Shown: one piece after another, positions 1 through 60,328 of the stretch
Layout of the letters: every line of letters starts with the position of its first letter
Position numbering within the stretch: the stretch's first letter is position 1
From: Streptomyces virus Wollford
Lineage: Duplodnaviria > Heunggongvirae > Uroviricota > Caudoviricetes
DNA length: 60,328 bases
Virus record (IMG/VR): IMGVR_UViG_2974628344_000001
Location: 1-60,328 of that record
Reading direction: 5' to 3' (one strand)
Notes under the pieces: generated by a model
The model's input: the letters and a program-made list of their open reading frames with translations, nothing else
Databases searched by the model: none
What the model was told of the DNA's origin: nothing
Program-made: the position numbers and the translations under genes

Positions 1-10
1 ATTGGGGTAA

Positions 11-24
11 TTGAACGCGTTCAA
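11..24. repeat. Perfect 14-bp palindrome TTGAACGCGTTCAA near the window start
   Basis: Read directly; a related imperfect palindrome TTTGAA-N7-TTCAAA lies at 11101-11119. Confidence 0.7.
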
Positions 25-918
25 AAAGCACATTTCCTTACATTCATAGGTAAGAAGGGGGTTCCAGCCTTAGAATCACAGCCAAAATAGCCAGCCAGCC
101 TAATAAACTATGGATTCAAGGGCATAATGGGCCTCTAAAAACCAGCAAAAATAGCCCCAAAACCTATGAAATCTGTCAATAATCGGCCCAAATCCTTAGA
201 AAACACGGCATTTCTGCACATTTTTGGATGCATTCGTAAAGGGCATGCCAGATAGACCTTAGAATCATAGCTATGCATGCCTATTTTGCCTTCGATTCGT
301 AAGTCAGCCCACTATGACAGCCAAAGTATGCAGCCATGCTATACAGCCTGAGTATCTGATTGAATATTCAGACAAGACATGTTGGTTGTAGTCTTATATG
401 GGGAATTAAAGCCCGGTGGGTATATATGCTTTGTTCTATGTCTTATATAGAAGGACACCTAACACCACCGGCCAACAATCTCTCCTTGTCCTATGTCTTA
501 TATCGTAAAACAGAAGAAGCCTCCCAAAAGCGGGAGGCTTTGTTTGCTTTCAGCTTGGATATGTCTTATATAAGACAGCAGCAATAAATGATCTTCAATT
601 CTAATTGGTAAATCGCCCGGGTTTTCAGGCTCATTCGTAAAGACGCTTGATCAAATATCGCTGGGAAATTTTGGACTCATTCGTAAACGGGAAAAATTCG
701 GACATGATGGGTCAAATCAAAATATAGATGTACAGTGATGATGTTAGTTAGGGTAGGTAATGAACCGGGGCGGTCATCTTCGATGACATTGAAAGGTTCC
801 TGGGCTGCTGCCGACCATCAGCTATTTAACCCCTTGCCCGACTGGACTGATAGGGGGCCCAGGAACACACCTTACTACCCTACTACAATAGTGTAACAAG
901 GCAGTCGCTCTGTGTCAA

Positions 919-1122
919 TCACCACTCAAGTTCGTTCTGCACACAGTAGTGAGAGACGAAGGGGACTACCCACTGCTCATTGAGCAACGATCCCTTGACG
1001 GGAAGGACAAGGACACGGTCCTTGGAGTTGAACTCCATTCGATCTCCGTCGATGTTCTCGAAGATCAGTTCGGCTCGACGGTCATCCTCAAGCACGATGA
1101 CAGTAATGCGCTTAGAAGCCAT
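919..1122 (-). CDS. Hypothetical protein, 67 aa
   Basis: ORF with GGAAGGA RBS and its own promoter. Confidence 0.75.
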   Translation of the reverse strand: MASKRITVIVLEDDRRAELIFENIDGDRMEFNSKDRVLVLPVKGSLLNEQWVVPFVSHYCVQNELEW

Positions 1123-1230
1123 TAGGTTCCTTCCCTAGTTGCTTGATACTAGTCTAACAGAGTAGAAGGGGAGTGTCTACCACCGGGCCAAAATAACCGG
1201 GGCGGCTAGCGGGCTTTCGCCCGCTGCCTG

Positions 1231-1380
1231 TCAGTCCTCTTCGCCAAGATCCTTCAACTTGGCAGTTGCTACCTCGTAGACACCCTTCCAGGGCTCGTAG
1301 TAGTCCTTGGGCTTCCTGTTGCCCATCGCAACCTGACACGAAGCACGAATCAGGCGAAGCTGTTCTACGGTGAACTCCAT
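1231..1380 (-). CDS. Hypothetical protein, 49 aa (MEFTVEQLRLIRASC...)
   Basis: Below the ORF-track cutoff; translated by hand; AGGAGG RBS; flanked by promoter and hairpin. Confidence 0.75.
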   Translation of the reverse strand: MEFTVEQLRLIRASCQVAMGNRKPKDYYEPWKGVYEVATAKLKDLGEED

Positions 1381-1489
1381 GTTTCCTCCTTGGCTGGTAA
1401 TCAGAGTCTATCAGAACGACACGAGGGTGTCTAGCCTTTTTCTATTTGACCGGGGCGGCCAAAAGGGCCCCCGAAGGGGCCCTAGTGAC

Positions 1490-2491
1490 TCAGGCAGCCA
1501 GAGCCAGACTCAGCACTGCCTTACGGATCTTGTTCTTGTCAGAGTTGGTGACCGGGTCGAAACCACTCGCCGCAGCGAACAGGTTATCCACGTTGCCGTT
1601 ACGCGGCATACGGTACCAGTCCAGACGCTCCGTCATGGCATTCAGCGCACCGGCCATCGTGCCAGCCAGAGACAGAGTGGTCTTGGGACCGTCACCAGTG
1701 TCGGTGAAGATGCCCATGAGCAGGTCACGCTTGTTGTCCCACTTGACCTGAGAGCCCTTGACGTTCTCCTTGGGACGCTCGCCGTACACCATCTTGATCA
1801 GCTCATCGAACTGATTCTTGGTGCACTCAGTGCGGAACAGTTCGTTCATCTCGCGCTCGAACTCATCCGCGTAGGCGAAGGTGATGTTCAGCGCCTCCCG
1901 CGCGGCGGCCATGCGTCCCTCGATAGTCTGAGTGTGGCGCATCTTGAACGTCTGCTTCACACCGTTACGGAGTGCGAAATTCAGCGTGTTCTGACACACG
2001 ACACGGACCGGAGTGACACTCGCCTGAACCGCGAGAGAACCGTCGTGGGAGGTGTTGACCAGCAGATACATGTTGGTCACGTCGGAGTCACCAACCAGAA
2101 CCTCTCGGCCGATACGCAGAGATCCGAAGACCTGCGTACCTTCCTTGATAGAACCGGCAGTCTCCCACGTTCCACCACCCGCGAGGATACCGTCACCAAA
2201 GGCGAACAGCTCCTCATTCTGCACCACCTTGTACCGCTCCGCCACGATGCCGAGGCTGTCAGCCTCCTGATCGAACGGGTTGGTACGGATCACCTCGAAC
2301 ATGTTCTTGGAGGTGCGTCCCTTGCGCTCCAGCGGCTCCAGTCGGACGTTCCAGTCGGACAGGTGGGCCAGACGAAGCATCTCGGAGGTGGTGAGTTCAC
2401 CTTCGAAGACGGTGCCGAGGTTGTGCCACGCAGGCTCCAGACGAGAAGCGAACGCGACCTGACCACGGGTACCGATTTCAAGACCGTGCAT
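1490..2491 (-). CDS. DUF932 / TIGR03299-like phage-plasmid protein, 333 aa
   Basis: PAWHNLG, Y.VVQN.E.F, WETAGSIKEG, SHDGSLA, TPVRVVCQNTL motifs; start moved to ATG 2491 (GGAG RBS). Confidence 0.85.
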   Translation of the reverse strand: MHGLEIGTRGQVAFASRLEPAWHNLGTVFEGELTTSEMLRLAHLSDWNVRLEPLERKGRTSKNMFEVIRTNPFDQEADSLGIVAERYKVVQNEELFAFGDGILAGGGTWETAGSIKEGTQVFGSLRIGREVLVGDSDVTNMYLLVNTSHDGSLAVQASVTPVRVVCQNTLNFALRNGVKQTFKMRHTQTIEGRMAAAREALNITFAYADEFEREMNELFRTECTKNQFDELIKMVYGERPKENVKGSQVKWDNKRDLLMGIFTDTGDGPKTTLSLAGTMAGALNAMTERLDWYRMPRNGNVDNLFAAASGFDPVTNSDKNKIRKAVLSLALAA

Positions 2492-2729
2492 TTGTACTCC
2501 TAGTGTAGGTGTTTCTTCTAGCTTACTTGCACGGAGACTACTTGTCAAAGTAGTCGGACATAGCACACTGTTCAGTTGATCAAGCAACAGATCATCCAAG
2601 GCTTCCGGGTTTCCCCTTCCCCCTTGCTGATAGCTCAAGTCTAACAGAGACTAGGCGGGTGTGTCTACATGGTTCAAGGAAGATCCTTTCGCCGGGGCGG
2701 CTTGTGGCCCCCGAAGGGGCCACAGCCAA

Positions 2730-3125
2730 TTAGGGAATCATCCCCAGAGGCTCATAGATTCCCACAATGTCGGAATCCGTCACAGCCGCTACAGACTGGT
2801 AGGTGCCGCTACGCACCTTCTCAGCCGGAACGTCATAGGCCACCACGGAGTAACCCGCAGCGTCCAAGTCATGGCCGAAGTTCTCAAACCACTTGGCCAA
2901 CTGCCCCTCAGAGATCAGCACGCAGAACTCATTGGGGGAAATACCACCAGGAAGATCAGTCCACGGCGTCGGGTGAGACTCGTCCACGTGCTCACGGCAC
3001 AGACGGTTAGAAACCGCCTTGACATTGGGGTCGAAAGAGTCCCAACCCTCACGATAGGGACCAGCCCACTTGCCCGTAAGGTTGCCCTCGTGCTTCGGAG
3101 ACAGGGCAACACGGTAAACGATCAC
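2730..3125 (-). CDS. Hypothetical protein, 131 aa
   Basis: GTG start with GGAGG RBS; own promoter. Confidence 0.75.
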   Translation of the reverse strand: MIVYRVALSPKHEGNLTGKWAGPYREGWDSFDPNVKAVSNRLCREHVDESHPTPWTDLPGGISPNEFCVLISEGQLAKWFENFGHDLDAAGYSVVAYDVPAEKVRSGTYQSVAAVTDSDIVGIYEPLGMIP

Positions 3126-3228
3126 AGCTCCTCCTAGGTTTCCCTGATTGGTAATCCTAGTCTAGCGGATCTGACGACTGATCACAACACATCTTCACAA
3201 AAGCCGGGGCGGCCCGGAGGCCGCTATG

Positions 3229-3576
3229 TCAAGCTCCCATACGAATGATCATCTGCTCAATTACAAATCGAGCAACAGAACACCGATTGTACTCTTCATC
3301 ATTTCGGGTGGTGCCATTAGCTTCCTTGGCAGCCATTGCATTAAGGATAGCAATAGCCAGATCAAACAACGGCTTCTGCAATTCCTCATTCTGGCTACAC
3401 ATCAGATATGCAAGGACATGGGGATTGAAGGTGCGCTTATCGAGAACGGAAAGGATTTTGTCGGCATCCTTTTCCGCCGGGCTTCGACGCGTAGAGGTAA
3501 CCCGTGCACCCTGATAAACATCAGGAGCAATTACCGAGACTTCAGCCTGCCGAAAGATATCACCGTTGTTGGCCAT
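3229..3576 (-). CDS. Hypothetical protein, 115 aa
   Basis: GGAGG RBS. Confidence 0.75.
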   Translation of the reverse strand: MANNGDIFRQAEVSVIAPDVYQGARVTSTRRSPAEKDADKILSVLDKRTFNPHVLAYLMCSQNEELQKPLFDLAIAILNAMAAKEANGTTRNDEEYNRCSVARFVIEQMIIRMGA

Positions 3577-3618
3577 TATGCCTCCAATGGAACGGCCCCC
3601 TTTCGGGGGCCGTTAGGC

Positions 3619-3786
3619 TTACAGATTCGTCGGATCGAAATCCTTTGTGTTCCCATATCCATCGCTTACGCTAATGGACATTCCGAGGACACGTGCCAGG
3701 AAGGGCCCTAGAGCTTGGACCATTTCCCAAGCCTGGTCTTCCTCTTGATCATCTCTGGGCTCGATTTCGAGCATGATGTTGGCCAT
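3619..3786 (-). CDS. Hypothetical acidic protein, 55 aa (MANIMLEIEPRDDQEEDQ...)
   Basis: Translated by hand; fills the gap between the Lsr2-like gene and a hairpin. Confidence 0.6.
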   Translation of the reverse strand: MANIMLEIEPRDDQEEDQAWEMVQALGPFLARVLGMSISVSDGYGNTKDFDPTNL

Positions 3787-3795
3787 AGGTCTACC

Positions 3796-4308
3796 TTACT
3801 TGACCTTGACCTCAACGTCAAGACCGAGCACCACCGGGCTACCACACTTGCAGTAGGCCAGGGAGTAACCGCACTTGCACGCCTCATTCTCAGAGAAGCG
3901 CCACACCTTACCCTTACGGTCAACGGCCACGTACTCCGTGGAAGCGGAGCGGGAACGGGCCGCATGCGGACGAACGTCCTTACCGGTCGGGGCCTTCACA
4001 CCGGAAACGGCCTCCGCCTTCACATCCGGGTTGGCCTTTGCGTACGCCTCCAGGATCTCACCGGAGATACGGCCACGGGAGTTGATCTCGATACCGTTGG
4101 CCTTCGCCCAGGTGCGAACCTTCTTTGCGTCATAGGCACCGGCCTTGACCGCAGCGGGCTTGTTGGTGCGGACCACGCCCGTGTCAGCGAAGACGGTACC
4201 CGCAGCCTCAGCAGCGTCGATAGCCGCGTACGCCTCCTTGGACATACGACCACGCTTGCCCATGATCGCCAGGCCGAGGGAAGCCGCGTACTCACGCTTG
4301 GTCTGCAT
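3796..4308 (-). CDS. lsr2: Lsr2-like DNA-binding protein with two RGR modules and a Cys-rich C-terminus
   Basis: VRTWAKANGIEINSRGRISGEILEAY matches the Lsr2 C-terminal domain; second REYAASLGL..KRGRMSKEAYAAI near the N-terminus. Confidence 0.8.
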   Translation of the reverse strand: MQTKREYAASLGLAIMGKRGRMSKEAYAAIDAAEAAGTVFADTGVVRTNKPAAVKAGAYDAKKVRTWAKANGIEINSRGRISGEILEAYAKANPDVKAEAVSGVKAPTGKDVRPHAARSRSASTEYVAVDRKGKVWRFSENEACKCGYSLAYCKCGSPVVLGLDVEVKVK

Positions 4309-4423
4309 TTGGTTCCTTCCGTTGTCCTTCGTTGTGACTTAAGCATAACAGAGCAAGGGCAGCAGGGTCAACATGAAATTATGTCCGATTTGTCTCGCCG
4401 CCCCGGCCCCGGAGGGCCTTTCC

Positions 4424-5164
4424 TTATTTTGCCCGGCGCTTAGAGACCTTAGAAGCAAAGCGAATGTCTGCCTTACCAAAGATGCACAGTCCACACGTTA
4501 CGCATGCACCGCCATCCTTAGTGATAAGGGGAATACGCTTGGCATTCTCAGGACAGATGGCACCGGGCTTACCAGTGTTGGTAAGCATGAATTCCTTACC
4601 AGTCTCATGAGTCTCAGAGAGATAGGCAAGGCGCACAGACGGGTACTCAGACTTTGTTTCCAAAGCCTTTTGCTCATTCTCACCATCTACACTCAGGTAA
4701 ACAGAGAGATTGGGAATTCCCACGATGTACTGGACATACTCGAATGAACGAGTGTAAATCCAGAATTGCACATCGGTGAATCGTTCGGCAATCCAGCCGA
4801 TTGCGTGCGCGTAGTCCGCAGAGAAGATATCACCATCTGCGTGCCAGCGAAATACCTTGCTGATGTTGTTCTTTGCGCATTCCTCAGAGAATTCCTCAAT
4901 CATTTCGATGAGGAGGTCCATCATTTCACTGAGAGATGCATCTTTCAGCAATTCCCAGTTGTGCAGTGCAAGGTTACGGAATGCCGGATACTGCCTTTCA
5001 AGCTTACCGGCATAGCAGACAGTCTCACAGACCTTTGTGGCACCGGGGCAAGAATACGCAGTACCAGACGGCAGAGAGAATGCGTTTTTGAGCAACGACT
5101 GAGTGCCGTTGGCGTTTACGCGGGCAGTGGTCTTGCGATCGTTGGTCCTCTTGAGTCTAGCCAT
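4424..5164 (-). CDS. Gp88-like (radical-SAM-related) phage protein
   Basis: FSLPSG..SCPGAT.VC..VCYA, FRWHADGD, FWIYTRS, CxxCGLC motifs. Confidence 0.7.
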   Translation of the reverse strand: MARLKRTNDRKTTARVNANGTQSLLKNAFSLPSGTAYSCPGATKVCETVCYAGKLERQYPAFRNLALHNWELLKDASLSEMMDLLIEMIEEFSEECAKNNISKVFRWHADGDIFSADYAHAIGWIAERFTDVQFWIYTRSFEYVQYIVGIPNLSVYLSVDGENEQKALETKSEYPSVRLAYLSETHETGKEFMLTNTGKPGAICPENAKRIPLITKDGGACVTCGLCIFGKADIRFASKVSKRRAK

Positions 5165-5357
5165 GAACAATCACACTCCTGTGCGCTGCGTACGAAATGA
5201 CACGATCGCGATGCTCACCGTCCACAAGGAAGATGACCATGCGCTTGCCGTTGTGTGTGCTGACATTCTGAACGATCTTGCCGGTCATGTAGTAACCGGA
5301 GTCGAAAGTGATCGTTTCCCCGACCTGGATAGTGCTAAACGGCTTGCGTTCGCTCAT
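5157..5357 (-). CDS. Hypothetical protein, 66 aa, probably leaderless
   Basis: ATG lies 7 nt downstream of -10 TAGGAT; no SD. Confidence 0.7.
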   Translation of the reverse strand: MSERKPFSTIQVGETITFDSGYYMTGKIVQNVSTHNGKRMVIFLVDGEHRDRVISYAAHRSVIVHG

Positions 5358-5458
5358 GGATCGATCCTAACACACGTAAACGTAAGAGGTCAACACTGTT
5401 GGATCAAGATCTTTTGACCGGGGCGGCCAAAAGGGCCCCCGAAGGGGCCCTAGGCTGC

Positions 5459-5623
5459 TTACTTGGGAGCGACCTCGAAGTCGTCCAGGCCGAGCGCGAC
5501 GGTCTCGAACTCATTGGCCATGTTGTCGGTCATCTCGGCGGTGATGTTGCGGACGAGAGCGACACGCACGGTGGCGGTCATGGGGGTCTCGGCGATGACC
5601 TTGGCGATGGCGATGGCCTTCAT
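5459..5623 (-). CDS. Hypothetical protein, 54 aa (MKAIAIAKVIAETPM...)
   Basis: Translated by hand; GC3-rich codons; own promoter 5653-5681. Confidence 0.7.
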   Translation of the reverse strand: MKAIAIAKVIAETPMTATVRVALVRNITAEMTDNMANEFETVALGLDDFEVAPK

Positions 5624-5678
5624 TTTGGAGCCTTTCGTCGTGGTGTGTTCTCAGTCTAGCGGATGGAACTTGGTTTGT

Positions 5679-5792
5679 CTAGTCGCAGTCGACCAGAATT
5701 TCCATGTCGTCCAGGTGCGCGTCCGCGCCCTCAAGCTCGTCCAGGCGAGCCATCGTGATGGCCTCTTCGAGAGAAACGTCGTCGTACATCAT
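5679..5792 (-). CDS. Small acidic protein, 37 aa (MMYDDVSLEEAITMARLDELEG...)
   Basis: Translated by hand; AAAGGGG RBS; promoter 5835-5863. Confidence 0.6.
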   Translation of the reverse strand: MMYDDVSLEEAITMARLDELEGADAHLDDMEILVDCD

Positions 5793-5922
5793 TGCCCCTT
5801 TCTTGGGGAGGTTTCCCTCCCTTTCGATGTTCTAAGTCTACATGAACGCAAGGACAGTTGCAACACGGTCTGAGCATGATCTTTTCGCCGGGGCGGCTAG
5901 CGGGCTTTCGCCCGCCGCCTAC

Positions 5923-6276
5923 CTACCTACGGCCCATCGGAAGGCCCTGGGCCTTCGCTGCCCTTTCCAGGCTCCATCCGTTGTAGGTGTCCTTGGGGGT
6001 GATGTATTCGATCTCCGTGATGCCCAGCAGGTACGCGACCAGCAGCCTGTGGTGGCCGTTGGTGATCATGTTCTTGTCCGGGTTCCACACGATCGGCGTC
6101 TTGATGCCGTCCTTGGCAATGCTTTCGATGAACTCAAGCGGCAGCTCATCGAACTTCTCAAGCATGCAACGCTCCTTGTCGTCCATCGCGCTGCTACCGA
6201 ACAGCTCCTCACGGGTGTTGCGGGCGTCACCAAAGATCGCGGTGTGCCAGAGCTTTTCGACGTTGGCCTTCGGCAT
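5923..6276 (-). CDS. ParB/sulfiredoxin-like N-terminal domain protein
   Basis: FIESIAKDGIKTPIVW...ITNGHHRLLVAYLLGITEI. Confidence 0.75.
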   Translation of the reverse strand: MPKANVEKLWHTAIFGDARNTREELFGSSAMDDKERCMLEKFDELPLEFIESIAKDGIKTPIVWNPDKNMITNGHHRLLVAYLLGITEIEYITPKDTYNGWSLERAAKAQGLPMGRR

Positions 6277-6401
6277 CTTCACTCCTAGTTCTTGCCCGGC
6301 TGATAGCTCTAGTCTAATGGAAGATGTGATGAGGAGTCAACTCAACTCATCAAGATCTTTTGACCGGGGCGGCTAGGCCGCCCGAAGGCGGCCCGGCGCT
6401 A

Positions 6402-6545
6402 TTAGATCCAGTTCCAGCCGATGTGCAGCAGGGCACCGAGGATCATGATGCCCAGGACACCGAGTCCGAGATTCACCAGCATCAGCAGTGCGGCAACCGG
6501 ACCAGAAACACCCTCGACGTTGATGACACCCTTGACGTTGTACAT
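6402..6545 (-). CDS. Small membrane protein, 47 aa
   Basis: Hydrophobic stretch AALLMLVNLGLGVLGIMILGALL; GGAG RBS. Confidence 0.65.
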   Translation of the reverse strand: MYNVKGVINVEGVSGPVAALLMLVNLGLGVLGIMILGALLHIGWNWI

Positions 6546-6660
6546 GATCACTCCATGAGGCTCAGAGGAATTTGAAGGATTGTCCAGCAGCAGAACACTA
6601 GGAATCCTATCAGCCAAGGTATCAAGATCACAAGACCTAGGCCACATAGGATTTTGAGGA

Positions 6661-6801
6661 CTAGCCCCAAATCTCCCGCTTGCTCTTCATCTCGGAGAGG
6701 TAGCGGTCACGACGGCTCTGACGGTACTTCTTGATCTTCTTGATCCGTCGGCTGGTCTGCTTGGCACGTTCCCTGCGAAGCTCGGAAAGTTCGGCTCTCA
6801 T
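6661..6801 (-). CDS. Highly basic protein, 46 aa (MRAELSELRRERAKQTSRRIKKIKKYRQSRR...)
   Basis: Translated by hand; AAGGGAAG RBS; promoter 6825-6854. Confidence 0.7.
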   Translation of the reverse strand: MRAELSELRRERAKQTSRRIKKIKKYRQSRRDRYLSEMKSKREIWG

Positions 6802-6913
6802 GTTCTTCCCTTCGTTCTGACTCCAGTATATACACAAGGATGGGTGTGGTGCAACAGATCAGAGGAAGATCTTTTCGCCGGGGCGGCTAGGCCGCCCGTA
6901 GGCGGCCCGCTGC

Positions 6914-7249
6914 TCAGTTGTCCATGATCTTGTGGTAGAAGTCCTGGTAGGAACGCGCGCCGTCGATGGCGTCCTGAAGGCTGTCATAGCCCATGAAGTC
7001 GTCCAGAGTCACGATCTTGAAGAAACCGTCCACGTTGCGAGTTGCGTAGCGAAGGCTGTACGACTTGGCTTCCGGGTCGTCCATGTACTCGGACGTGATG
7101 AAGATCGTCCCTCGCTGGCCGATGGGGAAGAGGTCGTTCTCGTAGAGTTCCGTGTTGAAGAACCGCATGGAGGAACACTTGAACCACTCACGCGCGGTGC
7201 TGTTGGACTCGCGGGAAGCCTTCTTGATCTGGTCCATCGTGGAGAACAT
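6914..7249 (-). CDS. Hypothetical protein, 111 aa
   Basis: GAGG RBS; own promoter. Confidence 0.8.
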   Translation of the reverse strand: MFSTMDQIKKASRESNSTAREWFKCSSMRFFNTELYENDLFPIGQRGTIFITSEYMDDPEAKSYSLRYATRNVDGFFKIVTLDDFMGYDSLQDAIDGARSYQDFYHKIMDN

Positions 7250-7368
7250 TTACGTTCCTCTCGCTCGGTGTAAGACGAGTCTAACACAGTCCAGGAGCAG
7301 AGTACAACATCATTTTCCAAGATCTTTTAACCGCCCCGGCCAAATGGCCCCCGAAGGGGCCATTGGTT

Positions 7369-7635
7369 TTAGAGTCGGGGCTTCTTGCCGAGACCCATGC
7401 TCTTGCCGAAGTCGTAGGACTTGCCCTTGACCTCGTAGCCAGCAGAGACGTTGTTCACGCGGAACGGAGCGGCCCGGTGCAGAGCGGACAGCTTCTCAGC
7501 AGAACCCGCAGCTTCAACGTAGACCTTTCCGCTCATCTCGTCCACTCGGTAGTCGAACTCGACTCCGTAGACCGTGGCCATCGTGATCACGACGCCAGCA
7601 CGCTTGATGGAAACCTCACCCATGAGAACGGCCAT
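7369..7635 (-). CDS. Hypothetical protein, 88 aa
   Basis: GAGG RBS; own promoter. Confidence 0.75.
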   Translation of the reverse strand: MAVLMGEVSIKRAGVVITMATVYGVEFDYRVDEMSGKVYVEAAGSAEKLSALHRAAPFRVNNVSAGYEVKGKSYDFGKSMGLGKKPRL

Positions 7636-7668
7636 TTCAGTTCCTCTCGTTGGTGTTCTTGAAGTCTA

Positions 7669-7911
7669 TCAGAGGATGCTCAGCTTGCCAAGCTCTTCTG
7701 TGGTGACAATCTCGGGGTTGTTGAAGAAACCGTGGTCGGGACGAATCCACGCGGTGTCAGAAGTCGTCTTTACGATCTTACCCGTGTAGACCTTGAAGCC
7801 ATCGAACTCGATGCCCTCATTGATCATGAACTGGTACGAACTCCGCATGATCACGACATGGGAGCCGATCTTGAACTTACGCTTATTGGCGATCTTGCGA
7901 AAGATGTTCAT
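7669..7911 (-). CDS. Hypothetical protein, 80 aa
   Basis: GGGAG RBS; own promoter. Confidence 0.75.
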   Translation of the reverse strand: MNIFRKIANKRKFKIGSHVVIMRSSYQFMINEGIEFDGFKVYTGKIVKTTSDTAWIRPDHGFFNNPEIVTTEELGKLSIL

Positions 7912-8018
7912 GATCTCTCCCTTTCGTTAAGACGAGTCTACACTACACAAGGGACATGCGCAACACATTCTCAAAAGAGCCGGGGCGGCCAAATGGCCCC
8001 CTTTCGGGGGCCAGATGA

Positions 8019-8561
8019 CTAGCAGTTGCCGCCGCAGCAGGAGTAGCAACCCCCGCAGTCGTTGCAAATGTCGCTCCGGTCGTTGCTGCTGTTGCTCTTC
8101 TCGAAGACTTCCTTGGGGGTCGGCGTGGCCTTCGGCTTGATCATTCCCTCGACGGACTCGATCTTTTCCCAGTCGAGCTGATCGGTCTTGCCCATCGGCG
8201 TGATGTTGTCCACCACGGTCTTTGCCTCCAGCAGGCCCAGACCCTCGAAGCGCTCACGCAGCACCTTGATGCAGGTAATCTTGCGGGTGTAGTCGCGCTC
8301 GGTGAAGTTCATGATCGCCCAGGTCGTGACCTCGATCATCTTCGGGTCGAAGGTGCCTCGCACGGAGTTCTGACCGGCCTTGACACCGGCCTTGTACTGC
8401 TCCTCGCCGTACGCGTACTTCTGGTCCTCCAGCTTGTAACGCTCGTCGGCGAACTTGTTGTTGTAGGCGCGGTCCAGCTCCCCGGCGAAGCGGAGGGCGA
8501 GTTCGATCTTCGTGTCGGGGAAGTAAGCGGCGACCTTCTGAACGACCTCGATGCGCTCCAT
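8019..8561 (-). CDS. Protein with a ribosomal L7/L12 C-terminal-domain-like motif and Cys-rich tail
   Basis: RKITCIKVLRERFEGLGLLEAKTVVD resembles bL12 KIxVIKxVRExTGLGLKEAKxLVE; start moved to ATG 8561 (AAAGG RBS). Confidence 0.65.
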   Translation of the reverse strand: MERIEVVQKVAAYFPDTKIELALRFAGELDRAYNNKFADERYKLEDQKYAYGEEQYKAGVKAGQNSVRGTFDPKMIEVTTWAIMNFTERDYTRKITCIKVLRERFEGLGLLEAKTVVDNITPMGKTDQLDWEKIESVEGMIKPKATPTPKEVFEKSNSSNDRSDICNDCGGCYSCCGGNC

Positions 8562-8707
8562 GATCGGACCTTTCTCTCTAGGGGGCCTTTCCCCCTTTCG
8601 ATGTACTAAGCTTAGCACGGTCAGATGGGCCATGTCCAACCCCTCTGGCCAACTAATTTCCAAGATCTTTTGACCGGGGCGGCTAGCGGGCTTGCGCCCG
8701 CCGCCGG

Positions 8708-8989
8708 TCACTCATAGGGAACGTAGTCACTCTCACGCTGAGCAGGCTTACGCTCGATACGGTCGATGTACTGACCGATGCTGTTGACGGACCAAATGGG
8801 CTTCATGCCCTTGTTGCTGTACCGCTTCTTGGTCAGTCGCTTGAGAACCGTTTCGGCCTCACGACGGGAACGCACCTTGATGGACACGCAGGGCTCACGG
8901 TAGTTGTACCAGATGCCGCCCTCTTCGGGTCCTCCATACGCACGATCTTCGAGGTAGATGTTGGCGTAGAAAGGCTTCGTCGTCTTCAT
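8708..8989 (-). CDS. Hypothetical protein, 93 aa (YGGPEEGGIWY motif), probably leaderless
   Basis: ATG lies 8 nt downstream of -10 TAGACT. Confidence 0.7.
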   Translation of the reverse strand: MKTTKPFYANIYLEDRAYGGPEEGGIWYNYREPCVSIKVRSRREAETVLKRLTKKRYSNKGMKPIWSVNSIGQYIDRIERKPAQRESDYVPYE

Positions 8990-9067
8990 AGGGATGAGTC
9001 TAGCAGAGTATCGGGCCGGTGGCAACAGATTCTCAATTTAGCCGGGGCGGCCCCGAAGGGCCTCCAA

Positions 9068-9196
9068 TCAGTCATAGATGTACTTGACCTGAGTCTTGCC
9101 GCACTTGATGCATTCGCGAGACTGGAACTGAGGGATCTTGGTGTACAGCTTGTACTGAACAACTACCCACGAAGACCACTTGTGCAGACAGATCAT
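9068..9196 (-). CDS. Small putative zinc-binding protein, 42 aa (CLHKW...RECIKCGK)
   Basis: GGGAGG RBS; own promoter. Confidence 0.7.
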   Translation of the reverse strand: MICLHKWSSWVVVQYKLYTKIPQFQSRECIKCGKTQVKYIYD

Positions 9197-9302
9197 TTTG
9201 TCCTCCCGATTTCTTAGCTCCAGTCTACACCATCGATTTCTTAGTTGCAACATGTCTGCGTAGATTTTTAGTCATCTAGCCGGGGCGGCTAACTTTTTAG
9301 TC

Positions 9303-9367
9303 AAAATTCACCCCTATGATTCGAAGGAAATTAGGCTAAAAACCTAAGAATCATAGGGGTGAATTTT
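9303..9367. repeat. 20-bp perfect inverted repeat with an inner 5-bp stem
   Basis: AAAATTCACCCCTATGATTC (9303-9322) / GAATCATAGGGGTGAATTTT (9348-9367); inner TTAGG/CCTAA. Confidence 0.85.
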
Positions 9368-9381
9368 CAAGACCAATTAAT

Positions 9382-9612
9382 TCACTGGTCCCAAAGCTCC
9401 TGAACCTTCGCCCAGAAGCGATGAATTCGAGGATCGTTGTTGTCGTTCGCGTAGAAGGGATCGCACGGAGTGCCTGTCAGCGTTTGTGCGATATCGGGCC
9501 TTACGCGGGCAACTCGATTGAAGCAGAATTGCCCATAACGCTGCTCGTCGTTGTCATTCTGATACGCCCAGATGGTATCGAGAATGAATTGGTTCAAGGA
9601 AACCTGCGGCAT
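9382..9612 (-). CDS. Hypothetical protein, 76 aa
   Basis: Start moved to MPQVSL; GGAAG RBS. Confidence 0.7.
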   Translation of the reverse strand: MPQVSLNQFILDTIWAYQNDNDEQRYGQFCFNRVARVRPDIAQTLTGTPCDPFYANDNNDPRIHRFWAKVQELWDQ

Positions 9613-9613
9613 T

Positions 9614-9793
9614 TCACTTCCAATCGGTGGGAACTTGCCTGCCACTGGTAAGCATTGTGTCGAGTGTGGTGATCTGCTCGATGATTCCGAGGGCCAATTG
9701 CCTCTCTTCACCTACAGAAGTGGCATTCCAGTAGCGCTCAATTCCTTCACGAATCTTTTCGAGCTTCTTTTGTGCGTATTCCTCGGGGGACAT
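9614..9793 (-). CDS. Hypothetical protein, 59 aa
   Basis: Start moved to MSPEEY; GGAAGGA RBS. Confidence 0.7.
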   Translation of the reverse strand: MSPEEYAQKKLEKIREGIERYWNATSVGEERQLALGIIEQITTLDTMLTSGRQVPTDWK

Positions 9794-9995
9794 ATTTTTC
9801 GTCCTTCCCACTACCACAAAGGCAGTATTTGGAATGTTTCGCTTCCACCGGGCGAAATCCGCTTTCGCTGTACTTTCGAAGGAGAATTTGCAGATTTCCC
9901 GAAGAAATAACGCCCGTTTCGGAAAAGAGTCCGTTCTTTTCCAGTTTGAGGGTAAGAGAATGTGTCAGAACGGATTTGGCCTTTTTCTTGAACAT
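9747..9995 (-). CDS. Hypothetical protein, 82 aa, with a SEC-C-like CLCGSGK motif
   Basis: AGGGGGAAG RBS; overlaps the next gene by 47 nt. Confidence 0.45.
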   Translation of the reverse strand: MFKKKAKSVLTHSLTLKLEKNGLFSETGVISSGNLQILLRKYSESGFRPVEAKHSKYCLCGSGKDEKYVPRGIRTKEARKDS

Positions 9996-10040
9996 TCTTC
10001 CCCCTATATGGGGGATACCCGTAGATATCCCCCATATGAG

Positions 10041-10193
10041 TTACGCCAGTTCGGAAACGTGCGGGTAAGCGTCCCAGTCCATCTCTACGGTACGCTCATC
10101 CTCCCTCACCGTGGATACGGTAAGGCTGGACACGGAAACCAGGCCCTCAGATACGGCCCGCTCCAGAAGTTCGAGAGTGGTCAAGTTGATCAT
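10041..10193 (-). CDS. Hypothetical protein, 50 aa (MINLTTLELLERAVSEG...)
   Basis: Translated by hand; GGAAGGG RBS; promoter 10218-10246; 12-bp hairpin at 10007-10037 downstream. Confidence 0.7.
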   Translation of the reverse strand: MINLTTLELLERAVSEGLVSVSSLTVSTVREDERTVEMDWDAYPHVSELA

Positions 10194-10565
10194 TCCCTTC
10201 CGTCTTGGTGTAGTACCAGTCTAGTGGATGTATGAGCACAGGTCAACCTACAACACCGGGCCAAAAAGTCCCCGGAAATTTTTGTAATCTTTCGTACACG
10301 CGCGGGAGATATGTCCCGGAAATTCCAAATGTCCTCGTAAATACGAATGCCCCATATGCGCTATGTACCCCATATGGATGGGTCTGATATGGTATGGCCC
10401 ATATGTACCCTGTGTACCCAATGTCCGTTTTGCCCTATATGTCGGACCGCCCCGGTCGAATCCTTTACCAAGCCGTTACCTAAAAAGCTCAGATTCGGGG
10501 GTTTCCGCGTGTGTGCTGGGGTAGTCTGTAGGTACAACGACAGAGCAAGCCAAGGGAGAGACACC

Positions 10566-11027
10566 ATGATCACCACCACCACCGCCCCGGTTACCCACAA
10601 CGCCAACACCCACCAGTGCAGGGCAGATGACCGCACCGCTGGTAGCGCATACCGGCGTCAGTTGCTCGCTACGGTGCTCATGCTGGCTAGCCTTACGGGG
10701 CACTCGGACGGAGAGACCTACGCGGTGTGTGTGGGGTGTGGTGAGAATGCGTACGTGGGTGGCAACCCCCGAAACATGGACACCCTGAACCTTGGTCACG
10801 TGCTGGCAGACGCTAACGGTGGTACCTACTGCGTGGCGAACATGCTTCCCCTTTGCCGACAGTGCAACGAGGACATGGGTAAGGAAAGCCTTACCGATGT
10901 GCTTGTTCCTCTCTACGACAATCGTTCGATGTGGAACGGCAAGCTGATCAAGGACATGGGCAAGGTCAAGCAGGAGCCGCAGGCTAACCGTGGACAGGCC
11001 CGCTGGAACCGCCCTGAGAGCGTCTGA
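10566..11027 (+). CDS. HNH endonuclease
   Basis: CVGCG...LNLGHVLADANGG...NMLPLCRQCN; start at ATG 10566 after GGGAG. Confidence 0.8.
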   Translation: MITTTTAPVTHNANTHQCRADDRTAGSAYRRQLLATVLMLASLTGHSDGETYAVCVGCGENAYVGGNPRNMDTLNLGHVLADANGGTYCVANMLPLCRQCNEDMGKESLTDVLVPLYDNRSMWNGKLIKDMGKVKQEPQANRGQARWNRPESV

Positions 11028-11042
11028 GAGCCTTTGAGAATA

Positions 11043-11073
11043 GCCCCTAGGTCTGAGTACCTAGGGGCCTTTT
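11043..11073 (+). terminator. Intrinsic terminator after the HNH gene
   Basis: GCCCCTAGGT/ACCTAGGGGC 10-bp stem followed by CTTTT. Confidence 0.75.
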
Positions 11074-11309
11074 CATGCCCTTAGACGGGCGCACAGGGCT
11101 TTTGAACACGGTTTTCAAATGGCCTGCCCTGCCTTGTGGAACCTTCCCCGGAGAGAATGTCAACCCCTATGGGCGCACTAAATGAAATCGTTACTAACTA
11201 TGCGAAGCATGTATCATACATCACAAAAAATTACTAACATTTCAGATTCAAATAAAGATGATCTTGTACAGCACGCTTACAGCGATTAACCGCCCCGGTT
11301 ATTTGAGGT

Positions 11310-11501
11310 TCAGTCTCGCCACAATTCAAATCCGACGATATGCATACATGGTTCAAATCGGGCATGAGCGTCGCATTGACAATTGAAACAATCCGGGGTG
11401 ACCATAATAGTGCTTGGTTCATTTCCACAATACAGACAGCCTGGTAAGCCTGCTTCTGCGAGCTTTAAGCCTTCATAAGATACACAGAAGGCTCGATACA
11501 T
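11310..11501 (-). CDS. Cys-rich hypothetical protein, 63 aa
   Basis: Start moved to MYRAFC; AGGA RBS; CLYC/CxCxC motifs. Confidence 0.55.
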   Translation of the reverse strand: MYRAFCVSYEGLKLAEAGLPGCLYCGNEPSTIMVTPDCFNCQCDAHARFEPCMHIVGFELWRD

Positions 11502-11526
11502 TTGATATCCTACTTGTTTGTCAGTC

Positions 11527-11766
11527 TTACAATTCATTTGCATCACTGTCTGATTCATCTGACATATCCCAACTTGGTGGAGGTCCGGCAATCTTGCCAG
11601 CCTTATGCAATGCCAATAGCTTTACTGCTTCATCTGGATTAATGCCTCTTGCTATGCACATCATAATGTCATAGAGTCTTAGAAGCATGATTGTATTTAC
11701 TACTTCATAGGAGTCTTTATCAAATACATCTGTTTCAAGGGGATCATTAGCGCCGGGCTCGTTCAT
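11527..11766 (-). CDS. Hypothetical protein, 79 aa
   Basis: GGAGG RBS. Confidence 0.75.
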   Translation of the reverse strand: MNEPGANDPLETDVFDKDSYEVVNTIMLLRLYDIMMCIARGINPDEAVKLLALHKAGKIAGPPPSWDMSDESDSDANEL

Positions 11767-11921
11767 ACATCCTCCATTTTCAGTACGAAAGTCATTCCTT
11801 CTTCTTCATCGAAACAGTCGATATCTACATCAATTACATGATCAACTACATCGGGAGTTTCGATTTGGACCAGATATTCTGGATTCTTGCTCAGGATTTC
11901 AATCAGTTCTCTTGCTAGCAT
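11763..11921 (-). CDS. Acidic hypothetical protein, 52 aa (MLARELIEILSKNPEY...)
   Basis: Translated by hand; GGAGG RBS; ATGA overlap with the next gene. Confidence 0.65.
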   Translation of the reverse strand: MLARELIEILSKNPEYLVQIETPDVVDHVIDVDIDCFDEEEGMTFVLKMEDV

Positions 11922-12603
11922 TCAGTGCCTCCAGTGTTCTTGGGAAAACCTGCTTTGTCAGATCATTAACAGCTTTAGCATACTGCTGGATCTCGTATTG
12001 AGCATCATGCTCTAGTCTTTCTGCAAGGAAGTGAGCAACGGTAGCCAAACTTGTGGTCCAACGCCACCGGACGAACATTCCATATGCAGGAAGAAATAGT
12101 CTTGCCTGCTCTGGAGCAATTTCTTCGTCCATTGCTTGCTTATAGAGTTCTTCGCCCTTGAGAATATAGTCTACGAGAAGAGAGGTGAATTGATATCCCT
12201 TACTCTTATCGATAGGCTCTCCGCTTCCTTGCTTGGAATTAGCAGGCTTTGATCTCCATGCGCCACCATCTGGAATGTAGAATTCCGGCTCCTCGGTAAT
12301 GTATCTGCGAGAAGACTCATTCCATCCAGTTTGATCTTCCAGGTGGCTAGATGCTACAGCATACTTCCACCATTGACGCGCCACGAATAGTGGAGCGTAC
12401 ACCTCAAATGTCAATGCTGCATGTCTAAACGGGGAAAGATGACCTTCCCGTACAAGGAACTTTAGTAGTCTGTCGTCCTTGTTGGAAAAGTCATCTGATT
12501 CCTTCGCATAGGAAACACGAGCAGCATTGACGATAGACAAATCATTACCAAGACTATCAACTAGTCTTACGTAGCCCTTGTCTAATACATCAATCTTCGT
12601 CAA
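11899..12603 (-). CDS. thyX: FAD-dependent thymidylate synthase
   Basis: IVNAARVSY, HLSPFRHAALTFEVYAPLFVARQWWKY, WNESSRRY, EQARLFLP. Confidence 0.92.
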   Translation of the reverse strand: MTKIDVLDKGYVRLVDSLGNDLSIVNAARVSYAKESDDFSNKDDRLLKFLVREGHLSPFRHAALTFEVYAPLFVARQWWKYAVASSHLEDQTGWNESSRRYITEEPEFYIPDGGAWRSKPANSKQGSGEPIDKSKGYQFTSLLVDYILKGEELYKQAMDEEIAPEQARLFLPAYGMFVRWRWTTSLATVAHFLAERLEHDAQYEIQQYAKAVNDLTKQVFPRTLEALNASKRTD

Positions 12604-12835
12604 CTTCTAGCCATCCTTGTTCTTCAAAAGCGGTGACCCAGTCACTCGCTGGCAGATCTGATGGAACCATAACCACCTTGAAGGTGTGAATCTCACCACT
12701 TCGAATTTCACGAACCGCAAAATGGTCGCCTACATAGGTAATTTCGTGCGTTCCTTCGTAATGATTTGTGTTATTGCATACATCTTCAAACAGAAAGAGA
12801 CTCAGAATCTGCTCTGCACCTTCTCTGGTTGTCAT
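12590..12835 (-). CDS. Hypothetical protein, 81 aa
   Basis: ORF in a tightly coupled operon. Confidence 0.7.
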   Translation of the reverse strand: MTTREGAEQILSLFLFEDVCNNTNHYEGTHEITYVGDHFAVREIRSGEIHTFKVVMVPSDLPASDWVTAFEEQGWLEVDED

Positions 12836-12996
12836 TTCAGGTTCTCAATCTCTCCGTCTAGTCGCTTTATTTCTCTTTCGGCACGCTTAGCGCCTACCTG
12901 ATCACCGGCCCGAATTGCCTTGTCCATTGCTCGGGCTGCATTTCTGCGCTGCTCTCTGAGACTATTGAGCGCTCTGCGAACTCCCAGTTCACCCAT
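12832..12996 (-). CDS. Small helical hypothetical protein, 54 aa
   Basis: Start moved to MGELGV, overlapping the upstream stop. Confidence 0.65.
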   Translation of the reverse strand: MGELGVRRALNSLREQRRNAARAMDKAIRAGDQVGAKRAEREIKRLDGEIENLK

Positions 12997-13153
12997 TTTC
13001 TGACAACCAATCATGCATAGCCTTGATAATAACAGCTTGGCTAGATGCTTCCTTTTCGTTCTTCTCCTTGCGGGCGCGCAGGTAAGACTTGTTCGCAGCC
13101 TCAAGTATTCGATTTGCTTCCTTGACGTTCTTTGGTCTAGGAACCGCCATCAT
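12989..13153 (-). CDS. Basic hypothetical protein, 54 aa (MMAVPRPKNVKEANR...)
   Basis: Translated by hand; AAGGAG RBS. Confidence 0.65.
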   Translation of the reverse strand: MMAVPRPKNVKEANRILEAANKSYLRARKEKNEKEASSQAVIIKAMHDWLSENG

Positions 13154-13165
13154 CACTCCTTGGGT

Positions 13166-13579
13166 GTGACACTTTTGTCACGTTGTTTTTATCTGTCACT
13201 AGAATGTCACACCCAATGTCACTTGTCAAGGTGACAGACGTGACAGTGACACTGAGATTGTGTTGGCAGAAATGTCACGGCCCTTAATGTCACTGATTAT
13301 CTTACGTAGCTCAGCTTTGTCACGAGTTCCATCGTCCCATAGCTCTCTGACCAGGCGTGACACGCTTTTTGACTTGTCATCTGTTGTGTCACGACGTGGA
13401 ATTTCTGTCACGTTTGTCACGATTGGCGTGACAACAGGCGTTACAGTCTTAGTTTCCTTGACAGGAGTGTCATTCTTTGTCATGACAGTTTTGTCACGTG
13501 ACTTGTCATGCTTGTCACGTCGTTTGTCACTATTTTTGTCACGCTTTCGTGACAGACTTTCACCTGTCACGTTTGTCAC
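13166..13579. repeat. Dense array of TGTCAC/GTGACA hexamers (23 exact copies plus ~7 near-matches in 414 bp)
   Basis: Counted by eye: TGTCAC at 13176,13194,13205,13217,13273,13288,13318,13387,13406,13415,13492,13513,13525,13537,13565,13574; GTGACA at 13166,13231,13240,13246,13357,13428,13549. Confidence 0.92.
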
Positions 13580-14095
13580 GACTTCATTCAGACGGAAGAA
13601 TACGACATTCTTGAAGCCAACAAAAGTCTTCCACGGAAAGATCATCCAGCTCACCTTTCCGAACACTGGCATCCTCTTGGGAACCAGTCCATTGGCGCGC
13701 ATCTCTGAACGGTGCACGAAGCGCAGATACAATTCAAACAATACGCCTGCGATAATCGGTGGCGCTCCAAAAAGAACTTTTCCAGGAGTACCATAATTAA
13801 GCAGCGCTGCGTGCTCTACGTTCAGATATACTGACGTTCCTACAAAGGCGTAGGTGGCCAGCTTTGGGGCAAATCCACTGTCTTCTGTGCGGGCGTACTT
13901 GGATGCAAGATCAGCAACGAACAAAGCAGCTCCATCGAATGCGATACTTACTCCAAACGCCAGCTCCTTTGGAACACCGTAGAATTCTACAGCCATTGAG
14001 TAAAGGGACCACCAGCTTAGAGCAAGAGCAACGATAAGAACTGCTCCGAATGATACTGCACCTCGCCAGTCCATAAGACGCTTGAGGTTTTTCAT
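13226..14095 (-). CDS. DUF2637-like multi-pass membrane protein with a low-complexity linker and putative C-terminal helical/HTH domain
   Basis: Four N-terminal hydrophobic segments with ALSWWSL..AV..G.P..LA.GVSIAFDG; C-terminal helical SVSRLVRELWDDG...ANTISVSLSRL. Confidence 0.75.
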   Translation of the reverse strand: MKNLKRLMDWRGAVSFGAVLIVALALSWWSLYSMAVEFYGVPKELAFGVSIAFDGAALFVADLASKYARTEDSGFAPKLATYAFVGTSVYLNVEHAALLNYGTPGKVLFGAPPIIAGVLFELYLRFVHRSEMRANGLVPKRMPVFGKVSWMIFPWKTFVGFKNVVFFRLNEVVTNVTGESLSRKRDKNSDKRRDKHDKSRDKTVMTKNDTPVKETKTVTPVVTPIVTNVTEIPRRDTTDDKSKSVSRLVRELWDDGTRDKAELRKIISDIKGRDISANTISVSLSRLSP

Positions 14096-14112
14096 TCTAC
14101 TCCTTAAATGAC

Positions 14113-14144
14113 AAAAGGCAGGCGGCCCGTTAAGGCCGCCTGCT
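14113..14144 (-). terminator. Intrinsic terminator after the dps-like gene
   Basis: GCAGGCGGCC/GGCCGCCTGC 10-bp stem, CTTTT on the minus strand. Confidence 0.75.
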
Positions 14145-14150
14145 ATTCAG

Positions 14151-14552
14151 TTATCTTGCTGACTCAGAGAACATCCAGAGCCACTTATCGACGCCGCGCT
14201 TAATTTCGATTAGTACATCTTGCGTAGCGAGGTCGTCGGTAATATTAAAGATAGCACCTGAGAGCACCATTGTCAAGCTCTCAAGTGAACGCTTCATTCC
14301 ATTAGTCACCTGGAGAAATGATACTGACTCACCAGAGAATTCGTAAGAGATCTTAGGAGACAAATACATCTCTCTCGCTCTTGCACGTTCTGCTACTGTG
14401 TCAGCATATTCATTGATATCATCATGGAATTCATCCAGCTTCTCGTGAAGATAGAAGAACTCACTGCCTCGGAGATTCCAATGGTTCTCCTTGACTGCCA
14501 AGGAGAGAGTTAGCAACCATTCCAGAATCTCTTCTAGCTTCTGTTCTAGCAC
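14151..14552 (-). CDS. dps: Dps/ferritin-like protein
   Basis: HWNLRGSEFFYLHEKLDEF...ADTVAER and D.AT.D.L...DK.LW motifs. Confidence 0.85.
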   Translation of the reverse strand: MLEQKLEEILEWLLTLSLAVKENHWNLRGSEFFYLHEKLDEFHDDINEYADTVAERARAREMYLSPKISYEFSGESVSFLQVTNGMKRSLESLTMVLSGAIFNITDDLATQDVLIEIKRGVDKWLWMFSESAR

Positions 14553-14763
14553 GCTCCACCTCCTTGATCATTGATTTGATTTGATGATGCATCTCCAATC
14601 CTGGTTTGATATAGATATCATCGGTCGGACACCAGAGATATGGGTCGGAAGATGCATCAGGCTTAGTGCGCAATATTAAGTTATTATGACAATCGGGGCA
14701 TTCCCACGCCGGGGCGAGATCGTCCTTAATTAGCTGATTGTATTTATGTAATTCTACCCACAT
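14461..14763 (-). CDS. Hypothetical zinc-ribbon protein
   Basis: CPDC...CP motif; overlaps dps by ~90 nt. Confidence 0.6.
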   Translation of the reverse strand: MWVELHKYNQLIKDDLAPAWECPDCHNNLILRTKPDASSDPYLWCPTDDIYIKPGLEMHHQIKSMIKEVERARTEARRDSGMVANSLLGSQGEPLESPRQ

Positions 14764-14775
14764 GAATCTAGTCTA

Positions 14776-14982
14776 TCACGCATTTCTCAAATTGTAGAGA
14801 GTCGTGTGAAGCGTCTCTACTGCATCATCTATCGCGTTGTGTAGATTCTGGGTTTCTTGCTGCCATGCCTGATCTGACTCAATAGCCTCTCGCTTTAGAT
14901 CTTCAATAGCTTGATCAGCTTCATAAGCATCCCAGCCACAAGAGATCATGCATTCTCGGATGATTGATTCACATCTTGTCAT
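14776..14982 (-). CDS. Hypothetical protein, 68 aa
   Basis: Start moved to MTRCES; GGGAAG RBS. Confidence 0.65.
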   Translation of the reverse strand: MTRCESIIRECMISCGWDAYEADQAIEDLKREAIESDQAWQQETQNLHNAIDDAVETLHTTLYNLRNA

Positions 14983-15140
14983 TTGATCTTCCCATATTCT
15001 ATAAGAACGATTAGACACACCATACAAAGAGCAAGAACTCCGACGCCCGTTAGAATGTTTGGCCAGATAGCCAGACTAAGGACCATCAGAATAGTCGTGC
15101 TGAAGAGTATTGCTATAAATACTCGTTCCTTATTCGTCAC
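14979..15140 (-). CDS. Small two-TM membrane protein
   Basis: GTG start with AAGGA RBS; two hydrophobic segments. Confidence 0.65.
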   Translation of the reverse strand: MTNKERVFIAILFSTTILMVLSLAIWPNILTGVGVLALCMVCLIVLIEYGKIK

Positions 15141-15603
15141 GTAATCTTTCCTTGATTCTTGTTGTTGACATTCCTGTACGTCTGTCAATGTAAATCAGAA
15201 TTAGATCGTTCTCGTCAAGCCATTCCTTGGTGAATCCCATTTGACCATAATAGTCTCTACCAGCCCAGTCTGAGCCGATGGCAATTACTTCAATAAGGCC
15301 GCTGATACCTGCGTCGTTCATGACTTTGCAGGCATTCACAATGGACTCTTTTGAATCCTCTTCGCCAATATTGGGAACAACAAGGTCTACGTATCGGCAT
15401 GACTCCAGAACTAACTTGCGCTCTCTGAATGTCTGTACTGGCGGACCGGCCTTGAATCTTGCGATGAATTCATCAGTATTCAAACTGACAACTACCTTGC
15501 CATCACCAGCCAGCCTTTTGCAGGAACGGAGGAGTTCGACATGACCTTCGTGAAATAGGTCAAAAGTTCCTCCAGTATAGATGTTAGGCAAGTCTCTCAA
15601 CAT
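15130..15603 (-). CDS. Cytidylyltransferase (TagD/CTP_transf family)
   Basis: YTGGTFDLFHEGH (HxGH), SLNTDEF, RERKLVLESCRYVD, GSDW, STTRI. Confidence 0.88.
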   Translation of the reverse strand: MLRDLPNIYTGGTFDLFHEGHVELLRSCKRLAGDGKVVVSLNTDEFIARFKAGPPVQTFRERKLVLESCRYVDLVVPNIGEEDSKESIVNACKVMNDAGISGLIEVIAIGSDWAGRDYYGQMGFTKEWLDENDLILIYIDRRTGMSTTRIKERLRDE

Positions 15604-16228
15604 CCTTTGCCAGATTGTATCTTACGTATTCATTGAAAGCTCTTTCATCATTTTCCCACACCGGGCCAGCATTGGCCTCTTCATACGTCTTATCGTGCTC
15701 TGCCTTTCCAGCATAAGGATGCAGATGCTCAATGTCAACGTGCTCAAGGTAGGTAAGGGTTCCTAGTGCCTCTCCTAGAGCCTTCCAGTAGTTGTCTGCA
15801 AAAAGATGAATAAAGGTTGGCGGAACCATGTACCCAAGTATTTTTACAATACGAGAATCAAGGAATACACCCGTTGGGAGACCTTCTCTCTGATGGCCGT
15901 CATTTGCGTAGGCCACCATATTCACCTTGTAGTGATTGGCGATTTCGATATCCCATCGATATGTCTGAGGAAGAGTGTCATCACCAAGGAAGCCTATGAG
16001 GTCGTAATTGTCTACATGCTCCTTGGCAACTTCATTCAAAGTGCCCACAAGACGCTTTCGAGCACCAACACGAAGAGGAAGATGAGTATTCTGATATTCA
16101 ACCAGTTTTGGATCATCATTGTCTACACAGAAAACAACATCAACTTCTGCTGTGGTATAAATTGCGTGATAAAGTCTTTCAGCTTTGTCTGGTCGTCCTC
16201 TTGTTGGAACGATAACCAATATCTTCAT
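15584..16228 (-). CDS. Glycosyltransferase, GT-A fold (GT2-like)
   Basis: ILVIVPTRGRP, VDNDD, FLGDD, F.HLFADN. Confidence 0.8.
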   Translation of the reverse strand: MKILVIVPTRGRPDKAERLYHAIYTTAEVDVVFCVDNDDPKLVEYQNTHLPLRVGARKRLVGTLNEVAKEHVDNYDLIGFLGDDTLPQTYRWDIEIANHYKVNMVAYANDGHQREGLPTGVFLDSRIVKILGYMVPPTFIHLFADNYWKALGEALGTLTYLEHVDIEHLHPYAGKAEHDKTYEEANAGPVWENDERAFNEYVRYNLAKDVERLA

Positions 16229-16851
16229 GCATAATCCGTTTCTTGTACAATGCTCTTTTCAAGACCTGTGATATATACGAGGTCGGCCCATGTGGGCTTT
16301 GAGCAATATCCATTTAGCTCACCGGCCTTGGCGTACATGTAAAGAGTATCATCGTATTGGCCAGTCAGCCCATCTCTTTCGAGTAAAGCTTTGATCTTTT
16401 TTGCACCGGCCTCGGAATACATCATTGAGACTCCGCCATATCGCTGATAGACCTTCGTAAGACTTTTACTGACTCCGTCTCGACGCTCGTCAAATATCTT
16501 GTCAGAATCTCTTGGTATAAAGAGTGAGAAGAAATCCCAATCATCAGGAAGCTCTTGAATGCGCCGATCAAAATTAAGCTGAAAGTCATCACTCAGCAAG
16601 GCATCATCTTCAAATGTTACGATCGGTGCCTTTTCGAGAGCATTCAATACGCTGTACCAAATGCCCAAATGGCCCAGGCGTGCATCCCAGTTAATTGGAT
16701 ATGGGTGTCTTGCCTGAGCTTCACGTAGCTCTTCTACATTACGACCATCTACCGTGCAAACGCGAACATGCTCCCAGCCTTCTAGCTTTGGGAGCATTTT
16801 CTGAATGTAGTGCAGACGTGAGTAATCTATGCTGAAAATTGTGTATCTCAT
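16225..16851 (-). CDS. Glycosyltransferase, GT25-like
   Basis: VDGR, GHLGIWYS, IVTFEDDA, WDFFSL, GGVSMMYSEAGAKK; start moved to ATG 16851. Confidence 0.75.
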   Translation of the reverse strand: MRYTIFSIDYSRLHYIQKMLPKLEGWEHVRVCTVDGRNVEELREAQARHPYPINWDARLGHLGIWYSVLNALEKAPIVTFEDDALLSDDFQLNFDRRIQELPDDWDFFSLFIPRDSDKIFDERRDGVSKSLTKVYQRYGGVSMMYSEAGAKKIKALLERDGLTGQYDDTLYMYAKAGELNGYCSKPTWADLVYITGLEKSIVQETDYA

Positions 16852-16854
16852 AAG

Positions 16855-16927
16855 ATCCCCGCCTCGGATTCGAACCGAGAATTCTTCCTTACGAGGGAAG
16901 TGTGTTGCCATTTACTACTAACGGGGC
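16855..16927 (-). tRNA. Degenerate tRNA-Thr(CGT)
   Basis: Cloverleaf folded by hand: anticodon arm CTTCC-CTCGTAA-GGAAG, T arm CTCGG-TTCGAAT-CCGAG; G1.A72 mismatch, bulged D-stem, no CCA. Confidence 0.7.
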
Positions 16928-16936
16928 ACAGTGGAA

Positions 16937-17404
16937 TCAGAGCTTCCACCAGGCTCTTCTACGACGACGATGGACTTTTCTGTTAACTACGCTCAGTATA
17001 CACAAGACAGTAGCTATCGTCAACACGAACGGTGCTGCGCTGACATACCACAGGATTGCTGTGACAGAGAAAAGAACTAATCTCGTCTTCCATAGCAGAG
17101 AAATGCCTGGCCTTCTTGGGGCTGGTCGGCTACTTCCTGCAAATCTTGCACCTTTGCTTTGATTGCATCTCAAATGAGCAAGAGCAACATTTCCCCATAC
17201 ATGACCCGGTGAGTCCTTTCTCCAACTCAAAGGAACGATGTGATCAAGAGAAGCAGATCTTGGATGTGGATACTTTAATGACTGGCGCACGCGCTTGCCA
17301 CAAAGATGACACTTCCAACCTGACTGTTGATACACCGCCCGGCGGGTAATGGATGGATCATATGCAACTCCATACTCTCTGCAACGATCCTCATCAGTTT
17401 TCAT
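16937..17404 (-). CDS. HNH endonuclease with two C-terminal TM helices
   Basis: CHLCG...SLDHIVPLS...GHVWGNVALAHLRCNQSKG, then two hydrophobic helices and an Arg-rich tail. Confidence 0.8.
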   Translation of the reverse strand: MKTDEDRCREYGVAYDPSITRRAVYQQSGWKCHLCGKRVRQSLKYPHPRSASLDHIVPLSWRKDSPGHVWGNVALAHLRCNQSKGARFAGSSRPAPRRPGISLLWKTRLVLFSVTAILWYVSAAPFVLTIATVLCILSVVNRKVHRRRRRAWWKL

Positions 17405-17444
17405 ATGAGAATAATAACATCAAAGGCGAATTTTCACAAAGGGC

Positions 17445-17999
17445 TCAGTACCAGCCCTTACGCTTGAAATGACTCCACGCATTACAGGGAGTTCCATAGC
17501 GAGGATAGATATACTTGTGCAGTCCCCAATTGATCTGGGTACGAGCATTGGTCTTCCAGTCCTTACCAGCACTGGCCATCTTTGTAGCAGGTAGCGCCTG
17601 GGGAATTCCATAAGCCCCAGAGTAGGGATTCTTTGCCTTGTAATTCCAAGAAGACTCCTTGATCCAAAGATTGTTCAGACAAGGCCACTGAGTCTTGTAA
17701 GTCTTCTTGTATGTTCCCTTGATCTTGCTGTAAGCATAATCCTTACTGCTCTTGACTGAGTTTGAATATGCAACAGGTGAAGCATTCAAGGTCACAGGCG
17801 GCGTGATCTTTGGAACATTTACAACAGGTGATTCATTTGTGCTTGGTGTCGCCTTTGGTGAGACTGACTGGGTAACATTAGGCTTTTCAGCCTCAAGCGG
17901 TAGTGCTCCCATATCTGATGCTGCCTGTGCAAATACTGCTGCCGCAACACCTAGACAAAGGGCCATGCTTGCTATGTTGCCCTTCATTTTCTGATCCAT
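17445..17999 (-). CDS. Secreted lytic transglycosylase (SLT-like)
   Basis: Signal peptide; CLNNLWIKESSWNYKAKNPYSGAYGIPQALP...YI..RYGTPC.AW. Confidence 0.85.
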   Translation of the reverse strand: MDQKMKGNIASMALCLGVAAAVFAQAASDMGALPLEAEKPNVTQSVSPKATPSTNESPVVNVPKITPPVTLNASPVAYSNSVKSSKDYAYSKIKGTYKKTYKTQWPCLNNLWIKESSWNYKAKNPYSGAYGIPQALPATKMASAGKDWKTNARTQINWGLHKYIYPRYGTPCNAWSHFKRKGWY

Positions 18000-18091
18000 C
18001 GGTTAACCTCCAGTTTGCGGGCTCTTGCCCGGCGTGAGATAAAACTCTACCGGAGTTACCAATTGGTGTCAACCTTGTAACCGTTCTGTAA

Positions 18092-18259
18092 TCAGTTAAG
18101 TACAGAGACATACTTAACGATTTGAACGTTCTTTGCACCATCCTCTTCAAGGATAGCCTTTTCGACACGAGCCTGACGAATTGGATAGAGAGCGTCAGTT
18201 TCGTATGACTTGCCATCAAGTTCATACTTGAGGTAGTAACGATCTACGTTCTGCATCAT
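18092..18259 (-). CDS. Hypothetical protein, 55 aa (MMQNVDRYYLKYELDG...)
   Basis: Translated by hand; GGAAGG RBS; ATGA coupling. Confidence 0.65.
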   Translation of the reverse strand: MMQNVDRYYLKYELDGKSYETDALYPIRQARVEKAILEEDGAKNVQIVKYVSVLN

Positions 18260-18408
18260 TTTTCCTTCCGATGATTGACATTGAAGTCTGTGATTCCGAC
18301 CTTCTTCAAATGAACAGATAATTCATCAAGTTCTTTCAGAGATCGAATAATCTTCTTTTGATACTTACCCTTGTTATCTGTATAAGTAACTATCCAGATA
18401 TCTTTCAT
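18256..18408 (-). CDS. Hypothetical protein, 50 aa (MKDIWIVTYTDNKGK...)
   Basis: Translated by hand; AAGGA RBS. Confidence 0.65.
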   Translation of the reverse strand: MKDIWIVTYTDNKGKYQKKIIRSLKELDELSVHLKKVGITDFNVNHRKEK

Positions 18409-18624
18409 ATTACTTCCTTGAGTTAGTAATCTAAGGTATTTAATGACTTACGTAGTAAGTCATCTCAATCTCGTTAGAGATTGAGTTAGTAATTTATATA
18501 GTCCCGTTTATGTAATAAACGGGTCTTACTACCCCTAGGAGTTGTACATCCAAGGAAGCAGCCAGTGAAGGAGTGGCAAGACCCGAAGAATCCACGCGAT
18601 CATGATCTGGACTTACGGAGGCAT

Positions 18625-18744
18625 AAAAAATGACCCCTCGGAAGGGGTCTTAATCAATCCGAGGGGTCAAAACATCCTCGGAAAGCTGGCGGACTATCCA
18701 AGGAGGACGTTAAGTTCAAATGAGGGGCCGCCAGACACCTTCCT
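18625..18744 (-). ncRNA. Candidate ~120-nt small RNA or attenuated leader
   Basis: Promoter TTGACA(18779-18774)-17-TACCTT; stem CTGGCGG/CCGCCAG; terminator GACCCC/GGGGTC followed by ATTTTTT. Confidence 0.4.
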
Positions 18745-18750
18745 ACTTAG

Positions 18751-18820
18751 AAGGTAACACGTCTAGGCTGCCGTGTCAAATGAGTGAAGGTTGAGTCATA
18801 GCTCAACCAACTGATATAAT
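18751..18820. promoter_or_regulatory. Back-to-back divergent promoters
   Basis: Leftward TTGACA-17-TACCTT (18779-18751); rightward TTGAGT-18-TATAAT (18791-18820). Confidence 0.65.
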
Positions 18821-18863
18821 CGTAACACAGCTCAAAGAGCATGTCAACGACGAAAGGACGACA

Positions 18864-19832
18864 ATGGATATCAGTTTCTCCACTATTCCAGGCAATCTTA
18901 ACACAACTATTGGTTATGGAGTTGCTGGATTCAACATGGTTAGAAGTCTGCAAAATCTGGGACACCGGGTTCCGTTCGCAGACAAGAATTGCAAGATCGA
19001 GATCTTCTTCTCACAGCCAGATTACTGGGAATGGTCTAACCAACTAGGTTATCATATCGGATATACACCGTGGGAGTCAACCCAATTGCCACCGGGCTGG
19101 CTTGAACAGATGAACTGTGCTGATGAGGTATGGACCACTAGTGATCTTATTCAGCGATGGTACACACGGGCCGGTGTGAAGAATGTTAAAGTTTATCCAC
19201 ATGGTATTGATCCACAGTGGACTCCGAAGAAGCGCAAGGTCTATACAAAGATGAAGTTCCTTCACATGGGAGAGCCTGCACCTCGAAAGGGCGGACAGAT
19301 GGCCCTTGATGCATTCCGTGCTGCGTTCGGAGACAGAGATGACGTAGAACTAACGATCAAGGCGCATCGCATCAATTCAGTGCGAAGGATAAACTCTGGA
19401 AGGATAGTAGGGTCTCCCGATGAGTACAGCAACGTCAAGCTAGTTACCAAGGAGTTCCCAGAAGACCTTCTTGTGGGCTTTGTACAGCAGCACCACGTAA
19501 TGGTTTATCCAAGTTGGGGAGAAGGCTTCGGTCTTATTCCTTTTCAGGCTATCGCCACTGGAATGCCAACGATCTGCACAGCTAAGTGGGCTCATTACAA
19601 AGACTACCTTGGACCTTTGGGTCTGTCATCTACTCTTGTTGATTCACCGTGGCCTGGTGTTCATCCAGGAAAGATGCTCAAGCCTGACTTTGATGAGCTT
19701 GTAGATCTGTACAGATATGCATACGACAACTTCTCTGACTTGAGCAACAGATTCTACGCTCAGGCACCCATTTTGCACGCTGAGTACAACTGGGAAAGCC
19801 TCACTAAGCAAGCGTTTAGTCACTTGATTTAA
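18864..19832 (+). CDS. Glycosyltransferase, GT-B fold (GT4-like)
   Basis: GYTPWES, PHGID, RKGG, YPSWGEGFGLIPFQAIATGMP. Confidence 0.88.
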   Translation: MDISFSTIPGNLNTTIGYGVAGFNMVRSLQNLGHRVPFADKNCKIEIFFSQPDYWEWSNQLGYHIGYTPWESTQLPPGWLEQMNCADEVWTTSDLIQRWYTRAGVKNVKVYPHGIDPQWTPKKRKVYTKMKFLHMGEPAPRKGGQMALDAFRAAFGDRDDVELTIKAHRINSVRRINSGRIVGSPDEYSNVKLVTKEFPEDLLVGFVQQHHVMVYPSWGEGFGLIPFQAIATGMPTICTAKWAHYKDYLGPLGLSSTLVDSPWPGVHPGKMLKPDFDELVDLYRYAYDNFSDLSNRFYAQAPILHAEYNWESLTKQAFSHLI

Positions 19833-19911
19833 GCTGCTAGATAAGGTAGCATAGTATAACTACGCGATGATAGGCCGCATGAAAGTGCGGCCAGAAGGAG
19901 TTTTCTTTTTG

Positions 19912-21852
19912 ATGTATGACGAGCAGGGTTTTCTTTCAGACCCTTACCAGAACTTTATTCATACCAGTAGGTATGCGCGGTGGCTAGAGGACAAGGGCCG
20001 CCGCGAAAATTTTGTAGAAACAACTGAGCGCTATCTCAATTACATGATCGATAGCCTCAAGAAGAACCACAACTACGACGTTCCACAGGACCACCTTGAT
20101 TTAGTACGTGAGCAGATGCTGAATCAGGGTGTTGTTTCTTCTATGCGTGCCCTTATGACTGCTGGGCCCGCACTAGATCGAGACAATGTTGCTGCATACA
20201 ACTGCTCCTATCTTCCAATCGATGATGTTAGAGCATTTGACGAGACTCTGTACATTCTCATGAATGGAACCGGTGTAGGATTCTCCGTTGAAGAGAAGTA
20301 TGTACGTAAGCTTCCTGTGATTGCGGAAGAGTTCGAAGCCACAGAGACAGTGATCAAGGTTGCTGACTCAAAGGAAGGCTGGGCAAGAGCATATCGTGAA
20401 CTTCTAAGTCTTCTATGGGGTGGAAGAGTTCCACGCTGGGATACTTCAAAGGTTCGCCCGGCGGGTGCAAGGCTAAAGACTTTTGGTGGCCGAGCGAGCG
20501 GTCCTGGTCCACTAGAGCAGCTATTCCAGTTCACTATTGATGTATTTACAAAGGCTGCCGGTCGTCAGCTCACGTCCCTTGAGGCTCATGATCTTGTATG
20601 TAAGATTGCAGAAGTAGTTGTTGTTGGTGGAGTTCGTAGAAGCGCTCTGATCTCACTTAGCGATCTAAGCGACCTGAGAATGGCCACAGCAAAAGCAGGA
20701 AACTGGTGGGAGAACAACCCTCAGCGTGCTTTGGCTAATAACTCAGTAGCCTACACGAGCAAGCCTGACATGACTGCTTTCATGGCTGAATGGAAGAATC
20801 TCTACGACTCCAAGTCTGGAGAGCGTGGAATCTTCAACAGGCAGGCAGCAATCAATCAGGTTCGCAAGAACGAGAGGCGAGATGGTAATTTCGACTTTGG
20901 AACTAATCCATGCAGTGAGATTATCCTTCGACCTAATCAATTCTGTAATCTAACGGAAGTGATCATTCGTCCGGATGACACTGTAGAAACTCTGATGCTC
21001 AAGGTCAAGGCCGCAACGATCATTGGAACATGGCAGTCAACTCTGACTAACTTCAAGTATCTCCGCAAGATCTGGAAGAAGAACACTGAGGAAGAAAGAC
21101 TACTTGGTGTTTCTCTGACTGGTCAGTTCGGAAATAGACTTATGAGCGGTCAGGAAGGAATCAAGGAGCTAAAGGATACTCTTGAGGCTCTGAGATACAA
21201 GGCTATTGCGACAAACGCTGAGGTTGCCGAGGCAATCGGAATTCCTCAGTCTGCTGCAATTACCTGTGTAAAGCCTTCTGGAACGGTTTCACAGCGAGCT
21301 GGTGTTCCAAGTGGTATGCACACGGAACACGATGAGTTTTACATCAGAACTGTAAGAGGGGACAACAAGGATTCTCTTACTCAGTTCCTTAAGGACTCAG
21401 GGATTCCAAACGAGCCTGACGTAATGAAGCCGAATGACACAACAGTCTTTAGCTTCCCCAAGAAGGCGGCTGACGGAGCATTGACCAGGAACGATCTTAC
21501 TGCCATTGAGCACCTTGAAATCTGGTTGACATATCAGCGATCATGGTGTGAGCACAAGCCATCTATTACTGTTTCTGTAAAGGAGCACGAATGGATGGAA
21601 GTGGGAGCTTGGGTTTACAAGCACTTTGATGAAGTGTCTGGAATCTCATTCCTTCCATTCTCTGAGCACACTTATAAGCAGGCTCCTTATCAGACCATTA
21701 CGGAAGCTGAATACAAGGAATGGCTTGCAAAGATGCCTGAGAAGATCGAATGGGACCTTCTTCCAACTTACGAATCAGAAGACAATACGACTGGTTCACA
21801 AGAGCTTGCTTGCAGTGCAGCAGGCGGATGTGAAGTAGTAGATATTAGCTGA
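19912..21852 (+). CDS. nrdJ: Class II (adenosylcobalamin-dependent) ribonucleotide reductase
   Basis: YNCSY, GTGVGFS, GGVRRSA, TNPCSEI, CNLTE, TCVKPSGT, C-terminal Cys pair CSAAGGC. Confidence 0.92.
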   Translation: MYDEQGFLSDPYQNFIHTSRYARWLEDKGRRENFVETTERYLNYMIDSLKKNHNYDVPQDHLDLVREQMLNQGVVSSMRALMTAGPALDRDNVAAYNCSYLPIDDVRAFDETLYILMNGTGVGFSVEEKYVRKLPVIAEEFEATETVIKVADSKEGWARAYRELLSLLWGGRVPRWDTSKVRPAGARLKTFGGRASGPGPLEQLFQFTIDVFTKAAGRQLTSLEAHDLVCKIAEVVVVGGVRRSALISLSDLSDLRMATAKAGNWWENNPQRALANNSVAYTSKPDMTAFMAEWKNLYDSKSGERGIFNRQAAINQVRKNERRDGNFDFGTNPCSEIILRPNQFCNLTEVIIRPDDTVETLMLKVKAATIIGTWQSTLTNFKYLRKIWKKNTEEERLLGVSLTGQFGNRLMSGQEGIKELKDTLEALRYKAIATNAEVAEAIGIPQSAAITCVKPSGTVSQRAGVPSGMHTEHDEFYIRTVRGDNKDSLTQFLKDSGIPNEPDVMKPNDTTVFSFPKKAADGALTRNDLTAIEHLEIWLTYQRSWCEHKPSITVSVKEHEWMEVGAWVYKHFDEVSGISFLPFSEHTYKQAPYQTITEAEYKEWLAKMPEKIEWDLLPTYESEDNTTGSQELACSAAGGCEVVDIS

Positions 21853-21857
21853 AAATT

Positions 21858-21892
21858 GCCCGGCGTTATTGAGCGCCGGGCTTTTGCTTTTT
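21858..21892 (+). terminator. Intrinsic terminator after nrdJ; its U-tract doubles as a -35
   Basis: GCCCGGCG/CGCCGGGC stem followed by TTTTGCTTTTT; TTGCTT(21884)-17-TAGACT(21907). Confidence 0.8.
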
Positions 21893-21937
21893 AATTCCAG
21901 CAGGCATAGACTATAGCCGAAGGAGGTGAACGACAAT

Positions 21938-22957
21938 ATGGCAACACCAATGAGTCCCGCTCAGCTAGAGGCACAGCTAAAGAAGTGGGGCGTAAAGTAT
22001 TCAAAGTACAAGAGCTGGTCAAGTCACAACAGAAACAGTAAGGGTAAGTGGGGTCCTGTAAACGGATTCATGGTTCATCACACTGGATCTGACGGCAAGG
22101 ATCAGAGAGATCTTCTTTACAATGGAATTTCTGGACTACCAGGACCACTATGTCACTTTGGTCTGGCTCAGGACGGAACTGTCTGGCTAATTGGATGGGG
22201 ACGTGCTAACCATGCTGGACTTGGAGATCCTGATGTTATGAGCGCAGTAATGAATGAAAACTATGGAGCCAATCCACCAGTTGACAATGAGTCCTCTGTT
22301 GATGGTAATGCTCGATTCTATGGAGTTGAGATTTGGTATTCAGGTTCTCACGCAATGAGCACTGCTCAGTATGCAGCTCTACGTAAGCTTGCTGCCGCTA
22401 TTTGTGATTTCCACAAGTGGTCAGAGAAGTCAGTAATTGGTCACGGTGAATGGGGAAGCCCAGGAAAGTGGGACCCAGGTATTTCATCTGGACGAATGAT
22501 GAATATGGCAGAGGTAAGAGCAGATATCAAGTCCACTCTTGGAGGAAAGAGCACGACTCCTACTCCACCAAAGCCAGTGCCAACAAAGCCAGCAGATTCC
22601 GTTTCAACTCACACAGTTGCAAAGGGAGACACACTTTGGTCTATTGCTGATAAGTACAAGACCAGCGTTCCAAATCTGATGAGATGGAATGAGCTGAAGA
22701 CTGATGAGCTTGATATTGGTCAGAAGCTACGAGTAAAGGCGCCAGCAACGGGAGGTGGAAACGTGGCAACCAAGAGCGAAGTATATAAGCAGGTTTGGGA
22801 TACTGATGCTGCTACAGCACCAGAAGGTTATGGTACCAAGGAAAACCCAACCTGGGCTCCAATCAATATTCTAAGAGAAGTTTACGAAGAGGTTCGTACT
22901 CTACGTAAGCAGATGGATGCTCTTACAAAGAAGGTTGACGAGCTAGCTAAGAAGTGA
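21938..22957 (+). CDS. Endolysin: N-acetylmuramoyl-L-alanine amidase plus LysM
   Basis: MVHHTG, RANHAG, YGVEI, VIGHGEW, KWDPG; LysM HTVAKGDTLWSIADKY...N.L...L.IGQKL; GGAGG RBS. Confidence 0.9.
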   Translation: MATPMSPAQLEAQLKKWGVKYSKYKSWSSHNRNSKGKWGPVNGFMVHHTGSDGKDQRDLLYNGISGLPGPLCHFGLAQDGTVWLIGWGRANHAGLGDPDVMSAVMNENYGANPPVDNESSVDGNARFYGVEIWYSGSHAMSTAQYAALRKLAAAICDFHKWSEKSVIGHGEWGSPGKWDPGISSGRMMNMAEVRADIKSTLGGKSTTPTPPKPVPTKPADSVSTHTVAKGDTLWSIADKYKTSVPNLMRWNELKTDELDIGQKLRVKAPATGGGNVATKSEVYKQVWDTDAATAPEGYGTKENPTWAPINILREVYEEVRTLRKQMDALTKKVDELAKK

Positions 22958-23038
22958 TATCATCTTAATACAGCCTATGGAAATGAGTCCGGGTTGTCTA
23001 GGGCGCTGCGTGCGGCGCTACTTAGGATGAGTTATACG

Positions 23039-23092
23039 ATACCAGGATACCCCCTCTTCGGAGGGGGTTTTCCTGTGGTATACTTATCTTGT
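23039..23092 (+). terminator. Long hairpin terminator after the endolysin gene
   Basis: CCCCCTC-TTCG-GAGGGGG followed by TTTT, extended by ATACCAGGA/TCCTG(T)GGTAT. Confidence 0.7.
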
Positions 23093-23130
23093 AATTAAAT
23101 CATCCTAGGAATTGACTTTCTAGGAGAAAA

Positions 23131-23520
23131 ATGGACGTCTGTTTGAAGTGCGGTGGCACTTTTAGGATTGAAGATTTGTGTAAGGATGCTTCTGACAAAA
23201 GAGGATATCGAAGAAGGTGCAAGGGTTGTCAGCGTGAAATCATGTTGGGCAAGTGCACCGGAAAGAATTCTACTAATTACAAGAAGCGCGACTTGATTAG
23301 AGCGGCCAAAAGTAAGCCGTGTATAGATTGTGGAGTATCATACCCATATTACGTCATGGATTTTGACCATCTTCCGCAATATGAAAAGAAGTTTCAGCTC
23401 GGAAAGTATATTCAATATTCAATTGCTGATATTGAGAAAGAAATTTTGAAGTGTGAAGTCGTATGCGCAAATTGTCATAGATTCAGAACGCATGATAGAG
23501 GATACACTATCCCTGAGTGA
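23131..23520 (+). CDS. HNH endonuclease
   Basis: CIDCG...MDFDH...CEVVCANCHRFRTH. Confidence 0.85.
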   Translation: MDVCLKCGGTFRIEDLCKDASDKRGYRRRCKGCQREIMLGKCTGKNSTNYKKRDLIRAAKSKPCIDCGVSYPYYVMDFDHLPQYEKKFQLGKYIQYSIADIEKEILKCEVVCANCHRFRTHDRGYTIPE

Positions 23521-23582
23521 ATTACCGCATTGGCCGGGTCTTCGGACTCGGCCTTTTGCGTTTTTCGTGCTAAAATCATTAC

Positions 23583-25322
23583 ATGTCTTATCAACTACAA
23601 GTTCTAGCAGACGCTCCATTTTCATATTGGAAGCTAGACGGAAACGGCCCGGTGTACGAAGATTCAGCAGGCAGCTTTAGACAAGCTGATCTGACTGCTA
23701 CTGCTATCCCACACCCTGCCCTTGTTACCGGCTCAGGCAATGCTCTTGTATTGCAGAATAGCAACAGGCTTCAGATGGACGACCCTGTTTTCAACAAAGG
23801 CTACGAGGCCCGTCAGTGGTCTCTAGAGGCATGGATTAAGCCTCTGTCTATCAACGGTGAGATTTCAATCATGAGTCATTCTGGAAACTATGACGGACTC
23901 ACCATCACGCCGACAACAATCAATTTCAGAACTAAGTATCTAACAGCCCCGGCGTCAGAGATCAACTACATATATAATTCAACAAAGGCTTTTCATGTAG
24001 TAGGTGTTCACACCAATGGAAAGAACTCCCTTTATGTAGATGGAAATCTGGTAGCAGAAATAGATATTACTGATGAACAGGAAATCGATGCCTATAATTT
24101 CCTGACCTCTGATCTGATTGCTGGTGAGAGCGTATCAACGTCAAAGATTGCTATAGATTCCCCGGCAGTATATGCCTTTGCTTTGCCAGCAGACACTATC
24201 AAGAAGCATTATGATTGCGGCGTAGATGTTGAATCAAGCGATGCCATTGCAGGATTCAATGACGCAAGTCATTGGAACTTCTCAGATGAATCAAGAAACA
24301 TTGCTGTCACCAAGCTGTGGGACACAGAAGAGGAGTGGCCAGACGGAGTAATTGATAATGTCGTTATTGCGAATGACTTCATTGTTCCAAGCTACGAACA
24401 AACAGAGACAGAAGAAGTCGTAGATGGCCTTATCGTTCCCATTTACACCAATACGTCTATCCCCGGAACTTGGATCGGATCAGTTCCTTTGGGAATGACT
24501 CTTGCAGGAATCAGTGATGCAATTATCAGATATAGAGGAGAAGGATCTTTCACTATTGAATGCAGCACTGATAATGGAACTACATGGCAAGACGTTGACA
24601 ATGCTCCGTCATTTGATTTGGATGAGACAGATTCAATTGGAATCAAGGTGTCATTTACAGGTGGAATCGTAGATGATCAAAGCTATGTAGATTATGTTCA
24701 AGTAATTGGTTACGAAGACAAGAATATCAATGGAACGAGATCAGATCGAGCCGCCGTCCTCAATGGAACAGGCATCTCATCAATAAAGACTTATCAGCCA
24801 ATTGAATATGCAGATGACAACGGACTTCTTATTCTGAGTGGAGATATCTCTGTTGGAATTGATAGTTCTTACGATGGAGAAGAGGAGCCAGGTGATCTCG
24901 ATATCAATGGTATTGATATGTGGGTAAAGCCTGTTGCAGGAAACATCATCTCCGCCGGGGCAAATTCAATTTCACGAGTTGGAAATACCATTACTTTCTC
25001 TGGCTATTCAGATGTGACTGTCAATGGTGTTTCTGTTGCAAGTGGTGCGACTGTATTTGTAAATGACAGTTGGTATCACATTGGAGGAGTGTTCTCCACA
25101 CCAGGAAACTACCCAATTACAATTGGCACAGCAAATGCTCGAATCGGCCCGGCGTCAGCCATTTATGGAGACATTTCCCTTGCTGGTCTACAACAGATTT
25201 ATGCTTCCTATCTAGGTCTTCCAGGACTAACAGTAGACGATGAATCAGTCATTGGAATTACTACTCCAGCAGATGAGGCATTGCTATATGCGCATGTTTG
25301 GGGAATTACTCCTGCTGGATAA
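23583..25322 (+). CDS. LamG/concanavalin A-like domain virion protein
   Basis: LADAPFSYWKLD, WSLEAWIKP, FHVVGVH...LYVDG. Confidence 0.7.
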   Translation: MSYQLQVLADAPFSYWKLDGNGPVYEDSAGSFRQADLTATAIPHPALVTGSGNALVLQNSNRLQMDDPVFNKGYEARQWSLEAWIKPLSINGEISIMSHSGNYDGLTITPTTINFRTKYLTAPASEINYIYNSTKAFHVVGVHTNGKNSLYVDGNLVAEIDITDEQEIDAYNFLTSDLIAGESVSTSKIAIDSPAVYAFALPADTIKKHYDCGVDVESSDAIAGFNDASHWNFSDESRNIAVTKLWDTEEEWPDGVIDNVVIANDFIVPSYEQTETEEVVDGLIVPIYTNTSIPGTWIGSVPLGMTLAGISDAIIRYRGEGSFTIECSTDNGTTWQDVDNAPSFDLDETDSIGIKVSFTGGIVDDQSYVDYVQVIGYEDKNINGTRSDRAAVLNGTGISSIKTYQPIEYADDNGLLILSGDISVGIDSSYDGEEEPGDLDINGIDMWVKPVAGNIISAGANSISRVGNTITFSGYSDVTVNGVSVASGATVFVNDSWYHIGGVFSTPGNYPITIGTANARIGPASAIYGDISLAGLQQIYASYLGLPGLTVDDESVIGITTPADEALLYAHVWGITPAG

Positions 25323-25385
25323 GCAAGTGAGGCCAATGTCGGCCTCACTTTTGCTTTTTAATGCCAATGTACCTATGATGTTCTC

Positions 25386-25718
25386 ATGAAGAATCAAAGA
25401 ATGCAGGTTGTTGAAGAGGCCGCCTACGGAGTATACGTATGGGAAATGCCTAATGGTCAGTGGATTGGAGACGACGAAGGCAACTTCTTGTCCATCGCTG
25501 CCATGAAGGGCGACCAGAAGCGTATTAACGAATTGACGCAGGCTGTTCGACACTATGGTATTAATGAGGGAAAGCCGTTCTTCCTTTCTGGTCATCGAAA
25601 GATTGATGACGATGAATTCGAATACCAGAAGCAGAGACAGGCTTTTGGCCTTATTCCTGATGAAAACGATATCCCTGCTCTCGTAAGTGAGCAGTTCTAC
25701 AAGGAGCGTAATGACTGA
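25386..25718 (+). CDS. Hypothetical protein upstream of the portal
   Basis: ORF after a terminator/promoter at 25327-25379. Confidence 0.75.
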   Translation: MKNQRMQVVEEAAYGVYVWEMPNGQWIGDDEGNFLSIAAMKGDQKRINELTQAVRHYGINEGKPFFLSGHRKIDDDEFEYQKQRQAFGLIPDENDIPALVSEQFYKERND

Positions 25719-27285
25719 TAATCGAATTGTAGAGGCGGAGCCAGAAGAGAACTTGATTGAAGTTTCTCTGGGCAATGAAGTCTCCAGAAAGATTGATCAT
25801 GCAGACGATCCGTTCTCCAAGAGTCTTTCAGAGATTAAGGAAATGGATGGTCTATCTCGCTCTTTCAAGATTAGCGCCACAAAGCAACTGAATAAGTTCT
25901 ACAGAGGAATTGAGGGCGCTTCTTCAAAGAAGATCGAAAGTGATGATATCACTGGATACAATGCTTTTCAGGTTATTCTTCCTCCATACAATCTCGATTA
26001 TCTAGCTAAACTGTATGAGGTTTCATCTCCTCATTACTCAGCAGTAAAGGCAAAGGTTTCAAATATTGTCGGTCTGGGATTTGATCTAGTAGAAACCCCG
26101 GCGGCAAAGCAAGCCCTTGATAAGATCGATGGAGAAGAAAAGACTAAGAAGGCACGAGCCAAGCTGGAAAGAGAAAAGCAGAGAATTCTAGACTGGATCT
26201 CTAGCTGCAATGAAGAAGACGATTTCATTGAAACCCTTATCAAGGTATGGACTGATTACGAGGTGACTGGAAATGGCTACCTTGAGGTAGGTCGCACAAA
26301 CGCTGGTGAAATTGGATACATTGGTCACGTTCCATCAACATCAATGAGAATCAGGCAGAAGCGCGATGGTTATGTTCAGATCATTGCGAACCGGGCTGTC
26401 TTTTTCAGAAACTTTGGAGACACAAAGACTGCTGATCCAGTCGGTGGAGATGAACGTCCAAATGAAGTGATCCACATTAAGAAGTACGCACCAAGCAATG
26501 GATTCTATGGAATCCCTGACATTGTTGCTGCAAAGGCCGCCGTCGCAGGTAATGAATTTGCAACAAGATTCAATCTTGATTACTTCGAGAACAAGGCCGT
26601 TCCCCGTTATGTAATCATCATTAAGGGTGGAAAGCTTTCTCCAGCAGCAGAGCGCAGAATCACCGAATTTTTCCAGACTTCCCTAAAGGGTAAGAATCAC
26701 AGAACTCTTTATGTTCCTCTTCCAGCAGATGAGCAGGACAGAAAGACAAGTTTTGAAATGAAGCCGGTGGAAGCTGGAACTCAGGATTCATCATTCAACA
26801 ATTATCGTAAGGGAAACCTGAATGATATCCTCATGGCTCACCGAGTACCAATCTCAAAGGTAGGTCTTGCAGAAGGCGTCAGTCTTGCAGTAGCAAGAGA
26901 TGCTGACAAGACTTTCAAGGAGCAGGTGTGCCGACCAGAGCAAACTATCTTCGAGAACAAGCTTAACAAGATCATGAAGGAAGTAAGCGACGTTTTCCTT
27001 ATCCACCTCAATGAGCTATCTCTTACTGATGCAGATACTCAGAGCAAGATTGATGAGCGTGCAATCAGGAATCAGTGGACTACTCCTAACGAGATCCGTG
27101 CCCGTGAAGGAAAGCCAGGATTGCCCGGTGGTGACAAGGTGGTTGAACAAAAGCCTCAACAGCAGGCCGAGGCAAGGGCTCAGACAAATCAAACAAGAGC
27201 ACGCGATGCAGAACGAGCAGCCAATTCTCCTGATAAGGACGGAGAGGCTAGACAGCCTAAAGGCGAAGGTAGGGCAGCACAGTGA
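25711..27285 (+). CDS. Portal protein
   Basis: DYEVTGNGYLEV, IGHVPS, EVIHIKKY...YGIP, FFQT..KG.N, IL.AHRVP; start at MTDN (AAGGAG RBS). Confidence 0.9.
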   Translation: MTDNRIVEAEPEENLIEVSLGNEVSRKIDHADDPFSKSLSEIKEMDGLSRSFKISATKQLNKFYRGIEGASSKKIESDDITGYNAFQVILPPYNLDYLAKLYEVSSPHYSAVKAKVSNIVGLGFDLVETPAAKQALDKIDGEEKTKKARAKLEREKQRILDWISSCNEEDDFIETLIKVWTDYEVTGNGYLEVGRTNAGEIGYIGHVPSTSMRIRQKRDGYVQIIANRAVFFRNFGDTKTADPVGGDERPNEVIHIKKYAPSNGFYGIPDIVAAKAAVAGNEFATRFNLDYFENKAVPRYVIIIKGGKLSPAAERRITEFFQTSLKGKNHRTLYVPLPADEQDRKTSFEMKPVEAGTQDSSFNNYRKGNLNDILMAHRVPISKVGLAEGVSLAVARDADKTFKEQVCRPEQTIFENKLNKIMKEVSDVFLIHLNELSLTDADTQSKIDERAIRNQWTTPNEIRAREGKPGLPGGDKVVEQKPQQQAEARAQTNQTRARDAERAANSPDKDGEARQPKGEGRAAQ

Positions 27286-27740
27286 CAGCTAAGATCTGGC
27301 AAAAGACAGATGAAATTGCACGTGGACTAAGGAAGCCTATCAACACAGCCGCAATCTCTATTATGGGAGCTTACACTTTCATTTGGGGATTGTGGCTGAC
27401 CCTTCCTTGGTCAACATTTGACAGAAGTCCAATATACGAAAGAATGGACAAACTAGCACCAGAAATCGCATGGGGAATTGTGGCCATGTGTATTGGAATT
27501 GTTATGCTTCGCGGAGTGTGGAAGCAGAGATATCGTCCATTGCATACTGGCGCGGCGGCAGGATTCTACTACTGGTTCATCATTGCAGTATTCTACATAT
27601 TGGGTTCATGGGAGTCAGTAGGCTGGATCAATTCCTTGATGGTAAGCATCTACTGTGCCTTCGTAGCGATCAATTTGAGGGTAAACAAGAAGTTTATTGA
27701 TCCTAAGTTGCATGATAATAACAAAGTCAATACCATATGA
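27282..27740 (+). CDS. Four-TM membrane protein within the head module
   Basis: Four hydrophobic segments; overlaps both portal and protease genes. Confidence 0.75.
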   Translation: MTAKIWQKTDEIARGLRKPINTAAISIMGAYTFIWGLWLTLPWSTFDRSPIYERMDKLAPEIAWGIVAMCIGIVMLRGVWKQRYRPLHTGAAAGFYYWFIIAVFYILGSWESVGWINSLMVSIYCAFVAINLRVNKKFIDPKLHDNNKVNTI

Positions 27741-29029
27741 ACATGAAGATTGAAAAGGCATCCTGGCATTCTGACGGTGATAATCTCCGTCTTACTATGC
27801 CAATTGCAAAGTATGATGTGGAGAAGCGTCAGGTAAGTGGATTTGCCACGCTTGACAACTTCGACTCTCATGGAGACATTGTTCTAGCCGAAGCCTCACA
27901 GAAGGCTTTCTCTAGGTTCCGTGGAAACATCAGAGAAATGCATCAGCCTGTAGCGGTAGGAAAGATGGTTGACTTCCGAGAGGAAGAATTCTATGACCCA
28001 ACCAGTGAAAAGTTCTATCGCGGAATCTTTGCAACGGTCTATGTTTCAAAGGGTGCCCAGGACACATGGGAAAAGGTACTTGACGGTACTCTTACTGGTT
28101 TCAGTATTGGCGGAAATATCGTGGATGCAGAAACTCAATGGAATAAGGATGCCGAGACTAACGTAAGATTCATCAAGGACTACGAGCTTATCGAGCTATC
28201 CCTTGTAGACAATCCGGCAAATCAGCTAGCCAATGTATTCAGTATTCAGAAGACGGCTGATGGTCAGGTCATGAAGGGTATGGTCGCAGAAACTTCCGTC
28301 GAGAATGTCTTTTGGTGTCCAAAGGATGAAATCGCTAAGACAACTGCTGACGATTCATATTCTTGTCCAGTGTGTGACAAGTCAATGCAGAACGTTGGTT
28401 GGTTTGAAACTGATGCCTCTTCTCGTACTGAAAAGATGGCAAAGGTGATCAACGAATTTAAGAATTCTTCTGACACAGAGGACACTCACGAAGGAGGTGC
28501 AGAACAAGTGGCAAAGGAAAATGAAGGCGACGCAGTTGCAGAACAGGGTCGCGCCGAATCAGAGACTCCAGTTGAGGAATCAACAACTGAGAATGCTCCA
28601 GAGGTTGAGGCCGATGGAACTGTTGAGTCCGATGAGGAAACCGCAGCAGAAGTAGATGAGGGCGGCGCTGAGGAGCCAAACTTTGAAAAGATGCTTGAGC
28701 AGGTCCAGGAAACAATTAAGAAGGGCCTAGAGCAGACCCGTGAGGCTACTGCGGAAGAGATTAAGGCTATTGAAGGCAAGGTTGAGGAAATCAACAAGGC
28801 TTTCGACTCCAAGTTTACTGAGCTAGTCGAAAAGCACGGCGAGCTTAGCAAGAAGTTTGACAGTCTTTCTGACCAGCACGATGAAGTTACTAAGAGACTT
28901 GACAGTGTTGAAAAGGAAACTGCAATTAAGAAGTCCGGCGACGTTGGCGCGTCAAAGGAAGAGACCATTACCAAGGGTAACGGCTCAAAGTGGGGCGGAC
29001 ACTTCCTCAGTGTATCCGACATTCGATAA
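27737..29029 (+). CDS. Capsid maturation protease with an acidic coiled-coil (scaffold-like) C-terminus
   Basis: VSGFAT...DSHGD, EMHQP..VG, GFSIGG, ELSLVDNPAN. Confidence 0.88.
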   Translation: MNMKIEKASWHSDGDNLRLTMPIAKYDVEKRQVSGFATLDNFDSHGDIVLAEASQKAFSRFRGNIREMHQPVAVGKMVDFREEEFYDPTSEKFYRGIFATVYVSKGAQDTWEKVLDGTLTGFSIGGNIVDAETQWNKDAETNVRFIKDYELIELSLVDNPANQLANVFSIQKTADGQVMKGMVAETSVENVFWCPKDEIAKTTADDSYSCPVCDKSMQNVGWFETDASSRTEKMAKVINEFKNSSDTEDTHEGGAEQVAKENEGDAVAEQGRAESETPVEESTTENAPEVEADGTVESDEETAAEVDEGGAEEPNFEKMLEQVQETIKKGLEQTREATAEEIKAIEGKVEEINKAFDSKFTELVEKHGELSKKFDSLSDQHDEVTKRLDSVEKETAIKKSGDVGASKEETITKGNGSKWGGHFLSVSDIR

Positions 29030-29060
29030 ATCTTGAAAGGAAAAGAGGTGAAAAACAACA

Positions 29061-30056
29061 ATGAGCGATGAGCTAATTGAAAAGGTCATTCGTACTACTG
29101 AGGTAGCATCTGGTGGCGGTGGTCTGCTAAACGCAGAACAGTCCAACCGATTCATCGATTACATGTGGGAAGCCACTGTTCTCGGTACCCAGGTTCGTAC
29201 TATCCGTATGAGAGCCGATACAGTTGACATTGACAAGCTCGGAATTGGTGAGCGTCTAATGAGAGTTGCTACAGAGGCCGTTGACGACGGTGTAAACGCT
29301 GGAGCGACCTTCTCAAAGATTTCTCTAACCACCAAGAAGCTTCGTCTAGACTGGGAGATCTCAACTGAGTCCCTAGAGGACAACATCGAGGGTGAAGCCC
29401 TTGAAGACCACATTGCACGCCTAATGGCTACTCAGGCCGGTAACGACCTTGAGGATCTAGCAATCAACGGTGACAGCGCACTTACTGGTAACCCGCTACT
29501 AAAGGCGTTCGATGGATGGCGCAAGCGTGCTCTTGCTGGTGGTCACGTAATTGATCACGGCGGAGCAGGTGTAGATCGTGGAGTATTCAACAAGGCCCTA
29601 AAGGCTATGCCACGTAAGTACATGCAGCGTCGTAACGGTCTAAAGTTCTTCACTGGCTCAAACGTAATTCAGGACTACCTATTCAGCCTACAGAACACTT
29701 CTGCTGACTATGTAACTCCAGAGGCTATGGCCGCTGCGGGTATCAACAGCACTGTTCGTACTGAAGGTCCAGCCGGTTTCACAACCGGAAATGCGTTTGG
29801 TGTTCCAGTTCAGGAAGTTCCTCTATTCGAGGAGACTCTTGATGGTGACTACTCTGGAGCTGCTGGCGATCACGCAGATGTATGGCTAACATTCCCTAAC
29901 AACATGCTATGGGGTGTTAAGCGTGAGGTTCAGATCTTCAACGAGTTTAAGCCTAAGAAGGACACCACGGAGTACACAATGTATTGCCGTGTAGGTACTC
30001 AGATTGAAAATGCAGATGCATTTGTTGTCGTCAAGAACGTCAAGATCTCTGCCTAA
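29061..30056 (+). CDS. Major capsid protein
   Basis: GGLLNAEQS.RFI, LEDNIEG, HK97-like size and position, very strong RBS. Confidence 0.9.
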   Translation: MSDELIEKVIRTTEVASGGGGLLNAEQSNRFIDYMWEATVLGTQVRTIRMRADTVDIDKLGIGERLMRVATEAVDDGVNAGATFSKISLTTKKLRLDWEISTESLEDNIEGEALEDHIARLMATQAGNDLEDLAINGDSALTGNPLLKAFDGWRKRALAGGHVIDHGGAGVDRGVFNKALKAMPRKYMQRRNGLKFFTGSNVIQDYLFSLQNTSADYVTPEAMAAAGINSTVRTEGPAGFTTGNAFGVPVQEVPLFEETLDGDYSGAAGDHADVWLTFPNNMLWGVKREVQIFNEFKPKKDTTEYTMYCRVGTQIENADAFVVVKNVKISA

Positions 30057-30129
30057 TCGATCAAAACTTTAGAAAGAGGGCTTCGGCCCTCTTTCTGCTT
30101 TTATGATACAATCGTTTTATGGAGGATGA

Positions 30130-30525
30130 ATGAGTTACAATAAAATGAAGGTAGACGAGCTTCGCGAACTAGCGGATGCATATGCTGTTGATGTTGATCC
30201 CTCTGACAATAAGACAGTGATTATCAACAAGCTGGTGGAAAGCGGAGTAACTTTTGACTACCATCAGAGGCAGGTTGATCAGGCAGAGAAGGCAGAAAAG
30301 ATTACACCAAAGCCGGTGTTTGATGAGCCAGCGGAAGATGATGGAAATCAAAGAATTCTTCTTCGAATGACCAGAGCAAATGGAACATTCGAAGTGCGCG
30401 GTGCTAAGTTTACCCAGACAAACCCTTACGCTCTTGTAGCAGAACGTGATGCAGACTTTATTATGGAAAAGTATGAAGGCTTCCGTATCGCATCTCCAAG
30501 AGAAGTAAAGGAATTTTATAGCTGA
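30130..30525 (+). CDS. Hypothetical protein with an N-terminal SAP/Rho-N-like helical motif
   Basis: YNKMKVDELRELADAYAVD...NKTVIINKL. Confidence 0.65.
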   Translation: MSYNKMKVDELRELADAYAVDVDPSDNKTVIINKLVESGVTFDYHQRQVDQAEKAEKITPKPVFDEPAEDDGNQRILLRMTRANGTFEVRGAKFTQTNPYALVAERDADFIMEKYEGFRIASPREVKEFYS

Positions 30526-30581
30526 TAGAGGCCCTTCGGGGCCTCTTTGCTATTTAAGCTGACAGGATCTATAATCAATTC

Positions 30582-31454
30582 ATGGAAATTTACAGAGACA
30601 CTTCTGGCGTAGCTACGCTGGAACACCCAGTAACAGGAACGCTAACCGCTGATCTTTATCGCGGTGATGAGGTGCTTTCTACAAATATGCCTGTCAGCAC
30701 TTCAAATGGTATTCATACCGTTCAAATCAACTGGCAGTACACCGAATATGATGGAACACTTAAGATCGTGTGGAAGAAGTCAGGATTCGAAAGAATGACT
30801 TATGTTGACATTGTCACGCCGATTGTTCCTTTGTCTGTTCTTGATGAAGTTCTTGACGGTGTATCTGACGAAGATCAATATGATGCAGAGAGAGTTGTAA
30901 GAAACATCATTGAGATTTACACTGGACAGACTTTTGGCAAGTTCAGAGGTACCAAGCAAGTCAATGGAAACGACAGCACTCAGCTAGCCCTTCCAGTGCC
31001 TCTTCTGTCATTTACAGATATGTCAGACGACATGTTTATCTATGAGCCTTCTTCATTTATTACAAGAGGCGATGGGTGGTTCCTCGCAGGGAAGCCCGGC
31101 GCATATTGGACAATTAAGGACGCTCCCCCAGAGGATGTTCTTGATCAATTTACAAATGGTGTCATCTATGCTCCAGGTGTAGTAAAGAAGAGAGACTTCA
31201 ATTACACATCCGTATACACAATCACTGGAGACTGGGGATATGATTCTGTTCCTGTTAAGGTTCAGGAAGCAGCCAAGCTTCTCATCTCAGATTACGCCTG
31301 TCAGGATGTTGCCTATAGAGATAAGTACTTGCAGTCAATCAAGTCAGCAGACTGGAGAATTCAGTTCACTCAGGGAGCTTATGATGGAACTGGAAACCTA
31401 AAGGCAGATCAACTCCTAAGTGCTTACAAGATGAGCAATATGGTGGTTATATGA
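30582..31454 (+). CDS. Head-to-tail adaptor
   Basis: Position; IEIYTGQTF, Y.WG...VP.KVQEAAKLLI. Confidence 0.7.
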   Translation: MEIYRDTSGVATLEHPVTGTLTADLYRGDEVLSTNMPVSTSNGIHTVQINWQYTEYDGTLKIVWKKSGFERMTYVDIVTPIVPLSVLDEVLDGVSDEDQYDAERVVRNIIEIYTGQTFGKFRGTKQVNGNDSTQLALPVPLLSFTDMSDDMFIYEPSSFITRGDGWFLAGKPGAYWTIKDAPPEDVLDQFTNGVIYAPGVVKKRDFNYTSVYTITGDWGYDSVPVKVQEAAKLLISDYACQDVAYRDKYLQSIKSADWRIQFTQGAYDGTGNLKADQLLSAYKMSNMVVI

Positions 31455-31945
31455 GCTGCCTTCTTTCTTCCCGATTCAATATGCGGGCGACAGTTCTTCG
31501 CCAAGCTGGAACAAATCCGCAAGAAAACCCCGGCGGACATTGGGAGACGGTACAAGATCCCGATTCTGGTGCAATTGAAAGAGTGTGGGTACCAGACGAA
31601 GACAGCGATACCCCAGGAAACCAGACCCTTGTCATTAATTGCATGGTAAGAGGTGTAACCAACGGAGGTATTAGAGCAGCGGGAACAACTCAAAGATTTT
31701 CAGAGATCTATGAGAACGTCGACTGGGCAGTGATTCAGTTTCCAGCATCAGTCATTTTGAGCAAGATGGACAGAGTTACCAATATCACCAATTCAAAGGG
31801 TCAGTTGATCTGGAGAGAAGAGGAAATAGATCAGGCTCCAGCAACTGTATTTCAGGTAATGGGATCTACTCCTGTAGTTGATCCATTTGGTAATCATGTT
31901 GAAAACACTGCTCTATTGCAACGAGCTGAGGTGCAAAGTGGCTAA
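31451..31945 (+). CDS. Head-to-tail stopper
   Basis: Synteny and size. Confidence 0.6.
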   Translation: MSCLLSSRFNMRATVLRQAGTNPQENPGGHWETVQDPDSGAIERVWVPDEDSDTPGNQTLVINCMVRGVTNGGIRAAGTTQRFSEIYENVDWAVIQFPASVILSKMDRVTNITNSKGQLIWREEEIDQAPATVFQVMGSTPVVDPFGNHVENTALLQRAEVQSG

Positions 31946-32723
31946 GAGCAAAGCATTTGTAGGAGTAACCGCAGATACGACAGAAGCCAGTGCATTTACT
32001 GGCTTTTTGTCAACCCTGTCTGCGCAAATCAAAAGTGATGTAAACATGGCCCCGGTGTTGGATTATGCTCACTCTGCAATGAGCGATAAGTTTGATGCAT
32101 ACATGTCAGCTATCGCACCAACAGCGCCAAGTCAGTTCCATCACGTATATGACTGGGGAAGAATTGGTATGCCTCAGCACCAGCTTTGGAAGAATGTGAT
32201 CCGAGGACGAGGGGCCAATAAGTATGTTTCATTTGAATTCAGGGCGTCTGTGCTGCCTGTACCTCTACCAGAAGGAGACAAGGTTCCCTTCCGTAGAAAG
32301 CATCGATTCATCTATAAGGCTATGATCATGGAGTATAATATTGGTGTGACAATTACTCCTCGCCGGGCAAAGATGCTTGCATTCCCAGTTGATGATGGAA
32401 GAGTGATCTTCACTAAGGGACCTGTATTTGTAGAAAATCCCGGTGGAATGGGAACTACTGGAGCATTTACTGCGGCATGGTCTAATTGGTGGGGAGGCCC
32501 CGGTGCTAATGAAGCCTTTAATGGAGAAGTAAGAAAGGCTCTAGAAGATGATATGTCAGAAGGATCTATGAGAAGATTCTTCCGAAGATTCAAGAAGGCA
32601 TCATTCAGAAGAGGCACATTGTCAGTGACAGACTCTCGTACGGCATTTTCAGACGGGTCCCGCCTTGCACAAGAATTCCTACAGGAAAGAAACAGAAAGA
32701 ACGAAGGAAGGAGAAAGAAGTGA
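31938..32723 (+). CDS. Neck/tail-completion protein
   Basis: Synteny; GTG start after GAGGTG. Confidence 0.55.
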   Translation: MAKSKAFVGVTADTTEASAFTGFLSTLSAQIKSDVNMAPVLDYAHSAMSDKFDAYMSAIAPTAPSQFHHVYDWGRIGMPQHQLWKNVIRGRGANKYVSFEFRASVLPVPLPEGDKVPFRRKHRFIYKAMIMEYNIGVTITPRRAKMLAFPVDDGRVIFTKGPVFVENPGGMGTTGAFTAAWSNWWGGPGANEAFNGEVRKALEDDMSEGSMRRFFRRFKKASFRRGTLSVTDSRTAFSDGSRLAQEFLQERNRKNEGRRKK

Positions 32724-33223
32724 CATACGACATTACGGCCACACACGCTTTGAACAAGTTCATAAAGGACCAGTTGAGCGGAGAAGGAATCATCGACCTT
32801 GCACTATACAAGGGTCTTGATCCATTTATTCCTGCGCAGCAGCAGCCAGAAATGACCAATTTGCCTTCCGGCGTTCCTTTTGTTGTCTACAATTACGCTT
32901 CTAATGGAGAATATGTCGACTGGTGGGTTGAGCACGAGCAGACAGCCTATACCATCTATTCTGACAATGAGAAGAAGATCAGACAGATGACTCATTACAT
33001 GAATCAACTTCTTAAGCGATATGATTGGTCTGCTGAAGATATCAATGACTATGTACAGGAATTTGGAACAACTGAGCACAAGAAGTTCGACTTCAAGTAC
33101 ACAAGAATTACAAGCATGTCTTCAATCGAACCGGCGACAAGTCAGGGTGGAAGATTCTCAGCAACAATTGTAGTAAACATTTGCTTCACCTCTCAGCTCA
33201 ATCAAGCTGGCATGCGCATATAA
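32720..33223 (+). CDS. Tail terminator
   Basis: Synteny directly upstream of the major tail protein. Confidence 0.6.
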   Translation: MTYDITATHALNKFIKDQLSGEGIIDLALYKGLDPFIPAQQQPEMTNLPSGVPFVVYNYASNGEYVDWWVEHEQTAYTIYSDNEKKIRQMTHYMNQLLKRYDWSAEDINDYVQEFGTTEHKKFDFKYTRITSMSSIEPATSQGGRFSATIVVNICFTSQLNQAGMRI

Positions 33224-33327
33224 CATTCGCATGATAATCAATCTTCATATACTATGAAGGCAATTGAGGAAGTGTGTCTAGCCAGCACAAACGATATACT
33301 TTTTCAGAAAAGAGGTGAAAAGACAGA

Positions 33328-33951
33328 ATGACATACAAGGTTAAGAATATCATCATCGGTGCAGCCGCCGTTTATCTTTCAGCAGAAGACTCTACTGAAT
33401 GGACTAATGCACCATCCCTTCCAACTGTAAGCGGTACGAACAGCATCGTTCCTGGTCTAGATGGATCTGACGACTGGCGTCACACCGGATTTACAAGTGA
33501 AGGTGTTGAGGTTTCTTATGAGCCAGATTATGGTGAGGTAGAGGTTGACCAGCTCCTTGACTCCGCGAAGCTATTCAAGCAGTCTATGCGAGTTATGGTA
33601 AACACCACTTTCTCCGAGGCAACCCTTGAAAACCTTCTAGTTGTTTGGGGACAGCAGAACAACACCTACACAACTGGTGCAACTGAGGAAACTCTTGCTA
33701 TTGCAGCAGGTTCTCTAGGTGACGAGCCAACCGAGCGTTCCGTAGCATTTGTTGGTCCTGCTCCAAGAGCAGACGCAGGTACTAAGAGAGAGCGAATTTA
33801 CCACGTAAGACGTGCTCTATCAATTGAGGCTTCTTCTCACTCACTGAGGAGAAATGAGGCAACGGTATTCCCAGTCTCATTCCGACTTCTTCCAGACCCA
33901 AGCTTCTCAGGTCAGGAGTACGGTGTGATTAGGGATAGGAACATCGCCTAA
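33328..33951 (+). CDS. Major tail protein
   Basis: GFTSEGVEVSYEP, VDQ, position before the chaperone and tape measure. Confidence 0.85.
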   Translation: MTYKVKNIIIGAAAVYLSAEDSTEWTNAPSLPTVSGTNSIVPGLDGSDDWRHTGFTSEGVEVSYEPDYGEVEVDQLLDSAKLFKQSMRVMVNTTFSEATLENLLVVWGQQNNTYTTGATEETLAIAAGSLGDEPTERSVAFVGPAPRADAGTKRERIYHVRRALSIEASSHSLRRNEATVFPVSFRLLPDPSFSGQEYGVIRDRNIA

Positions 33952-34060
33952 TACCAATGACTTTCAGCGTCGGCCCCCGAAAGGGGGCCTTCGCATTTGT
34001 ACTGCATTTTGGATTGTGACAATCCGTTGATATAATGATTTCAAACACAAGGAGGAAAAA

Positions 34061-34423
34061 TTGGCAACAAGCGTTTACACCACCGAGGAGATTATTCTCC
34101 AAGATGGTACAGAAGTAACTCTCAAGCCTCTGAACATTAAGAATCTTCGTAAGTTTATGAAGAAGTGGAAGGAGATGGGGAGTATTGAAATTGGTGAGGA
34201 TGGAAACAGCGACGAGATTGTTGATTTCATTATCGATGCAGCACAGATCTGTCTCTCATCTCTCTACCCAGACTATTCAAACAAGTCCAAGTATGAAGAA
34301 GCAGTAGACATTCCTACCGTACATAAGATCATTGAAGTATGCGCAGGAATCAAGCTGAATGACCCGGAACTGGAGGCCGCAGCGAAGGCGGCTCTGATGA
34401 GTCAGGCGGTTGGGACAGCCTAA
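34061..34423 (+). CDS. Tail assembly chaperone (G)
   Basis: TTG start with GGAGG; LKPLNIKNLRKF; position. Confidence 0.8.
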   Translation: MATSVYTTEEIILQDGTEVTLKPLNIKNLRKFMKKWKEMGSIEIGEDGNSDEIVDFIIDAAQICLSSLYPDYSNKSKYEEAVDIPTVHKIIEVCAGIKLNDPELEAAAKAALMSQAVGTA

Positions 34424-34722
34424 ACCTGGCTAAGCTTGAAGCCGAGCTATTCTTGCTCGGAATTTGGAAGAACTTCGAAGAAATGGAAATGAATCTAACA
34501 TTAGCCGAACTTGAAGCATTGCTTGAGTCCAAGAGAGATCAGGACTTCCAGCAGAACAAGTTCCTCGCAGCGCTAAAGGGAATTGATCTCGAAGACCCGT
34601 CTGATGGACAGGCCCCGACGTTTGAAGATGTTAAGCGTCGAGCAGAGGCCAAGAATCAGGGGGTCTCTCCAGAGACCCTTGAATTCGCTGAAATTGGAAT
34701 CGGAATTGTAGAGGGTGACTGA
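34363..34722 (+). CDS. Tail assembly chaperone, -1 frame extension (T)
   Basis: -1 frame open 34363-34722 with no ATG/GTG/TTG before 34453. Confidence 0.6.
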   Translation, partial: PGTGGRSEGGSDESGGWDSLNLAKLEAELFLLGIWKNFEEMEMNLTLAELEALLESKRDQDFQQNKFLAALKGIDLEDPSDGQAPTFEDVKRRAEAKNQGVSPETLEFAEIGIGIVEGD

Positions 34723-37700
34723 CAATAGAAAATATTAATATCCGCTTTACTGGTACTGCGGACTTCCGACAGGCCAATGCTCAAATTGAAGCATTGAATG
34801 CACAGCTTGCAGCAATGCAAGCTCAGCTAAGTCGTGCCGCTCTACCTGCAATTGCTACAGGATTCAGAAACAATGTGCGTAATCTCGGCAACATGTCTGT
34901 CGAGACAATGCGTGTTACTTCTGCGTCTGAGATGTATACAAAGGCATTGCAGAAGCAGGAAATTACTATGCGTCAGGCTATTAAGAATCGTCAGACATTT
35001 AATCAGGTTCTTCGTGAGCAGTATGCATTGAGCAGGGCTGCCGCTGTACAGTGGACAACAAACGCACGCGGCGGCAGCACACTCGATCTTATCGTACCTA
35101 GAGACGCACCACAGCGTCTAGGCAATTTCAGACAAACACTTAGTGCAGTTCGTGCTGGAACTATTTCCACAAACGTAGCGCTGAGCGAGATGGCCATTAA
35201 GATGGGTCTAGTCAGCCAGGTTGCAAATGCATCAGCAGCCAACATGATCAAGTGGGGTAAGAACACTCAGTGGGCTGGTCGTCAGCTAATGGTTGGTTTG
35301 ACTATGCCTGTAATTGCGGCCGGTGCTGCAATGGGTAAGCTAGCATATGATGTTGAGAAGGAAATGACTCGTATCAATAAGGTATACGACTTCTCAGCCA
35401 ATAGAGATCAAAATGCGGCAAAGTACTCACAGGAATCAGCAACCCTTAGAAAGAACTCATTTGAAGCTGCTAGAACAGCGGCTCAGCAGTTTGGTGCCTC
35501 AATGCAGGATACTCTAAAGGTAGAGGCAAACCTTGCGGCAACTGGTGAGCGTGGAAATGAGCTTATTGGTAAGACAACAGAAGTTATGCGTCTCGCGACT
35601 CTTGGTGAATTCGATTATCAGAAGGCGCTAGAGACCACCATTACCTTGCAGTCCGTTTACGGATCAAACACATCTGAGCTTGCAGAGCAGTTCAATTACA
35701 TGAACGCTGTTGAAAATGCAACCTCTCTATCTATTGAAGACTTCGCAAAGGCCATTCCAAAGGTAGCTGCACCCCTTAAGACATTGGGTGGAGATATCCA
35801 GGACGTCGGTACTTTGCTTGTTGCCATGCGTTCACGTGGTATTAATGCTGTTGAAGGCGCTAACGCAATTAAGGCATCATTCAACCGAGTCCTTAACCCC
35901 ACCAGGGCAGCTAAGGATCTATTTGATGAATTCACCAACCAGTCCCTAGTTGATCTAGTAAAGGCGACCGGTGGAGATGTAATTCCAACATTCCAGGCCC
36001 TTGAAAAGGCTACTAGAGGACTAAGCGGTCTACAGAAGCAACAGCTATTTGGTAAGCTATTTGGTACTCAGCAGACGACCCGTTTGCAGGCAATTGTAGA
36101 AGAAATGGGTAATCTTGATGATGCTACCACTCAGGTTGGAAAGGCTTATGAGCTAGCTGGAAAGAGTTCTGCATCATGGGCCGAATCAGCTAATCGAGAG
36201 ATGGAAGCATTGCAGAAGTCTCCATCCGGAAGGCTAAAGATCGCTATTGAATCATTGAAGGTCGAACTGGCCGAAGCAGGAAAGCCATTCCTTGAAGTTG
36301 CCAGTGTAATTGTTGGAGCCGTCATGAAGATTGTTTCAGCTTTCAATGAGCTTCCTGGCCCAATCAAGACTTTCGCATCAGCTACAATTATCATTGGTGC
36401 AATTGCCGGTCCGATCATTATGCTTGCCGGTCTATTTGGTAACCTTCTAGGTCAGGCTGTAAAGCTTGGCGCTGGAATGCTTGGATTGATTTTCCGATTC
36501 CGTGCTCTTCTTCCTGAGCAGGCAGCAGCAAGACTTGCAGCAATGCAGGCTGGTGCCTCTATGCAGACTCAGGCTGGTCAGACAGTAGCCCTTACCGCAG
36601 TTATCAATGAATTGACTGCGGCCCTTACAAGGGCAACTGGTGCACAGGTTGGATTCAACAATGCTGCAATGAGAGGTGTAACTCCTGTTCCAGGCGGAAC
36701 GGCTCCAGTAGCTCCAGGAACAAGACCAGCAACAATTACCAATCCAGTAGTCGGCCCAATTACGCAGACAGGCAGCACATATCGCGATGCTACCGGCCGT
36801 ACAATGACTCAGGCCGAAGTTAGAAATTGGCAGGCCGCTCAGGGTTCATCTGCAACAATTAATCAGAATTCTGCTAGCACTCGTCGTAACTGGCAGCAAA
36901 TGGGATCTTCCTTCCAGAATGTAGCTATTGCCGCTGGATTTATGGGAGTTATGGCAGCAGATGCCGACAGCCTTCTTTACACAATGTCTCAGGTTGCTAT
37001 TGCTGCCGCTCTAATCGGCCCGGCGCTAATTGGTCCAATCAGTAGATTTGGTGCTGCTATTGGTACTATGGTTATGCCTGCTCTAAGATCAGTGGGAACA
37101 GCAGCTAGATCAGCATTTGGCTCAATTGGAACTAGAGGCGCGGCAGCATTTGGAGCAGTAAGAAGTTCTGTCGGCGGTGTTGTAACTGCTCTTGGTGGAG
37201 CCTCTGCAATTATGGGAACAATGCTGGCAGCAGCCCTTGCTATCGGTGCAGCCTGGTATATCATCAACAAGAACATTAAGGAATCTGCAAAGGAACAAGA
37301 GAACGTAGCAGGTTCAGCAGAAGCATGGTCTAAGACTCTTGGATTTACTTACACAGAGCAGCAGAAGATCGTTGCACAGAATAAGCAGAACGTCAGCTCC
37401 TTGAATGATCAGATGAACGAATTTAAGAAGAACAACAAGGACGCCTACAATGACATGCAGAGATTCTACGATGCTTCTGAGGCTGAGAAGTGGGCGCGTG
37501 CTATTGAAGAAGGTGTAAAGGTACGTCTTCACGGTGGTACAAAGAGCGCGGCGGAAGAGGCTACCAGAACTGCCCTTGGTATTATGGGAAGAAGATTCTC
37601 CGCAGCAGAATTCCAGGTGGCGATTAAGGGTAAGTTCGACTTCAATGATATTGATAAGGTTGTTGAACGTCGTATGAGTGACGCCGCTCAGGATATGCAG

Positions 37701-40700
37701 GATGCTGTAAACAAGAAGTTCGAACAGGGCGGCTCAGAAGGTTTCGCAAGATTCTTTGCTGGTAATGGAACAATTCAGCAGAAGGCTGGAAAGCAGATTA
37801 AGCAGAATGCCGAAGACCTTTGGGATATTTATGACAACACTCAGGAATCAAAGAAGAAGGAAGTCTTCGATAAGATTGCCGAATCTGTAAACTCTCAGTC
37901 TGTTCGTGTATTTGAAAAGTACAAGGCAAAGTACAAGGGCGACTTCGAGAAGATGGGAATTGAAACCTTCAAGGACTGGACCGATTACCTCACAAAGCAC
38001 GATGTAGGAAATGGTACTGAAGGTGTATCCCTTGGTGTAAAGCTCGGACTTTCTGATGCTGAGATTGATCAGGTTCGTCGTGCAAATGACGCGGTGGAAG
38101 GATTCTCCAAGACATTCGGAGATATGCAGGGAATTCCACAGGGCAAGGCGGACGTATGGAACTTCAATGATCTACGTCAGTATGTTCCTGAATTGCAGAA
38201 GGCAGAAACTCAGCTTATCAGTGTTAAGCAGGCCGAGGATGGATATTACTCAACTCTTCGTGAGCGTAGTCGAGCCGGTGTTGAAACAAGCAATGCCGAT
38301 AAGCTTGCCATTCTTAATATGCAGCGTAGAGCAGCAGGACTAGAAGACGCCACCTCCCTTGAGCAGATGTTCAAGAAGAATCTTGACAATTCTACAGGAT
38401 CTCTAAAGGAAAACGCCAATGAGTGGGCTGCAAATGCAGACAATGTAGATCAGTTCACAGAAGCCTATAAGGGCGTATTCTCTGGCACTCAGGACGCAAT
38501 GTTCTCTCAGGCTGAGGAACTTCTAAATGATCAGATGCAGGGCGAAATTGATTCAATTAACGCTCGCTCTGAGGCACGTGCAAAGGCTTTGGACAATGCT
38601 CAGGAAAGGGCTGACGACCGATTTGATGCACGTCAGGAGCGCACCGAAGACAGATTTGAAAAGAAGCAGGATGCTCTAGACAAGAAGTACGAAAAGCGCC
38701 AGCGCTCATTTGATGCTCGCTGGGAAGGTCTAATGGAATCCCACGATAAGAAGTGGGAACGTAAGACTGAGCAGACAAACAAGTACTATGATGCCCGAAT
38801 CAAGAAGATTCAGGATGCAATCAAGACCGAAGAAAAGGCTGAGGCAACTCGTCAAAAGATCTTCGAAGCTGAAAAGACCAGAATTCAGCGTTCTGCTGAA
38901 ATGGCAAACATGAACATCGACTTCAACATGGCCATCAACTCAGGTAACCTTGATGAGGCTGCAAAGATCGGTAACAACATGCAGGCCAGCCTTGATACTT
39001 GGGCAACTGAGGATGCCTCTGAAGCTAGTCAGTCTGCTTCTGATAAGAAGATTGAAGGACTTAACAACCAGCTAACGTCTGTAGAAGCCGAAAGAGATCG
39101 TCGTCTCAAGGTTATTCAGCAGATGGAAGAGGCTGAAAAGAAGCAGCTAGAAAAGCGTAAGCAGCGTGAGCAGGATGCTCTAAATGCTCAGCGTGAAGCT
39201 GCCAATAAGTCATTGCAAATTGCCCGTGAGCGTGCTCTAAAGCAGATTCAGATTGAGCGTGAAGCTTACAACAAGATGATCCAGAATCAGCGCGAGGCGT
39301 TGCAGAAGGAGACTCAGGACAAGATCAGGGCAACTCAGCGAAAGTATGAGGCTGCCAAGAGAGCCCTTGAAAATGAACTCGCTGCACTTAAGGCATTCAT
39401 TCCTAGAAACAAGAAGGAATTGGATGAGCACATTAAGAAGGTTGAGCAGGCATATGCAAAGTATGGTGTAAATCTTAAGGGCAAGGGTAACGACTGGTCC
39501 AAGTACATCAAGGACAGGCTGAATGCAAACATTAAGGCCGCCGCTTCTGATCTAAAGAGCAAGATCGCATGGGACAAGATTGCCAAGGATGTTGCAAATG
39601 AGATTTCCGAAGGTGCGTTTGGTTTGACCATTGGACAGTTCTCAACTTGGGTGTCTAAGGGTACTCTTCCTAAGTCTGGCCTCAACGAGAAGTCTGGAAA
39701 GAATAAGTCTCTAGACTCTCACCACGAAGGTGGTCTCATTGGAGGAAAGGCCGGTGGAAGTGGTAGAACTGGTTACTCTGGTGGACGTGCTCATTCTGAA
39801 CTAGATATTCGTGCCAAGAGAGGCGAATATATGATGAAGGACAAGGCCGTACGAAAGTATGGAGTCGACTTCATGGAGAACATCAATAAGGGTAATCTAG
39901 AGCCTGGCATGGGTGGATTTGGCGACAGCATGGGTCTTGCAGGTCTTCTTGGAGCGGGTATGGCTGGTATGATGCAGGCCATGATTCAGGAAGGAATTCA
40001 GGCTGGTGCCAACCAGGCAATGATGCTTGGAATTGATGGAACTGCTATTGCAGGAGCAGCCGGTGTATATGGTGGAGTTGGTCTAAGTGGCGAACAGATG
40101 CAGAATGCGGCCACCATTATTGGAACTGGTAAGGGACTAGGAGCGAGTCAGCGAGACCTTATCATTGCAATTATGACTGCTATGCAGGAGTCCACTCTTA
40201 GAAACCTAAGTTATGGTGACCGTGACTCTGTTGGTCTATTCCAGCAGCGTAATGCATGGGGATCATTTGCAGCACGTACAAATCCAGCAGAAGCAACAAG
40301 GATGTTCTTCCACGGTGGTAAGGCTGGACAGAGAGGTCTATTTGACTTCCCTAACAGAAACAACATGTCACTTGCCCAGGCTGCTCAGGCGGTTCAGGTA
40401 TCTGCATTCCCAAGTGCTTATGCCAAGTGGGAAGACATGGCTCGCGCAGTTGTTGCAGCTACGACATTTCAGGCGTTGACTGGTAACTCCGGATTCCGAA
40501 GGCCAATCAGTGCTCCTGTTTCCAGACCATATGCACAGCACAGCAATCTTCCAAGAGCTACCGACTTTGCAGCAGCATCAGGAACTCCTGTTGTTTCTGC
40601 AATGCCGGGAACAGTTACCACTTCTACTGATCTTCGTGGAAATGGAAATGGTGGATATCGTTCTTATGGTAGATATGTTGTTGTTGGAAACGGAATGGAC

Positions 40701-41129
40701 AGAACTCTATATGCTCACCTAAGCAGAAGAAATGTAAGTGTTGGTCAGCAGGTTCGTCCAGGACAGCTACTTGGTTACTCTGGTAACACAGGTAATTCAA
40801 CTGGGCCTCACCTTCACTTTGAAACATGGAGAAATGGACAGACAATTCCACCGGGCGCATTTGGAATTCCAGGTCTGCTAACTGGTGGAAAGATCAAGTA
40901 TGACAACACCATTGCCAATCTGCACAAGAATGAGGCGGTATTGACTGCTCCACTCACAGCTAAGCTAGAAAATGGAATTGACAGAATTGACTCTGGAAGT
41001 TCATCCACATACAATGTGAATATCAACTTCGACAAGCCTGTAAACACTCAGATCGATTTCGAGCGCGGTGTCAAGAAGGCCCTTGAAGAAATAGAAAGCA
41101 AGAAGGGAAGGAATAGAACAGTACGATGA
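34719..41129 (+). CDS. Tape measure protein with C-terminal transglycosylase-like and M23 peptidase domains
   Basis: >2100 aa; TMP core; AMQES..GDRDSVGLFQQR; YAHL...GNSTGPHLHFE; frame open from CTG 34719 (track start 34794). Confidence 0.92.
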   Translation: MTIENINIRFTGTADFRQANAQIEALNAQLAAMQAQLSRAALPAIATGFRNNVRNLGNMSVETMRVTSASEMYTKALQKQEITMRQAIKNRQTFNQVLREQYALSRAAAVQWTTNARGGSTLDLIVPRDAPQRLGNFRQTLSAVRAGTISTNVALSEMAIKMGLVSQVANASAANMIKWGKNTQWAGRQLMVGLTMPVIAAGAAMGKLAYDVEKEMTRINKVYDFSANRDQNAAKYSQESATLRKNSFEAARTAAQQFGASMQDTLKVEANLAATGERGNELIGKTTEVMRLATLGEFDYQKALETTITLQSVYGSNTSELAEQFNYMNAVENATSLSIEDFAKAIPKVAAPLKTLGGDIQDVGTLLVAMRSRGINAVEGANAIKASFNRVLNPTRAAKDLFDEFTNQSLVDLVKATGGDVIPTFQALEKATRGLSGLQKQQLFGKLFGTQQTTRLQAIVEEMGNLDDATTQVGKAYELAGKSSASWAESANREMEALQKSPSGRLKIAIESLKVELAEAGKPFLEVASVIVGAVMKIVSAFNELPGPIKTFASATIIIGAIAGPIIMLAGLFGNLLGQAVKLGAGMLGLIFRFRALLPEQAAARLAAMQAGASMQTQAGQTVALTAVINELTAALTRATGAQVGFNNAAMRGVTPVPGGTAPVAPGTRPATITNPVVGPITQTGSTYRDATGRTMTQAEVRNWQAAQGSSATINQNSASTRRNWQQMGSSFQNVAIAAGFMGVMAADADSLLYTMSQVAIAAALIGPALIGPISRFGAAIGTMVMPALRSVGTAARSAFGSIGTRGAAAFGAVRSSVGGVVTALGGASAIMGTMLAAALAIGAAWYIINKNIKESAKEQENVAGSAEAWSKTLGFTYTEQQKIVAQNKQNVSSLNDQMNEFKKNNKDAYNDMQRFYDASEAEKWARAIEEGVKVRLHGGTKSAAEEATRTALGIMGRRFSAAEFQVAIKGKFDFNDIDKVVERRMSDAAQDMQDAVNKKFEQGGSEGFARFFAGNGTIQQKAGKQIKQNAEDLWDIYDNTQESKKKEVFDKIAESVNSQSVRVFEKYKAKYKGDFEKMGIETFKDWTDYLTKHDVGNGTEGVSLGVKLGLSDAEIDQVRRANDAVEGFSKTFGDMQGIPQGKADVWNFNDLRQYVPELQKAETQLISVKQAEDGYYSTLRERSRAGVETSNADKLAILNMQRRAAGLEDATSLEQMFKKNLDNSTGSLKENANEWAANADNVDQFTEAYKGVFSGTQDAMFSQAEELLNDQMQGEIDSINARSEARAKALDNAQERADDRFDARQERTEDRFEKKQDALDKKYEKRQRSFDARWEGLMESHDKKWERKTEQTNKYYDARIKKIQDAIKTEEKAEATRQKIFEAEKTRIQRSAEMANMNIDFNMAINSGNLDEAAKIGNNMQASLDTWATEDASEASQSASDKKIEGLNNQLTSVEAERDRRLKVIQQMEEAEKKQLEKRKQREQDALNAQREAANKSLQIARERALKQIQIEREAYNKMIQNQREALQKETQDKIRATQRKYEAAKRALENELAALKAFIPRNKKELDEHIKKVEQAYAKYGVNLKGKGNDWSKYIKDRLNANIKAAASDLKSKIAWDKIAKDVANEISEGAFGLTIGQFSTWVSKGTLPKSGLNEKSGKNKSLDSHHEGGLIGGKAGGSGRTGYSGGRAHSELDIRAKRGEYMMKDKAVRKYGVDFMENINKGNLEPGMGGFGDSMGLAGLLGAGMAGMMQAMIQEGIQAGANQAMMLGIDGTAIAGAAGVYGGVGLSGEQMQNAATIIGTGKGLGASQRDLIIAIMTAMQESTLRNLSYGDRDSVGLFQQRNAWGSFAARTNPAEATRMFFHGGKAGQRGLFDFPNRNNMSLAQAAQAVQVSAFPSAYAKWEDMARAVVAATTFQALTGNSGFRRPISAPVSRPYAQHSNLPRATDFAAASGTPVVSAMPGTVTTSTDLRGNGNGGYRSYGRYVVVGNGMDRTLYAHLSRRNVSVGQQVRPGQLLGYSGNTGNSTGPHLHFETWRNGQTIPPGAFGIPGLLTGGKIKYDNTIANLHKNEAVLTAPLTAKLENGIDRIDSGSSSTYNVNINFDKPVNTQIDFERGVKKALEEIESKKGRNRTVR

Positions 41130-41521
41130 TTCTACCAAAGCCAAGGCTGATGCGTTGGAACAACAACGCAGTAACAGACCATAACCGTGGAGAGCTATCA
41201 GTAGACGTTGAGCGAATTGAAAAAAAGCAACGCATGGCAGATGGCACCATGAGAAAGTACATTGTCGCAGACAAGCGTACATTCGATGTGCAGTGGCAGA
41301 ATCTTCCTCACACTGCTTCCCACACCGTAGATGGCCACTGGGGTGCCAATGAGATTATTAACTTCTACAACAGCACTCCAGGAGCCTTCACACTTGAGTT
41401 GAGCTATGGAGACGGAACAGTTCAGACTTACCAAGTGATGTTTTCAGATATTAGCCACAATCTGACAAAGCGTGGTGCTTATGATTTCTACGAAGTATCA
41501 GTATCTATGGAACAGGTATAA
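41126..41521 (+). CDS. Distal tail/minor tail protein
   Basis: Position after the tape measure. Confidence 0.65.
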   Translation: MILPKPRLMRWNNNAVTDHNRGELSVDVERIEKKQRMADGTMRKYIVADKRTFDVQWQNLPHTASHTVDGHWGANEIINFYNSTPGAFTLELSYGDGTVQTYQVMFSDISHNLTKRGAYDFYEVSVSMEQV

Positions 41522-44500
41522 TGCAGACAACGACATTTTATGTAAATAAGCAGCTAAAAGAAGGGCTTGCCGTAACCGCCAAGCCTCTACTTATTGCTGA
41601 ATGGAATCAGAACAGATATGCTGGAATTGAAAAGGTTAGTGACAGTCTGACTAGTTGGGATGACGGAGAGCCAGAGTACTATCCACTCGATTCAATCGTA
41701 GAACCTCTACGTCCCTCTAAGAAGGGTATTGTAAAGGCTCGTGCCAGCGTAGAAGGAATTGTCTCTGAATACTCAGACAGGCCCGGTGGAAAGAGATTCT
41801 ACCTTGCTGATGTAGAAGATACATATAAGTATTGGACTAGTCATAAGCCAAGCTATCTGTCCAGTGGACTAATTAAGTTCCCTGGACCAGTTAGACCTTA
41901 TGTCATTTACAAGAACGCCTGCTGGACAAACAAGATTCATATGCTATTTGAAACATCTGCCGCCTGGCCAGTCGATTTCGATATCGACATTACCCTTGAT
42001 GGAACCAACTGGACAACAGTAAGTGGCGACATTATTCCTGACGCAGATGGTAAAGTAGTCATTTATCGTCAGTCAAATGGAACTTGGAGCACAACAGTCA
42101 ACAGAGATAATCCAATTAAAATCAAGGGTGTTCGACTAAACGTTAACACGATCTCTGTCGTTGGTAAGTACCTAGAACTGATTGAGATCTCAGCACGACT
42201 TGAACTTGATCTTACTTCTACATTGATCTCATCAGACTATTCATTCAACATGTCTGACACCAGCTTCCTGACACCCCTTGGAAATGCCTCATCAAATACT
42301 GCTAGCATTGAATTGTCTAATATCGACAGAAGATATGACAACGACAACGCCAGCTCAATGTTCTATGGTCTCATCGACAAGAATGTCAAGATGACTTATA
42401 GCATTGGAATTGATGAAAGCCCGGTGGGTGGAAGTGGCTTTACATACATTCGTCAATTCACCATGTTTACAGATAGCTGGTCAGGACAAGGACAAGAGAC
42501 CTGCAATGTATCCCTAAAGGATGCATCAAAGTTCATGCAGGAAATCAAGCCACAGAAGATGTTCTTTGAAAACATGACTCTTGGAAAGATCGTTTGGCAG
42601 CTATGTGATGTGATCGGATTTACTGATTACAACTACGATAAGTTGGACGATGACAAGGCTACCGTTGTTCCTTATTTCTGGACAGACGGAGAAAAGACAA
42701 TCTGGGAGATTTTCAGCAATCTCGCAGTGACAACTCAGAGCGCTATTTACTTTGACGAATTCGGAATCCTTCAAGTACTTACAAGAGACAGAGCCTACAA
42801 TCTTGGAAATCCGGTTGTATGGCAATTGGACGGACTAAAAGTTGGAACAAAGCAGCCCGACATTATCGAAGTCAATCAGACGTATGACTTCGAAGCAAAT
42901 GATGTAACTGTGAGATATAACAAGACCAGCATTTCAGATATGGTTGGCCGTGTTCCAAAGATGGATATTGTATGGCAGCCAGAAGGAGATGTTGTTCTAA
43001 GATCAAGTCAGCTTCGTGAGAGCATGGACAGCACTCAGGAATTCATTCGAATGACTGGTTCCGAAGCGGCATCATGGCCATATTCAGGAATCATTGAATG
43101 TGAAGGTGAGTTGATCAGATATGATGCAAAGGGCTATTGGTACTACAACAAGTCTGGCGTAGCAACATTCAAGGCAATCAAGTCCTCTGATGAAAAGAAG
43201 CAGATCGATGAAGAACTCAGCAGTCCAGAATTGAAGTTCAAGAACTACTTTTCTGGATGGATGAGGGTTTCAGAAAGAGGTCTTTGGAATACATATCCGA
43301 CTTCTCACAAGAATGATGCCAGTGGATACGCGATCAAGGTTGCCAATTACAGAGGTGTCTACAAGACATGGACTGGTGGATTTGTTCACAATAAGGACCA
43401 GTCAACAATCAGCCTCAAGGCGACGAAGGAAACAAATCCAAATACATGCTATGTTGTATCACGTGGTAGCTCTAACGACAGAAACATCTGGTATGTAGGA
43501 ACAAGAGTGAGATTCCGTGATTCTGGATATTCAAAGGGTGAGGCCGGTGTTGCATTTAATCTCGGAGACAAGGACGCAGGTTACTACCTTGAGCTGACAA
43601 GAACTGACAGACTTCCTGGCGGTAGAAAGTATCAGCACGAAGTCAGCTTCTTTGTCCGTAGAAGTAATGGAAAGATTGAAAGGTTTGGACCAGATAAGGG
43701 CAAGGGAGTAGCTATGGCTATTTCCAAGAATGTCTGGTACGACATTGATATCTGTATCCGAATGGAGAATGGTGTTTATGGAGAGCCTGGCGCATATGTC
43801 GGTCACGTTATCGAAGTAAGCATCAATGGTCTTACAAAGATGACCTTCACCATTCCCAGAGAAAAGAAGCTCACAATGAATTCCAGATTCGGTGTATTCA
43901 CCAAGGGAAACACACACGCCGATTTTGAATATCTCTATGGAAATGGAACGACTGAAAACCTGAGACTCGATACCAGCAACATGTTTGACAGAATTCGCGG
44001 CGGAATTGTTGCAACTCAGGCGGACAGAGAATGGGTATATGCAACTCGTTGGGTAAGCAGAATCATTAAGAAGAAGAAGCAAAAGGTTCTCGATAAGTAT
44101 GCTCAGAGATTCTTTGATGATTTTGGACCAATCTGTCACGAGATGAGAGAGTTTGATGTAACGTTTGAGAAGTTCCCTTCTGTTCATTCAAACATATATT
44201 TCTCTAACACAACTCAGGTCGCATGTCCAGAATATAGCTCCGATCCGTTTGGATCTAAGTTCATCCTTGCAAACACATATCGATCAAACGCGGTGCTCAA
44301 TGGAGAGGACACACTGACCTTTGGAGTGGATAATCCAGTCACACAGCAATTGATGATTTACGGCAGGACAGTCAACAAGGAAGACGAAAAAACAATTGTT
44401 GTGAAGAACGATGAGGCTATTAGAAGGCGTGGATCTGTTGAAACTGAAGTGCAGTCCGAATGGATTCAAACTGAGGCGGCGGCGAAGGCTCTTGGAGACT

Positions 44501-44712
44501 GGATTGTAAAGCACTGGGCTAATGGCTGTGATGAGATCGAAGTAACAACATTTGGAAATCCTCTATTGCAAGTGGGCGATATTGTATCTGTCAATTACCC
44601 TCAAAAGGGTATGAACCCCGTAACGCACAGATACTTTATCGTAGGAATCAGAAGGGGATTCAATGGTGGATTTGATGACACCGAGCTTACCTTGCGTCGT
44701 GTTAAAGCATAA
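41521..44712 (+). CDS. Minor tail / baseplate hub protein, 1063 aa
   Basis: Position; IYFDEFG; C-terminal GNPLLQVGD. Confidence 0.75.
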   Translation: MQTTTFYVNKQLKEGLAVTAKPLLIAEWNQNRYAGIEKVSDSLTSWDDGEPEYYPLDSIVEPLRPSKKGIVKARASVEGIVSEYSDRPGGKRFYLADVEDTYKYWTSHKPSYLSSGLIKFPGPVRPYVIYKNACWTNKIHMLFETSAAWPVDFDIDITLDGTNWTTVSGDIIPDADGKVVIYRQSNGTWSTTVNRDNPIKIKGVRLNVNTISVVGKYLELIEISARLELDLTSTLISSDYSFNMSDTSFLTPLGNASSNTASIELSNIDRRYDNDNASSMFYGLIDKNVKMTYSIGIDESPVGGSGFTYIRQFTMFTDSWSGQGQETCNVSLKDASKFMQEIKPQKMFFENMTLGKIVWQLCDVIGFTDYNYDKLDDDKATVVPYFWTDGEKTIWEIFSNLAVTTQSAIYFDEFGILQVLTRDRAYNLGNPVVWQLDGLKVGTKQPDIIEVNQTYDFEANDVTVRYNKTSISDMVGRVPKMDIVWQPEGDVVLRSSQLRESMDSTQEFIRMTGSEAASWPYSGIIECEGELIRYDAKGYWYYNKSGVATFKAIKSSDEKKQIDEELSSPELKFKNYFSGWMRVSERGLWNTYPTSHKNDASGYAIKVANYRGVYKTWTGGFVHNKDQSTISLKATKETNPNTCYVVSRGSSNDRNIWYVGTRVRFRDSGYSKGEAGVAFNLGDKDAGYYLELTRTDRLPGGRKYQHEVSFFVRRSNGKIERFGPDKGKGVAMAISKNVWYDIDICIRMENGVYGEPGAYVGHVIEVSINGLTKMTFTIPREKKLTMNSRFGVFTKGNTHADFEYLYGNGTTENLRLDTSNMFDRIRGGIVATQADREWVYATRWVSRIIKKKKQKVLDKYAQRFFDDFGPICHEMREFDVTFEKFPSVHSNIYFSNTTQVACPEYSSDPFGSKFILANTYRSNAVLNGEDTLTFGVDNPVTQQLMIYGRTVNKEDEKTIVVKNDEAIRRRGSVETEVQSEWIQTEAAAKALGDWIVKHWANGCDEIEVTTFGNPLLQVGDIVSVNYPQKGMNPVTHRYFIVGIRRGFNGGFDDTELTLRRVKA

Positions 44713-44748
44713 TTTGGCTTTGAGGTAACACTTAGATATAATTGCTTC

Positions 44749-45120
44749 ATGAGCATTAACAGCAATCAAATTATCAAGAAGCCTGATGTTGTTATCGACC
44801 CCAATTTCTTTCTACCACCTGGGGTCGTTGACGCACGCTATCCTAGCGAAATTGAGGTTGACCAAGGAGAGATCGATGAAGTCATTGATGTTGACGACGT
44901 TCTTGAGGTTGATCTAGAAGATGAGCAGGCTGAAATTGATGAGCCAGAGGAGACTGGCGAAGACAACGAAACCGATAAGCTTCTTCCACCTGATACCGCC
45001 ATTGTTGTAAGTCAGACTGTAAGAACTGGTGAGAATGGACAGCAGGTTGTTGATGTTGTTCTGGAAGTTCCAGATGTTGATGAATCAATTCAGATCGACG
45101 TTAGGATGACAAAGGTATGA
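44749..45120 (+). CDS. Acidic hypothetical tail-region protein
   Basis: ORF track; TATAAT upstream. Confidence 0.7.
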   Translation: MSINSNQIIKKPDVVIDPNFFLPPGVVDARYPSEIEVDQGEIDEVIDVDDVLEVDLEDEQAEIDEPEETGEDNETDKLLPPDTAIVVSQTVRTGENGQQVVDVVLEVPDVDESIQIDVRMTKV

Positions 45121-45914
45121 TCACTACTCAAGGCAAGTCAATCATTTTCCGTTACCTGGCCGGGTACATCCCACGCATTGCAGAATCAATTGCAATTGGC
45201 GTGGGTAATAGTGCTGCCTCTGTTAATGACACCGTTCTGAATTTCGAAACGAACAGAGTTCTTATTGCAATCACTTCTGCTGATATTGTCAACGACAAGA
45301 TCGTATTCAAGGGAATTATTCCACAGGAATTTGTTGGAAAGATTCACGAGGTTGGATTGTGGTATGGAAGCCCGGCGCAAAGTGCTGGGGCATCATCCAT
45401 CATTGTAGACTTTGATTCAACTACAGAAGAATGGGATACAGGAACATGGAATACTTCACTGGCAAGAATTGGAACAGATGCATTGCAGCTAGCTGGTGGA
45501 GAAAGCAGCAGTCTTCCTGAGATTGCCCTTGATCTGTCTGGATACTCTGATGCTGACTTTATGTCCCTTGCATATAATGCAGATGCAACAATCACTGGAA
45601 TTACAGTGACTTTCAAGACTGACGATGACAATTACTATAGCTACACCTTTACTCCTTCTTCTGGATACAATGTAAGGAAGTTTGGAAAGACGGCTATGAC
45701 AGCAACAGGAACTCCAAATTGGGAGGACATTACAACAATTACTGTATCAGCAGCGGGAACTGGCAATGCAGTTTTTGACGGCATAAGGGCAGAAGACAAC
45801 GATACAATCAGCAATGATTATGCCCTAGTAGCAAGAACAGTCCTTTCCATCCCAAAGACAAAGACGGATGACAGCGAAATGGACATTGAGTACGCATTGG
45901 AAATCAATATATGA
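45117..45914 (+). CDS. Minor tail protein
   Basis: MITTQGK...IAIGVG...L.FE..R...EVGL. Confidence 0.7.
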   Translation: MITTQGKSIIFRYLAGYIPRIAESIAIGVGNSAASVNDTVLNFETNRVLIAITSADIVNDKIVFKGIIPQEFVGKIHEVGLWYGSPAQSAGASSIIVDFDSTTEEWDTGTWNTSLARIGTDALQLAGGESSSLPEIALDLSGYSDADFMSLAYNADATITGITVTFKTDDDNYYSYTFTPSSGYNVRKFGKTAMTATGTPNWEDITTITVSAAGTGNAVFDGIRAEDNDTISNDYALVARTVLSIPKTKTDDSEMDIEYALEINI

Positions 45915-48900
45915 GAATTCTACTAAGAGACCTTACGCCAGGAACAGAATATAACATTCAGCTTCGTTCTAACGATGGAACGAATGTTTCTGATTGGAGC
46001 AGAGTATTTCCTCTGACCACAGTGTCAGACGTTTTGGCTCCTCAGCCTGTTCAGAATTTGACATGGGTTGTCAACAGAAGTGCATTCTCAGCAAAGTGGG
46101 ATGCGGTTACTCAAAATGAAGACGCATCAGAGCTTCTTGACTTCTCTCATTACATTATCAGAATTCAGACTGGTGCGACATATCAAGACGTAAAGACTAC
46201 AAACACATTCTACGATCTGTCATTCGAAACCAACAAGGCTTTCTTCGGAACGCCTCAGCCAACTTTGAGTGCAACTGTTTATGCAATTGACACAACAGGG
46301 AATTGGTCTGATCCTTCTGCGACTGTAAGTGCCACTAATCCACCACCACCTGATCCAACAGGTGTAGTTGCTGCTGGAATTATGGGCGGCGTTAGTATGC
46401 GTTGGGATGTTCAGCAGATCGATGACCTTGCTGCATATGATGTATACATGAGCACAACAGGATCAGGCTTTACTCCAAATGATTCCAACAGAGTATACAG
46501 CGGAACTGGCAATACATTGGTATATGATTCTAGTTCACTTGGCGTAACGCATTACTTCAAGATCAGATCTCGTGACGTATTCAACAGCATTTCAAATTAC
46601 ATCACTGTGTCTGCCACTCCTCTGTCTCCAGTTGATGTTGATACAGAGGCTCCTGATACTCCAACTGGCCTAACAGCAAGCATGGCCGTCGATACAAATG
46701 ATTCCTCTTTTGCTGCGGCTACAGTTTCATGGACTGCACCAACTGATGACGATCTTGCAGGGTTTACTGTTCGATACAAGCAGAACTCTGCAAGCGGATA
46801 CGACTATGTCGATGTTCCTGCTGGTACCACCTCTGTAGTAATCGGTGGCCTTATTGTCGGTGTTCAATATAACTTCTCTGTACAAGCATACGACAGAAGC
46901 ACAAACAGAAGTGCCTATACAGCGGACGCAAATGCGACGGCGGCAAATGTTGCTCCATCTACTCCTGCTGCGCCAACTGCGGTAGCTAATATTCAGAGCA
47001 TCCAAGTAAGCCACTCCTTGCAGAAGGCAACCTCTGGAAGGCTCGAAGCAGATGTAAGCTACTTTGAAGTTCACCTAGGAACCACCTCTACATTCACTGC
47101 AAGCGACTCCACAATGATTGGACAATTGCAGGTCGAGCCTGGCAGCACATTCGTTTCTGAAATTTTCCCAGCGCCAGCCAGCGATACCGCATTGGCCCGG
47201 TGGGTAAGAGTCATTGCTGTAGACAGAGGTGGACTAAAGTCCTCTGCTTCTGCTGTAGCATCTGTAACGGTAGGTCTAATCAACAATGCCAATATCGCTA
47301 ATGCCACAATTACCAGTGCCAAGATCGCCAACCTTGAAGCCAACAAGATCACTGCTGGTACTGGTATCATTAATGCTCTATTGATCAAGGCAGCACTTAC
47401 TGTAGACACGGCTGGTGTTATTAAGAGTACCAACTATTCCGCCGGATCAGCCGGATATCAGCTATCCAATAACACTCTTGAAATTAATCAGGGTGTCATC
47501 AAGGCTGCTGCATTGCAGTTGCAGGATTCAGCAAACATCATTCTTCCTCAATATGCTGATTTTGAATTCCAGCCAACATGGTATGGAACAACAGCCATTA
47601 CAAAGTCTACCCCATCAGGAACGGCTGATTGGAGTATTGTTACCGCACCAGAAGTTACTCCTAAGTATGGAACTCAGTGTCTAAAGATCACTAGAACTGG
47701 TGCATCCACTGGAGACGATACGGATTTCTGGTTTGGAACAGGATTCTCAGCTTCCTACAATATCCCTGTAGAGCCAAACAACACTTACATTTATTCTGTC
47801 TGGGTATACAATCCATCTGCTTCACCTGCTTCTACTATCCAGTTGAAGACGAGAGGAAATGTCGATGGAACTTTCCGTGTATTCACTACAATGCTTCCTG
47901 TGGCAAATAATGGTGCGTGGACTCGTTATTCAGGTGCCCTTAGCTCTTTGACTAACACCATGATTTCACTTGGTGTTTCTACTGAGACAAATGGAAGCCT
48001 ATACATTGATGGTATTCAGCTAGAAAGACAAATCGCTGGTTCTGATGTTCCTTCTCAGTGGAAGGCACCAAGCACAACCACTATTGATGGTGGAATTATC
48101 CGTACCGGAGAAATTCGTTCAAGCGCTTTGGCGAATGGTCTTTCAGGCCAGCCAGCATGGTCAATTAATATGACCGGTGGTGCCCAGTTTGGTGACGCTC
48201 AGGTCCGTGGACGACTCGTAGTTGGTGATCCATCAAATCCAACCGCTGATGGAACCAATTCACGAATTCATTCTTCCAACTATTCAGCCGGTGTTAGCGG
48301 ATGGATCATTCGTAATGATGGATATGCAGAATTCCGTAATCTAGCTGTAAACTCAATCAAGGTGACGGCCCTTGACTCACCAATGCAGAACAACACTTAT
48401 GCAAAGCTATTTGACTACATGCAGGATGGTAGTCTATGGCTTATCAATGGTGCCGTTTTGCAGAAGACCGATCCTGGTGCATACTCTGCTGAATCACTAT
48501 TTGAATTCACAGGATCAGGACTTGTCCTTCGAAACGCGGTCGGTGTTACCAAGGTCGCTTATGACCCAACAATTCTTTACCGTATCTCAGCACGTATTCG
48601 TGCATATGAAGTTGCAACAATCAACGCCAACTCTGGATTTGAAACAAACCTTTCAGGCTGGTGGAATTATGCAAGTACAACTATCACAAGAGATACTACA
48701 AAGAAGTTCACTGGCGTTGCTTCTATGGCAATGGCTCAGTCTGGAACCTCTGTAGGTGTATATGGAACGGGAACAACTCAGCCTGTTAAGGCAGGAAGAA
48801 CATATACATTCAGCGCTCGTGTTCTTCCAAATACAACTGTATGTCGTGACAATCTAAAGCTGAACATTTCCTGGATGAACTCTGTCGGCACTGAGATCTC

Positions 48901-51900
48901 TGTAACATACAACGACATGGCTCCGCCAACAGATGTGAATGGTAATCCAATTCCAATTGATGGAACTACCTGGATTCAATTCTCTGCAACTGGTACTGCT
49001 CCAGTTGGTGCGACTCAGGCAAACTTTGAATTGCAGACTGGCACAGCAGGAGTTGCAACTGCTGGAATTCTTGGATGGTTTGATGATGTAATGATCACAA
49101 CTCCACCAAGGGTAAAGGTTGGTCTATTTGGATTTGATAACGCCAATAACATCATCGACTGGGATTATGTTGATGATGCGACAACTCCTACAAAGAAGCA
49201 CGCGATGCCAACCAACTATGCAGATCTTTCTGGACTTTCAGGAAATCAGTACATGATGGTTGCAAACGATCAAGAAGTACAGATTGCAACTGGTGGATCA
49301 GGAACAACCGCCGACTGGATCACTGTAACTGGATATGTACGTGGTCGAGGAGGCTCCGGTGTTAATGGTGTCTTCGGTTCTCAGGGAGAAGCAACAGATC
49401 CATATAATCCAGCTTCACTTAATCAGTCAGTCCGTTACCTTGTTCCTTATGTAGAATGGGATATTGCAACCGGATCAAAGGCTCAGCTTGACCAGTTCTC
49501 CATTGAAGCATATGAAAATGGTGCTCCTACAAAGGTTGCCACAAAGGATGTATCTGGAGAAAAGGCGGTGGCGATTGAGAACATCCAGGGTAATGTCTTT
49601 GACCACGCTATTAGATTCTACACAGGAGATGCAGATGAGATCAATCCTGGTCTAATTGGTCATGTAATGGACGGTGAAATGAATGATTCAGCGCACCTGC
49701 ACATCTCACCTCCAACGATCAATGCTAATTCAGACTATGGAAACGTCTACATCGGTATTTGGGACAGAAATCCAAATTACATCTATGACGCAACGTTTGA
49801 AGATGGAATTACTGGATGGACCGGAATGGCAAATACAACTGTTACTCATGAAACAACAGTTGGCCGTGAAGACCTGAACAGTTTGAAGATCACTGCAACA
49901 GGAACGATTGCTAATCCTGCAACCACTGAGCTACTTGGTAAGTACACCGTCTCAACCTTGATCAATCAGGAATTGATCGGACAGAAGGTTGTTGTATCAG
50001 GATATGCAATGATGGGAACTGCAACGGGAAGAAATGTCCGACTGGTGGTCAAATTCCTTGATGAGGCTGGTGCAATGATTAACGGTTATTTCATCGCCAA
50101 GGATATCACCAATGCAGGATGGACTAATTACGCATTCATCTCTCCAGTAGCTATTCCTGATACTTGTTACAGTGTTGAATTTAGCTTCTCATGGTTCAAT
50201 GGGGCCACTGGGGACATTGTACTAATTGACGATGTACAACTTGAGGCTGCTGAAAAAACAGAATTCCGTACGGCCTCTGCAAGCCGTATTGAGCTGCAAT
50301 CTGATGTAGTCCGAAGTGCTCCTATCGTTGTAAGCAACTCTGAACTAGCTCTCCCTCCACAAGTAATAGGCTCAACAGGCCGTGCCGATGTTCCTGGCTT
50401 TCCTGGAGTTATTGCTCAGTCAGAAGGTGGAACGGCAGCATTCAGAATTGTTAACTACACAGACTCAAACGGCAACCGATCTTCAACTCAGCTAACAAAC
50501 TTCTCCCCAAATGGAACAGAAGAAATCGGATTCAGACTTTATGGACTAAACGATGGTGCGTATGCTGGTCGTTGGGTTCTTACCAATTCAACTGGTCAGT
50601 TTGCCATGTCTCTATATGCCGAGGCTGGTGAAGAAATTGAAACAGCAAAGAATGTAAGAGTTTACGGCCATCTTGACGTTGATGGAGCCCCACCTTGGGT
50701 CGCCCCAACTTTGTCATCTGGATCTCAGGCTGGTGGAACGTATGATGTTTCTTACTACTTGAATAATGAAACTGTATTCCTAAGAGGAGTTATTCAGTCA
50801 TATGCAGCAAGAACAACACTATTCACTCTTCCTTCTAGTTGTAGACCAGTAACACCCGTCTGGATTCCAACAACAACATGGGATACTGCTGCTTCTACCA
50901 GCGTATCTCCCGCAACAATTCGAGTCAACACAGATGGTACAGTTCAGGCGTTTCAAGTGGCCACTGTGAGAACATACATCACTTTGGATGGATTGTCATT
51001 TTCAGTTGCTCCAGAGGCTACAGCCCCACCTTCAACTGGAGATACAACGGCTCCAGGAACTCCTTCAAACGTAAAGGTGTCTCCTTACTCATCTGGTACT
51101 TCAACTGGAACATATAGGTTGACATGGACCAATCCATCTGCTAGCGATACTGCTGGTGTCAAGATTATCTGGAGATCAGATCGTTACCCAACAGTAACAA
51201 TTGCTGGCTCTGGTACAAAGACACTGACAACTGATGGAAAGATCATCACTGTTACAGGAACTCCTTCTCAGGCAAAGACCTATGATCATTCTGGACTACC
51301 TGTAAACAAGACGATCTACTACAGAATTGTTTCCTACGACAAGAGCGGTAACCACTCAGGTTATATCTCTGCAAGTAGATACCTGCTATCATCTCCTGTT
51401 ACTGTTACTGCTAACTCCTCTGATTCCTACCGTCTTGGATATGGAGGAATGTGGAGGAACGACGGTGACGAAGTTTATCAGGGTGACTGGTCAGGTAATG
51501 ATAACCACAGAGGAATTTATCTATACGGCACAAAGATCTACGATGCTCTAAACAAGGGCGGCGTTGTAAGAACTCCTACAAAGGCAACTATCTATCTCAA
51601 GAGACTGAGCACTTCTCATGGTAACAACGCTGGAGTAGGCATTAACCTTAGAAGTCACATCTATCAGACAAAGCCGTCTGGAGATCCAATTGGAGGAATG
51701 TCCAATGAAGGATCTGATGGAGATGATGTTGTATACCTATCAAGAGGAGAGGCAGCAACAGTTACTATTCCTTCAAGCTGGTACAACAATATGGTAGATT
51801 CCAACAGCGCCAATCGTATTGAAGGCTTTGGTGTTTATGGAAGTTCTACAGGAGACTATGCAGTAATGTATGGTGTCAGTTCTGGATCTTCCTACGGAAA

Positions 51901-51925
51901 GATCACTCTGTATCACAAGGGATGA
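45911..51925 (+). CDS. Large tail fibre/host-specificity protein with FN3-like and carbohydrate-binding-like domains, 2004 aa
   Basis: Repeated P..PTGL..SW....D..L..Y FN3 patterns; NSGFETNLSGW and FEDGITGW CBM4/9-like starts. Confidence 0.82.
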   Translation: MRILLRDLTPGTEYNIQLRSNDGTNVSDWSRVFPLTTVSDVLAPQPVQNLTWVVNRSAFSAKWDAVTQNEDASELLDFSHYIIRIQTGATYQDVKTTNTFYDLSFETNKAFFGTPQPTLSATVYAIDTTGNWSDPSATVSATNPPPPDPTGVVAAGIMGGVSMRWDVQQIDDLAAYDVYMSTTGSGFTPNDSNRVYSGTGNTLVYDSSSLGVTHYFKIRSRDVFNSISNYITVSATPLSPVDVDTEAPDTPTGLTASMAVDTNDSSFAAATVSWTAPTDDDLAGFTVRYKQNSASGYDYVDVPAGTTSVVIGGLIVGVQYNFSVQAYDRSTNRSAYTADANATAANVAPSTPAAPTAVANIQSIQVSHSLQKATSGRLEADVSYFEVHLGTTSTFTASDSTMIGQLQVEPGSTFVSEIFPAPASDTALARWVRVIAVDRGGLKSSASAVASVTVGLINNANIANATITSAKIANLEANKITAGTGIINALLIKAALTVDTAGVIKSTNYSAGSAGYQLSNNTLEINQGVIKAAALQLQDSANIILPQYADFEFQPTWYGTTAITKSTPSGTADWSIVTAPEVTPKYGTQCLKITRTGASTGDDTDFWFGTGFSASYNIPVEPNNTYIYSVWVYNPSASPASTIQLKTRGNVDGTFRVFTTMLPVANNGAWTRYSGALSSLTNTMISLGVSTETNGSLYIDGIQLERQIAGSDVPSQWKAPSTTTIDGGIIRTGEIRSSALANGLSGQPAWSINMTGGAQFGDAQVRGRLVVGDPSNPTADGTNSRIHSSNYSAGVSGWIIRNDGYAEFRNLAVNSIKVTALDSPMQNNTYAKLFDYMQDGSLWLINGAVLQKTDPGAYSAESLFEFTGSGLVLRNAVGVTKVAYDPTILYRISARIRAYEVATINANSGFETNLSGWWNYASTTITRDTTKKFTGVASMAMAQSGTSVGVYGTGTTQPVKAGRTYTFSARVLPNTTVCRDNLKLNISWMNSVGTEISVTYNDMAPPTDVNGNPIPIDGTTWIQFSATGTAPVGATQANFELQTGTAGVATAGILGWFDDVMITTPPRVKVGLFGFDNANNIIDWDYVDDATTPTKKHAMPTNYADLSGLSGNQYMMVANDQEVQIATGGSGTTADWITVTGYVRGRGGSGVNGVFGSQGEATDPYNPASLNQSVRYLVPYVEWDIATGSKAQLDQFSIEAYENGAPTKVATKDVSGEKAVAIENIQGNVFDHAIRFYTGDADEINPGLIGHVMDGEMNDSAHLHISPPTINANSDYGNVYIGIWDRNPNYIYDATFEDGITGWTGMANTTVTHETTVGREDLNSLKITATGTIANPATTELLGKYTVSTLINQELIGQKVVVSGYAMMGTATGRNVRLVVKFLDEAGAMINGYFIAKDITNAGWTNYAFISPVAIPDTCYSVEFSFSWFNGATGDIVLIDDVQLEAAEKTEFRTASASRIELQSDVVRSAPIVVSNSELALPPQVIGSTGRADVPGFPGVIAQSEGGTAAFRIVNYTDSNGNRSSTQLTNFSPNGTEEIGFRLYGLNDGAYAGRWVLTNSTGQFAMSLYAEAGEEIETAKNVRVYGHLDVDGAPPWVAPTLSSGSQAGGTYDVSYYLNNETVFLRGVIQSYAARTTLFTLPSSCRPVTPVWIPTTTWDTAASTSVSPATIRVNTDGTVQAFQVATVRTYITLDGLSFSVAPEATAPPSTGDTTAPGTPSNVKVSPYSSGTSTGTYRLTWTNPSASDTAGVKIIWRSDRYPTVTIAGSGTKTLTTDGKIITVTGTPSQAKTYDHSGLPVNKTIYYRIVSYDKSGNHSGYISASRYLLSSPVTVTANSSDSYRLGYGGMWRNDGDEVYQGDWSGNDNHRGIYLYGTKIYDALNKGGVVRTPTKATIYLKRLSTSHGNNAGVGINLRSHIYQTKPSGDPIGGMSNEGSDGDDVVYLSRGEAATVTIPSSWYNNMVDSNSANRIEGFGVYGSSTGDYAVMYGVSSGSSYGKITLYHKG

Positions 51926-51999
51926 TCTCTGCTTGACAGCCTTGCAGACTTGGGTTACAGTAATTATACTTGGAAAAGAAAGAGAGAAATAATAAATTG

Positions 52000-52203
52000 A
52001 TGAATAAGGAAACTCTAAAGTTTCTAGCTATTAAGGAAAGAATAGCTCAACTTACTGCTGACTACGAAGAGAAGATCGCAGACCTTCGAGCTGACTTTAC
52101 CCTTGCCGTTCAGGATATGAATGAAGAAAGGGACAGTCTCCGGAAAGAGAATGGCGAGCTAAAGGCCAAGATTGATGAATTGGTTCAGAAGGAAGAAGGC
52201 TAA
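52000..52203 (+). CDS. Coiled-coil hypothetical protein
   Basis: ORF after promoter(s) at 51933-51970. Confidence 0.65.
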   Translation: MNKETLKFLAIKERIAQLTADYEEKIADLRADFTLAVQDMNEERDSLRKENGELKAKIDELVQKEEG

Positions 52204-52621
52204 GCCTCAAGTTGCCCCAACAGTACCCGTAGATTATCCTACGGGTACTTGTGTTCAGACTGAGAATGGTCTATTCTACATTAAGGGCAAGTTCAGATAT
52301 CGCATCACCAGCATGCGCATTCTCGATAGCTGGGATTTTCCGTATATCTTGAAGTCAAGTGAGTCCGCCTTGGCCCGGTGCAAAATTGGTGGTAAGCTAG
52401 GATTCAGACAAGGAACTTTGGTTAAGGATATATCTAGTGATAGAATGTATCTGATATCAGAGAATCTTAGAAGGCAAATCACTTCTCCAGACTTCTTTGA
52501 TATTATGCTGTTCCCAAGAGATAACATGATTGAAGTATCTCCAGAGGAATTGGCTCTACACAAGGAAGGAGAGAAGATCACTTGGCAACTACCCCCTACA
52601 AGCCTACAAGCTGGTCAATAG
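52172..52621 (+). CDS. Hypothetical protein
   Basis: ORF track. Confidence 0.7.
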   Translation: MMNWFRRKKAKPQVAPTVPVDYPTGTCVQTENGLFYIKGKFRYRITSMRILDSWDFPYILKSSESALARCKIGGKLGFRQGTLVKDISSDRMYLISENLRRQITSPDFFDIMLFPRDNMIEVSPEELALHKEGEKITWQLPPTSLQAGQ

Positions 52622-53022
52622 GCGAGCAGATCACGCGTGATAAGCTAAACCAGATGTGCAACAATGATCAGTACATCTTTGAGAACCAGCCTACTGCGTT
52701 CTACAATGGTCATGGAATCAAGAAGACCTCTGGTCTCAAGATCATGGGAGGCTATGTTTACATTAAGGGTGGAAAGGGTCGTCACTATGAGAAGGAAGTA
52801 TATTTTGGTAACTTCTTCTCAGTTGGCTGCAAGCCAATCATTGTGACAAGCCAGGTTATTCAGAAGCAGTCACGAGTGCATTGCATTATTCGTGGAGTTC
52901 GAGGAGAATACTGGCCAGATCACAGAGGCTTTACCGCTGTAGTCGATGCTGACGAACTTACCGCTAAGAATAACTATTTCCATTACGGTGTCAACGTGCA
53001 CTACCTTGCTCTTGGATACTGA
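52582..53022 (+). CDS. Hypothetical (possible tail-fibre-associated) protein
   Basis: TTG start with AAGGAGG. Confidence 0.65.
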   Translation: MATTPYKPTSWSIGEQITRDKLNQMCNNDQYIFENQPTAFYNGHGIKKTSGLKIMGGYVYIKGGKGRHYEKEVYFGNFFSVGCKPIIVTSQVIQKQSRVHCIIRGVRGEYWPDHRGFTAVVDADELTAKNNYFHYGVNVHYLALGY

Positions 53023-53306
53023 TGTACGTACCTATCAGAAATTGGCATAACAGAAAGAAGATGCTATCCAATGATGGGTACGTACTTGTTTGGGCCCCTG
53101 AACATCCGAAGCACTTTAATGGTGGATGGTACTATGAACATCGAATGGTGTTTGAAGCCCGGCTCAAGAGGATCTTAAAGCATACTGAAACAGTTCATCA
53201 CATTGGAGTAAAGACAGACAACACATGGAAGAACCTGTTTCTGTGTACATGGGATGAGCACAACAGATTGAATCGATCAGAACACTGCGCCTTGACAAGG
53301 CGTTAG
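53022..53306 (+). CDS. HNH endonuclease-like protein
   Basis: GYVLV..PEHP...EHRMV....L.R.L...E.VHH...K.DN...NL. Confidence 0.8.
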   Translation: MYVPIRNWHNRKKMLSNDGYVLVWAPEHPKHFNGGWYYEHRMVFEARLKRILKHTETVHHIGVKTDNTWKNLFLCTWDEHNRLNRSEHCALTRR

Positions 53307-53320
53307 CACTCTGTTAGAGT
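53292..53320 (+). promoter_or_regulatory. sigma70-type promoter
   Basis: TTGACA-17-TAGAGT. Confidence 0.75.
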
Positions 53321-53346
53321 TGATCGAAACAACGAAAGGAACAAAC

Positions 53347-54108
53347 ATGTCCAAAGACATGACATGGCTGTTTGCTTCTGACATTCATTTTCCTCACCAT
53401 GATCAGCGTATGGTGTCTCTATGGTTTGATGTGCTAAAGTATCTCAAGCCTGGCGCTATTGATCTTCCTGGTGATATTGATGATGCAGAAGAAACGAGCC
53501 GGTGGGTAGAAGGCACGACCAAAGAAGGTTTCAGCCTAAACTATCCAGGCATCCAGCTCACAAGGGCATTCCTTGCAGACATTCATGAACTCGCTCCAAA
53601 GGCTGACAAGCATTTCCACGATGGAAATCACGGCTGGTATCGTCACGTAAAGTGGCTTGACAAGAATGCTCCATATACTGTTACTGATGGAGTATACAGC
53701 CCAGAGGTTCTTTACGAGTATCAGAAGTCTGGCTTCGAATGGCACAACTATGGTGATCAGGCTGTTCATCGTTATGGTGATATTTATGTGCATCATGGTG
53801 AAAGCATTTCAAAGCACGCTGGTGAATCTGTTCGAAATGATGTAGAGGCATGGGGCGTTTCTCTAGTTCGTGGTCATTCACATCGAATGGGTGTGTATAA
53901 TCGAACATTCGATCTTACAGGAGAAACCCGGCGGGGATTTGAAATTGGTCATATGTGCGACGTAAAGCAAATGGATTATGACCGAACAAGGAACTGGCAG
54001 CCTGGCTTTGCATATGGAGTAGTCAGTTCAACTGGTGAAGTATTCATCAGTCTTGCACCTATCATCAATTACACATGTGTAATTGGCACTAAGGTATTCC
54101 AAGGTTGA
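53347..54108 (+). CDS. Calcineurin-like metallophosphoesterase
   Basis: SDIH, GD, GNH, HHG, GHSH motifs. Confidence 0.88.
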   Translation: MSKDMTWLFASDIHFPHHDQRMVSLWFDVLKYLKPGAIDLPGDIDDAEETSRWVEGTTKEGFSLNYPGIQLTRAFLADIHELAPKADKHFHDGNHGWYRHVKWLDKNAPYTVTDGVYSPEVLYEYQKSGFEWHNYGDQAVHRYGDIYVHHGESISKHAGESVRNDVEAWGVSLVRGHSHRMGVYNRTFDLTGETRRGFEIGHMCDVKQMDYDRTRNWQPGFAYGVVSSTGEVFISLAPIINYTCVIGTKVFQG

Positions 54109-54158
54109 CATAAAGTCTCCCATGCTATAATGAAAGAAAAAGCAAGGGAGGTTAAATC

Positions 54159-54410
54159 TTGAAGACAAGCAAGTTCTGGAAGGATTCATTTGAGCGTGCA
54201 GTAAAGACCTTTGCTCAGTCCGCAGTTGCCATTATGGCAGTATCCACATCTCTATTTGATGTAAGTTGGATGCAGGCTGCTGGTACTGCGGGTCTAGCTG
54301 CTCTAGTTTCATTGCTAACTTCTATCGGTTCTGCTGGTGTGGGTAGCTCTGAAAGCGCGTCCCTTGTTGTTGATACTAAGGACAAGGGAACATCAATTGA
54401 ACCATTCTAA
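54159..54410 (+). CDS. Holin (r1t-like)
   Basis: FWKDSFERAVKTFAQ...W..A.G.A.LAALVSLLTSI. Confidence 0.85.
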   Translation: MKTSKFWKDSFERAVKTFAQSAVAIMAVSTSLFDVSWMQAAGTAGLAALVSLLTSIGSAGVGSSESASLVVDTKDKGTSIEPF

Positions 54411-54576
54411 GTGTGGTGGCAGAGTATTCATTGATCGTGTATTCTCCGAGAAGAATCACCTAGAGCTAGCATGTATTGAATGCGGTGCTCGATGGATGCT
54501 TGATAAGACCAAGAATAAGCTTGCGGCATGGCTGATCGCTAGAGAGAAGAACTACTCTACTCAGTTTGCCCGGTGA
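54397..54576 (+). CDS. Small zinc-ribbon protein
   Basis: KCGGRVF...CIECGARW; TTG start with AAGGG. Confidence 0.6.
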   Translation: MNHSKCGGRVFIDRVFSEKNHLELACIECGARWMLDKTKNKLAAWLIAREKNYSTQFAR

Positions 54577-54615
54577 GAGTGAAGGATGCTATACTCTACA
54601 TAGCATATCCCCTGC

Positions 54616-55173
54616 GTGGAATGCGCAGGGGATTTTACATTGGAGGAAACATTGGGAGAAAAGCCAAAGAGTAGGAAGGGAAAGAAGAATCCCGACTTGT
54701 ATTTCTTTCTCAATGGTCAGGCTCATAAGAAACTCCAAGTCAATCATGCAGCAGATATTCTAGTTGCATGGAACTACGAAGAAGCAAAGCGTGTAGCTTA
54801 CGTTCTTTCTGTAGCAAGAAAGAATATGGAAAAGGCGTTCTTTACTGCCCAAGTTGAGAAGATGGTTGGAAGAACTAGAATGTCTATGATCAATTACATC
54901 AAGAATGGATTGATCAAGAGACCGTATCTGACATACTCACTTGACGGGCAGGGCAAGGCTGGTCTATATTTGTGGACTCAGCAAGATGTACTTGACTTGC
55001 ACGAGATGATGCTGAATCATGGACCAGGCAGGCCAAGGAACGACGGACAACCAGTTCGTACAAACTTGCCATCAAGAGCAGAACTTCTAGCAATGATGCG
55101 CAATGAAGTAGTTCTGTACACAAAGACCCGTGACGGCGAATTTACGCCCGTGTGGCAGGCAAAAGATTGGTAA
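54616..55173 (+). CDS. Putative HTH DNA-binding protein
   Basis: TAQVEKMVGRTRMSMINYIKNGLI is MerR-like; start uncertain. Confidence 0.55.
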   Translation: MECAGDFTLEETLGEKPKSRKGKKNPDLYFFLNGQAHKKLQVNHAADILVAWNYEEAKRVAYVLSVARKNMEKAFFTAQVEKMVGRTRMSMINYIKNGLIKRPYLTYSLDGQGKAGLYLWTQQDVLDLHEMMLNHGPGRPRNDGQPVRTNLPSRAELLAMMRNEVVLYTKTRDGEFTPVWQAKDW

Positions 55174-55175
55174 TA

Positions 55176-55466
55176 ATGGCAACTACTAAGGCCAAGTACA
55201 CACCTTTTGGTGACAGAGTAAATCCCGGTGTAGCGATCATCCAGGCTGCGAACGCACTTGACGTAGCGGCTGCGTTTGCTGTAGAGTCTAGAGACTCAGA
55301 GGCACTGCTTAAGGTCGCAGCGATGTGGGTTGATATCAGCGGGCGACTAGTGTACGATGATGATGAAGAGGGCGACGACGTGCTAGAAGGTGATCGTCGT
55401 CCATTTGGATTTTCAACGACGAGCGACATTGGGGAGGAGGGCGAAGAGTATGAGCGAGAAGAATGA
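55176..55466 (+). CDS. Hypothetical protein
   Basis: ORF; acidic C-terminus. Confidence 0.7.
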   Translation: MATTKAKYTPFGDRVNPGVAIIQAANALDVAAAFAVESRDSEALLKVAAMWVDISGRLVYDDDEEGDDVLEGDRRPFGFSTTSDIGEEGEEYEREE

Positions 55467-55659
55467 ACGAGTTCAGTGGGGAATCAATTACAAGCACAAC
55501 CTTGGTAACTTCGAAAATGTAGATATCACGGCCGGTGTTGAATGTGATGTGCTTCCAGGTGAGTCTATCCAAGATGCCCTAGAGAGAGTATCTGGAGAAG
55601 TTCTGGAAAGCTTCTTTGGAAAGCTACCACAGATTACTGAGGCACTGGAGGACCAGTGA
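55450..55659 (+). CDS. Hypothetical protein
   Basis: Start moved to MSEKNE. Confidence 0.7.
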   Translation: MSEKNERVQWGINYKHNLGNFENVDITAGVECDVLPGESIQDALERVSGEVLESFFGKLPQITEALEDQ

Positions 55660-56003
55660 ACCAAAGGCAGCAGGCTCACGCACTCATTTCACTCTACAAG
55701 AAGCTGTATAAGGAGCGATATGGTATTGATTCATCTGTAAACTCCTATTCAGCGCAGTGGGGTTTTATGACTGCAATGAACGATCTAAAGTATCCGGTGC
55801 TGAGGGAAGTCCTTGAATACTACTTCACTTGTGATGCAAATGGTCACAATATAGACACCTTCTTTCACCGATACATGGAACTGAACAAGATGCGTCTTGA
55901 TCTGATTAAGGACGCAGAGAAGCGCAAGGAAATCATGCGCGAAACCGCAGAGCGAGTTCGAAGGATGGAGGAACGTGCCAACAACAGCGGAGAAGTTAAT
56001 TAA
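55656..56003 (+). CDS. Hypothetical protein upstream of the helicase (possible loader)
   Basis: Coupled ORF; function inferred from position only. Confidence 0.65.
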   Translation: MNQRQQAHALISLYKKLYKERYGIDSSVNSYSAQWGFMTAMNDLKYPVLREVLEYYFTCDANGHNIDTFFHRYMELNKMRLDLIKDAEKRKEIMRETAERVRRMEERANNSGEVN

Positions 56004-57195
56004 TTCAGTCTGCGCAACAAAGCAGATTGCTCCACTAATGGCGGACAACGTTGATGATCTATTTGGTCCCTTCCGGGATGTGTGGATCTCAATGCGTCAG
56101 TATTACATGCAGTACAAGTCCATCCCGGACATTACAGTTCTGACTGACAAGTTTAAGCAGCTAGAGGCAGTGCAGGCGGAAGCTGAACCTGCCTTCTATC
56201 TGGAAGAGCTGAAGTCAGAATTCCTATACTCTCGCATGGATGAAATCATGCAAAAGGGTATGGGCGCGCTGGACAAGTATGCACCAGCTCAGGTTCTTGA
56301 TAAGCTGATGCAAGAGCTGGGCAACCTTGGCAGGTTTACAAATAACGTTCGCGACCTTGATATCACTGACTACGAACAGGCCGAGAGGCACCTTCTAACC
56401 GTCAAGGAAAAGGCGGCAATTACAGGTGCAGTAGGTATCAAGACGAATGTTAAAGCAATTGATGCTGCCTATCCTACAGGCATGGCCGGTGGCCATTTCA
56501 TCGTTGCTATCGGTTGGCCAGGACGTGGTAAGACATGGTTCACTGCTTATCTAGCAATTCAGGCATGGCTACAAGGCTACAAGCCAATGATCGTCTCTCT
56601 TGAGATGAGTCCTGAGAACATGCGAGACCGAATCTATACAATGATGGCTTCTGGTCTGTTCTCTGCAACCGACTTTGCTCGTGGTCAAATCAATATCGAT
56701 AACTTCCGCGAGTGGGGAAAGAAGAAGCTAACTGATACTCCAGCATTCACCATTGTCTCAAACGAGGGAATTGGCGATGTAACTCCAAATGTCGTACAGG
56801 GCAAGATTGAGCAGCACAGGCCAGATATTGTGATCTGTGACTATCACCAGCTCTTTACTGACAATTCTAAGTCAGCCAATCCTACTCAGCGAAACATGAT
56901 GCTTTCAAAGGAATTCAAGCGTCTAGCCATGACGAATAACATTCCTCTGATTGACATTACTGCTGCTACTAACAACGATGGCATCTCAGGTCAGGACAAT
57001 CCTCCCATGTTGAGCCAGGTTGCGTGGTCCAAGCAGATCGAGTATGATGCTGACATGGCCTTCGCGGTTCACCGTGATAACGACAGTGGCCTGATTGAAG
57101 TTATTTCCAGAAAGAACCGTCATGGTTCAGACTTTGGGTTCTACCTTGAAGCTGATCTTGACCGTGGTATCTGGAAGGAAAGTTACGGCGCGTAA
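55975..57195 (+). CDS. dnaB: DnaB-like replicative helicase
   Basis: Walker A GWPGRGKT, SLEMS, ICDYHQL, SKQIEYDAD, KNRHG. Confidence 0.92.
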   Translation: MPTTAEKLINSVCATKQIAPLMADNVDDLFGPFRDVWISMRQYYMQYKSIPDITVLTDKFKQLEAVQAEAEPAFYLEELKSEFLYSRMDEIMQKGMGALDKYAPAQVLDKLMQELGNLGRFTNNVRDLDITDYEQAERHLLTVKEKAAITGAVGIKTNVKAIDAAYPTGMAGGHFIVAIGWPGRGKTWFTAYLAIQAWLQGYKPMIVSLEMSPENMRDRIYTMMASGLFSATDFARGQINIDNFREWGKKKLTDTPAFTIVSNEGIGDVTPNVVQGKIEQHRPDIVICDYHQLFTDNSKSANPTQRNMMLSKEFKRLAMTNNIPLIDITAATNNDGISGQDNPPMLSQVAWSKQIEYDADMAFAVHRDNDSGLIEVISRKNRHGSDFGFYLEADLDRGIWKESYGA

Positions 57196-57501
57196 ATGAT
57201 GCATAGTCATGTCAAAAGGTTTCAGGTGGACGGAATTATCAAAGATGATTCCGATTTTCCACGGCTGAGAGCACAATTCGAAGACATGCTGCTGACTGAA
57301 ATGCGCGATCGTGGATGGGCCCCGGTGCTGGATTTGGGGCCTTACTTTTCAACTGAATACAGAGAAGATGGATCATATAACTTTCTAATCACAGCATATG
57401 GGATATTTCTAGGGAGGCGAAAGGCTTGGGCGATCTCAGGGATATGCAATGGACAGGCAATACCAATGTCTACACCGAAGAACAAATCGAAGCGGTCTTG
57501 A
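57196..57501 (+). CDS. Hypothetical protein
   Basis: ORF between helicase and primase. Confidence 0.7.
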   Translation: MMHSHVKRFQVDGIIKDDSDFPRLRAQFEDMLLTEMRDRGWAPVLDLGPYFSTEYREDGSYNFLITAYGIFLGRRKAWAISGICNGQAIPMSTPKNKSKRS

Positions 57502-58502
57502 ATGACCTCGGTCTTGAGATCGACTCCGAAACTGGTAGAGACTTCATTTGCTTTTGTCCTTTCCACAATAACACGGAGACTCCGAGCTTTTCAGTTTCAA
57601 AGCACACGGGAGTCTTCCTGTGCTTCAATGCCATGTGTTCAGAACGTGGCAATCTAATTGAATTGGTTAAGAAGAAGTCAGCTTTTCCTCTAAAGGAATT
57701 TGAAGCAATGCGTTTCATTCTCAAGAGGAAGACTGGCAAGAAGTTGACAGCTCAGCAGAAGATCGATAAGATCAAGAAGCAGCGAGTTGATTTTGATATC
57801 ATGCCCGCTGCCCCATTTGATCGCATGTACGAATCATTCTGGAGTTATCCAGAGGCAGTTCGCTACATGGTAGAAGAACGAGGATTCGATGAAGATGTTC
57901 TTCAAGAATTCTATATTGGCTACTCTGCTAGAAACGACATGATCACTGTTCCAATGCATGACCCGGAGGGGAATTACATTGGTCTGATCGGCCGTGCGCT
58001 TGAGTCTAAGCGTTTTAAGAATTCCACAGCACTTCCTGTCAGCCGGACAATGTGGAATTTGCATCGTGCAAAAAAGGCCGGTGACACAGTAATCATTTGC
58101 GAAGCCAGCTTTGATGCTATGAGAATCCATCAGGCTGGTTATCCAAACGTAGTTGCCTTGCTGGGTGGTAATCTAAGCAATCTGCACATCGACTTGCTAG
58201 AACGATACTTCTCAGGTATTGTGATCATGACAGATTTCGATGACAAGTCAAAGTATGTTCAGAAGAATTGCCGAAAGTGCGAAGACCCTAATGACTGCCA
58301 GGGTCATAATCCTGGTCGAGAGCTTGGAAGTCTAATTGCCAGTCGAGTTAAGGGAAAGCGAATTCGATGGGCTGCAACAGATTACAAGCTTGTGTATCCT
58401 CATGGAGCCAAGGACGCAGGCGACATGACTGATGATGAGATTGTTCATTGCATCAAGAACAGTGTGTCCAATTTTGAGTACCAGCAGTGGGGATTGACCT
58501 GA
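57444..58502 (+). CDS. dnaG: DNA primase
   Basis: CPFH...TPSF...C; TOPRIM CEASFDA, ALLGG, DFD, KDAGD; start uncertain (57426-57444). Confidence 0.9.
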   Translation: MQWTGNTNVYTEEQIEAVLNDLGLEIDSETGRDFICFCPFHNNTETPSFSVSKHTGVFLCFNAMCSERGNLIELVKKKSAFPLKEFEAMRFILKRKTGKKLTAQQKIDKIKKQRVDFDIMPAAPFDRMYESFWSYPEAVRYMVEERGFDEDVLQEFYIGYSARNDMITVPMHDPEGNYIGLIGRALESKRFKNSTALPVSRTMWNLHRAKKAGDTVIICEASFDAMRIHQAGYPNVVALLGGNLSNLHIDLLERYFSGIVIMTDFDDKSKYVQKNCRKCEDPNDCQGHNPGRELGSLIASRVKGKRIRWAATDYKLVYPHGAKDAGDMTDDEIVHCIKNSVSNFEYQQWGLT

Positions 58503-58523
58503 TCAGCCCAAGTCTGCTATACT
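58494..58523 (+). promoter_or_regulatory. sigma70-type promoter
   Basis: TTGACC-18-TATACT. Confidence 0.7.
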
Positions 58524-58580
58524 CTTTATAGTAGGTTCGTTAGCAGCCTCGATAAAATACACAAGGAGTAAATAAACTAA

Positions 58581-59384
58581 ATGTCAGAACTAAAGGGTCT
58601 CGATGCGATCCGCGCTTATAAGAAGAAGATGGCCGAACAGGCTGCTGAGCGCGAGGAGCGAGCAAAGAATGCAGAAAAGCCTAGGGTAAAGTATCTTCGT
58701 CTAGGAGTTGACGAGTCTGTAAAGGTTCGTTTTCTACAGGAGATGGATACAGAGTCTCGCAACTATGATCCGAATCGCGGTGTAGGTATGGGTGCCATTG
58801 AGCACCAGGGAATTGATGACAATTTCAAGTACCGTGCAAACTGCACAATGGACACTGATAGCCGTTGCTGGGCCTGTGAAAAGTACCGCGCAGCTAAGAA
58901 GGACAGCAAGGAAAAGCAGTACGTACAAAAGAAGATGTACTACATCAATGTTCTTGTTGATCGTGGTGATGGCAATGAGCCAGAGGTTTACATTCTGAGT
59001 CGAAGCCTCAACTCTTCATTCGTGGTTGATCTTATGGAGGAAGCTGAGGAAGAGGGAAGCATCACCGAGAAGACTTATAAGCTTACTCGTCGTGGTGCTG
59101 GTACTGACTCAACTTATTCAATTCGTGAGGCAAAGAACGATACAACTTTCAATTCTGTAGATTTCGATAAGCTAGAGATCTTCGACATTGAAGGCCAGGT
59201 TCTTCGTAAGATTCCTTACGAGACTGATTACGAGAACAAGATTTTCAGCCAGGAGCAGTTCTACACTCAGCGTCCTGGTGACTGGAAGCGCGTCTTCGCT
59301 AACGAAGACGATGACTCTCAGCCTGCAACTGCTTCAACGCAGAAGACTGAGGATTCAGCTACCTCACTAGAGGTTGGTTGGTAA
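58581..59384 (+). CDS. Single-stranded DNA-binding protein (gp32-like)
   Basis: VRFL, C...CWAC, YYINV, YKLTRRG.GTD..Y, acidic C-terminal tail; located between primase and polymerase. Confidence 0.75.
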   Translation: MSELKGLDAIRAYKKKMAEQAAEREERAKNAEKPRVKYLRLGVDESVKVRFLQEMDTESRNYDPNRGVGMGAIEHQGIDDNFKYRANCTMDTDSRCWACEKYRAAKKDSKEKQYVQKKMYYINVLVDRGDGNEPEVYILSRSLNSSFVVDLMEEAEEEGSITEKTYKLTRRGAGTDSTYSIREAKNDTTFNSVDFDKLEIFDIEGQVLRKIPYETDYENKIFSQEQFYTQRPGDWKRVFANEDDDSQPATASTQKTEDSATSLEVGW

Positions 59385-59396
59385 TAGATTTGCGAG

Positions 59397-59451
59397 AGGC
59401 CCCCGAAAGGGGGCCTTCTTGCTTGACAGCTCTGATCAGGGCTGATAGTGT
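59397..59451 (+). terminator. Terminator hairpin fused to the downstream promoter
   Basis: AGGCCCCC-GAAA-GGGGGCCT, then TTGACA(59423)-17-TAGTGT. Confidence 0.75.
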
Positions 59452-59477
59452 GGACCTACACAACAAGAAAGGTAACC

Positions 59478-60328
59478 ATGAACATTACTGAGCTTCACCT
59501 TCATGATTACTACTCAGCTCTTGATGGATTGAATTCCCCCGATGAGTATATGGCTCGGGCAAAGGAGCTGGGAATGACACATCTTTCTCAGACTAATCAC
59601 GGAACACTGGCAGGGCATCGAGACTTCCAGCGAGCAGCCAAGGATGCAGGCATTGTGCCTATCCTTGGCGTAGAGGCTTATATCTCTGAAACCGGACGAT
59701 TCGATAAGACTGCCAAGAACAAGCGGACAGACGGTACCAGCGTCTACAATCACCTCATCATCCTTTCTCAGAATGAGACTGGACTCAAGACCCTACAGAC
59801 CATTAACGAAATTGCGTGGCGCGAAGGATACTACTACAAGCCGCGTATTGACATGGAGGTTCTTGAGGAGCACAATGACGGGCTGATCGTTCTGTCTGGA
59901 TGCCTCAATGGGCTCATCTGCAAGGCGCTCGAAGCTGGCAACGCCGAAAAGGCAATCAAGATTGCTCAGCGATTCAAGAGCATTTTTGGTGAGCGATTCT
60001 TCATTGAGGTTCAGGCTCACAATCCACTGGAAATGAATCAGGGCCTTCTGCATATTGCAGATTCTCTCGAAATTCGCCCGGTGGTAACAAGTGACTGTCA
60101 CTATGCTCGTAAGGAAGACCTATGGATTGAAGAGGCAATGCTAATTCTCTCCACTAATCCTAAGAGTATCAAGGACAGTGAATTCAACATGTCCAAGTCT
60201 CAGAAGATGGAAATCATGGAGAGGTTTAATTACCTCTATCCTGACCGAACGATGACGTTCCAGGAGATTGAGATCTATCTCCGATCTGCTGAAGAGCAGC
60301 GCAACGCCTTCCTTGAGCAGGGTATTGA
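59478..60328 (+). CDS. dnaE: DNA polymerase III alpha subunit-like, PHP domain (truncated by the window end)
   Basis: Translated by hand: MNITELHLHDYYSALDG...AKELG...TNHG...PILGVE.Y...HL.IL..N..G..L. Confidence 0.9.
   Translation, partial: MNITELHLHDYYSALDGLNSPDEYMARAKELGMTHLSQTNHGTLAGHRDFQRAAKDAGIVPILGVEAYISETGRFDKTAKNKRTDGTSVYNHLIILSQNETGLKTLQTINEIAWREGYYYKPRIDMEVLEEHNDGLIVLSGCLNGLICKALEAGNAEKAIKIAQRFKSIFGERFFIEVQAHNPLEMNQGLLHIADSLEIRPVVTSDCHYARKEDLWIEEAMLILSTNPKSIKDSEFNMSKSQKMEIMERFNYLYPDRTMTFQEIEIYLRSAEEQRNAFLEQGI

Follow-up and report, generated by a model that had tools for sequence, protein, structure and literature searches.

A short GC-rich palindrome as the probable joint between early gene cassettes in the terminal repeat of a cluster BE Streptomyces phage

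The early genes in the terminal repeat of Streptomyces virus Wollford are punctuated by copies of one short interrupted palindrome (the dyad), and comparison with related phages makes it very likely that this dyad is the joint and crossover point between gene cassettes. As an overall explanation, we give an even chance to the dyad being the invariant joint of an array resembling promoter-stem-loop (PeSL) cassettes and being read by a symmetric protein, for which an HNH endonuclease is the candidate.

Results

The window, that is, the whole stretch of 60,328 nt that was analysed, starts at base 1 of the 133,007-bp genome of a Streptomyces siphophage in cluster BE. The genome prefix equals its suffix over exactly 11,214 bp, and the record is classed as having a direct terminal repeat (DTR); the left copy occupies 1..11214 and the identical right copy genome positions 121794-133007. 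Phage Elmer is 97% identical to the present genome, from base 1. Early transcription in the DTR is organised in about 15 autonomous units. In each, a promoter of host type (TTGACA-like, 17-18 bp, TAGACT) precedes between one and three small genes, and a UNCG/GNRA hairpin closes the unit.

Counting the complement as well, the window has 18 copies of the 9-mer CCGGGGCGG (on the plus strand, 13 read CCGGGGCGG and five CCGCCCCGG), against chance expectations by shuffles of 0.11 for the exact 9-mer and 0.28 for CCGSSSCGG. Since 18 copies were found, the 16 counted in the first-pass annotation were slightly too few, and its statement that they are solely intergenic holds for 17 of the 18, the exception lying at 10582-10590. 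Seventeen of the window copies are within the DTR, with the remaining one (11290) 76 bp beyond its boundary. Genome-wide there are 36 copies of the CCC/GGG-centred 9-mer; the 110 kb outside the DTR hold it only at 11290, and the sole further CCGSSSCGG is CCGCGCCGG at 107711. Variants with one mismatch are rare, and the intergenic ones always alter the centre triplet and never the arms.

Each of the 14 gaps of at least 78 bp that separate leftward genes contains one dyad, as opposed to none of the seven gaps of at most 55 bp. A UNCG/GNRA hairpin precedes the dyad by 0-5 nt, and a TTGACA-N17-TAGACT promoter follows it at 16-35 nt. The distance from dyad to -35 is 16-17 bp at five sites and 23-26 bp at seven, as described earlier, with 29 and 35 bp as extra values. 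The sequence bears out the leftward unit of the first-pass annotation (stop codon, GC hairpin, dyad, often AAAAGATCTT, -35, 17/18 bp, TAGACT), and likewise the 6-3-6 palindrome at 11287-11301 and the flipped centres at 4398 and 7331, the latter with the usual flanks retained.

The hinges that carry these elements, all on the minus strand, are 40-50-bp repeat families with identities of up to 100%. Between genes 2 and 1 (1123..1230), hairpin 1208-1225 is followed by the dyad at 1197..1205, a -35 at 1174-1179 and a -10 at 1151-1156; this dyad, with CCC on the gene strand, is the right-hand joint of the gene-2 cassette, the left-hand joint being the CCC dyad at 1450..1458 (genes 3/2, 1381..1489; hairpin 1464-1483, -35 1428-1433, -10 1405-1410). 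Further CCC dyads are found at 2692..2700 (genes 4/3, 2492..2729; hairpin 2703-2724, -35 2662-2667, -10 2638-2643) and at 3204..3212 (genes 5/4, 3126..3228; hairpin 3209-3224, -35 3182-3187, -10 3159-3164), where the hairpin uses the first 4 nt of the dyad as its 3' arm. Upstream of the Lsr2-like gene 7 (hinge with gene 8, 4309..4423), a short hairpin (4405-4418) precedes the dyad at 4398..4406, whose flipped centre reads GGG on the gene strand, then AAATCGGACAT, a -35 at 4366-4371 and a -10 at 4342-4347.

The motif AAGATCTT follows the dyad between genes 10/9 (5358..5458; hairpin 5432-5451, CCC dyad 5418..5426, motif 5406-5413, -35 5388-5393, -10 5364-5369), genes 13/12 (6277..6401; hairpin 6376-6393, CCC dyad 6364..6372, motif 6352-6359, -35 6335-6340, -10 6311-6316), genes 15/14 (6802..6913; hairpin 6890-6907, CCC dyad 6878..6886, motif 6866-6873, -10 6825-6830), genes 16/15 (7250..7368; hairpin 7343-7364, dyad 7331..7339 with the flipped centre, GGG on the gene strand, motif 7319-7326, -10 7278-7283) and genes 19/18 (8562..8707; hairpin 8686-8701, CCC dyad 8674..8682, motif 8662-8669, candidate -35 8633-8638, -10 8609-8614). 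CCC dyads also occupy the hinges between the ParB-like gene 12 and gene 11 (5790..5922; hairpin 5900-5915, dyad 5888..5896, -35 5858-5863, -10 5835-5840), genes 18/17 (7912..8018; hairpin 7994-8013, dyad 7980..7988, -35 7958-7963, -10 7935-7940), genes 20/19 (8990..9067; short hairpin 9049-9062 sharing 2 nt with dyad 9042..9050, -35 9020-9025, -10 8997-9002) and genes 21/20 (9197..9381; long inverted repeat at about 9312-9358, -35 9245-9250, -10 9222-9227), the last with a dyad at 9280..9288 that forms a 6-3-6 palindrome (TAGCCG-GGG-CGGCTA) with no adjoining tetraloop hairpin.

The other copies lie elsewhere. At 765..773, 146 bp past the stop of the last gene, CCGCCCCGG stands on the gene (minus) strand with no promoter following; the position is kept in all lineages, with the centre flipped in BoomerJR and some Samistivirus genomes. 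The dyad at 10447..10455, upstream of the HNH gene, has the half-sites CCGACAT and AAAACGGACAT on its left and orthologous copies in all lineages. That at 10582..10590 overlaps the opening codons of the HNH gene, whose start is at 10566, at its 5' coding end, and encodes A-P-V of an N-terminal insertion that is confined to classes K and A. The copy beyond the DTR, at 11290..11298 (TAACCG-CCC-CGGTTA), has a decayed centre in relatives (CCT, TCC, GGA).

A comparison of breakpoints across related phages, proposed as a check in the first-pass annotation, shows that indel and replacement breakpoints do coincide with the dyad. Specifically, the DTRs of seven Karimacvirus genomes give 198 blastn block ends, of which 40 fall within 3 bp of a dyad where 5 are expected, and 15 of 171 do so in the Samistivirus group where about 3 are expected, the ends in both sets being not independent between genomes. 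In the Karimacvirus set they are directional, in that terminator-side blocks end at the promoter-side edge of the dyad and promoter-side blocks at its terminator-side edge. Since homology between relatives begins or ends at the dyad, the phages gain, lose and exchange cassettes from dyad to dyad. The gene-2 cassette is a precise indel of this kind (1197/1450 in the window versus a single dyad at 1134 in Enygma), with relatives' homology stopping at 1205/1206 and beginning at 1447-1449 in six of them. Slot 5888, a single joint here, holds one or two additional dyad-bounded cassettes in Jollison, TomSawyer and StarPlatinum, and is a precise dyad-to-dyad indel relative to Jollison 5826/6457/6751. 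Homology blocks begin exactly at dyad 3204 in three relatives, and in this region the promoter alone is exchanged relative to BoomerJR; a BoomerJR block likewise begins exactly at 5418, where the orthologous dyad is flipped in Enygma and also reads GGG in Jollison. Flipped centres mostly move with one particular hairpin module copied among slots, such as the hairpin and flipped dyad of 7331, which Jollison carries at a different slot (95.9% over 49 bp); slot 765 was flipped in place. For recombination of the RecA type, a core of 9 bp is short by itself, and an equally good account of many junctions is that rare microhomology events persisted there, the joints being the sole safe places for a break.

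The stems of the 11 DTR hairpins are of six or more different sequences, each paired without a mismatch and capped by a UNCG/GNRA loop, whereas the 18 dyads have one sequence. With stems free to vary and the dyad fixed, the dyad seems to be read as DNA, and on such sequence comparisons it is reasonably likely to be a double-stranded-DNA site of a protein and not an RNA structure. In the unique region, 10 tetraloop hairpins carry T-tracts and no dyad, and satellites of BE phages are without it. The element is common to the phage family, with arms that vary by lineage: TRGCCG in Karimacvirus, GACCG-GCC-CGGTC in Tomas, TGTCCG-SSS-CGGACA in Samistivirus, GGGCCG-CCC-CGGCCC in Anedea and Bmoc, and TGGCGCC-S-GGCGCCA in Coruscant. 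On the Samistivirus gene strand its two orientations are about equally frequent, which speaks against a role in RNA or one that depends on polarity; the centre is strongly skewed to one orientation in four of the five lineages, so polarity could matter. The reader is probably a symmetric (dimeric) phage protein, and the earlier notion of a dimeric protein site fits the symmetric lineage-specific arms and the tolerated centre changes.

The gene at 10566..11027 on the plus strand, at the inner DTR end, encodes a 153-aa HNH endonuclease that is a core gene of all BE phages. Its Pfam HNH_5/HNH match is below the cut-off, and it is annotated as HNH in all relatives. Across 14 genomes of six dyad types, HNH identity is 85-100% within and 56-78% between types. 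Among 18 DTR gene families compared in 12 Samistivirus-group genomes, only for HNH does the lowest within-type identity (85%) exceed the highest between-type identity (78%); the other families have gaps of -11 to -64. Because it is the sole DTR family with classes matching dyad type, this HNH protein is the leading candidate for the dyad reader, tentative as that assignment is, the link being correlation only and drawn from few independent contrasts. In genome-wide comparison with Mildred21, Anedea is no more distant than the other S-type phages (medians 74, 73 and 71%), yet its HNH protein is only 61% identical. Two predictions held: Bmoc combines an A-class HNH with A-type dyads, and EGole an S2-class HNH with the S2 pattern. 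The contrast of A and S is sharp; that of S and S2 is only quantitative, S genomes having 3-5 S2-like sites. Type-specific columns and indels gather in the N-terminal segment, which is basic, and surround a catalytic core that does not vary. An HNH enzyme cutting about 34 sites of its own genome would need a safeguard.

Of the binders put forward in the first-pass annotation, the ParB-like protein was rejected by covariation and the Lsr2-like protein shows no covariation with dyad type. HNH was absent from that proposal, yet is the sole covarying DTR gene.

Discussion

Repeated short intergenic sites of actinophages are typically regulator sites, as exemplified by the L5 stoperators and the conserved inverted repeats of phiC31. 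The dyad could be an operator as well, bound by some transcription factor of phage or host that is not HNH and serving every early unit as a boundary or roadblock or in early shut-off, with crossovers a mere by-product of its invariance. Symmetric arms with a tolerant centre, the placement between terminator and promoter in every unit, the constant dyad-to-promoter gap of 24 bp in Coruscant, additional CGGACAT half-sites between dyad and -35 at several promoters, and the annotation, beyond the DTR, of an HTH protein, a WhiB-type factor and two proteins labelled 'DNA binding' all speak for such an operator. We nonetheless consider it rather unlikely: -35 spacing falls into classes 7 bp apart, from 16 to at least 35 bp and out of helical phase, the dyad lies upstream of the UP-element zone without promoter overlap, domain searches found no HTH or RHH domain among DTR proteins, and the sole covariation of HNH is left unexplained. 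The inconstant spacing (16-17, 23-26, 29 and 35 bp) and the stand-alone, promoterless dyad past the last gene (765) also fail to bear out the earlier idea of a regulator of all early promoters. A role as a protein-free part of the terminator, in which the dyad would pause RNA polymerase after hairpins lacking a U-tract, whether by folding into another small hairpin in the RNA or by clamping the duplex downstream with GC pairs, is improbable. Although the dyad always sits 0-5 nt past the hairpin, where unique-region terminators have their T-tract, could fold as RNA (-3.7 to -10.3 kcal/mol) and is followed by a T-run at 3204, 7980 and 9280, structure demands no fixed sequence, yet dyads are identical within the genome and adjoining stems vary; Samistivirus uses both orientations, copies at 765, 10447 and 11290 stand alone without a hairpin, and the Karimacvirus stem is merely 3-5 bp.

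The sharp junctions at the dyad, the mostly direct orientation of copies, the arms around an asymmetric centre and the gain of one dyad per cassette in dyad-to-dyad indels would also suit a core site for a dedicated site-specific recombinase, with strand exchange in the 3-bp centre, direction set by its asymmetry, and an integron-like system as the model for cassette excision and integration. This is very improbable, and the invertible core suggested in the first-pass annotation is likewise unsupported: no tyrosine (PF00589) or serine (PF00239) recombinase domain was found in the six-frame whole genome, where positive controls worked, no gene block is inverted by flipped copies, the 3-bp centre is unlike the usual overlap of either family, and integrase is reported absent from relatives (PMC10690885). 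Decidedly improbable, too, is a functionless relic linker of an ancestral duplicated cassette, homogenised by gene conversion among hinges. The repeat families of the hinges, the evident recombination among hinges and the concerted change between lineages are what conversion would yield, but adjoining hairpins and promoters were not homogenised, the arms are palindromic in every lineage despite changed sequence, and they have stayed free of mutation, whereas the centre was lost from the copy beyond the DTR. Phage N4 promoters have a 5-7-bp stem and a 3-nt loop, a geometry that the present dyad matches, and a dyad precedes each early unit; a hairpin-type promoter of a phage RNA polymerase is nevertheless barely credible, given that every unit is already served by a good promoter of host type, suitably spaced from its gene, that orientation is mixed in Samistivirus, and that no such polymerase is annotated in Elmer or matched by PF00940, for which the control was equally blank.

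The preferred reading thus remains an invariant, protein-read joint: one GC-rich interrupted palindrome between each hairpin and the following promoter would be bound by a phage protein which, if it is HNH, would nick or cut there. Binding or nicking may then focus general recombination machinery on the joints (RecA-like, RuvC-like and Holliday-junction resolvases, and a Cas4-type exonuclease); Elmer is annotated with RecA-like, Holliday-junction resolvase, RuvC-like, Cas4 and DprA-like genes. Recombination at the joints would be the source of the cassette mosaicism and may also aid recombination of the two terminal repeats. As such, the closest known analogue of this dyad-joined array is the PeSL cassette of T4-type phages, an analogy already drawn in the first-pass annotation and supported here.

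The dyad array within the terminal repeat

The source phage is a Streptomyces siphophage of cluster BE (Stanwilliamsviridae) with a genome of 133,007 bp, of which the window is the left 60 kb; Elmer is 97% identical to it. Its first 11,214 bp are exactly repeated at the right genome end, which places the dyad array in a direct terminal repeat (DTR). BE phages have DTRs of about 11 kb with 20–25 small genes, including an lsr2-like gene (PMC5764925); they are reported to be virulent, with the DTRs as the exception to an otherwise even gene-content similarity (PMC10690885). In the literature we found no description of repeated motifs in BE terminal repeats, and the dyad motif was not found in any phage context. 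Of 24 DTR open reading frames tested, 19 are without a Pfam family, gene content varies among relatives by annotation comparison, and Rfam returned no family for 1–11600. Among sequencing runs, phage sequence makes up small shares of three wastewater runs, and no RNA run is listed.

CCGSSSCGG, the interrupted palindrome termed the dyad, occurs 18 times in the window, compared with 0.1–0.3 times in shuffles. Seventeen copies lie inside the DTR and one lies 76 bp beyond it, while elsewhere in the genome the motif is found only as the unrelated CCGCGCCGG. With the coordinates of the 22 leftward DTR genes checked against start and stop codons, one dyad each is present in 14 of 14 leftward-gene gaps of at least 78 bp and in none of the seven gaps of 55 bp or less. 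A 15th copy follows the last leftward gene, and the three others flank or enter a rightward HNH nuclease gene (gp24, 10566–11027, + strand). In the direction of transcription, these intergenic hinges start with a stop codon and a perfectly paired GC hairpin whose loop is UNCG or GNRA; after 0–5 nt comes the dyad, then TCAAAAGATCTTG or alternatively T-rich sequence, and finally a -35 box, a 17–18-bp spacer and TAGACT. Thirteen promoter matches (TTGACA-like, 16–18 bp, TAGACT) adjoin 13 GC hairpins with such loops, and the hinges form repeat families of 40–50 bp. The clustering of dyad-to-promoter gaps described in the first-pass annotation is reproduced, at 16–17 bp (five sites) and 23–26 bp (seven sites), with additional gaps of 29 and 35 bp; between dyad and promoter there is no consistent helical phase.

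Several further signals occur in and around the array. An 8-bp palindrome, AAGATCTT, which is contained in TCAAAAGATCTTG, lies 2–4 nt after the dyad in one promoter class, at the position of an UP element (5406–5413, 6352–6359, 6866–6873, 7319–7326 and 8662–8669); Coruscant has TAGATG-N-CATCTA at this position and a fixed dyad-to--35 gap of 24 bp. In some promoters, the one upstream of the Lsr2-like gene and the rightmost of the leftward promoters among them, AAAWCGGACAT, often accompanied by a CGGACA- or CCGACAT-like half-site, is located between dyad and -35 (4375–4390 and 10415–10445 in the window; in relatives' records, the 4294 region of L012 and the 828, 3612 and 11214 regions of L008). 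Unlike the dyad arms, this motif is kept in all BE lineages including Coruscant, and in Samistivirus the promoter-side dyad arm is itself CGGACA. The heptamer CCCGGYG overlaps the 3' part of some dyads and is a different, genome-wide signal, with 57 forward and 18 reverse copies in 11215–121793 and 5 versus 10 in the DTR. The conserved hairpin GGGAGGGAAACCTCCC (5806–5821; also in the relatives' records L047, L051 and L054) belongs to a small gene's 5' leader and is shared by several BE lineages; its 5' arm resembles a ribosome-binding site, and it may be a translational control element. The right DTR boundary, 11214|11215, splits the palindrome ATGTAT|CATACAT (11207–11222), which may bear on end cutting. 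Beyond the DTR, the Elmer annotation places four glycosyltransferase genes and an adenylyltransferase gene beside ThyX and MutT-like genes at 14000–19900, a cluster that may constitute a DNA or cell-wall modification module.

A conserved sequence beside conserved structures

By its sequence properties, the dyad is neither a part of the predicted promoter nor a part of the predicted terminator. All ten tetraloop hairpins found in the unique region lead into a T-tract and none into a dyad, while a dyad comes after 11 of the 13 DTR hairpins, with at most TTTGG in between and little or no T-tract. In a consensus scan, canonical intrinsic terminators (GC hairpin with a direct U-tract) showed no excess, with 8 found versus 9.4 expected. 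At least six distinct stem sequences, all perfectly paired, occur among the DTR hairpins, which indicates conservation of structure with freedom of sequence. The dyad shows the opposite, with one sequence in every copy: there are 0–4 one-mismatch variants per genome versus 16–21 exact copies, and the intergenic variants are altered in the centre triplet in every case and in the arms in none. The dyad at 11290, outside the DTR, is the very copy that has a decayed centre in relatives. As RNA, the dyad of the window's lineage is predicted to fold only weakly, at -3.7 to -5.3 kcal/mol compared with -12 to -18 kcal/mol for the adjacent hairpins.

Across the family, the DTRs of 19 relatives were compared, and in all 19 the corresponding position holds a GC-rich interrupted palindrome, with arms that depend on the lineage. 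Specifically, Karimacvirus, the window's group, has TRGCCG-CCC/GGG-CGGYYA (type K), Tomas has GACCG-GCC-CGGTC (type T), and Mildred21, LilMartin, Warpy, Daubenski, Persimmon, Evy and NootNoot share TGTCCG-SSS-CGGACA (type S). Samisti12, Cursive and EGole have mostly TGTCGG..CCGGACA, or TGTC-N7-GACA (type S2), Anedea and Bmoc have GGGCCG-CCC-CGGCCC (type A), and Coruscant has TGGCGCC-S-GGCGCCA (type C). The arms remain palindromic throughout, while their sequence shifts in concert over some 10–20 copies. The satellites MiniFlayer and MulchRoom are without their helpers' dyad and therefore provide no test.

Mosaic junctions at the dyad

The first-pass annotation had named the position of homology breakpoints as the test of its idea that cassettes are shuffled at the dyad, and the breakpoints do fall there. 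In comparisons of seven Karimacvirus DTRs, a dyad is no more than 3 bp away from 40 of the 198 merged blastn block ends, versus 5 expected under a uniform model (8-fold); ends from different genomes are not independent of each other. Of the 130 ends within 100 bp of dyads, 42 lie in the 15-bp interval around the dyad. The enrichment is repeated in the Samistivirus group, with 15 of 171 ends at dyads versus about 3 expected.

The stronger evidence comes from directionality and from individual cases at base level. A homology block that extends over the terminator side ends at the promoter-side dyad edge (positions 8–10), and one that extends over the promoter side ends at the opposite, terminator-side edge (positions -2 to 0), with a second, weaker cluster of ends in the 3' arm of the hairpin. 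In base-level alignments, identity rises from background to more than 90% exactly at the dyad. Precise dyad-to-dyad indels are found at two slots, a slot being an orthologous hinge position between relatives: where the window has the gene-2 cassette (1197 to 1458), Jollison and BoomerJR carry another gene and four phages just one dyad, and where it has one dyad at 5888, one or two additional cassettes are present in Enygma, Jollison, TomSawyer and StarPlatinum. Furthermore, a promoter module has been swapped alone, with the dyad as one boundary (3204 versus BoomerJR). Gene order is colinear, with gain, loss and replacement and no permutation. We think that these junctions, as they appear in the aligned sequences, are the footprint of recombination focused at the dyad joint.

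The orientation of the dyad centre differs in nine of 166 orthologous site pairs, distributed over three slots. At two of these, the flipped dyad comes with a hairpin module, AATGGCCCC..., that is present at another slot in relatives (96%, 49 bp); because dyad and module travel together, the flips at these two slots are module replacements. At slot 765, the centre is flipped in BoomerJR between orthologous flanks on both sides, which constitutes an in-place flip. No inverted gene block was found, and tyrosine (PF00589) and serine (PF00239) recombinases are absent at E ≤ 1 from all six frames of the 133-kb genome, with positive controls. The earlier proposal of an invertible recombination core is thus not supported, and an encoded site-specific recombinase of the tyrosine or serine type, which defines integron-like systems, was not found in this phage.

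Candidate readers of the dyad

Who, then, might read the dyad? Pfam and PHROGs revealed no helix-turn-helix or ribbon-helix-helix domain or regulator among the 24 DTR open reading frames. The Elmer annotation lists RecA-like, Holliday-junction resolvase, RuvC-like, Cas4, DprA-like, FtsK-like and WhiB proteins as well as three DNA-binding proteins. The AGCCGCC found in some sites resembles a GCC box; an AP2-domain reader was rejected, as PF00847 is absent and the HNH protein is without AP2.

In a screen of Anedea (type A) against Mildred21 (type S), the median open reading frame identity was 74% (73% and 71% for other S phages), which makes Anedea no more distant genome-wide than phages that share the S dyad; the top outlier was the ParB-like protein (100, 85 and 37%), with the HNH protein also among the top loci. 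The ParB-like protein, which the first-pass annotation had put forward as a possible dyad binder, falls into four deep classes and was rejected on a failed prediction: the A-class allele occurs in the S2-type phages Samisti12, Cursive and EGole and is absent from A-type Bmoc. It comprises the N-terminal domain only (5923–6276; orthologues at 5979–6278, 6170–6493 and 6039–6374 in the relatives' records L012, L013 and L008), shows 36–45% identity between classes and 74–100% within them, and has been exchanged between lineages; the Mildred21 and Persimmon copies are 100% identical versus a genome median of 73%. Lsr2-like, DUF932, GP88 and 14 other DTR families show no congruence with dyad type.

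The HNH protein, in turn, tracks the dyad. Its identity is 85–100% within a dyad type and 56–78% between types (14 genomes, six types), and Bmoc and EGole, added afterwards, have the dyad types that their HNH class predicted. Among 18 DTR families in 12 Samistivirus-group genomes, only for HNH does the lowest within-type identity (85%) exceed the highest between-type identity (78%); the within-minus-between gaps of the others range from -11 to -64. The contrast is sharp between A and S and only quantitative between S and S2. The catalytic core (CxxC...CxxC and the HNH residues) is invariant, and the columns and indels that distinguish the types are concentrated in a basic segment at the N-terminus and close to the C-terminus. 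Every BE phage carries the gene, located at the inner DTR end with dyads at its promoter and 5' end. Among solved structures, the HNH protein matched the HNH domain of McrA, and this only weakly (E = 0.08); AlphaFold2 on the single sequence gave a pLDDT of 36, too low for use. Mid-record homologues of the DTR HNH (76%) and ParB-like genes occur in Naboo (PP171442.1, about 57–62 kb) and Mandalore (PP171441.1, about 59 kb), at a single place in each 120-kb record, which points to permuted records or a non-terminal early region.

The available sequence data are compatible with a model in which the dyad joint is a putative protein site, which we consider probable. The HNH protein is the best candidate reader on the basis of correlation, an assignment that we make tentatively and with real doubt. 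It is still less likely, and frankly speculative, that HNH and its roughly 17 sites per repeat would form a dedicated, self-encoded cassette exchange, with the nuclease as its trigger and homologous recombination as its finishing step, which would resemble an integron in function while having no integrase. Under such an exchange, classes K, T, S, S2, A and C would define which lytic phages trade early host-takeover genes, and the same nicks may drive repeat-to-repeat recombination for concatemer formation.

The main rival to an HNH-read joint is that the dyad serves as the site of a non-nuclease regulator or boundary protein; this reading does not account for HNH being the one DTR family congruent with dyad type, and no regulator was recognized among the DTR reading frames. 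The concerted, palindromic change of the arms suggests a symmetric sequence reader or, alternatively, homogenisation among copies, and the latter is also what a neutral homogenised linker would display; we regard such a linker as a weaker rival. Also weaker are a protein-free terminator role and an N4-type hairpin promoter. In the S group, the gene strand shows the two centre orientations at roughly the same frequency, which argues against an RNA-level or polar function. A search for T7-type RNA polymerase (PF00940) gave no match, but is uninformative, as the control was equally blank. A classic site-specific recombinase ranks with these weaker rivals given the recombinase searches of the genome.

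Comparison with known systems

L5 stoperators and the conserved inverted repeats of phiC31, reportedly described by Brown et al. in 1997 and Ingham et al. in 1994, likewise comprise many near-identical short sites in short actinophage intergenic spaces. In those temperate phages, one phage protein, the lysogeny repressor, reads all sites. BE phages, in contrast, are lytic, and their dyads are confined to the terminal repeat; the annotation of near-identical Elmer lists no repressor, and no integrase was found, so that the array differs from a repressor–operator array. Lambdoid morons, which Juhala et al. are said to have described in 2000 as promoter–gene–terminator units, resemble the cassettes as autonomous transcription units added between genes with their neighbours undisturbed, but they are scattered single insertions without a common joint, whereas some 15 tandem units share one joint here.

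For SPO1 and T5 we know of no GC palindrome common to their units. Their early regions lie in long terminal repeats of 10–13 kb, a similarity in size noted by Hughes et al. (PMC5764925), and the SPO1 host-takeover genes are located within a cluster of small early genes (PMC6873191). The literature on the T5 nicking enzyme yielded nothing usable. Free-standing phage homing endonucleases, such as those of the T4 seg genes and SPO1 I-HmuI, drive nuclease-stimulated localized recombination (PMC3017599). The putative likeness lies in a site-specific nick or cut by a phage HNH enzyme, repair by recombination and exchange centred on the site. Their target is single, long, asymmetric and absent from their own genome, whereas the putative HNH target would be a short palindrome with about 34 copies in its own genome.

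The closest parallel is provided by promoter-early stem-loop (PeSL) cassettes of T4-type myoviruses, in which stem-loops terminate transcription, promoters are active and motif–motif recombination generates mini-circles, and for which the authors themselves raised the question of help from a specific DNA-binding protein or recombinase (Arbiol et al. 2010, PMC2839356; Comeau et al. 2014, PMC4122927). By analogy, the dyad array would work like PeSLs, with small early genes reshuffled at composite motifs that combine a terminator and a promoter. Both combine sigma-70-like early promoters and adjacent stem-loops in many repeats (13 of each here, as sequence matches) between small, non-essential and mostly unknown genes of a hyperplastic region, and in both, close relatives show insertions, deletions and replacements at the motifs, the details of which vary by lineage. 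PeSLs belong to T4-like myoviruses of Gram-negative hosts; as the present phage is a Streptomyces siphovirus of the Stanwilliamsviridae, the dyad array is a PeSL analogue and not a member by descent. It furthermore fills a long direct terminal repeat, adds between stem-loop and promoter an invariant palindrome described for no PeSL, has its junctions at this palindrome rather than at the stem-loop or an AT-rich region, and is accompanied by a covarying nuclease gene as a candidate helper.

How lytic phages keep fast-changing, early host-directed genes without wrecking their regulation is only partly understood, and PeSLs are the one solution described, with the question of a dedicated protein left open by their authors. 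The dyad array represents a PeSL-like solution that arose independently in an actinobacterial siphovirus, and it contributes a discrete joint, apparently read as sequence, together with a named candidate enzyme whose classes follow the sequence of the joint. The open helper question thereby becomes directly testable, through gp24 binding or nicking at the dyad and through crossovers that follow the dyad. In practical terms, dyads offer safe insertion points and hinges ready-made terminator/promoter parts for Streptomyces phage engineering, and dyad type is a quick marker of BE phages likely to exchange early genes. Compared with PeSLs, the novelty lies in the host, the virion type, the location in a long DTR and the separate, invariant and lineage-specific palindrome as the actual joint.

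Follow-up and report, generated by a model that had tools for sequence, protein, structure and literature searches.

A strand-specific word in Streptomyces phage Wofford as a candidate initiation signal for the phage's DnaG-type primase

Characterised DnaG primases read three nucleotides of the template, and T7 primase reads five plus a flank. On trinucleotides such as CTG and CTA, DnaG-type primases begin at the middle base; the primer starts with a purine and the 3' template base is cryptic (PMC2978363). In S. aureus DnaG, a pair of neighbouring residues close to the third zinc Cys switches the cryptic-base preference between A and G, and the equivalent T7 primase residues do likewise (PMC2978363). 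T7 priming sites are arranged divergently around the T7 origin, and T7 primase requires an A/T-rich 3' flank together with a dinucleotide about 10 nt downstream (PMC12839067). Here we describe a polar word in the left 60 kb (60,328 nucleotides, the window) of Wofford, a 133-kb Streptomyces phage, and compare it with these systems.

The word and its selection at the nucleotide level

An earlier note on this DNA had claimed that CCCGGYG is enriched and written into coding sequence. The enrichment is real and stronger than stated there: the window holds 50 copies against 5.61 +/- 2.20 (maximum 12) in dinucleotide-preserving shuffles. Where about 34 copies had been counted in 49 kb, the span 11751-60083 has 35 (26 on +, 9 on -). 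The listed positions were right within 1-2 nt for 24 of 25 copies on + and all nine on -, with 41721 corrected to 41782 and 32051 added, and the 22:6 orientation skew in the rightward arm of the window was exact. The share of CCCGG pentamers continuing with YG, put at about 70%, is 31/49 (63%) on the + strand. A link of CCCGGY to an early-region dyad held in part, in that three terminal-repeat copies of the dyad happen to include the word.

The word itself had been described incompletely, since the GCCGGTG form, the GCCGGCG gap and a longer flanking signal were overlooked. We found that the full word is SCCGGYG, that is CCCGGCG, CCCGGTG and GCCGGTG, with 137 copies in the unique genome (98 on +, 39 on -), among them GCCGGTG with 36 on + and 11 on -. 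The fourth possible form, GCCGGCG, is absent because GCCGGC is totally avoided. An unbiased scan returned CCGGTG as the top coding-strand word (77 vs 22.7, z=11). These seven letters form the core of a longer signal, preceded by G on the 5' side and followed by a 3' flank poor in C; C is depleted at +3 to +9 (4/88 and 3/88 at +6 and +7, for example) and enriched at +11, and this flank pattern is kept in all lineages. In a genome of 47% GC the word would be expected by chance about once per 10-20 kb; in phage genes it occurs about once per kilobase on the coding strand.

Shuffles preserving amino acids and per-gene codon usage did not abolish the enrichment, with 44 coding copies on + against about 6.6 and 14 on - against about 4.5. 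Among sense places where the protein permits the word synonymously, 45 carry it against 4.5 expected, with all three frames contributing; in frame 1, 6 of 45 possible places were realised against 0.3 expected. The word is also present between genes. The proposal of a nucleotide-level signal with polarity inside coding sequence is thus supported by the shuffles, by the synonymous places and by the opposite choices of two genera described below.

Strand, spacing and turnover of sites

The polarity is divergent: going rightward, the word changes from - to + at about 18.4 kb (Table 1; in the leftward arm gene strand was taken from the annotation of Elmer, 98.7% identical to Wofford). Sense copies in the rightward arm exceed the codon-preserving null and antisense copies do not. 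Across seven related genomes sense copies stand at 2-4 times the null and antisense copies at the null. The antisense copy at 21874 exists because it forms an arm of a hairpin downstream of the ribonucleotide reductase gene.

Table 1. Features of the Wofford window, with start positions of SCCGGYG copies
Feature	Position	Strand	Details
Leftward arm incl. 11.2-kb terminal repeat	1..18408	-	SCCGGYG mainly on coding strand: 20 on -, 9 on +
Leftward-arm copies		-	466, 1181, 1648, 2690, 3475, 3832, 4137, 4561, 5041, 5886, 6876, 8384, 9846, 10254, 11751, 12903, 14707, 15659, 16320, 16404
Leftward-arm copies		+	412, 4432, 6392, 7473, 8481, 9015, 17205, 17338, 18028
Inward-pointing copies around switch	17205..19096	.	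five; + 17205, 17338, 18028; - 18963, 19090; all antisense to local genes
Divergent intergenic region	18409..18863	.	polarity switch point, candidate replication origin
Rightward arm (part in window)	18409..60328	+	SCCGGYG on coding strand: 36 on +, 6 on -
Rightward-arm copies		+	19170, 20457, 21859, 23648, 23948, 25148, 26097, 26763, 27124, 30312, 31095, 31529, 32051, 32439, 32499, 35319, 37019, 38274, 39750, 40059, 41782, 42420, 43543, 45371, 47196, 48287, 52374, 53498, 53927, 54569, 55224, 55531, 56485, 57321, 58077, 60077
Rightward-arm copies		-	18963, 19090, 21874, 24953, 32361, 40849
Terminator-like hairpin	21859..21880	.	arms are word and complement; GCCCGGCG paired with CGCCGGGC, then T run
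Example copy, frame 2	23648..23654	+	..C CCG GTG, Pro-Val
Example copy, frame 0	27124..27130	+	CCC GGT G, Pro-Gly, portal gene
Example copy, frame 1	47196..47202	+	.CC CGG TG., x-Arg-x, minor tail protein gene
Small protein	55656..56003	+	upstream edge of co-varying module; identity 75, 69, 50 and 43%, anomaly -6.2
DnaB-type replicative helicase	55975..57195	+	Pfam DnaB_C, E=2.8e-22
DnaG-type primase	57426..58502	+	proposed reader of word; Pfam Zn_ribbon_DnaG residues 35-88, Toprim 220-273
SSB-like DNA-binding protein	58581..59384	+	annotated DNA binding / ssDNA binding protein in relatives
DnaE-type polymerase III alpha, start only	59448..60328	+	Elmer annotation; gene extends to genome 62798

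Sites are uniform along genes, and the number of genes without any copy (135/190, 71%) matches a Poisson model. Sense sites are spaced about 1.1-1.2 kb apart, more evenly than random in Wofford (CV 0.71, P=0.001) and StarPlatinum (CV 0.82, P=0.04). Of six genomes, only these two show significant under-dispersion, which counts against the reading that we prefer, namely that the word is a start signal for the phage's own primase.

A coding-strand word could instead be read in mRNA, or in the non-template strand of the transcription bubble, by a genus-specific phage factor such as an elongation, anti-termination or RNA-binding protein. The coding-strand-only enrichment on both arms and in the terminal repeat fits this, non-coding copies also lean sense (23 vs 14), and in Bmoc the two copies in a + strand HNH gene of the leftward arm follow the gene and not the arm. 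The phage encodes RNA-handling proteins (a Ro-like protein, an RNA ligase and a polynucleotide kinase), and wobble pairing to an RNA would accommodate the Y and R degeneracies. However, most genes carry no copy, gene starts and ends are not preferred, spacing follows genome coordinate, and in the Wofford + gene region at 9.8-11.3 kb two copies follow the arm. Furthermore, the last-base switch described below co-varies with the replication module rather than with any recognisable RNA-binding or transcription protein, and no complementary guide locus switching in step was found. We consider a transcription or RNA signal unlikely. It counts against the primase reading, however, that word orientation is completely confounded with transcription direction; the fork direction used there is inferred, and the few genes opposing their arm give conflicting hints on fork versus transcription.

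Several features coincide at the switch point. The cumulative GC-skew minimum falls at about 18.3-18.4 kb, GC is 28-31% across 18300-18499, and the region contains two 16-bp direct repeats, at 18418 and 18481, plus two hairpins. It is a candidate origin, and divergent promoters would fit equally well. The five inward copies around it make up most of Wofford's mild antisense excess; the one at 17205 is kept in StarPlatinum and that at 19090 in StarPlatinum and Samisti12. They lie outside the predictions of the primase reading, and the right-hand terminal-repeat copy, where word orientation is opposite to that of the rightward arm, also counts against it.

The earlier note had expected the sites to be conserved at synonymous positions, and they are not: 24.5% of sites changed against 29.2% elsewhere (p=0.24). 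Per-site purifying selection was likewise undetectable between Wofford and Elmer (1.89% vs 1.91%), and counts of gained and lost sites are compatible with neutral decay; these findings weigh against the primase reading. The copy at 27124 illustrates this turnover; the word is absent at the aligned position of StarPlatinum and Samisti12, and judged by these alignments the copy is private to the Wofford lineage. Single sites turn over and the word is a density signal. Together with the opposite synonymous choices of the two genera, these data show that nucleotide-level selection acts on word density rather than on fixed positions.

The near-neutral decay of sites between Wofford and Elmer and the non-significant synonymous conservation would also suit a functionless by-product of biased mutation or repair, such as very-short-patch-type repair with a cytosine methyltransferase at CCGG, and most Wofford-Elmer differences are indeed C/T at the inner C of CCGG. 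These changes, however, are synonymous third positions of GCC/GCT and CCC/CCT, and no DNA methyltransferase is annotated in Elmer. Repair bias should hit both orientations, whereas antisense copies are at the null, and it would yield neither even spacing, nor an asymmetric conserved 3' flank reaching +11, nor covariation with the replisome. This explanation is less supported, and we think it scarcely probable.

The last base and the replication module

The last base of the word is G in Karimacviruses and A in Samistiviruses. We compared about 215 identical contexts in Wofford and Samisti12, whose global codon usage is equal. In identical Pro-Val/Ala (frame-2) contexts Wofford had 26 GYG vs 3 GYA, and Samisti12 5 GYG vs 21 GYA. 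StarPlatinum and Samisti12 differ in last base and were both isolated on S. griseus ATCC 10137, making a host-set word (Chi or KOPS) unlikely. In a 72% GC Streptomyces plasmid the word was not enriched (39/31 vs 30/30 for a reversed control).

These observations bear on the identities that the earlier note had proposed, Chi, KOPS or a TraB recognition sequence, which are less supported and not the best fit, the last base tracking the replication module and primase residues. A Chi-like signal would protect or recombine DNA from a double-strand end through a helicase-nuclease, either host AdnAB or a phage enzyme. The word resembles Chi in being short, G-rich, over-represented on one strand and co-oriented with fork direction, which in Wofford is presumed. 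An enzyme entering at the right end and crossing the rightward arm would meet the word in a suitable orientation, RecA-like, Cas4-type nuclease and RuvC-type genes are present in the phage, and weak per-site conservation is usual in density-type signals. Yet the last base differs among phages from the same host, host-type plasmid DNA lacks enrichment, the recombination genes diverge in an ordinary profile, the first 11 kb from the right end are mostly in the inactive orientation, and known Chi densities are far lower than one per 1.1 kb. A Chi function is therefore very unlikely.

The search for an FtsK/TraB-like translocase that the earlier note suggested did find one. This protein of 604 aa is hydrophobic in its N-terminal region and carries a C-terminal winged helix, predicted with confidence; its P-loop motor shares 44-45% identity with proteins from 57 Streptomyces plasmid records. 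The word might guide such a motor, in the manner of KOPS, SRS or TRS, for example in pumping DNA between hyphal compartments. KOPS are polar 8-mers, and the phage also encodes a DUF2637 (SpdB2-type) membrane protein, a gene type adjacent to the translocase type on plasmid pFP1. All word-bearing Boydwoodruffvirinae examined encode the translocase and Karp does not, and the pSVH1 TraB recognition sequence GACCCGGA (PMC5133688) and the word have CCCGG in common. Against this, G-type and A-type phages do not differ in helix 3 or the wing, divergence of the protein follows ordinary phylogeny, it has no FtsK_gamma match in Pfam, and Karp, which lacks this translocase, has a polar word of its own. 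In clt, TraB sites form clusters of direct repeats (PMC4447253), whereas the Wofford sites are dispersed. We regard a guide function as highly improbable.

The last-base switch coincides instead with a divergent replication module and two residue changes in the primase zinc finger. Primase identity to Wofford is 96% in StarPlatinum, 80% in Tomas, 67% in Coruscant, 57-59% in Samistiviruses and 52% in Karp, where the coding-strand word is different, CGGCGGG(T), as the primase reading would have it. Among 70 shared proteins we scored as anomalous those whose Samistivirus protein is more distant than Coruscant's. Five of the seven strongest anomalies sit side by side in one block, namely the small ORF, helicase, primase, SSB-like protein and DnaE. 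DnaE is the strongest (97, 90, 84 and 66%, difference -18.4) and the SSB-like protein the second strongest in the module (-16.6), and the helicase profile (98, 84, 75 and 68%) is anomalous like that of the primase; neither the small protein nor the SSB-like protein had a Pfam match. Two proteins outside the module are equally anomalous, one at 3229-3576 and a GNAT acetyltransferase at genome 101376-101780, which counts against the primase reading.

The residues at -3/-2 from the third zinc Cys of the primase are V-F in G-type phages, V-Y in phages with both forms and T-Y in A-type phages. Sense G:A ratios are 18:0, 19:2, 12:4 and 9:5 with V-F, 3:7 and 4:7 with V-Y, and 4:11 and 5:11 with T-Y. 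These residues align to I-F of the solved zinc-binding domain 1D0Q, and they probably correspond to the cryptic-base switch positions of S. aureus DnaG. Distant lineages whose primases likewise have G-T-Y-I make no use of SCCGGYR, so these residues cannot define the whole word. The covariation further rests on essentially one clear switch (Samistivirus) and one intermediate class, and both points count against the primase reading.

A primase-start reading and its known counterparts

From the enrichment and its restriction to one strand, the independence of frame, the spacing, the lineage-specific last base, the flank and the covariation, we infer with a probability of about 0.5 that the phage's own DnaG-type primase initiates on the lagging-strand template at (G)SCCGGY-R followed by the C-poor 3' flank. 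Forks would leave about 18.4-18.9 kb both ways, co-directional with transcription, so that the coding strand would be the lagging-strand template on both arms. The primase would move with the DnaB-type helicase on this template and recognise the word; a purine-initiated primer would start opposite Y and copy the GC-rich CCGGS part, and the last base, G or A according to genus, would be read uncopied by the zinc-binding domain. Word spacing would then approximate Okazaki-fragment spacing. Given the chance rate, synonymous and intergenic changes under selection would have made the word about ten times denser, each site being selected weakly enough for turnover rather than conservation. The Samistivirus lineage may have acquired or evolved a different replisome, after which its genome would have drifted from G-ending to A-ending words. 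If the primase reading is true, Wofford primase should prefer ssDNA templates with GCCCGGTG over GCCCGGTA or scrambled versions.

Compared with the three nucleotides of DnaG and the five plus flank of T7, a core of 7-8 nt is unusually long, which counts against the primase reading. The word ends in Y-R, like the DnaG-type start trinucleotides CTG and CTA, its C-poor 3' flank with C at +11 resembles the flank requirement of T7 primase, and its layout, on - to the left and + to the right, is the same as that of the T7 priming sites around the T7 origin.

A strand-specific word in coding sequence

Phage Wofford has a linear genome of 133,007 bp (47.7% GC) with an 11.2-kb direct terminal repeat, the right copy of which begins at genome 121,794. 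The window covers the left-hand 60,328 bp of this genome. Identity to Streptomyces phage Elmer, whose relatives are Stanwilliamsviridae of the subfamily Boydwoodruffvirinae, is 98.7%. According to the Elmer annotation, the genes in the first ~18.4 kb run leftward, two excepted, and every gene between ~18.9 and 121.8 kb is rightward. Elmer gene 100 (68976-69500) and Coruscant gp191 are one gene under conflicting annotations, as the terminase small subunit in the former and as a putative RNA polymerase sigma factor in the latter.

The earlier note had described the heptamer CCCGGYG as over-represented throughout this DNA. We confirmed the enrichment: the window holds 50 copies against 5.6 +/- 2.2 in dinucleotide-preserving shuffles, and nearly all of the positions read by eye were correct (24 of 25 on the + strand, 9 of 9 on the - strand). 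The unique genome carries 62 copies on + and 28 on -. When the boundaries of the word were set from single-base substitution tables, three variants proved both enriched and skewed, CCCGGCG (33 on +, 10 on -), CCCGGTG (29 and 18) and GCCGGTG (36 and 11), with nearly all others at background. The full core, SCCGGYG, has 137 copies in the unique genome, 98 on + and 39 on -. The fourth combination, GCCGGCG, has no copy because the hexamer GCCGGC has none. Positions 6-7 of the core hold Y and then G or A, other bases there being at background. The base 5' of SCCGGYG is usually G. Downstream, C is depleted from +3 to +9, with 4 and 3 Cs at +6 and +7 among 88 sites (p about 1e-5), and enriched at +11.

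GCCGGC is one of eight 6-bp palindromes with no copy in the 121.8-kb unique genome, together with AGGCCT, CCATGG, CCGCGG, CTCGAG, CTGCAG, GAGCTC and GGATCC; 9-35 copies are expected of each. CAGCTG has one copy and GGCGCC two, and GCCGGC is absent from all seven Boydwoodruffvirinae genomes checked. These absences look like strong restriction-site avoidance, which implies that the phage DNA is not generally protected by base modification.

Selection at the DNA level, which had been proposed from the codons used, was supported by codon-preserving shuffles. With synonymous codons shuffled per gene, so that the protein and per-gene codon usage were retained, 44 coding copies of CCCGGYG were found on the + strand against about 6.6. 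A second count took every place where the protein permits CCCGGYG synonymously; the heptamer was realised in 18 of 45 Pro-Gly-x contexts, where 3.2 were expected, and the corresponding figures were 6 of 45 against 0.3 for frame 1 and 21 of 174 against 1.0 for frame 2. Among all coding-strand hexamers scanned against the codon-preserving null, the word family ranked top, with CCGGTG at 77 versus 22.7. The word is a nucleotide-level signal.

Sense genic copies of the full word were 2-4 times the conservative null in Wofford, StarPlatinum, Tomas, Coruscant, Samisti12 and Bmoc. Antisense copies were at the null in six of seven genomes; Wofford alone was mildly above it (14 versus 7.2), mostly owing to five copies around 17.2-19.1 kb. 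A general antisense enrichment, indicated by the narrow CCCGGYG (13 versus 3), was confined to Wofford when the full word and seven genomes were used, and was dropped. The same counts bear on the idea that the word is a repair by-product, an oligonucleotide inflated by repair of the very-short-patch type. Such inflation requires strand-independent enrichment, and with antisense copies at the null in most genomes we consider it highly improbable. Non-coding copies also lean to sense, 23 to 14, and several of those in antisense form the second arm of a terminator hairpin or sit within a tRNA (acceptor stem). Terminator-like hairpins with a stem made of the word and its complement occur at three positions (see table).

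Up to about 18.4 kb the word lies on the - strand and beyond that point on the + strand, confined to the coding strand. It is distributed uniformly along genes, and the number of genes without a copy, 135 of 190, equals the Poisson expectation. Sense copies in the rightward arm are about 1.1-1.2 kb apart. This spacing is more even than random in Wofford (CV 0.71, P=0.001) and StarPlatinum (CV 0.82, P=0.04); three more genomes show the same trend and Coruscant does not. The word is read from one strand and tracks the genome coordinate.

The terminal repeat has an intergenic element of its own, CCGCCCCGG (read leftward), in about 18 copies, most of them with a GC hairpin before and AAAAGATC after. 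Three copies contain CCCGGCG by chance. Words of the repeat region differ in other genera, examples being TGGCGCCGGGCGCC-like in Coruscant and GACCGGGCCGGTC-like in Tomas.

A last base that differs between lineages

In the Karimacviruses (Wofford, Elmer, StarPlatinum and, by count, Battuta) SCCGGYG occurs 84-99 times on + and 31-39 times on -, and SCCGGYA only 12-14 and 5-10 times. The Samistiviruses Samisti12 and Bmoc carry SCCGGYA 63-65 times on + and 22-26 on -, with SCCGGYG at 33-37 and 10-17. Tomas and Coruscant lean to G with some A. All genomes share about 215 frame-2 Pro-Val/Ala contexts and do not differ in their overall use of Val and Ala codons; the frame-2 choice was GYG 26 and GYA 3 in Wofford, and GYG 5 and GYA 21 in Samisti12. 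In Karp, of the sister subfamily Loccivirinae, both SCCGGYG and SCCGGYA are at background, and the coding-strand word is CGGCGGG(T), at 24 versus 3.1 and 33 versus 6.0. Further coding-strand words in Karp are CGCAAGCT (21 on +, 0 on -) and TGAGCTT (45 and 5).

The earlier note had likened the word to Chi and KOPS. A host-set identity of this kind found little support. StarPlatinum, which is G-ending, and Samisti12, which is A-ending, were both isolated on S. griseus ATCC 10137, and the word was not enriched in the 72% GC plasmid pFP1, the sole host-type DNA compared and therefore a weak test of the host (39/31 against 30/30 for the control). Because phages of the same strain differ in the last base and pFP1 shows no enrichment, a host enzyme is unlikely as the reader of the word. 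A Chi-like signal in particular would call for a word set by the host, fails at least one test, and is in our judgement distinctly unlikely. The clustered repeat of pFP1 is an unrelated word, CACAACGGC.

Individual sites turn over. Wofford and StarPlatinum are about 83% identical in DNA and share 62 of 117 aligned sites; few are shared with Samisti12. Between Wofford and Elmer the substitution rate was 1.89% inside sites and 1.91% outside. Conservation at synonymous positions, which the earlier note had proposed as a mark of selection, was not significant against StarPlatinum: 24.5% had changed in sites versus 29.2% (p=0.24), a result that, on the note's own terms, would formally refute its proposal. 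No per-site selection was detected in the Wofford-Elmer and StarPlatinum comparisons. A first impression of an excess of site gains was dropped, since Wofford and Elmer differ at 20 sites, as neutral decay would predict, and StarPlatinum is unreliable for polarising gains and losses, 47% of the sites being absent there anyway. We read the turnover as what would be expected of a density signal built from many sites under weak selection, because lineages differ in the last base even between synonymous codons.

The wobble-like Y and R had prompted us to consider a guide RNA. Every one of the 12 in-place G-to-A switches was a copy of the word, and the search found neither an antisense non-coding locus nor a guide RNA that switched in step with the last base.

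The replication module and a candidate reader

The earlier note had also raised the possibility of an FtsK/TraB-like translocase that reads the word. Such a protein, with a predicted winged helix, is indeed encoded; the expected co-variation with the word is absent. It was a natural candidate for the reader. Its motor shares 44-45% identity with proteins from 57 Streptomyces plasmid records, and its C-terminus is confidently predicted to adopt an alpha-beta-alpha-alpha-beta-beta fold (pLDDT 75-87), with no Pfam match to FtsK_gamma. However, G-type and A-type phages have the same helix 3 and wing, the divergence profile of the protein is ordinary, and the TRS of plasmids are a few clustered direct repeats in clt whereas the phage word has 137 dispersed, evenly spaced copies. 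We rejected the translocase as reader because its C-terminal winged helix does not co-vary with the word, and a translocase guide word is very unlikely. On Streptomyces plasmid pFP1 homologues of the translocase and of the SpdB2-type protein are neighbours, and a Streptomyces prophage contains a translocase of 49% identity. The two proteins suggest a conjugation-like DNA-spread module in lytic phages; such a role has been speculated for SpdB2 (PMC4447253).

Features of the Wofford genome and of its relatives
Feature	Coordinates	Description
Terminal-repeat element	window 765-9288 and 10447-11298	copies of CCGCCCCGG
DUF2637 SpdB2-type membrane protein	window 13226-14095	
Five inward-facing word copies	window 17205-19096	facing the divergent intergenic region
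Polarity switch, divergent intergenic region	18,409-18,863	GC-skew minimum, 28-31% GC stretch, pair of 16-bp direct repeats
Terminator-like hairpins	window 21859-21880; genome 73218-73239, 99317-99337	stem of word and complement
Replication module	window 55656-60328, on to genome 62798	
DnaB-type replicative helicase	window 55975-57195	DnaB_C
DnaG-type primase	window 57426-58502	Zn_ribbon_DnaG (CHC2 zinc ribbon) and Toprim
TraB/FtsK-like translocase, 604 aa	genome 76084-77898 (L008, a segment of the phage genome, 16084-17898)	hydrophobic N-terminal region, P-loop motor, predicted winged helix
Loci of metagenomic relatives (segments L074, L073)	L074:12979-17032, L073:3873-4514	HNH-split DnaE, LAGLIDADG genes near DnaE

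We compared divergence across all 70 proteins common to five lineages. Samistivirus proteins are normally nearer to Wofford than those of Coruscant are, by a median of +7.6 identity points. The exceptions are dominated by a contiguous block at 55.6-62.8 kb, comprising the DnaE-type polymerase (-18 points), an SSB-like protein (-17), the primase (-9), the DnaB-type helicase (-7) and a small upstream ORF (-6). Proteins of this replication module are 96-98% identical between Wofford and StarPlatinum and unusually divergent in the Samistiviruses. The changed last base and the different replisome therefore belong to one lineage. The anomaly suggests that whole replisome modules are exchanged horizontally within the subfamily. 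In one metagenomic relative an HNH endonuclease gene interrupts the gene for the DnaE-type polymerase, leaving two ORFs, and LAGLIDADG endonuclease genes lie directly upstream of DnaE in two.

In the phage primases V-F, V-Y or T-Y stands at -3/-2 relative to the third zinc Cys, a pair that aligns to I-F (of I-F-H-C) in the zinc-binding domain of 1D0Q. We take these positions to be the ones mutated experimentally in S. aureus DnaG. We set the residues beside the G:A ratio of sense copies in matched 21-kb windows. The ratios were 18:0, 19:2, 12:4 and 9:5 with V-F (Wofford, StarPlatinum, Tomas and a metagenomic contig), 3:7 and 4:7 with V-Y (Coruscant and a metagenomic contig), and 4:11 and 5:11 with T-Y (Samisti12 and Bmoc). 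Across 10 genomes or contigs V-F, V-Y and T-Y track G, both and A as the last base, a correlation that represents about two evolutionary changes. Prediction of the word from the beta-4 residues alone failed, as distant metagenomic contigs with G-T-Y-I or G-S-Y-I primases make no use of SCCGGYR.

DnaG primases start at template trinucleotides such as CTG and CTA, with synthesis from the middle base and a cryptic 3' base (Larson et al., PMC2978363). We assign a probability of about 0.5 to the reading that (G)SCCGGY-R with its 3' flank signals to the phage primase where to initiate on the lagging-strand template. The pyrimidine of the core would be the first base copied, giving a purine-started primer, and the base that follows it would be the cryptic 3' base. 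The phage DnaG-type primase, as judged from its domains, would fit MECHANISTICALLY. Selection would raise the density of the word, since a genome of 47% GC would otherwise carry it too rarely.

Several observations fit the primase reading poorly. The core is long for the DnaG enzyme family, and selection on single sites was not detected. Two unrelated proteins outside the module are equally anomalous in divergence, and the word is not in use in distant lineages whose primases have T-Y. The orientation of the word is fully confounded with the direction of transcription, the few genes opposing their arm giving conflicting results on replication versus transcription, and the right copy of the terminal repeat carries the word opposite to the orientation of the rightward arm. 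The five copies that face inward to the divergent intergenic region, antisense to local genes, are not explained by it either; the copy at 19090 is retained as the G form even in A-type Samisti12. A reader at the level of transcription or RNA would account for the strand specificity equally well. It leaves the indifference to gene boundaries, the spacing and the covariation with the replisome unexplained, however, and we hold it to be unlikely.

The primase reading can be extended to a wider account, which we put forward tentatively, at slightly under even odds. The primases of this family may need an unusually long composite start, in which a GC-rich core of ~8 nt is followed by a spacer free of C and then by a C. 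Genomes would therefore have been rewritten synonymously to carry ~1 word per kb on the lagging-strand template, and a swap or change of the replisome would be followed by rewriting to a new word, from G- to A-ending or, in Karp, to an unrelated one. Primase start sites are usually seen as trinucleotides, too short to mark genomes. If the account is true, the sequence demand of a replication enzyme has visibly reshaped codon choice genome-wide, sister genera having chosen opposite synonyms, and strong codon-context bias in phage genes may stem from replication, not translation. Primase specificity, origin position and fork direction would be readable from phage sequence alone and so open to computational prediction in large phages. 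Replisome-genome co-evolution would become measurable, with a natural experiment on genome adaptation following a replisome swap, and a biochemical test would be cheap: two oligonucleotide templates (GGCCCGGTG and GGCCCGGTA) and one two-residue swap.

Comparison with known systems

A primase recognition site is a known kind of element; its length, the synonymous rewriting of genomes and the switch between genera would be new. In the literature searched we found no description of a lineage- and strand-specific composite signal of ~20 nt, one per kb, for this phage family, and no account in which a primase word, or this word in Streptomyces phages, is enriched genome-wide.

The sites of T7 gp4, 5'-(G/T)2GTC-3' with a 3' flank, would on the primase reading resemble the phage word in that a phage zinc-finger primase reads them on the lagging-strand template with a cryptic 3' base (PMC12839067; PMC2978363). 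T7 priming sites fall on the - strand to the left of its origin and on the + strand to the right, usable ones being 1-6 kb apart, and active sites need an A/T-rich 3' flank and a dinucleotide ~10 nt downstream that is thought to be read by the zinc-binding domain (PMC12839067). Unlike T7, Wofford has a core of 7-8 nt that is GC-rich and about ten-fold over-represented by synonymous rewriting of genes, with a last base that differs between sister genera. The T7 enzyme is a fusion protein, whereas the phage primase is predicted to be a separate DnaG-type protein working with a DnaB-type helicase.

Bacterial DnaG, which initiates at d(CTG), d(CTA) or d(TTA) (Larson et al. 2010, PMC2978363), shares with the phage primase the CHC2 zinc ribbon and Toprim, and with the phage word a Y-R 3' end and, on the primase reading, initiation at the pyrimidine (PMC2978363). 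Two neighbouring residues immediately ahead of the third zinc Cys determine whether DnaG prefers A or G as the cryptic base (PMC2978363), and the aligned phage positions likewise vary with the last base of the word. DnaG trinucleotides, unlike the phage word, are abundant by chance and need no genome-wide enrichment, and specificity is conserved at the level of bacterial classes in DnaG but differs between genera in the phages. The AtTwinkle site, 5'-(G/C)GGA-3' with two cryptic bases, shows that zinc-finger primases can read longer G/C-rich words (PMC5737085). It differs in being 4 nt long and in belonging to plant organelles, and the abstract mentions no genome-wide enrichment (PMC5737085).

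The TRS read by TraB in clt (GACCCGGA in pSVH1) is, like the word, a sequence of Streptomyces mobile DNA, 8 bp long and containing CCCGG (PMC4447253, PMC5133688). The phage resembles the TRS plasmids further in encoding a TraB-like translocase and an SpdB2-like protein. TRS are read on double-stranded DNA by the C-terminus of TraB (PMC4447253, PMC5133688), whereas the phage word is strand-specific and dispersed.

Chi (RecBCD/AddAB) and KOPS/SRS (FtsK/SpoIIIE) are over-represented polar 5-8-mers on the replication-co-oriented strand, within coding sequence, and are density signals with weakly selected individual sites, as the word is. The phage word is presumably about ten times denser than Chi and KOPS. 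Chi and KOPS/SRS are set by host enzymes and are common to everything in the host, whereas the word varies among phages of the same host and tracks the phage replisome.
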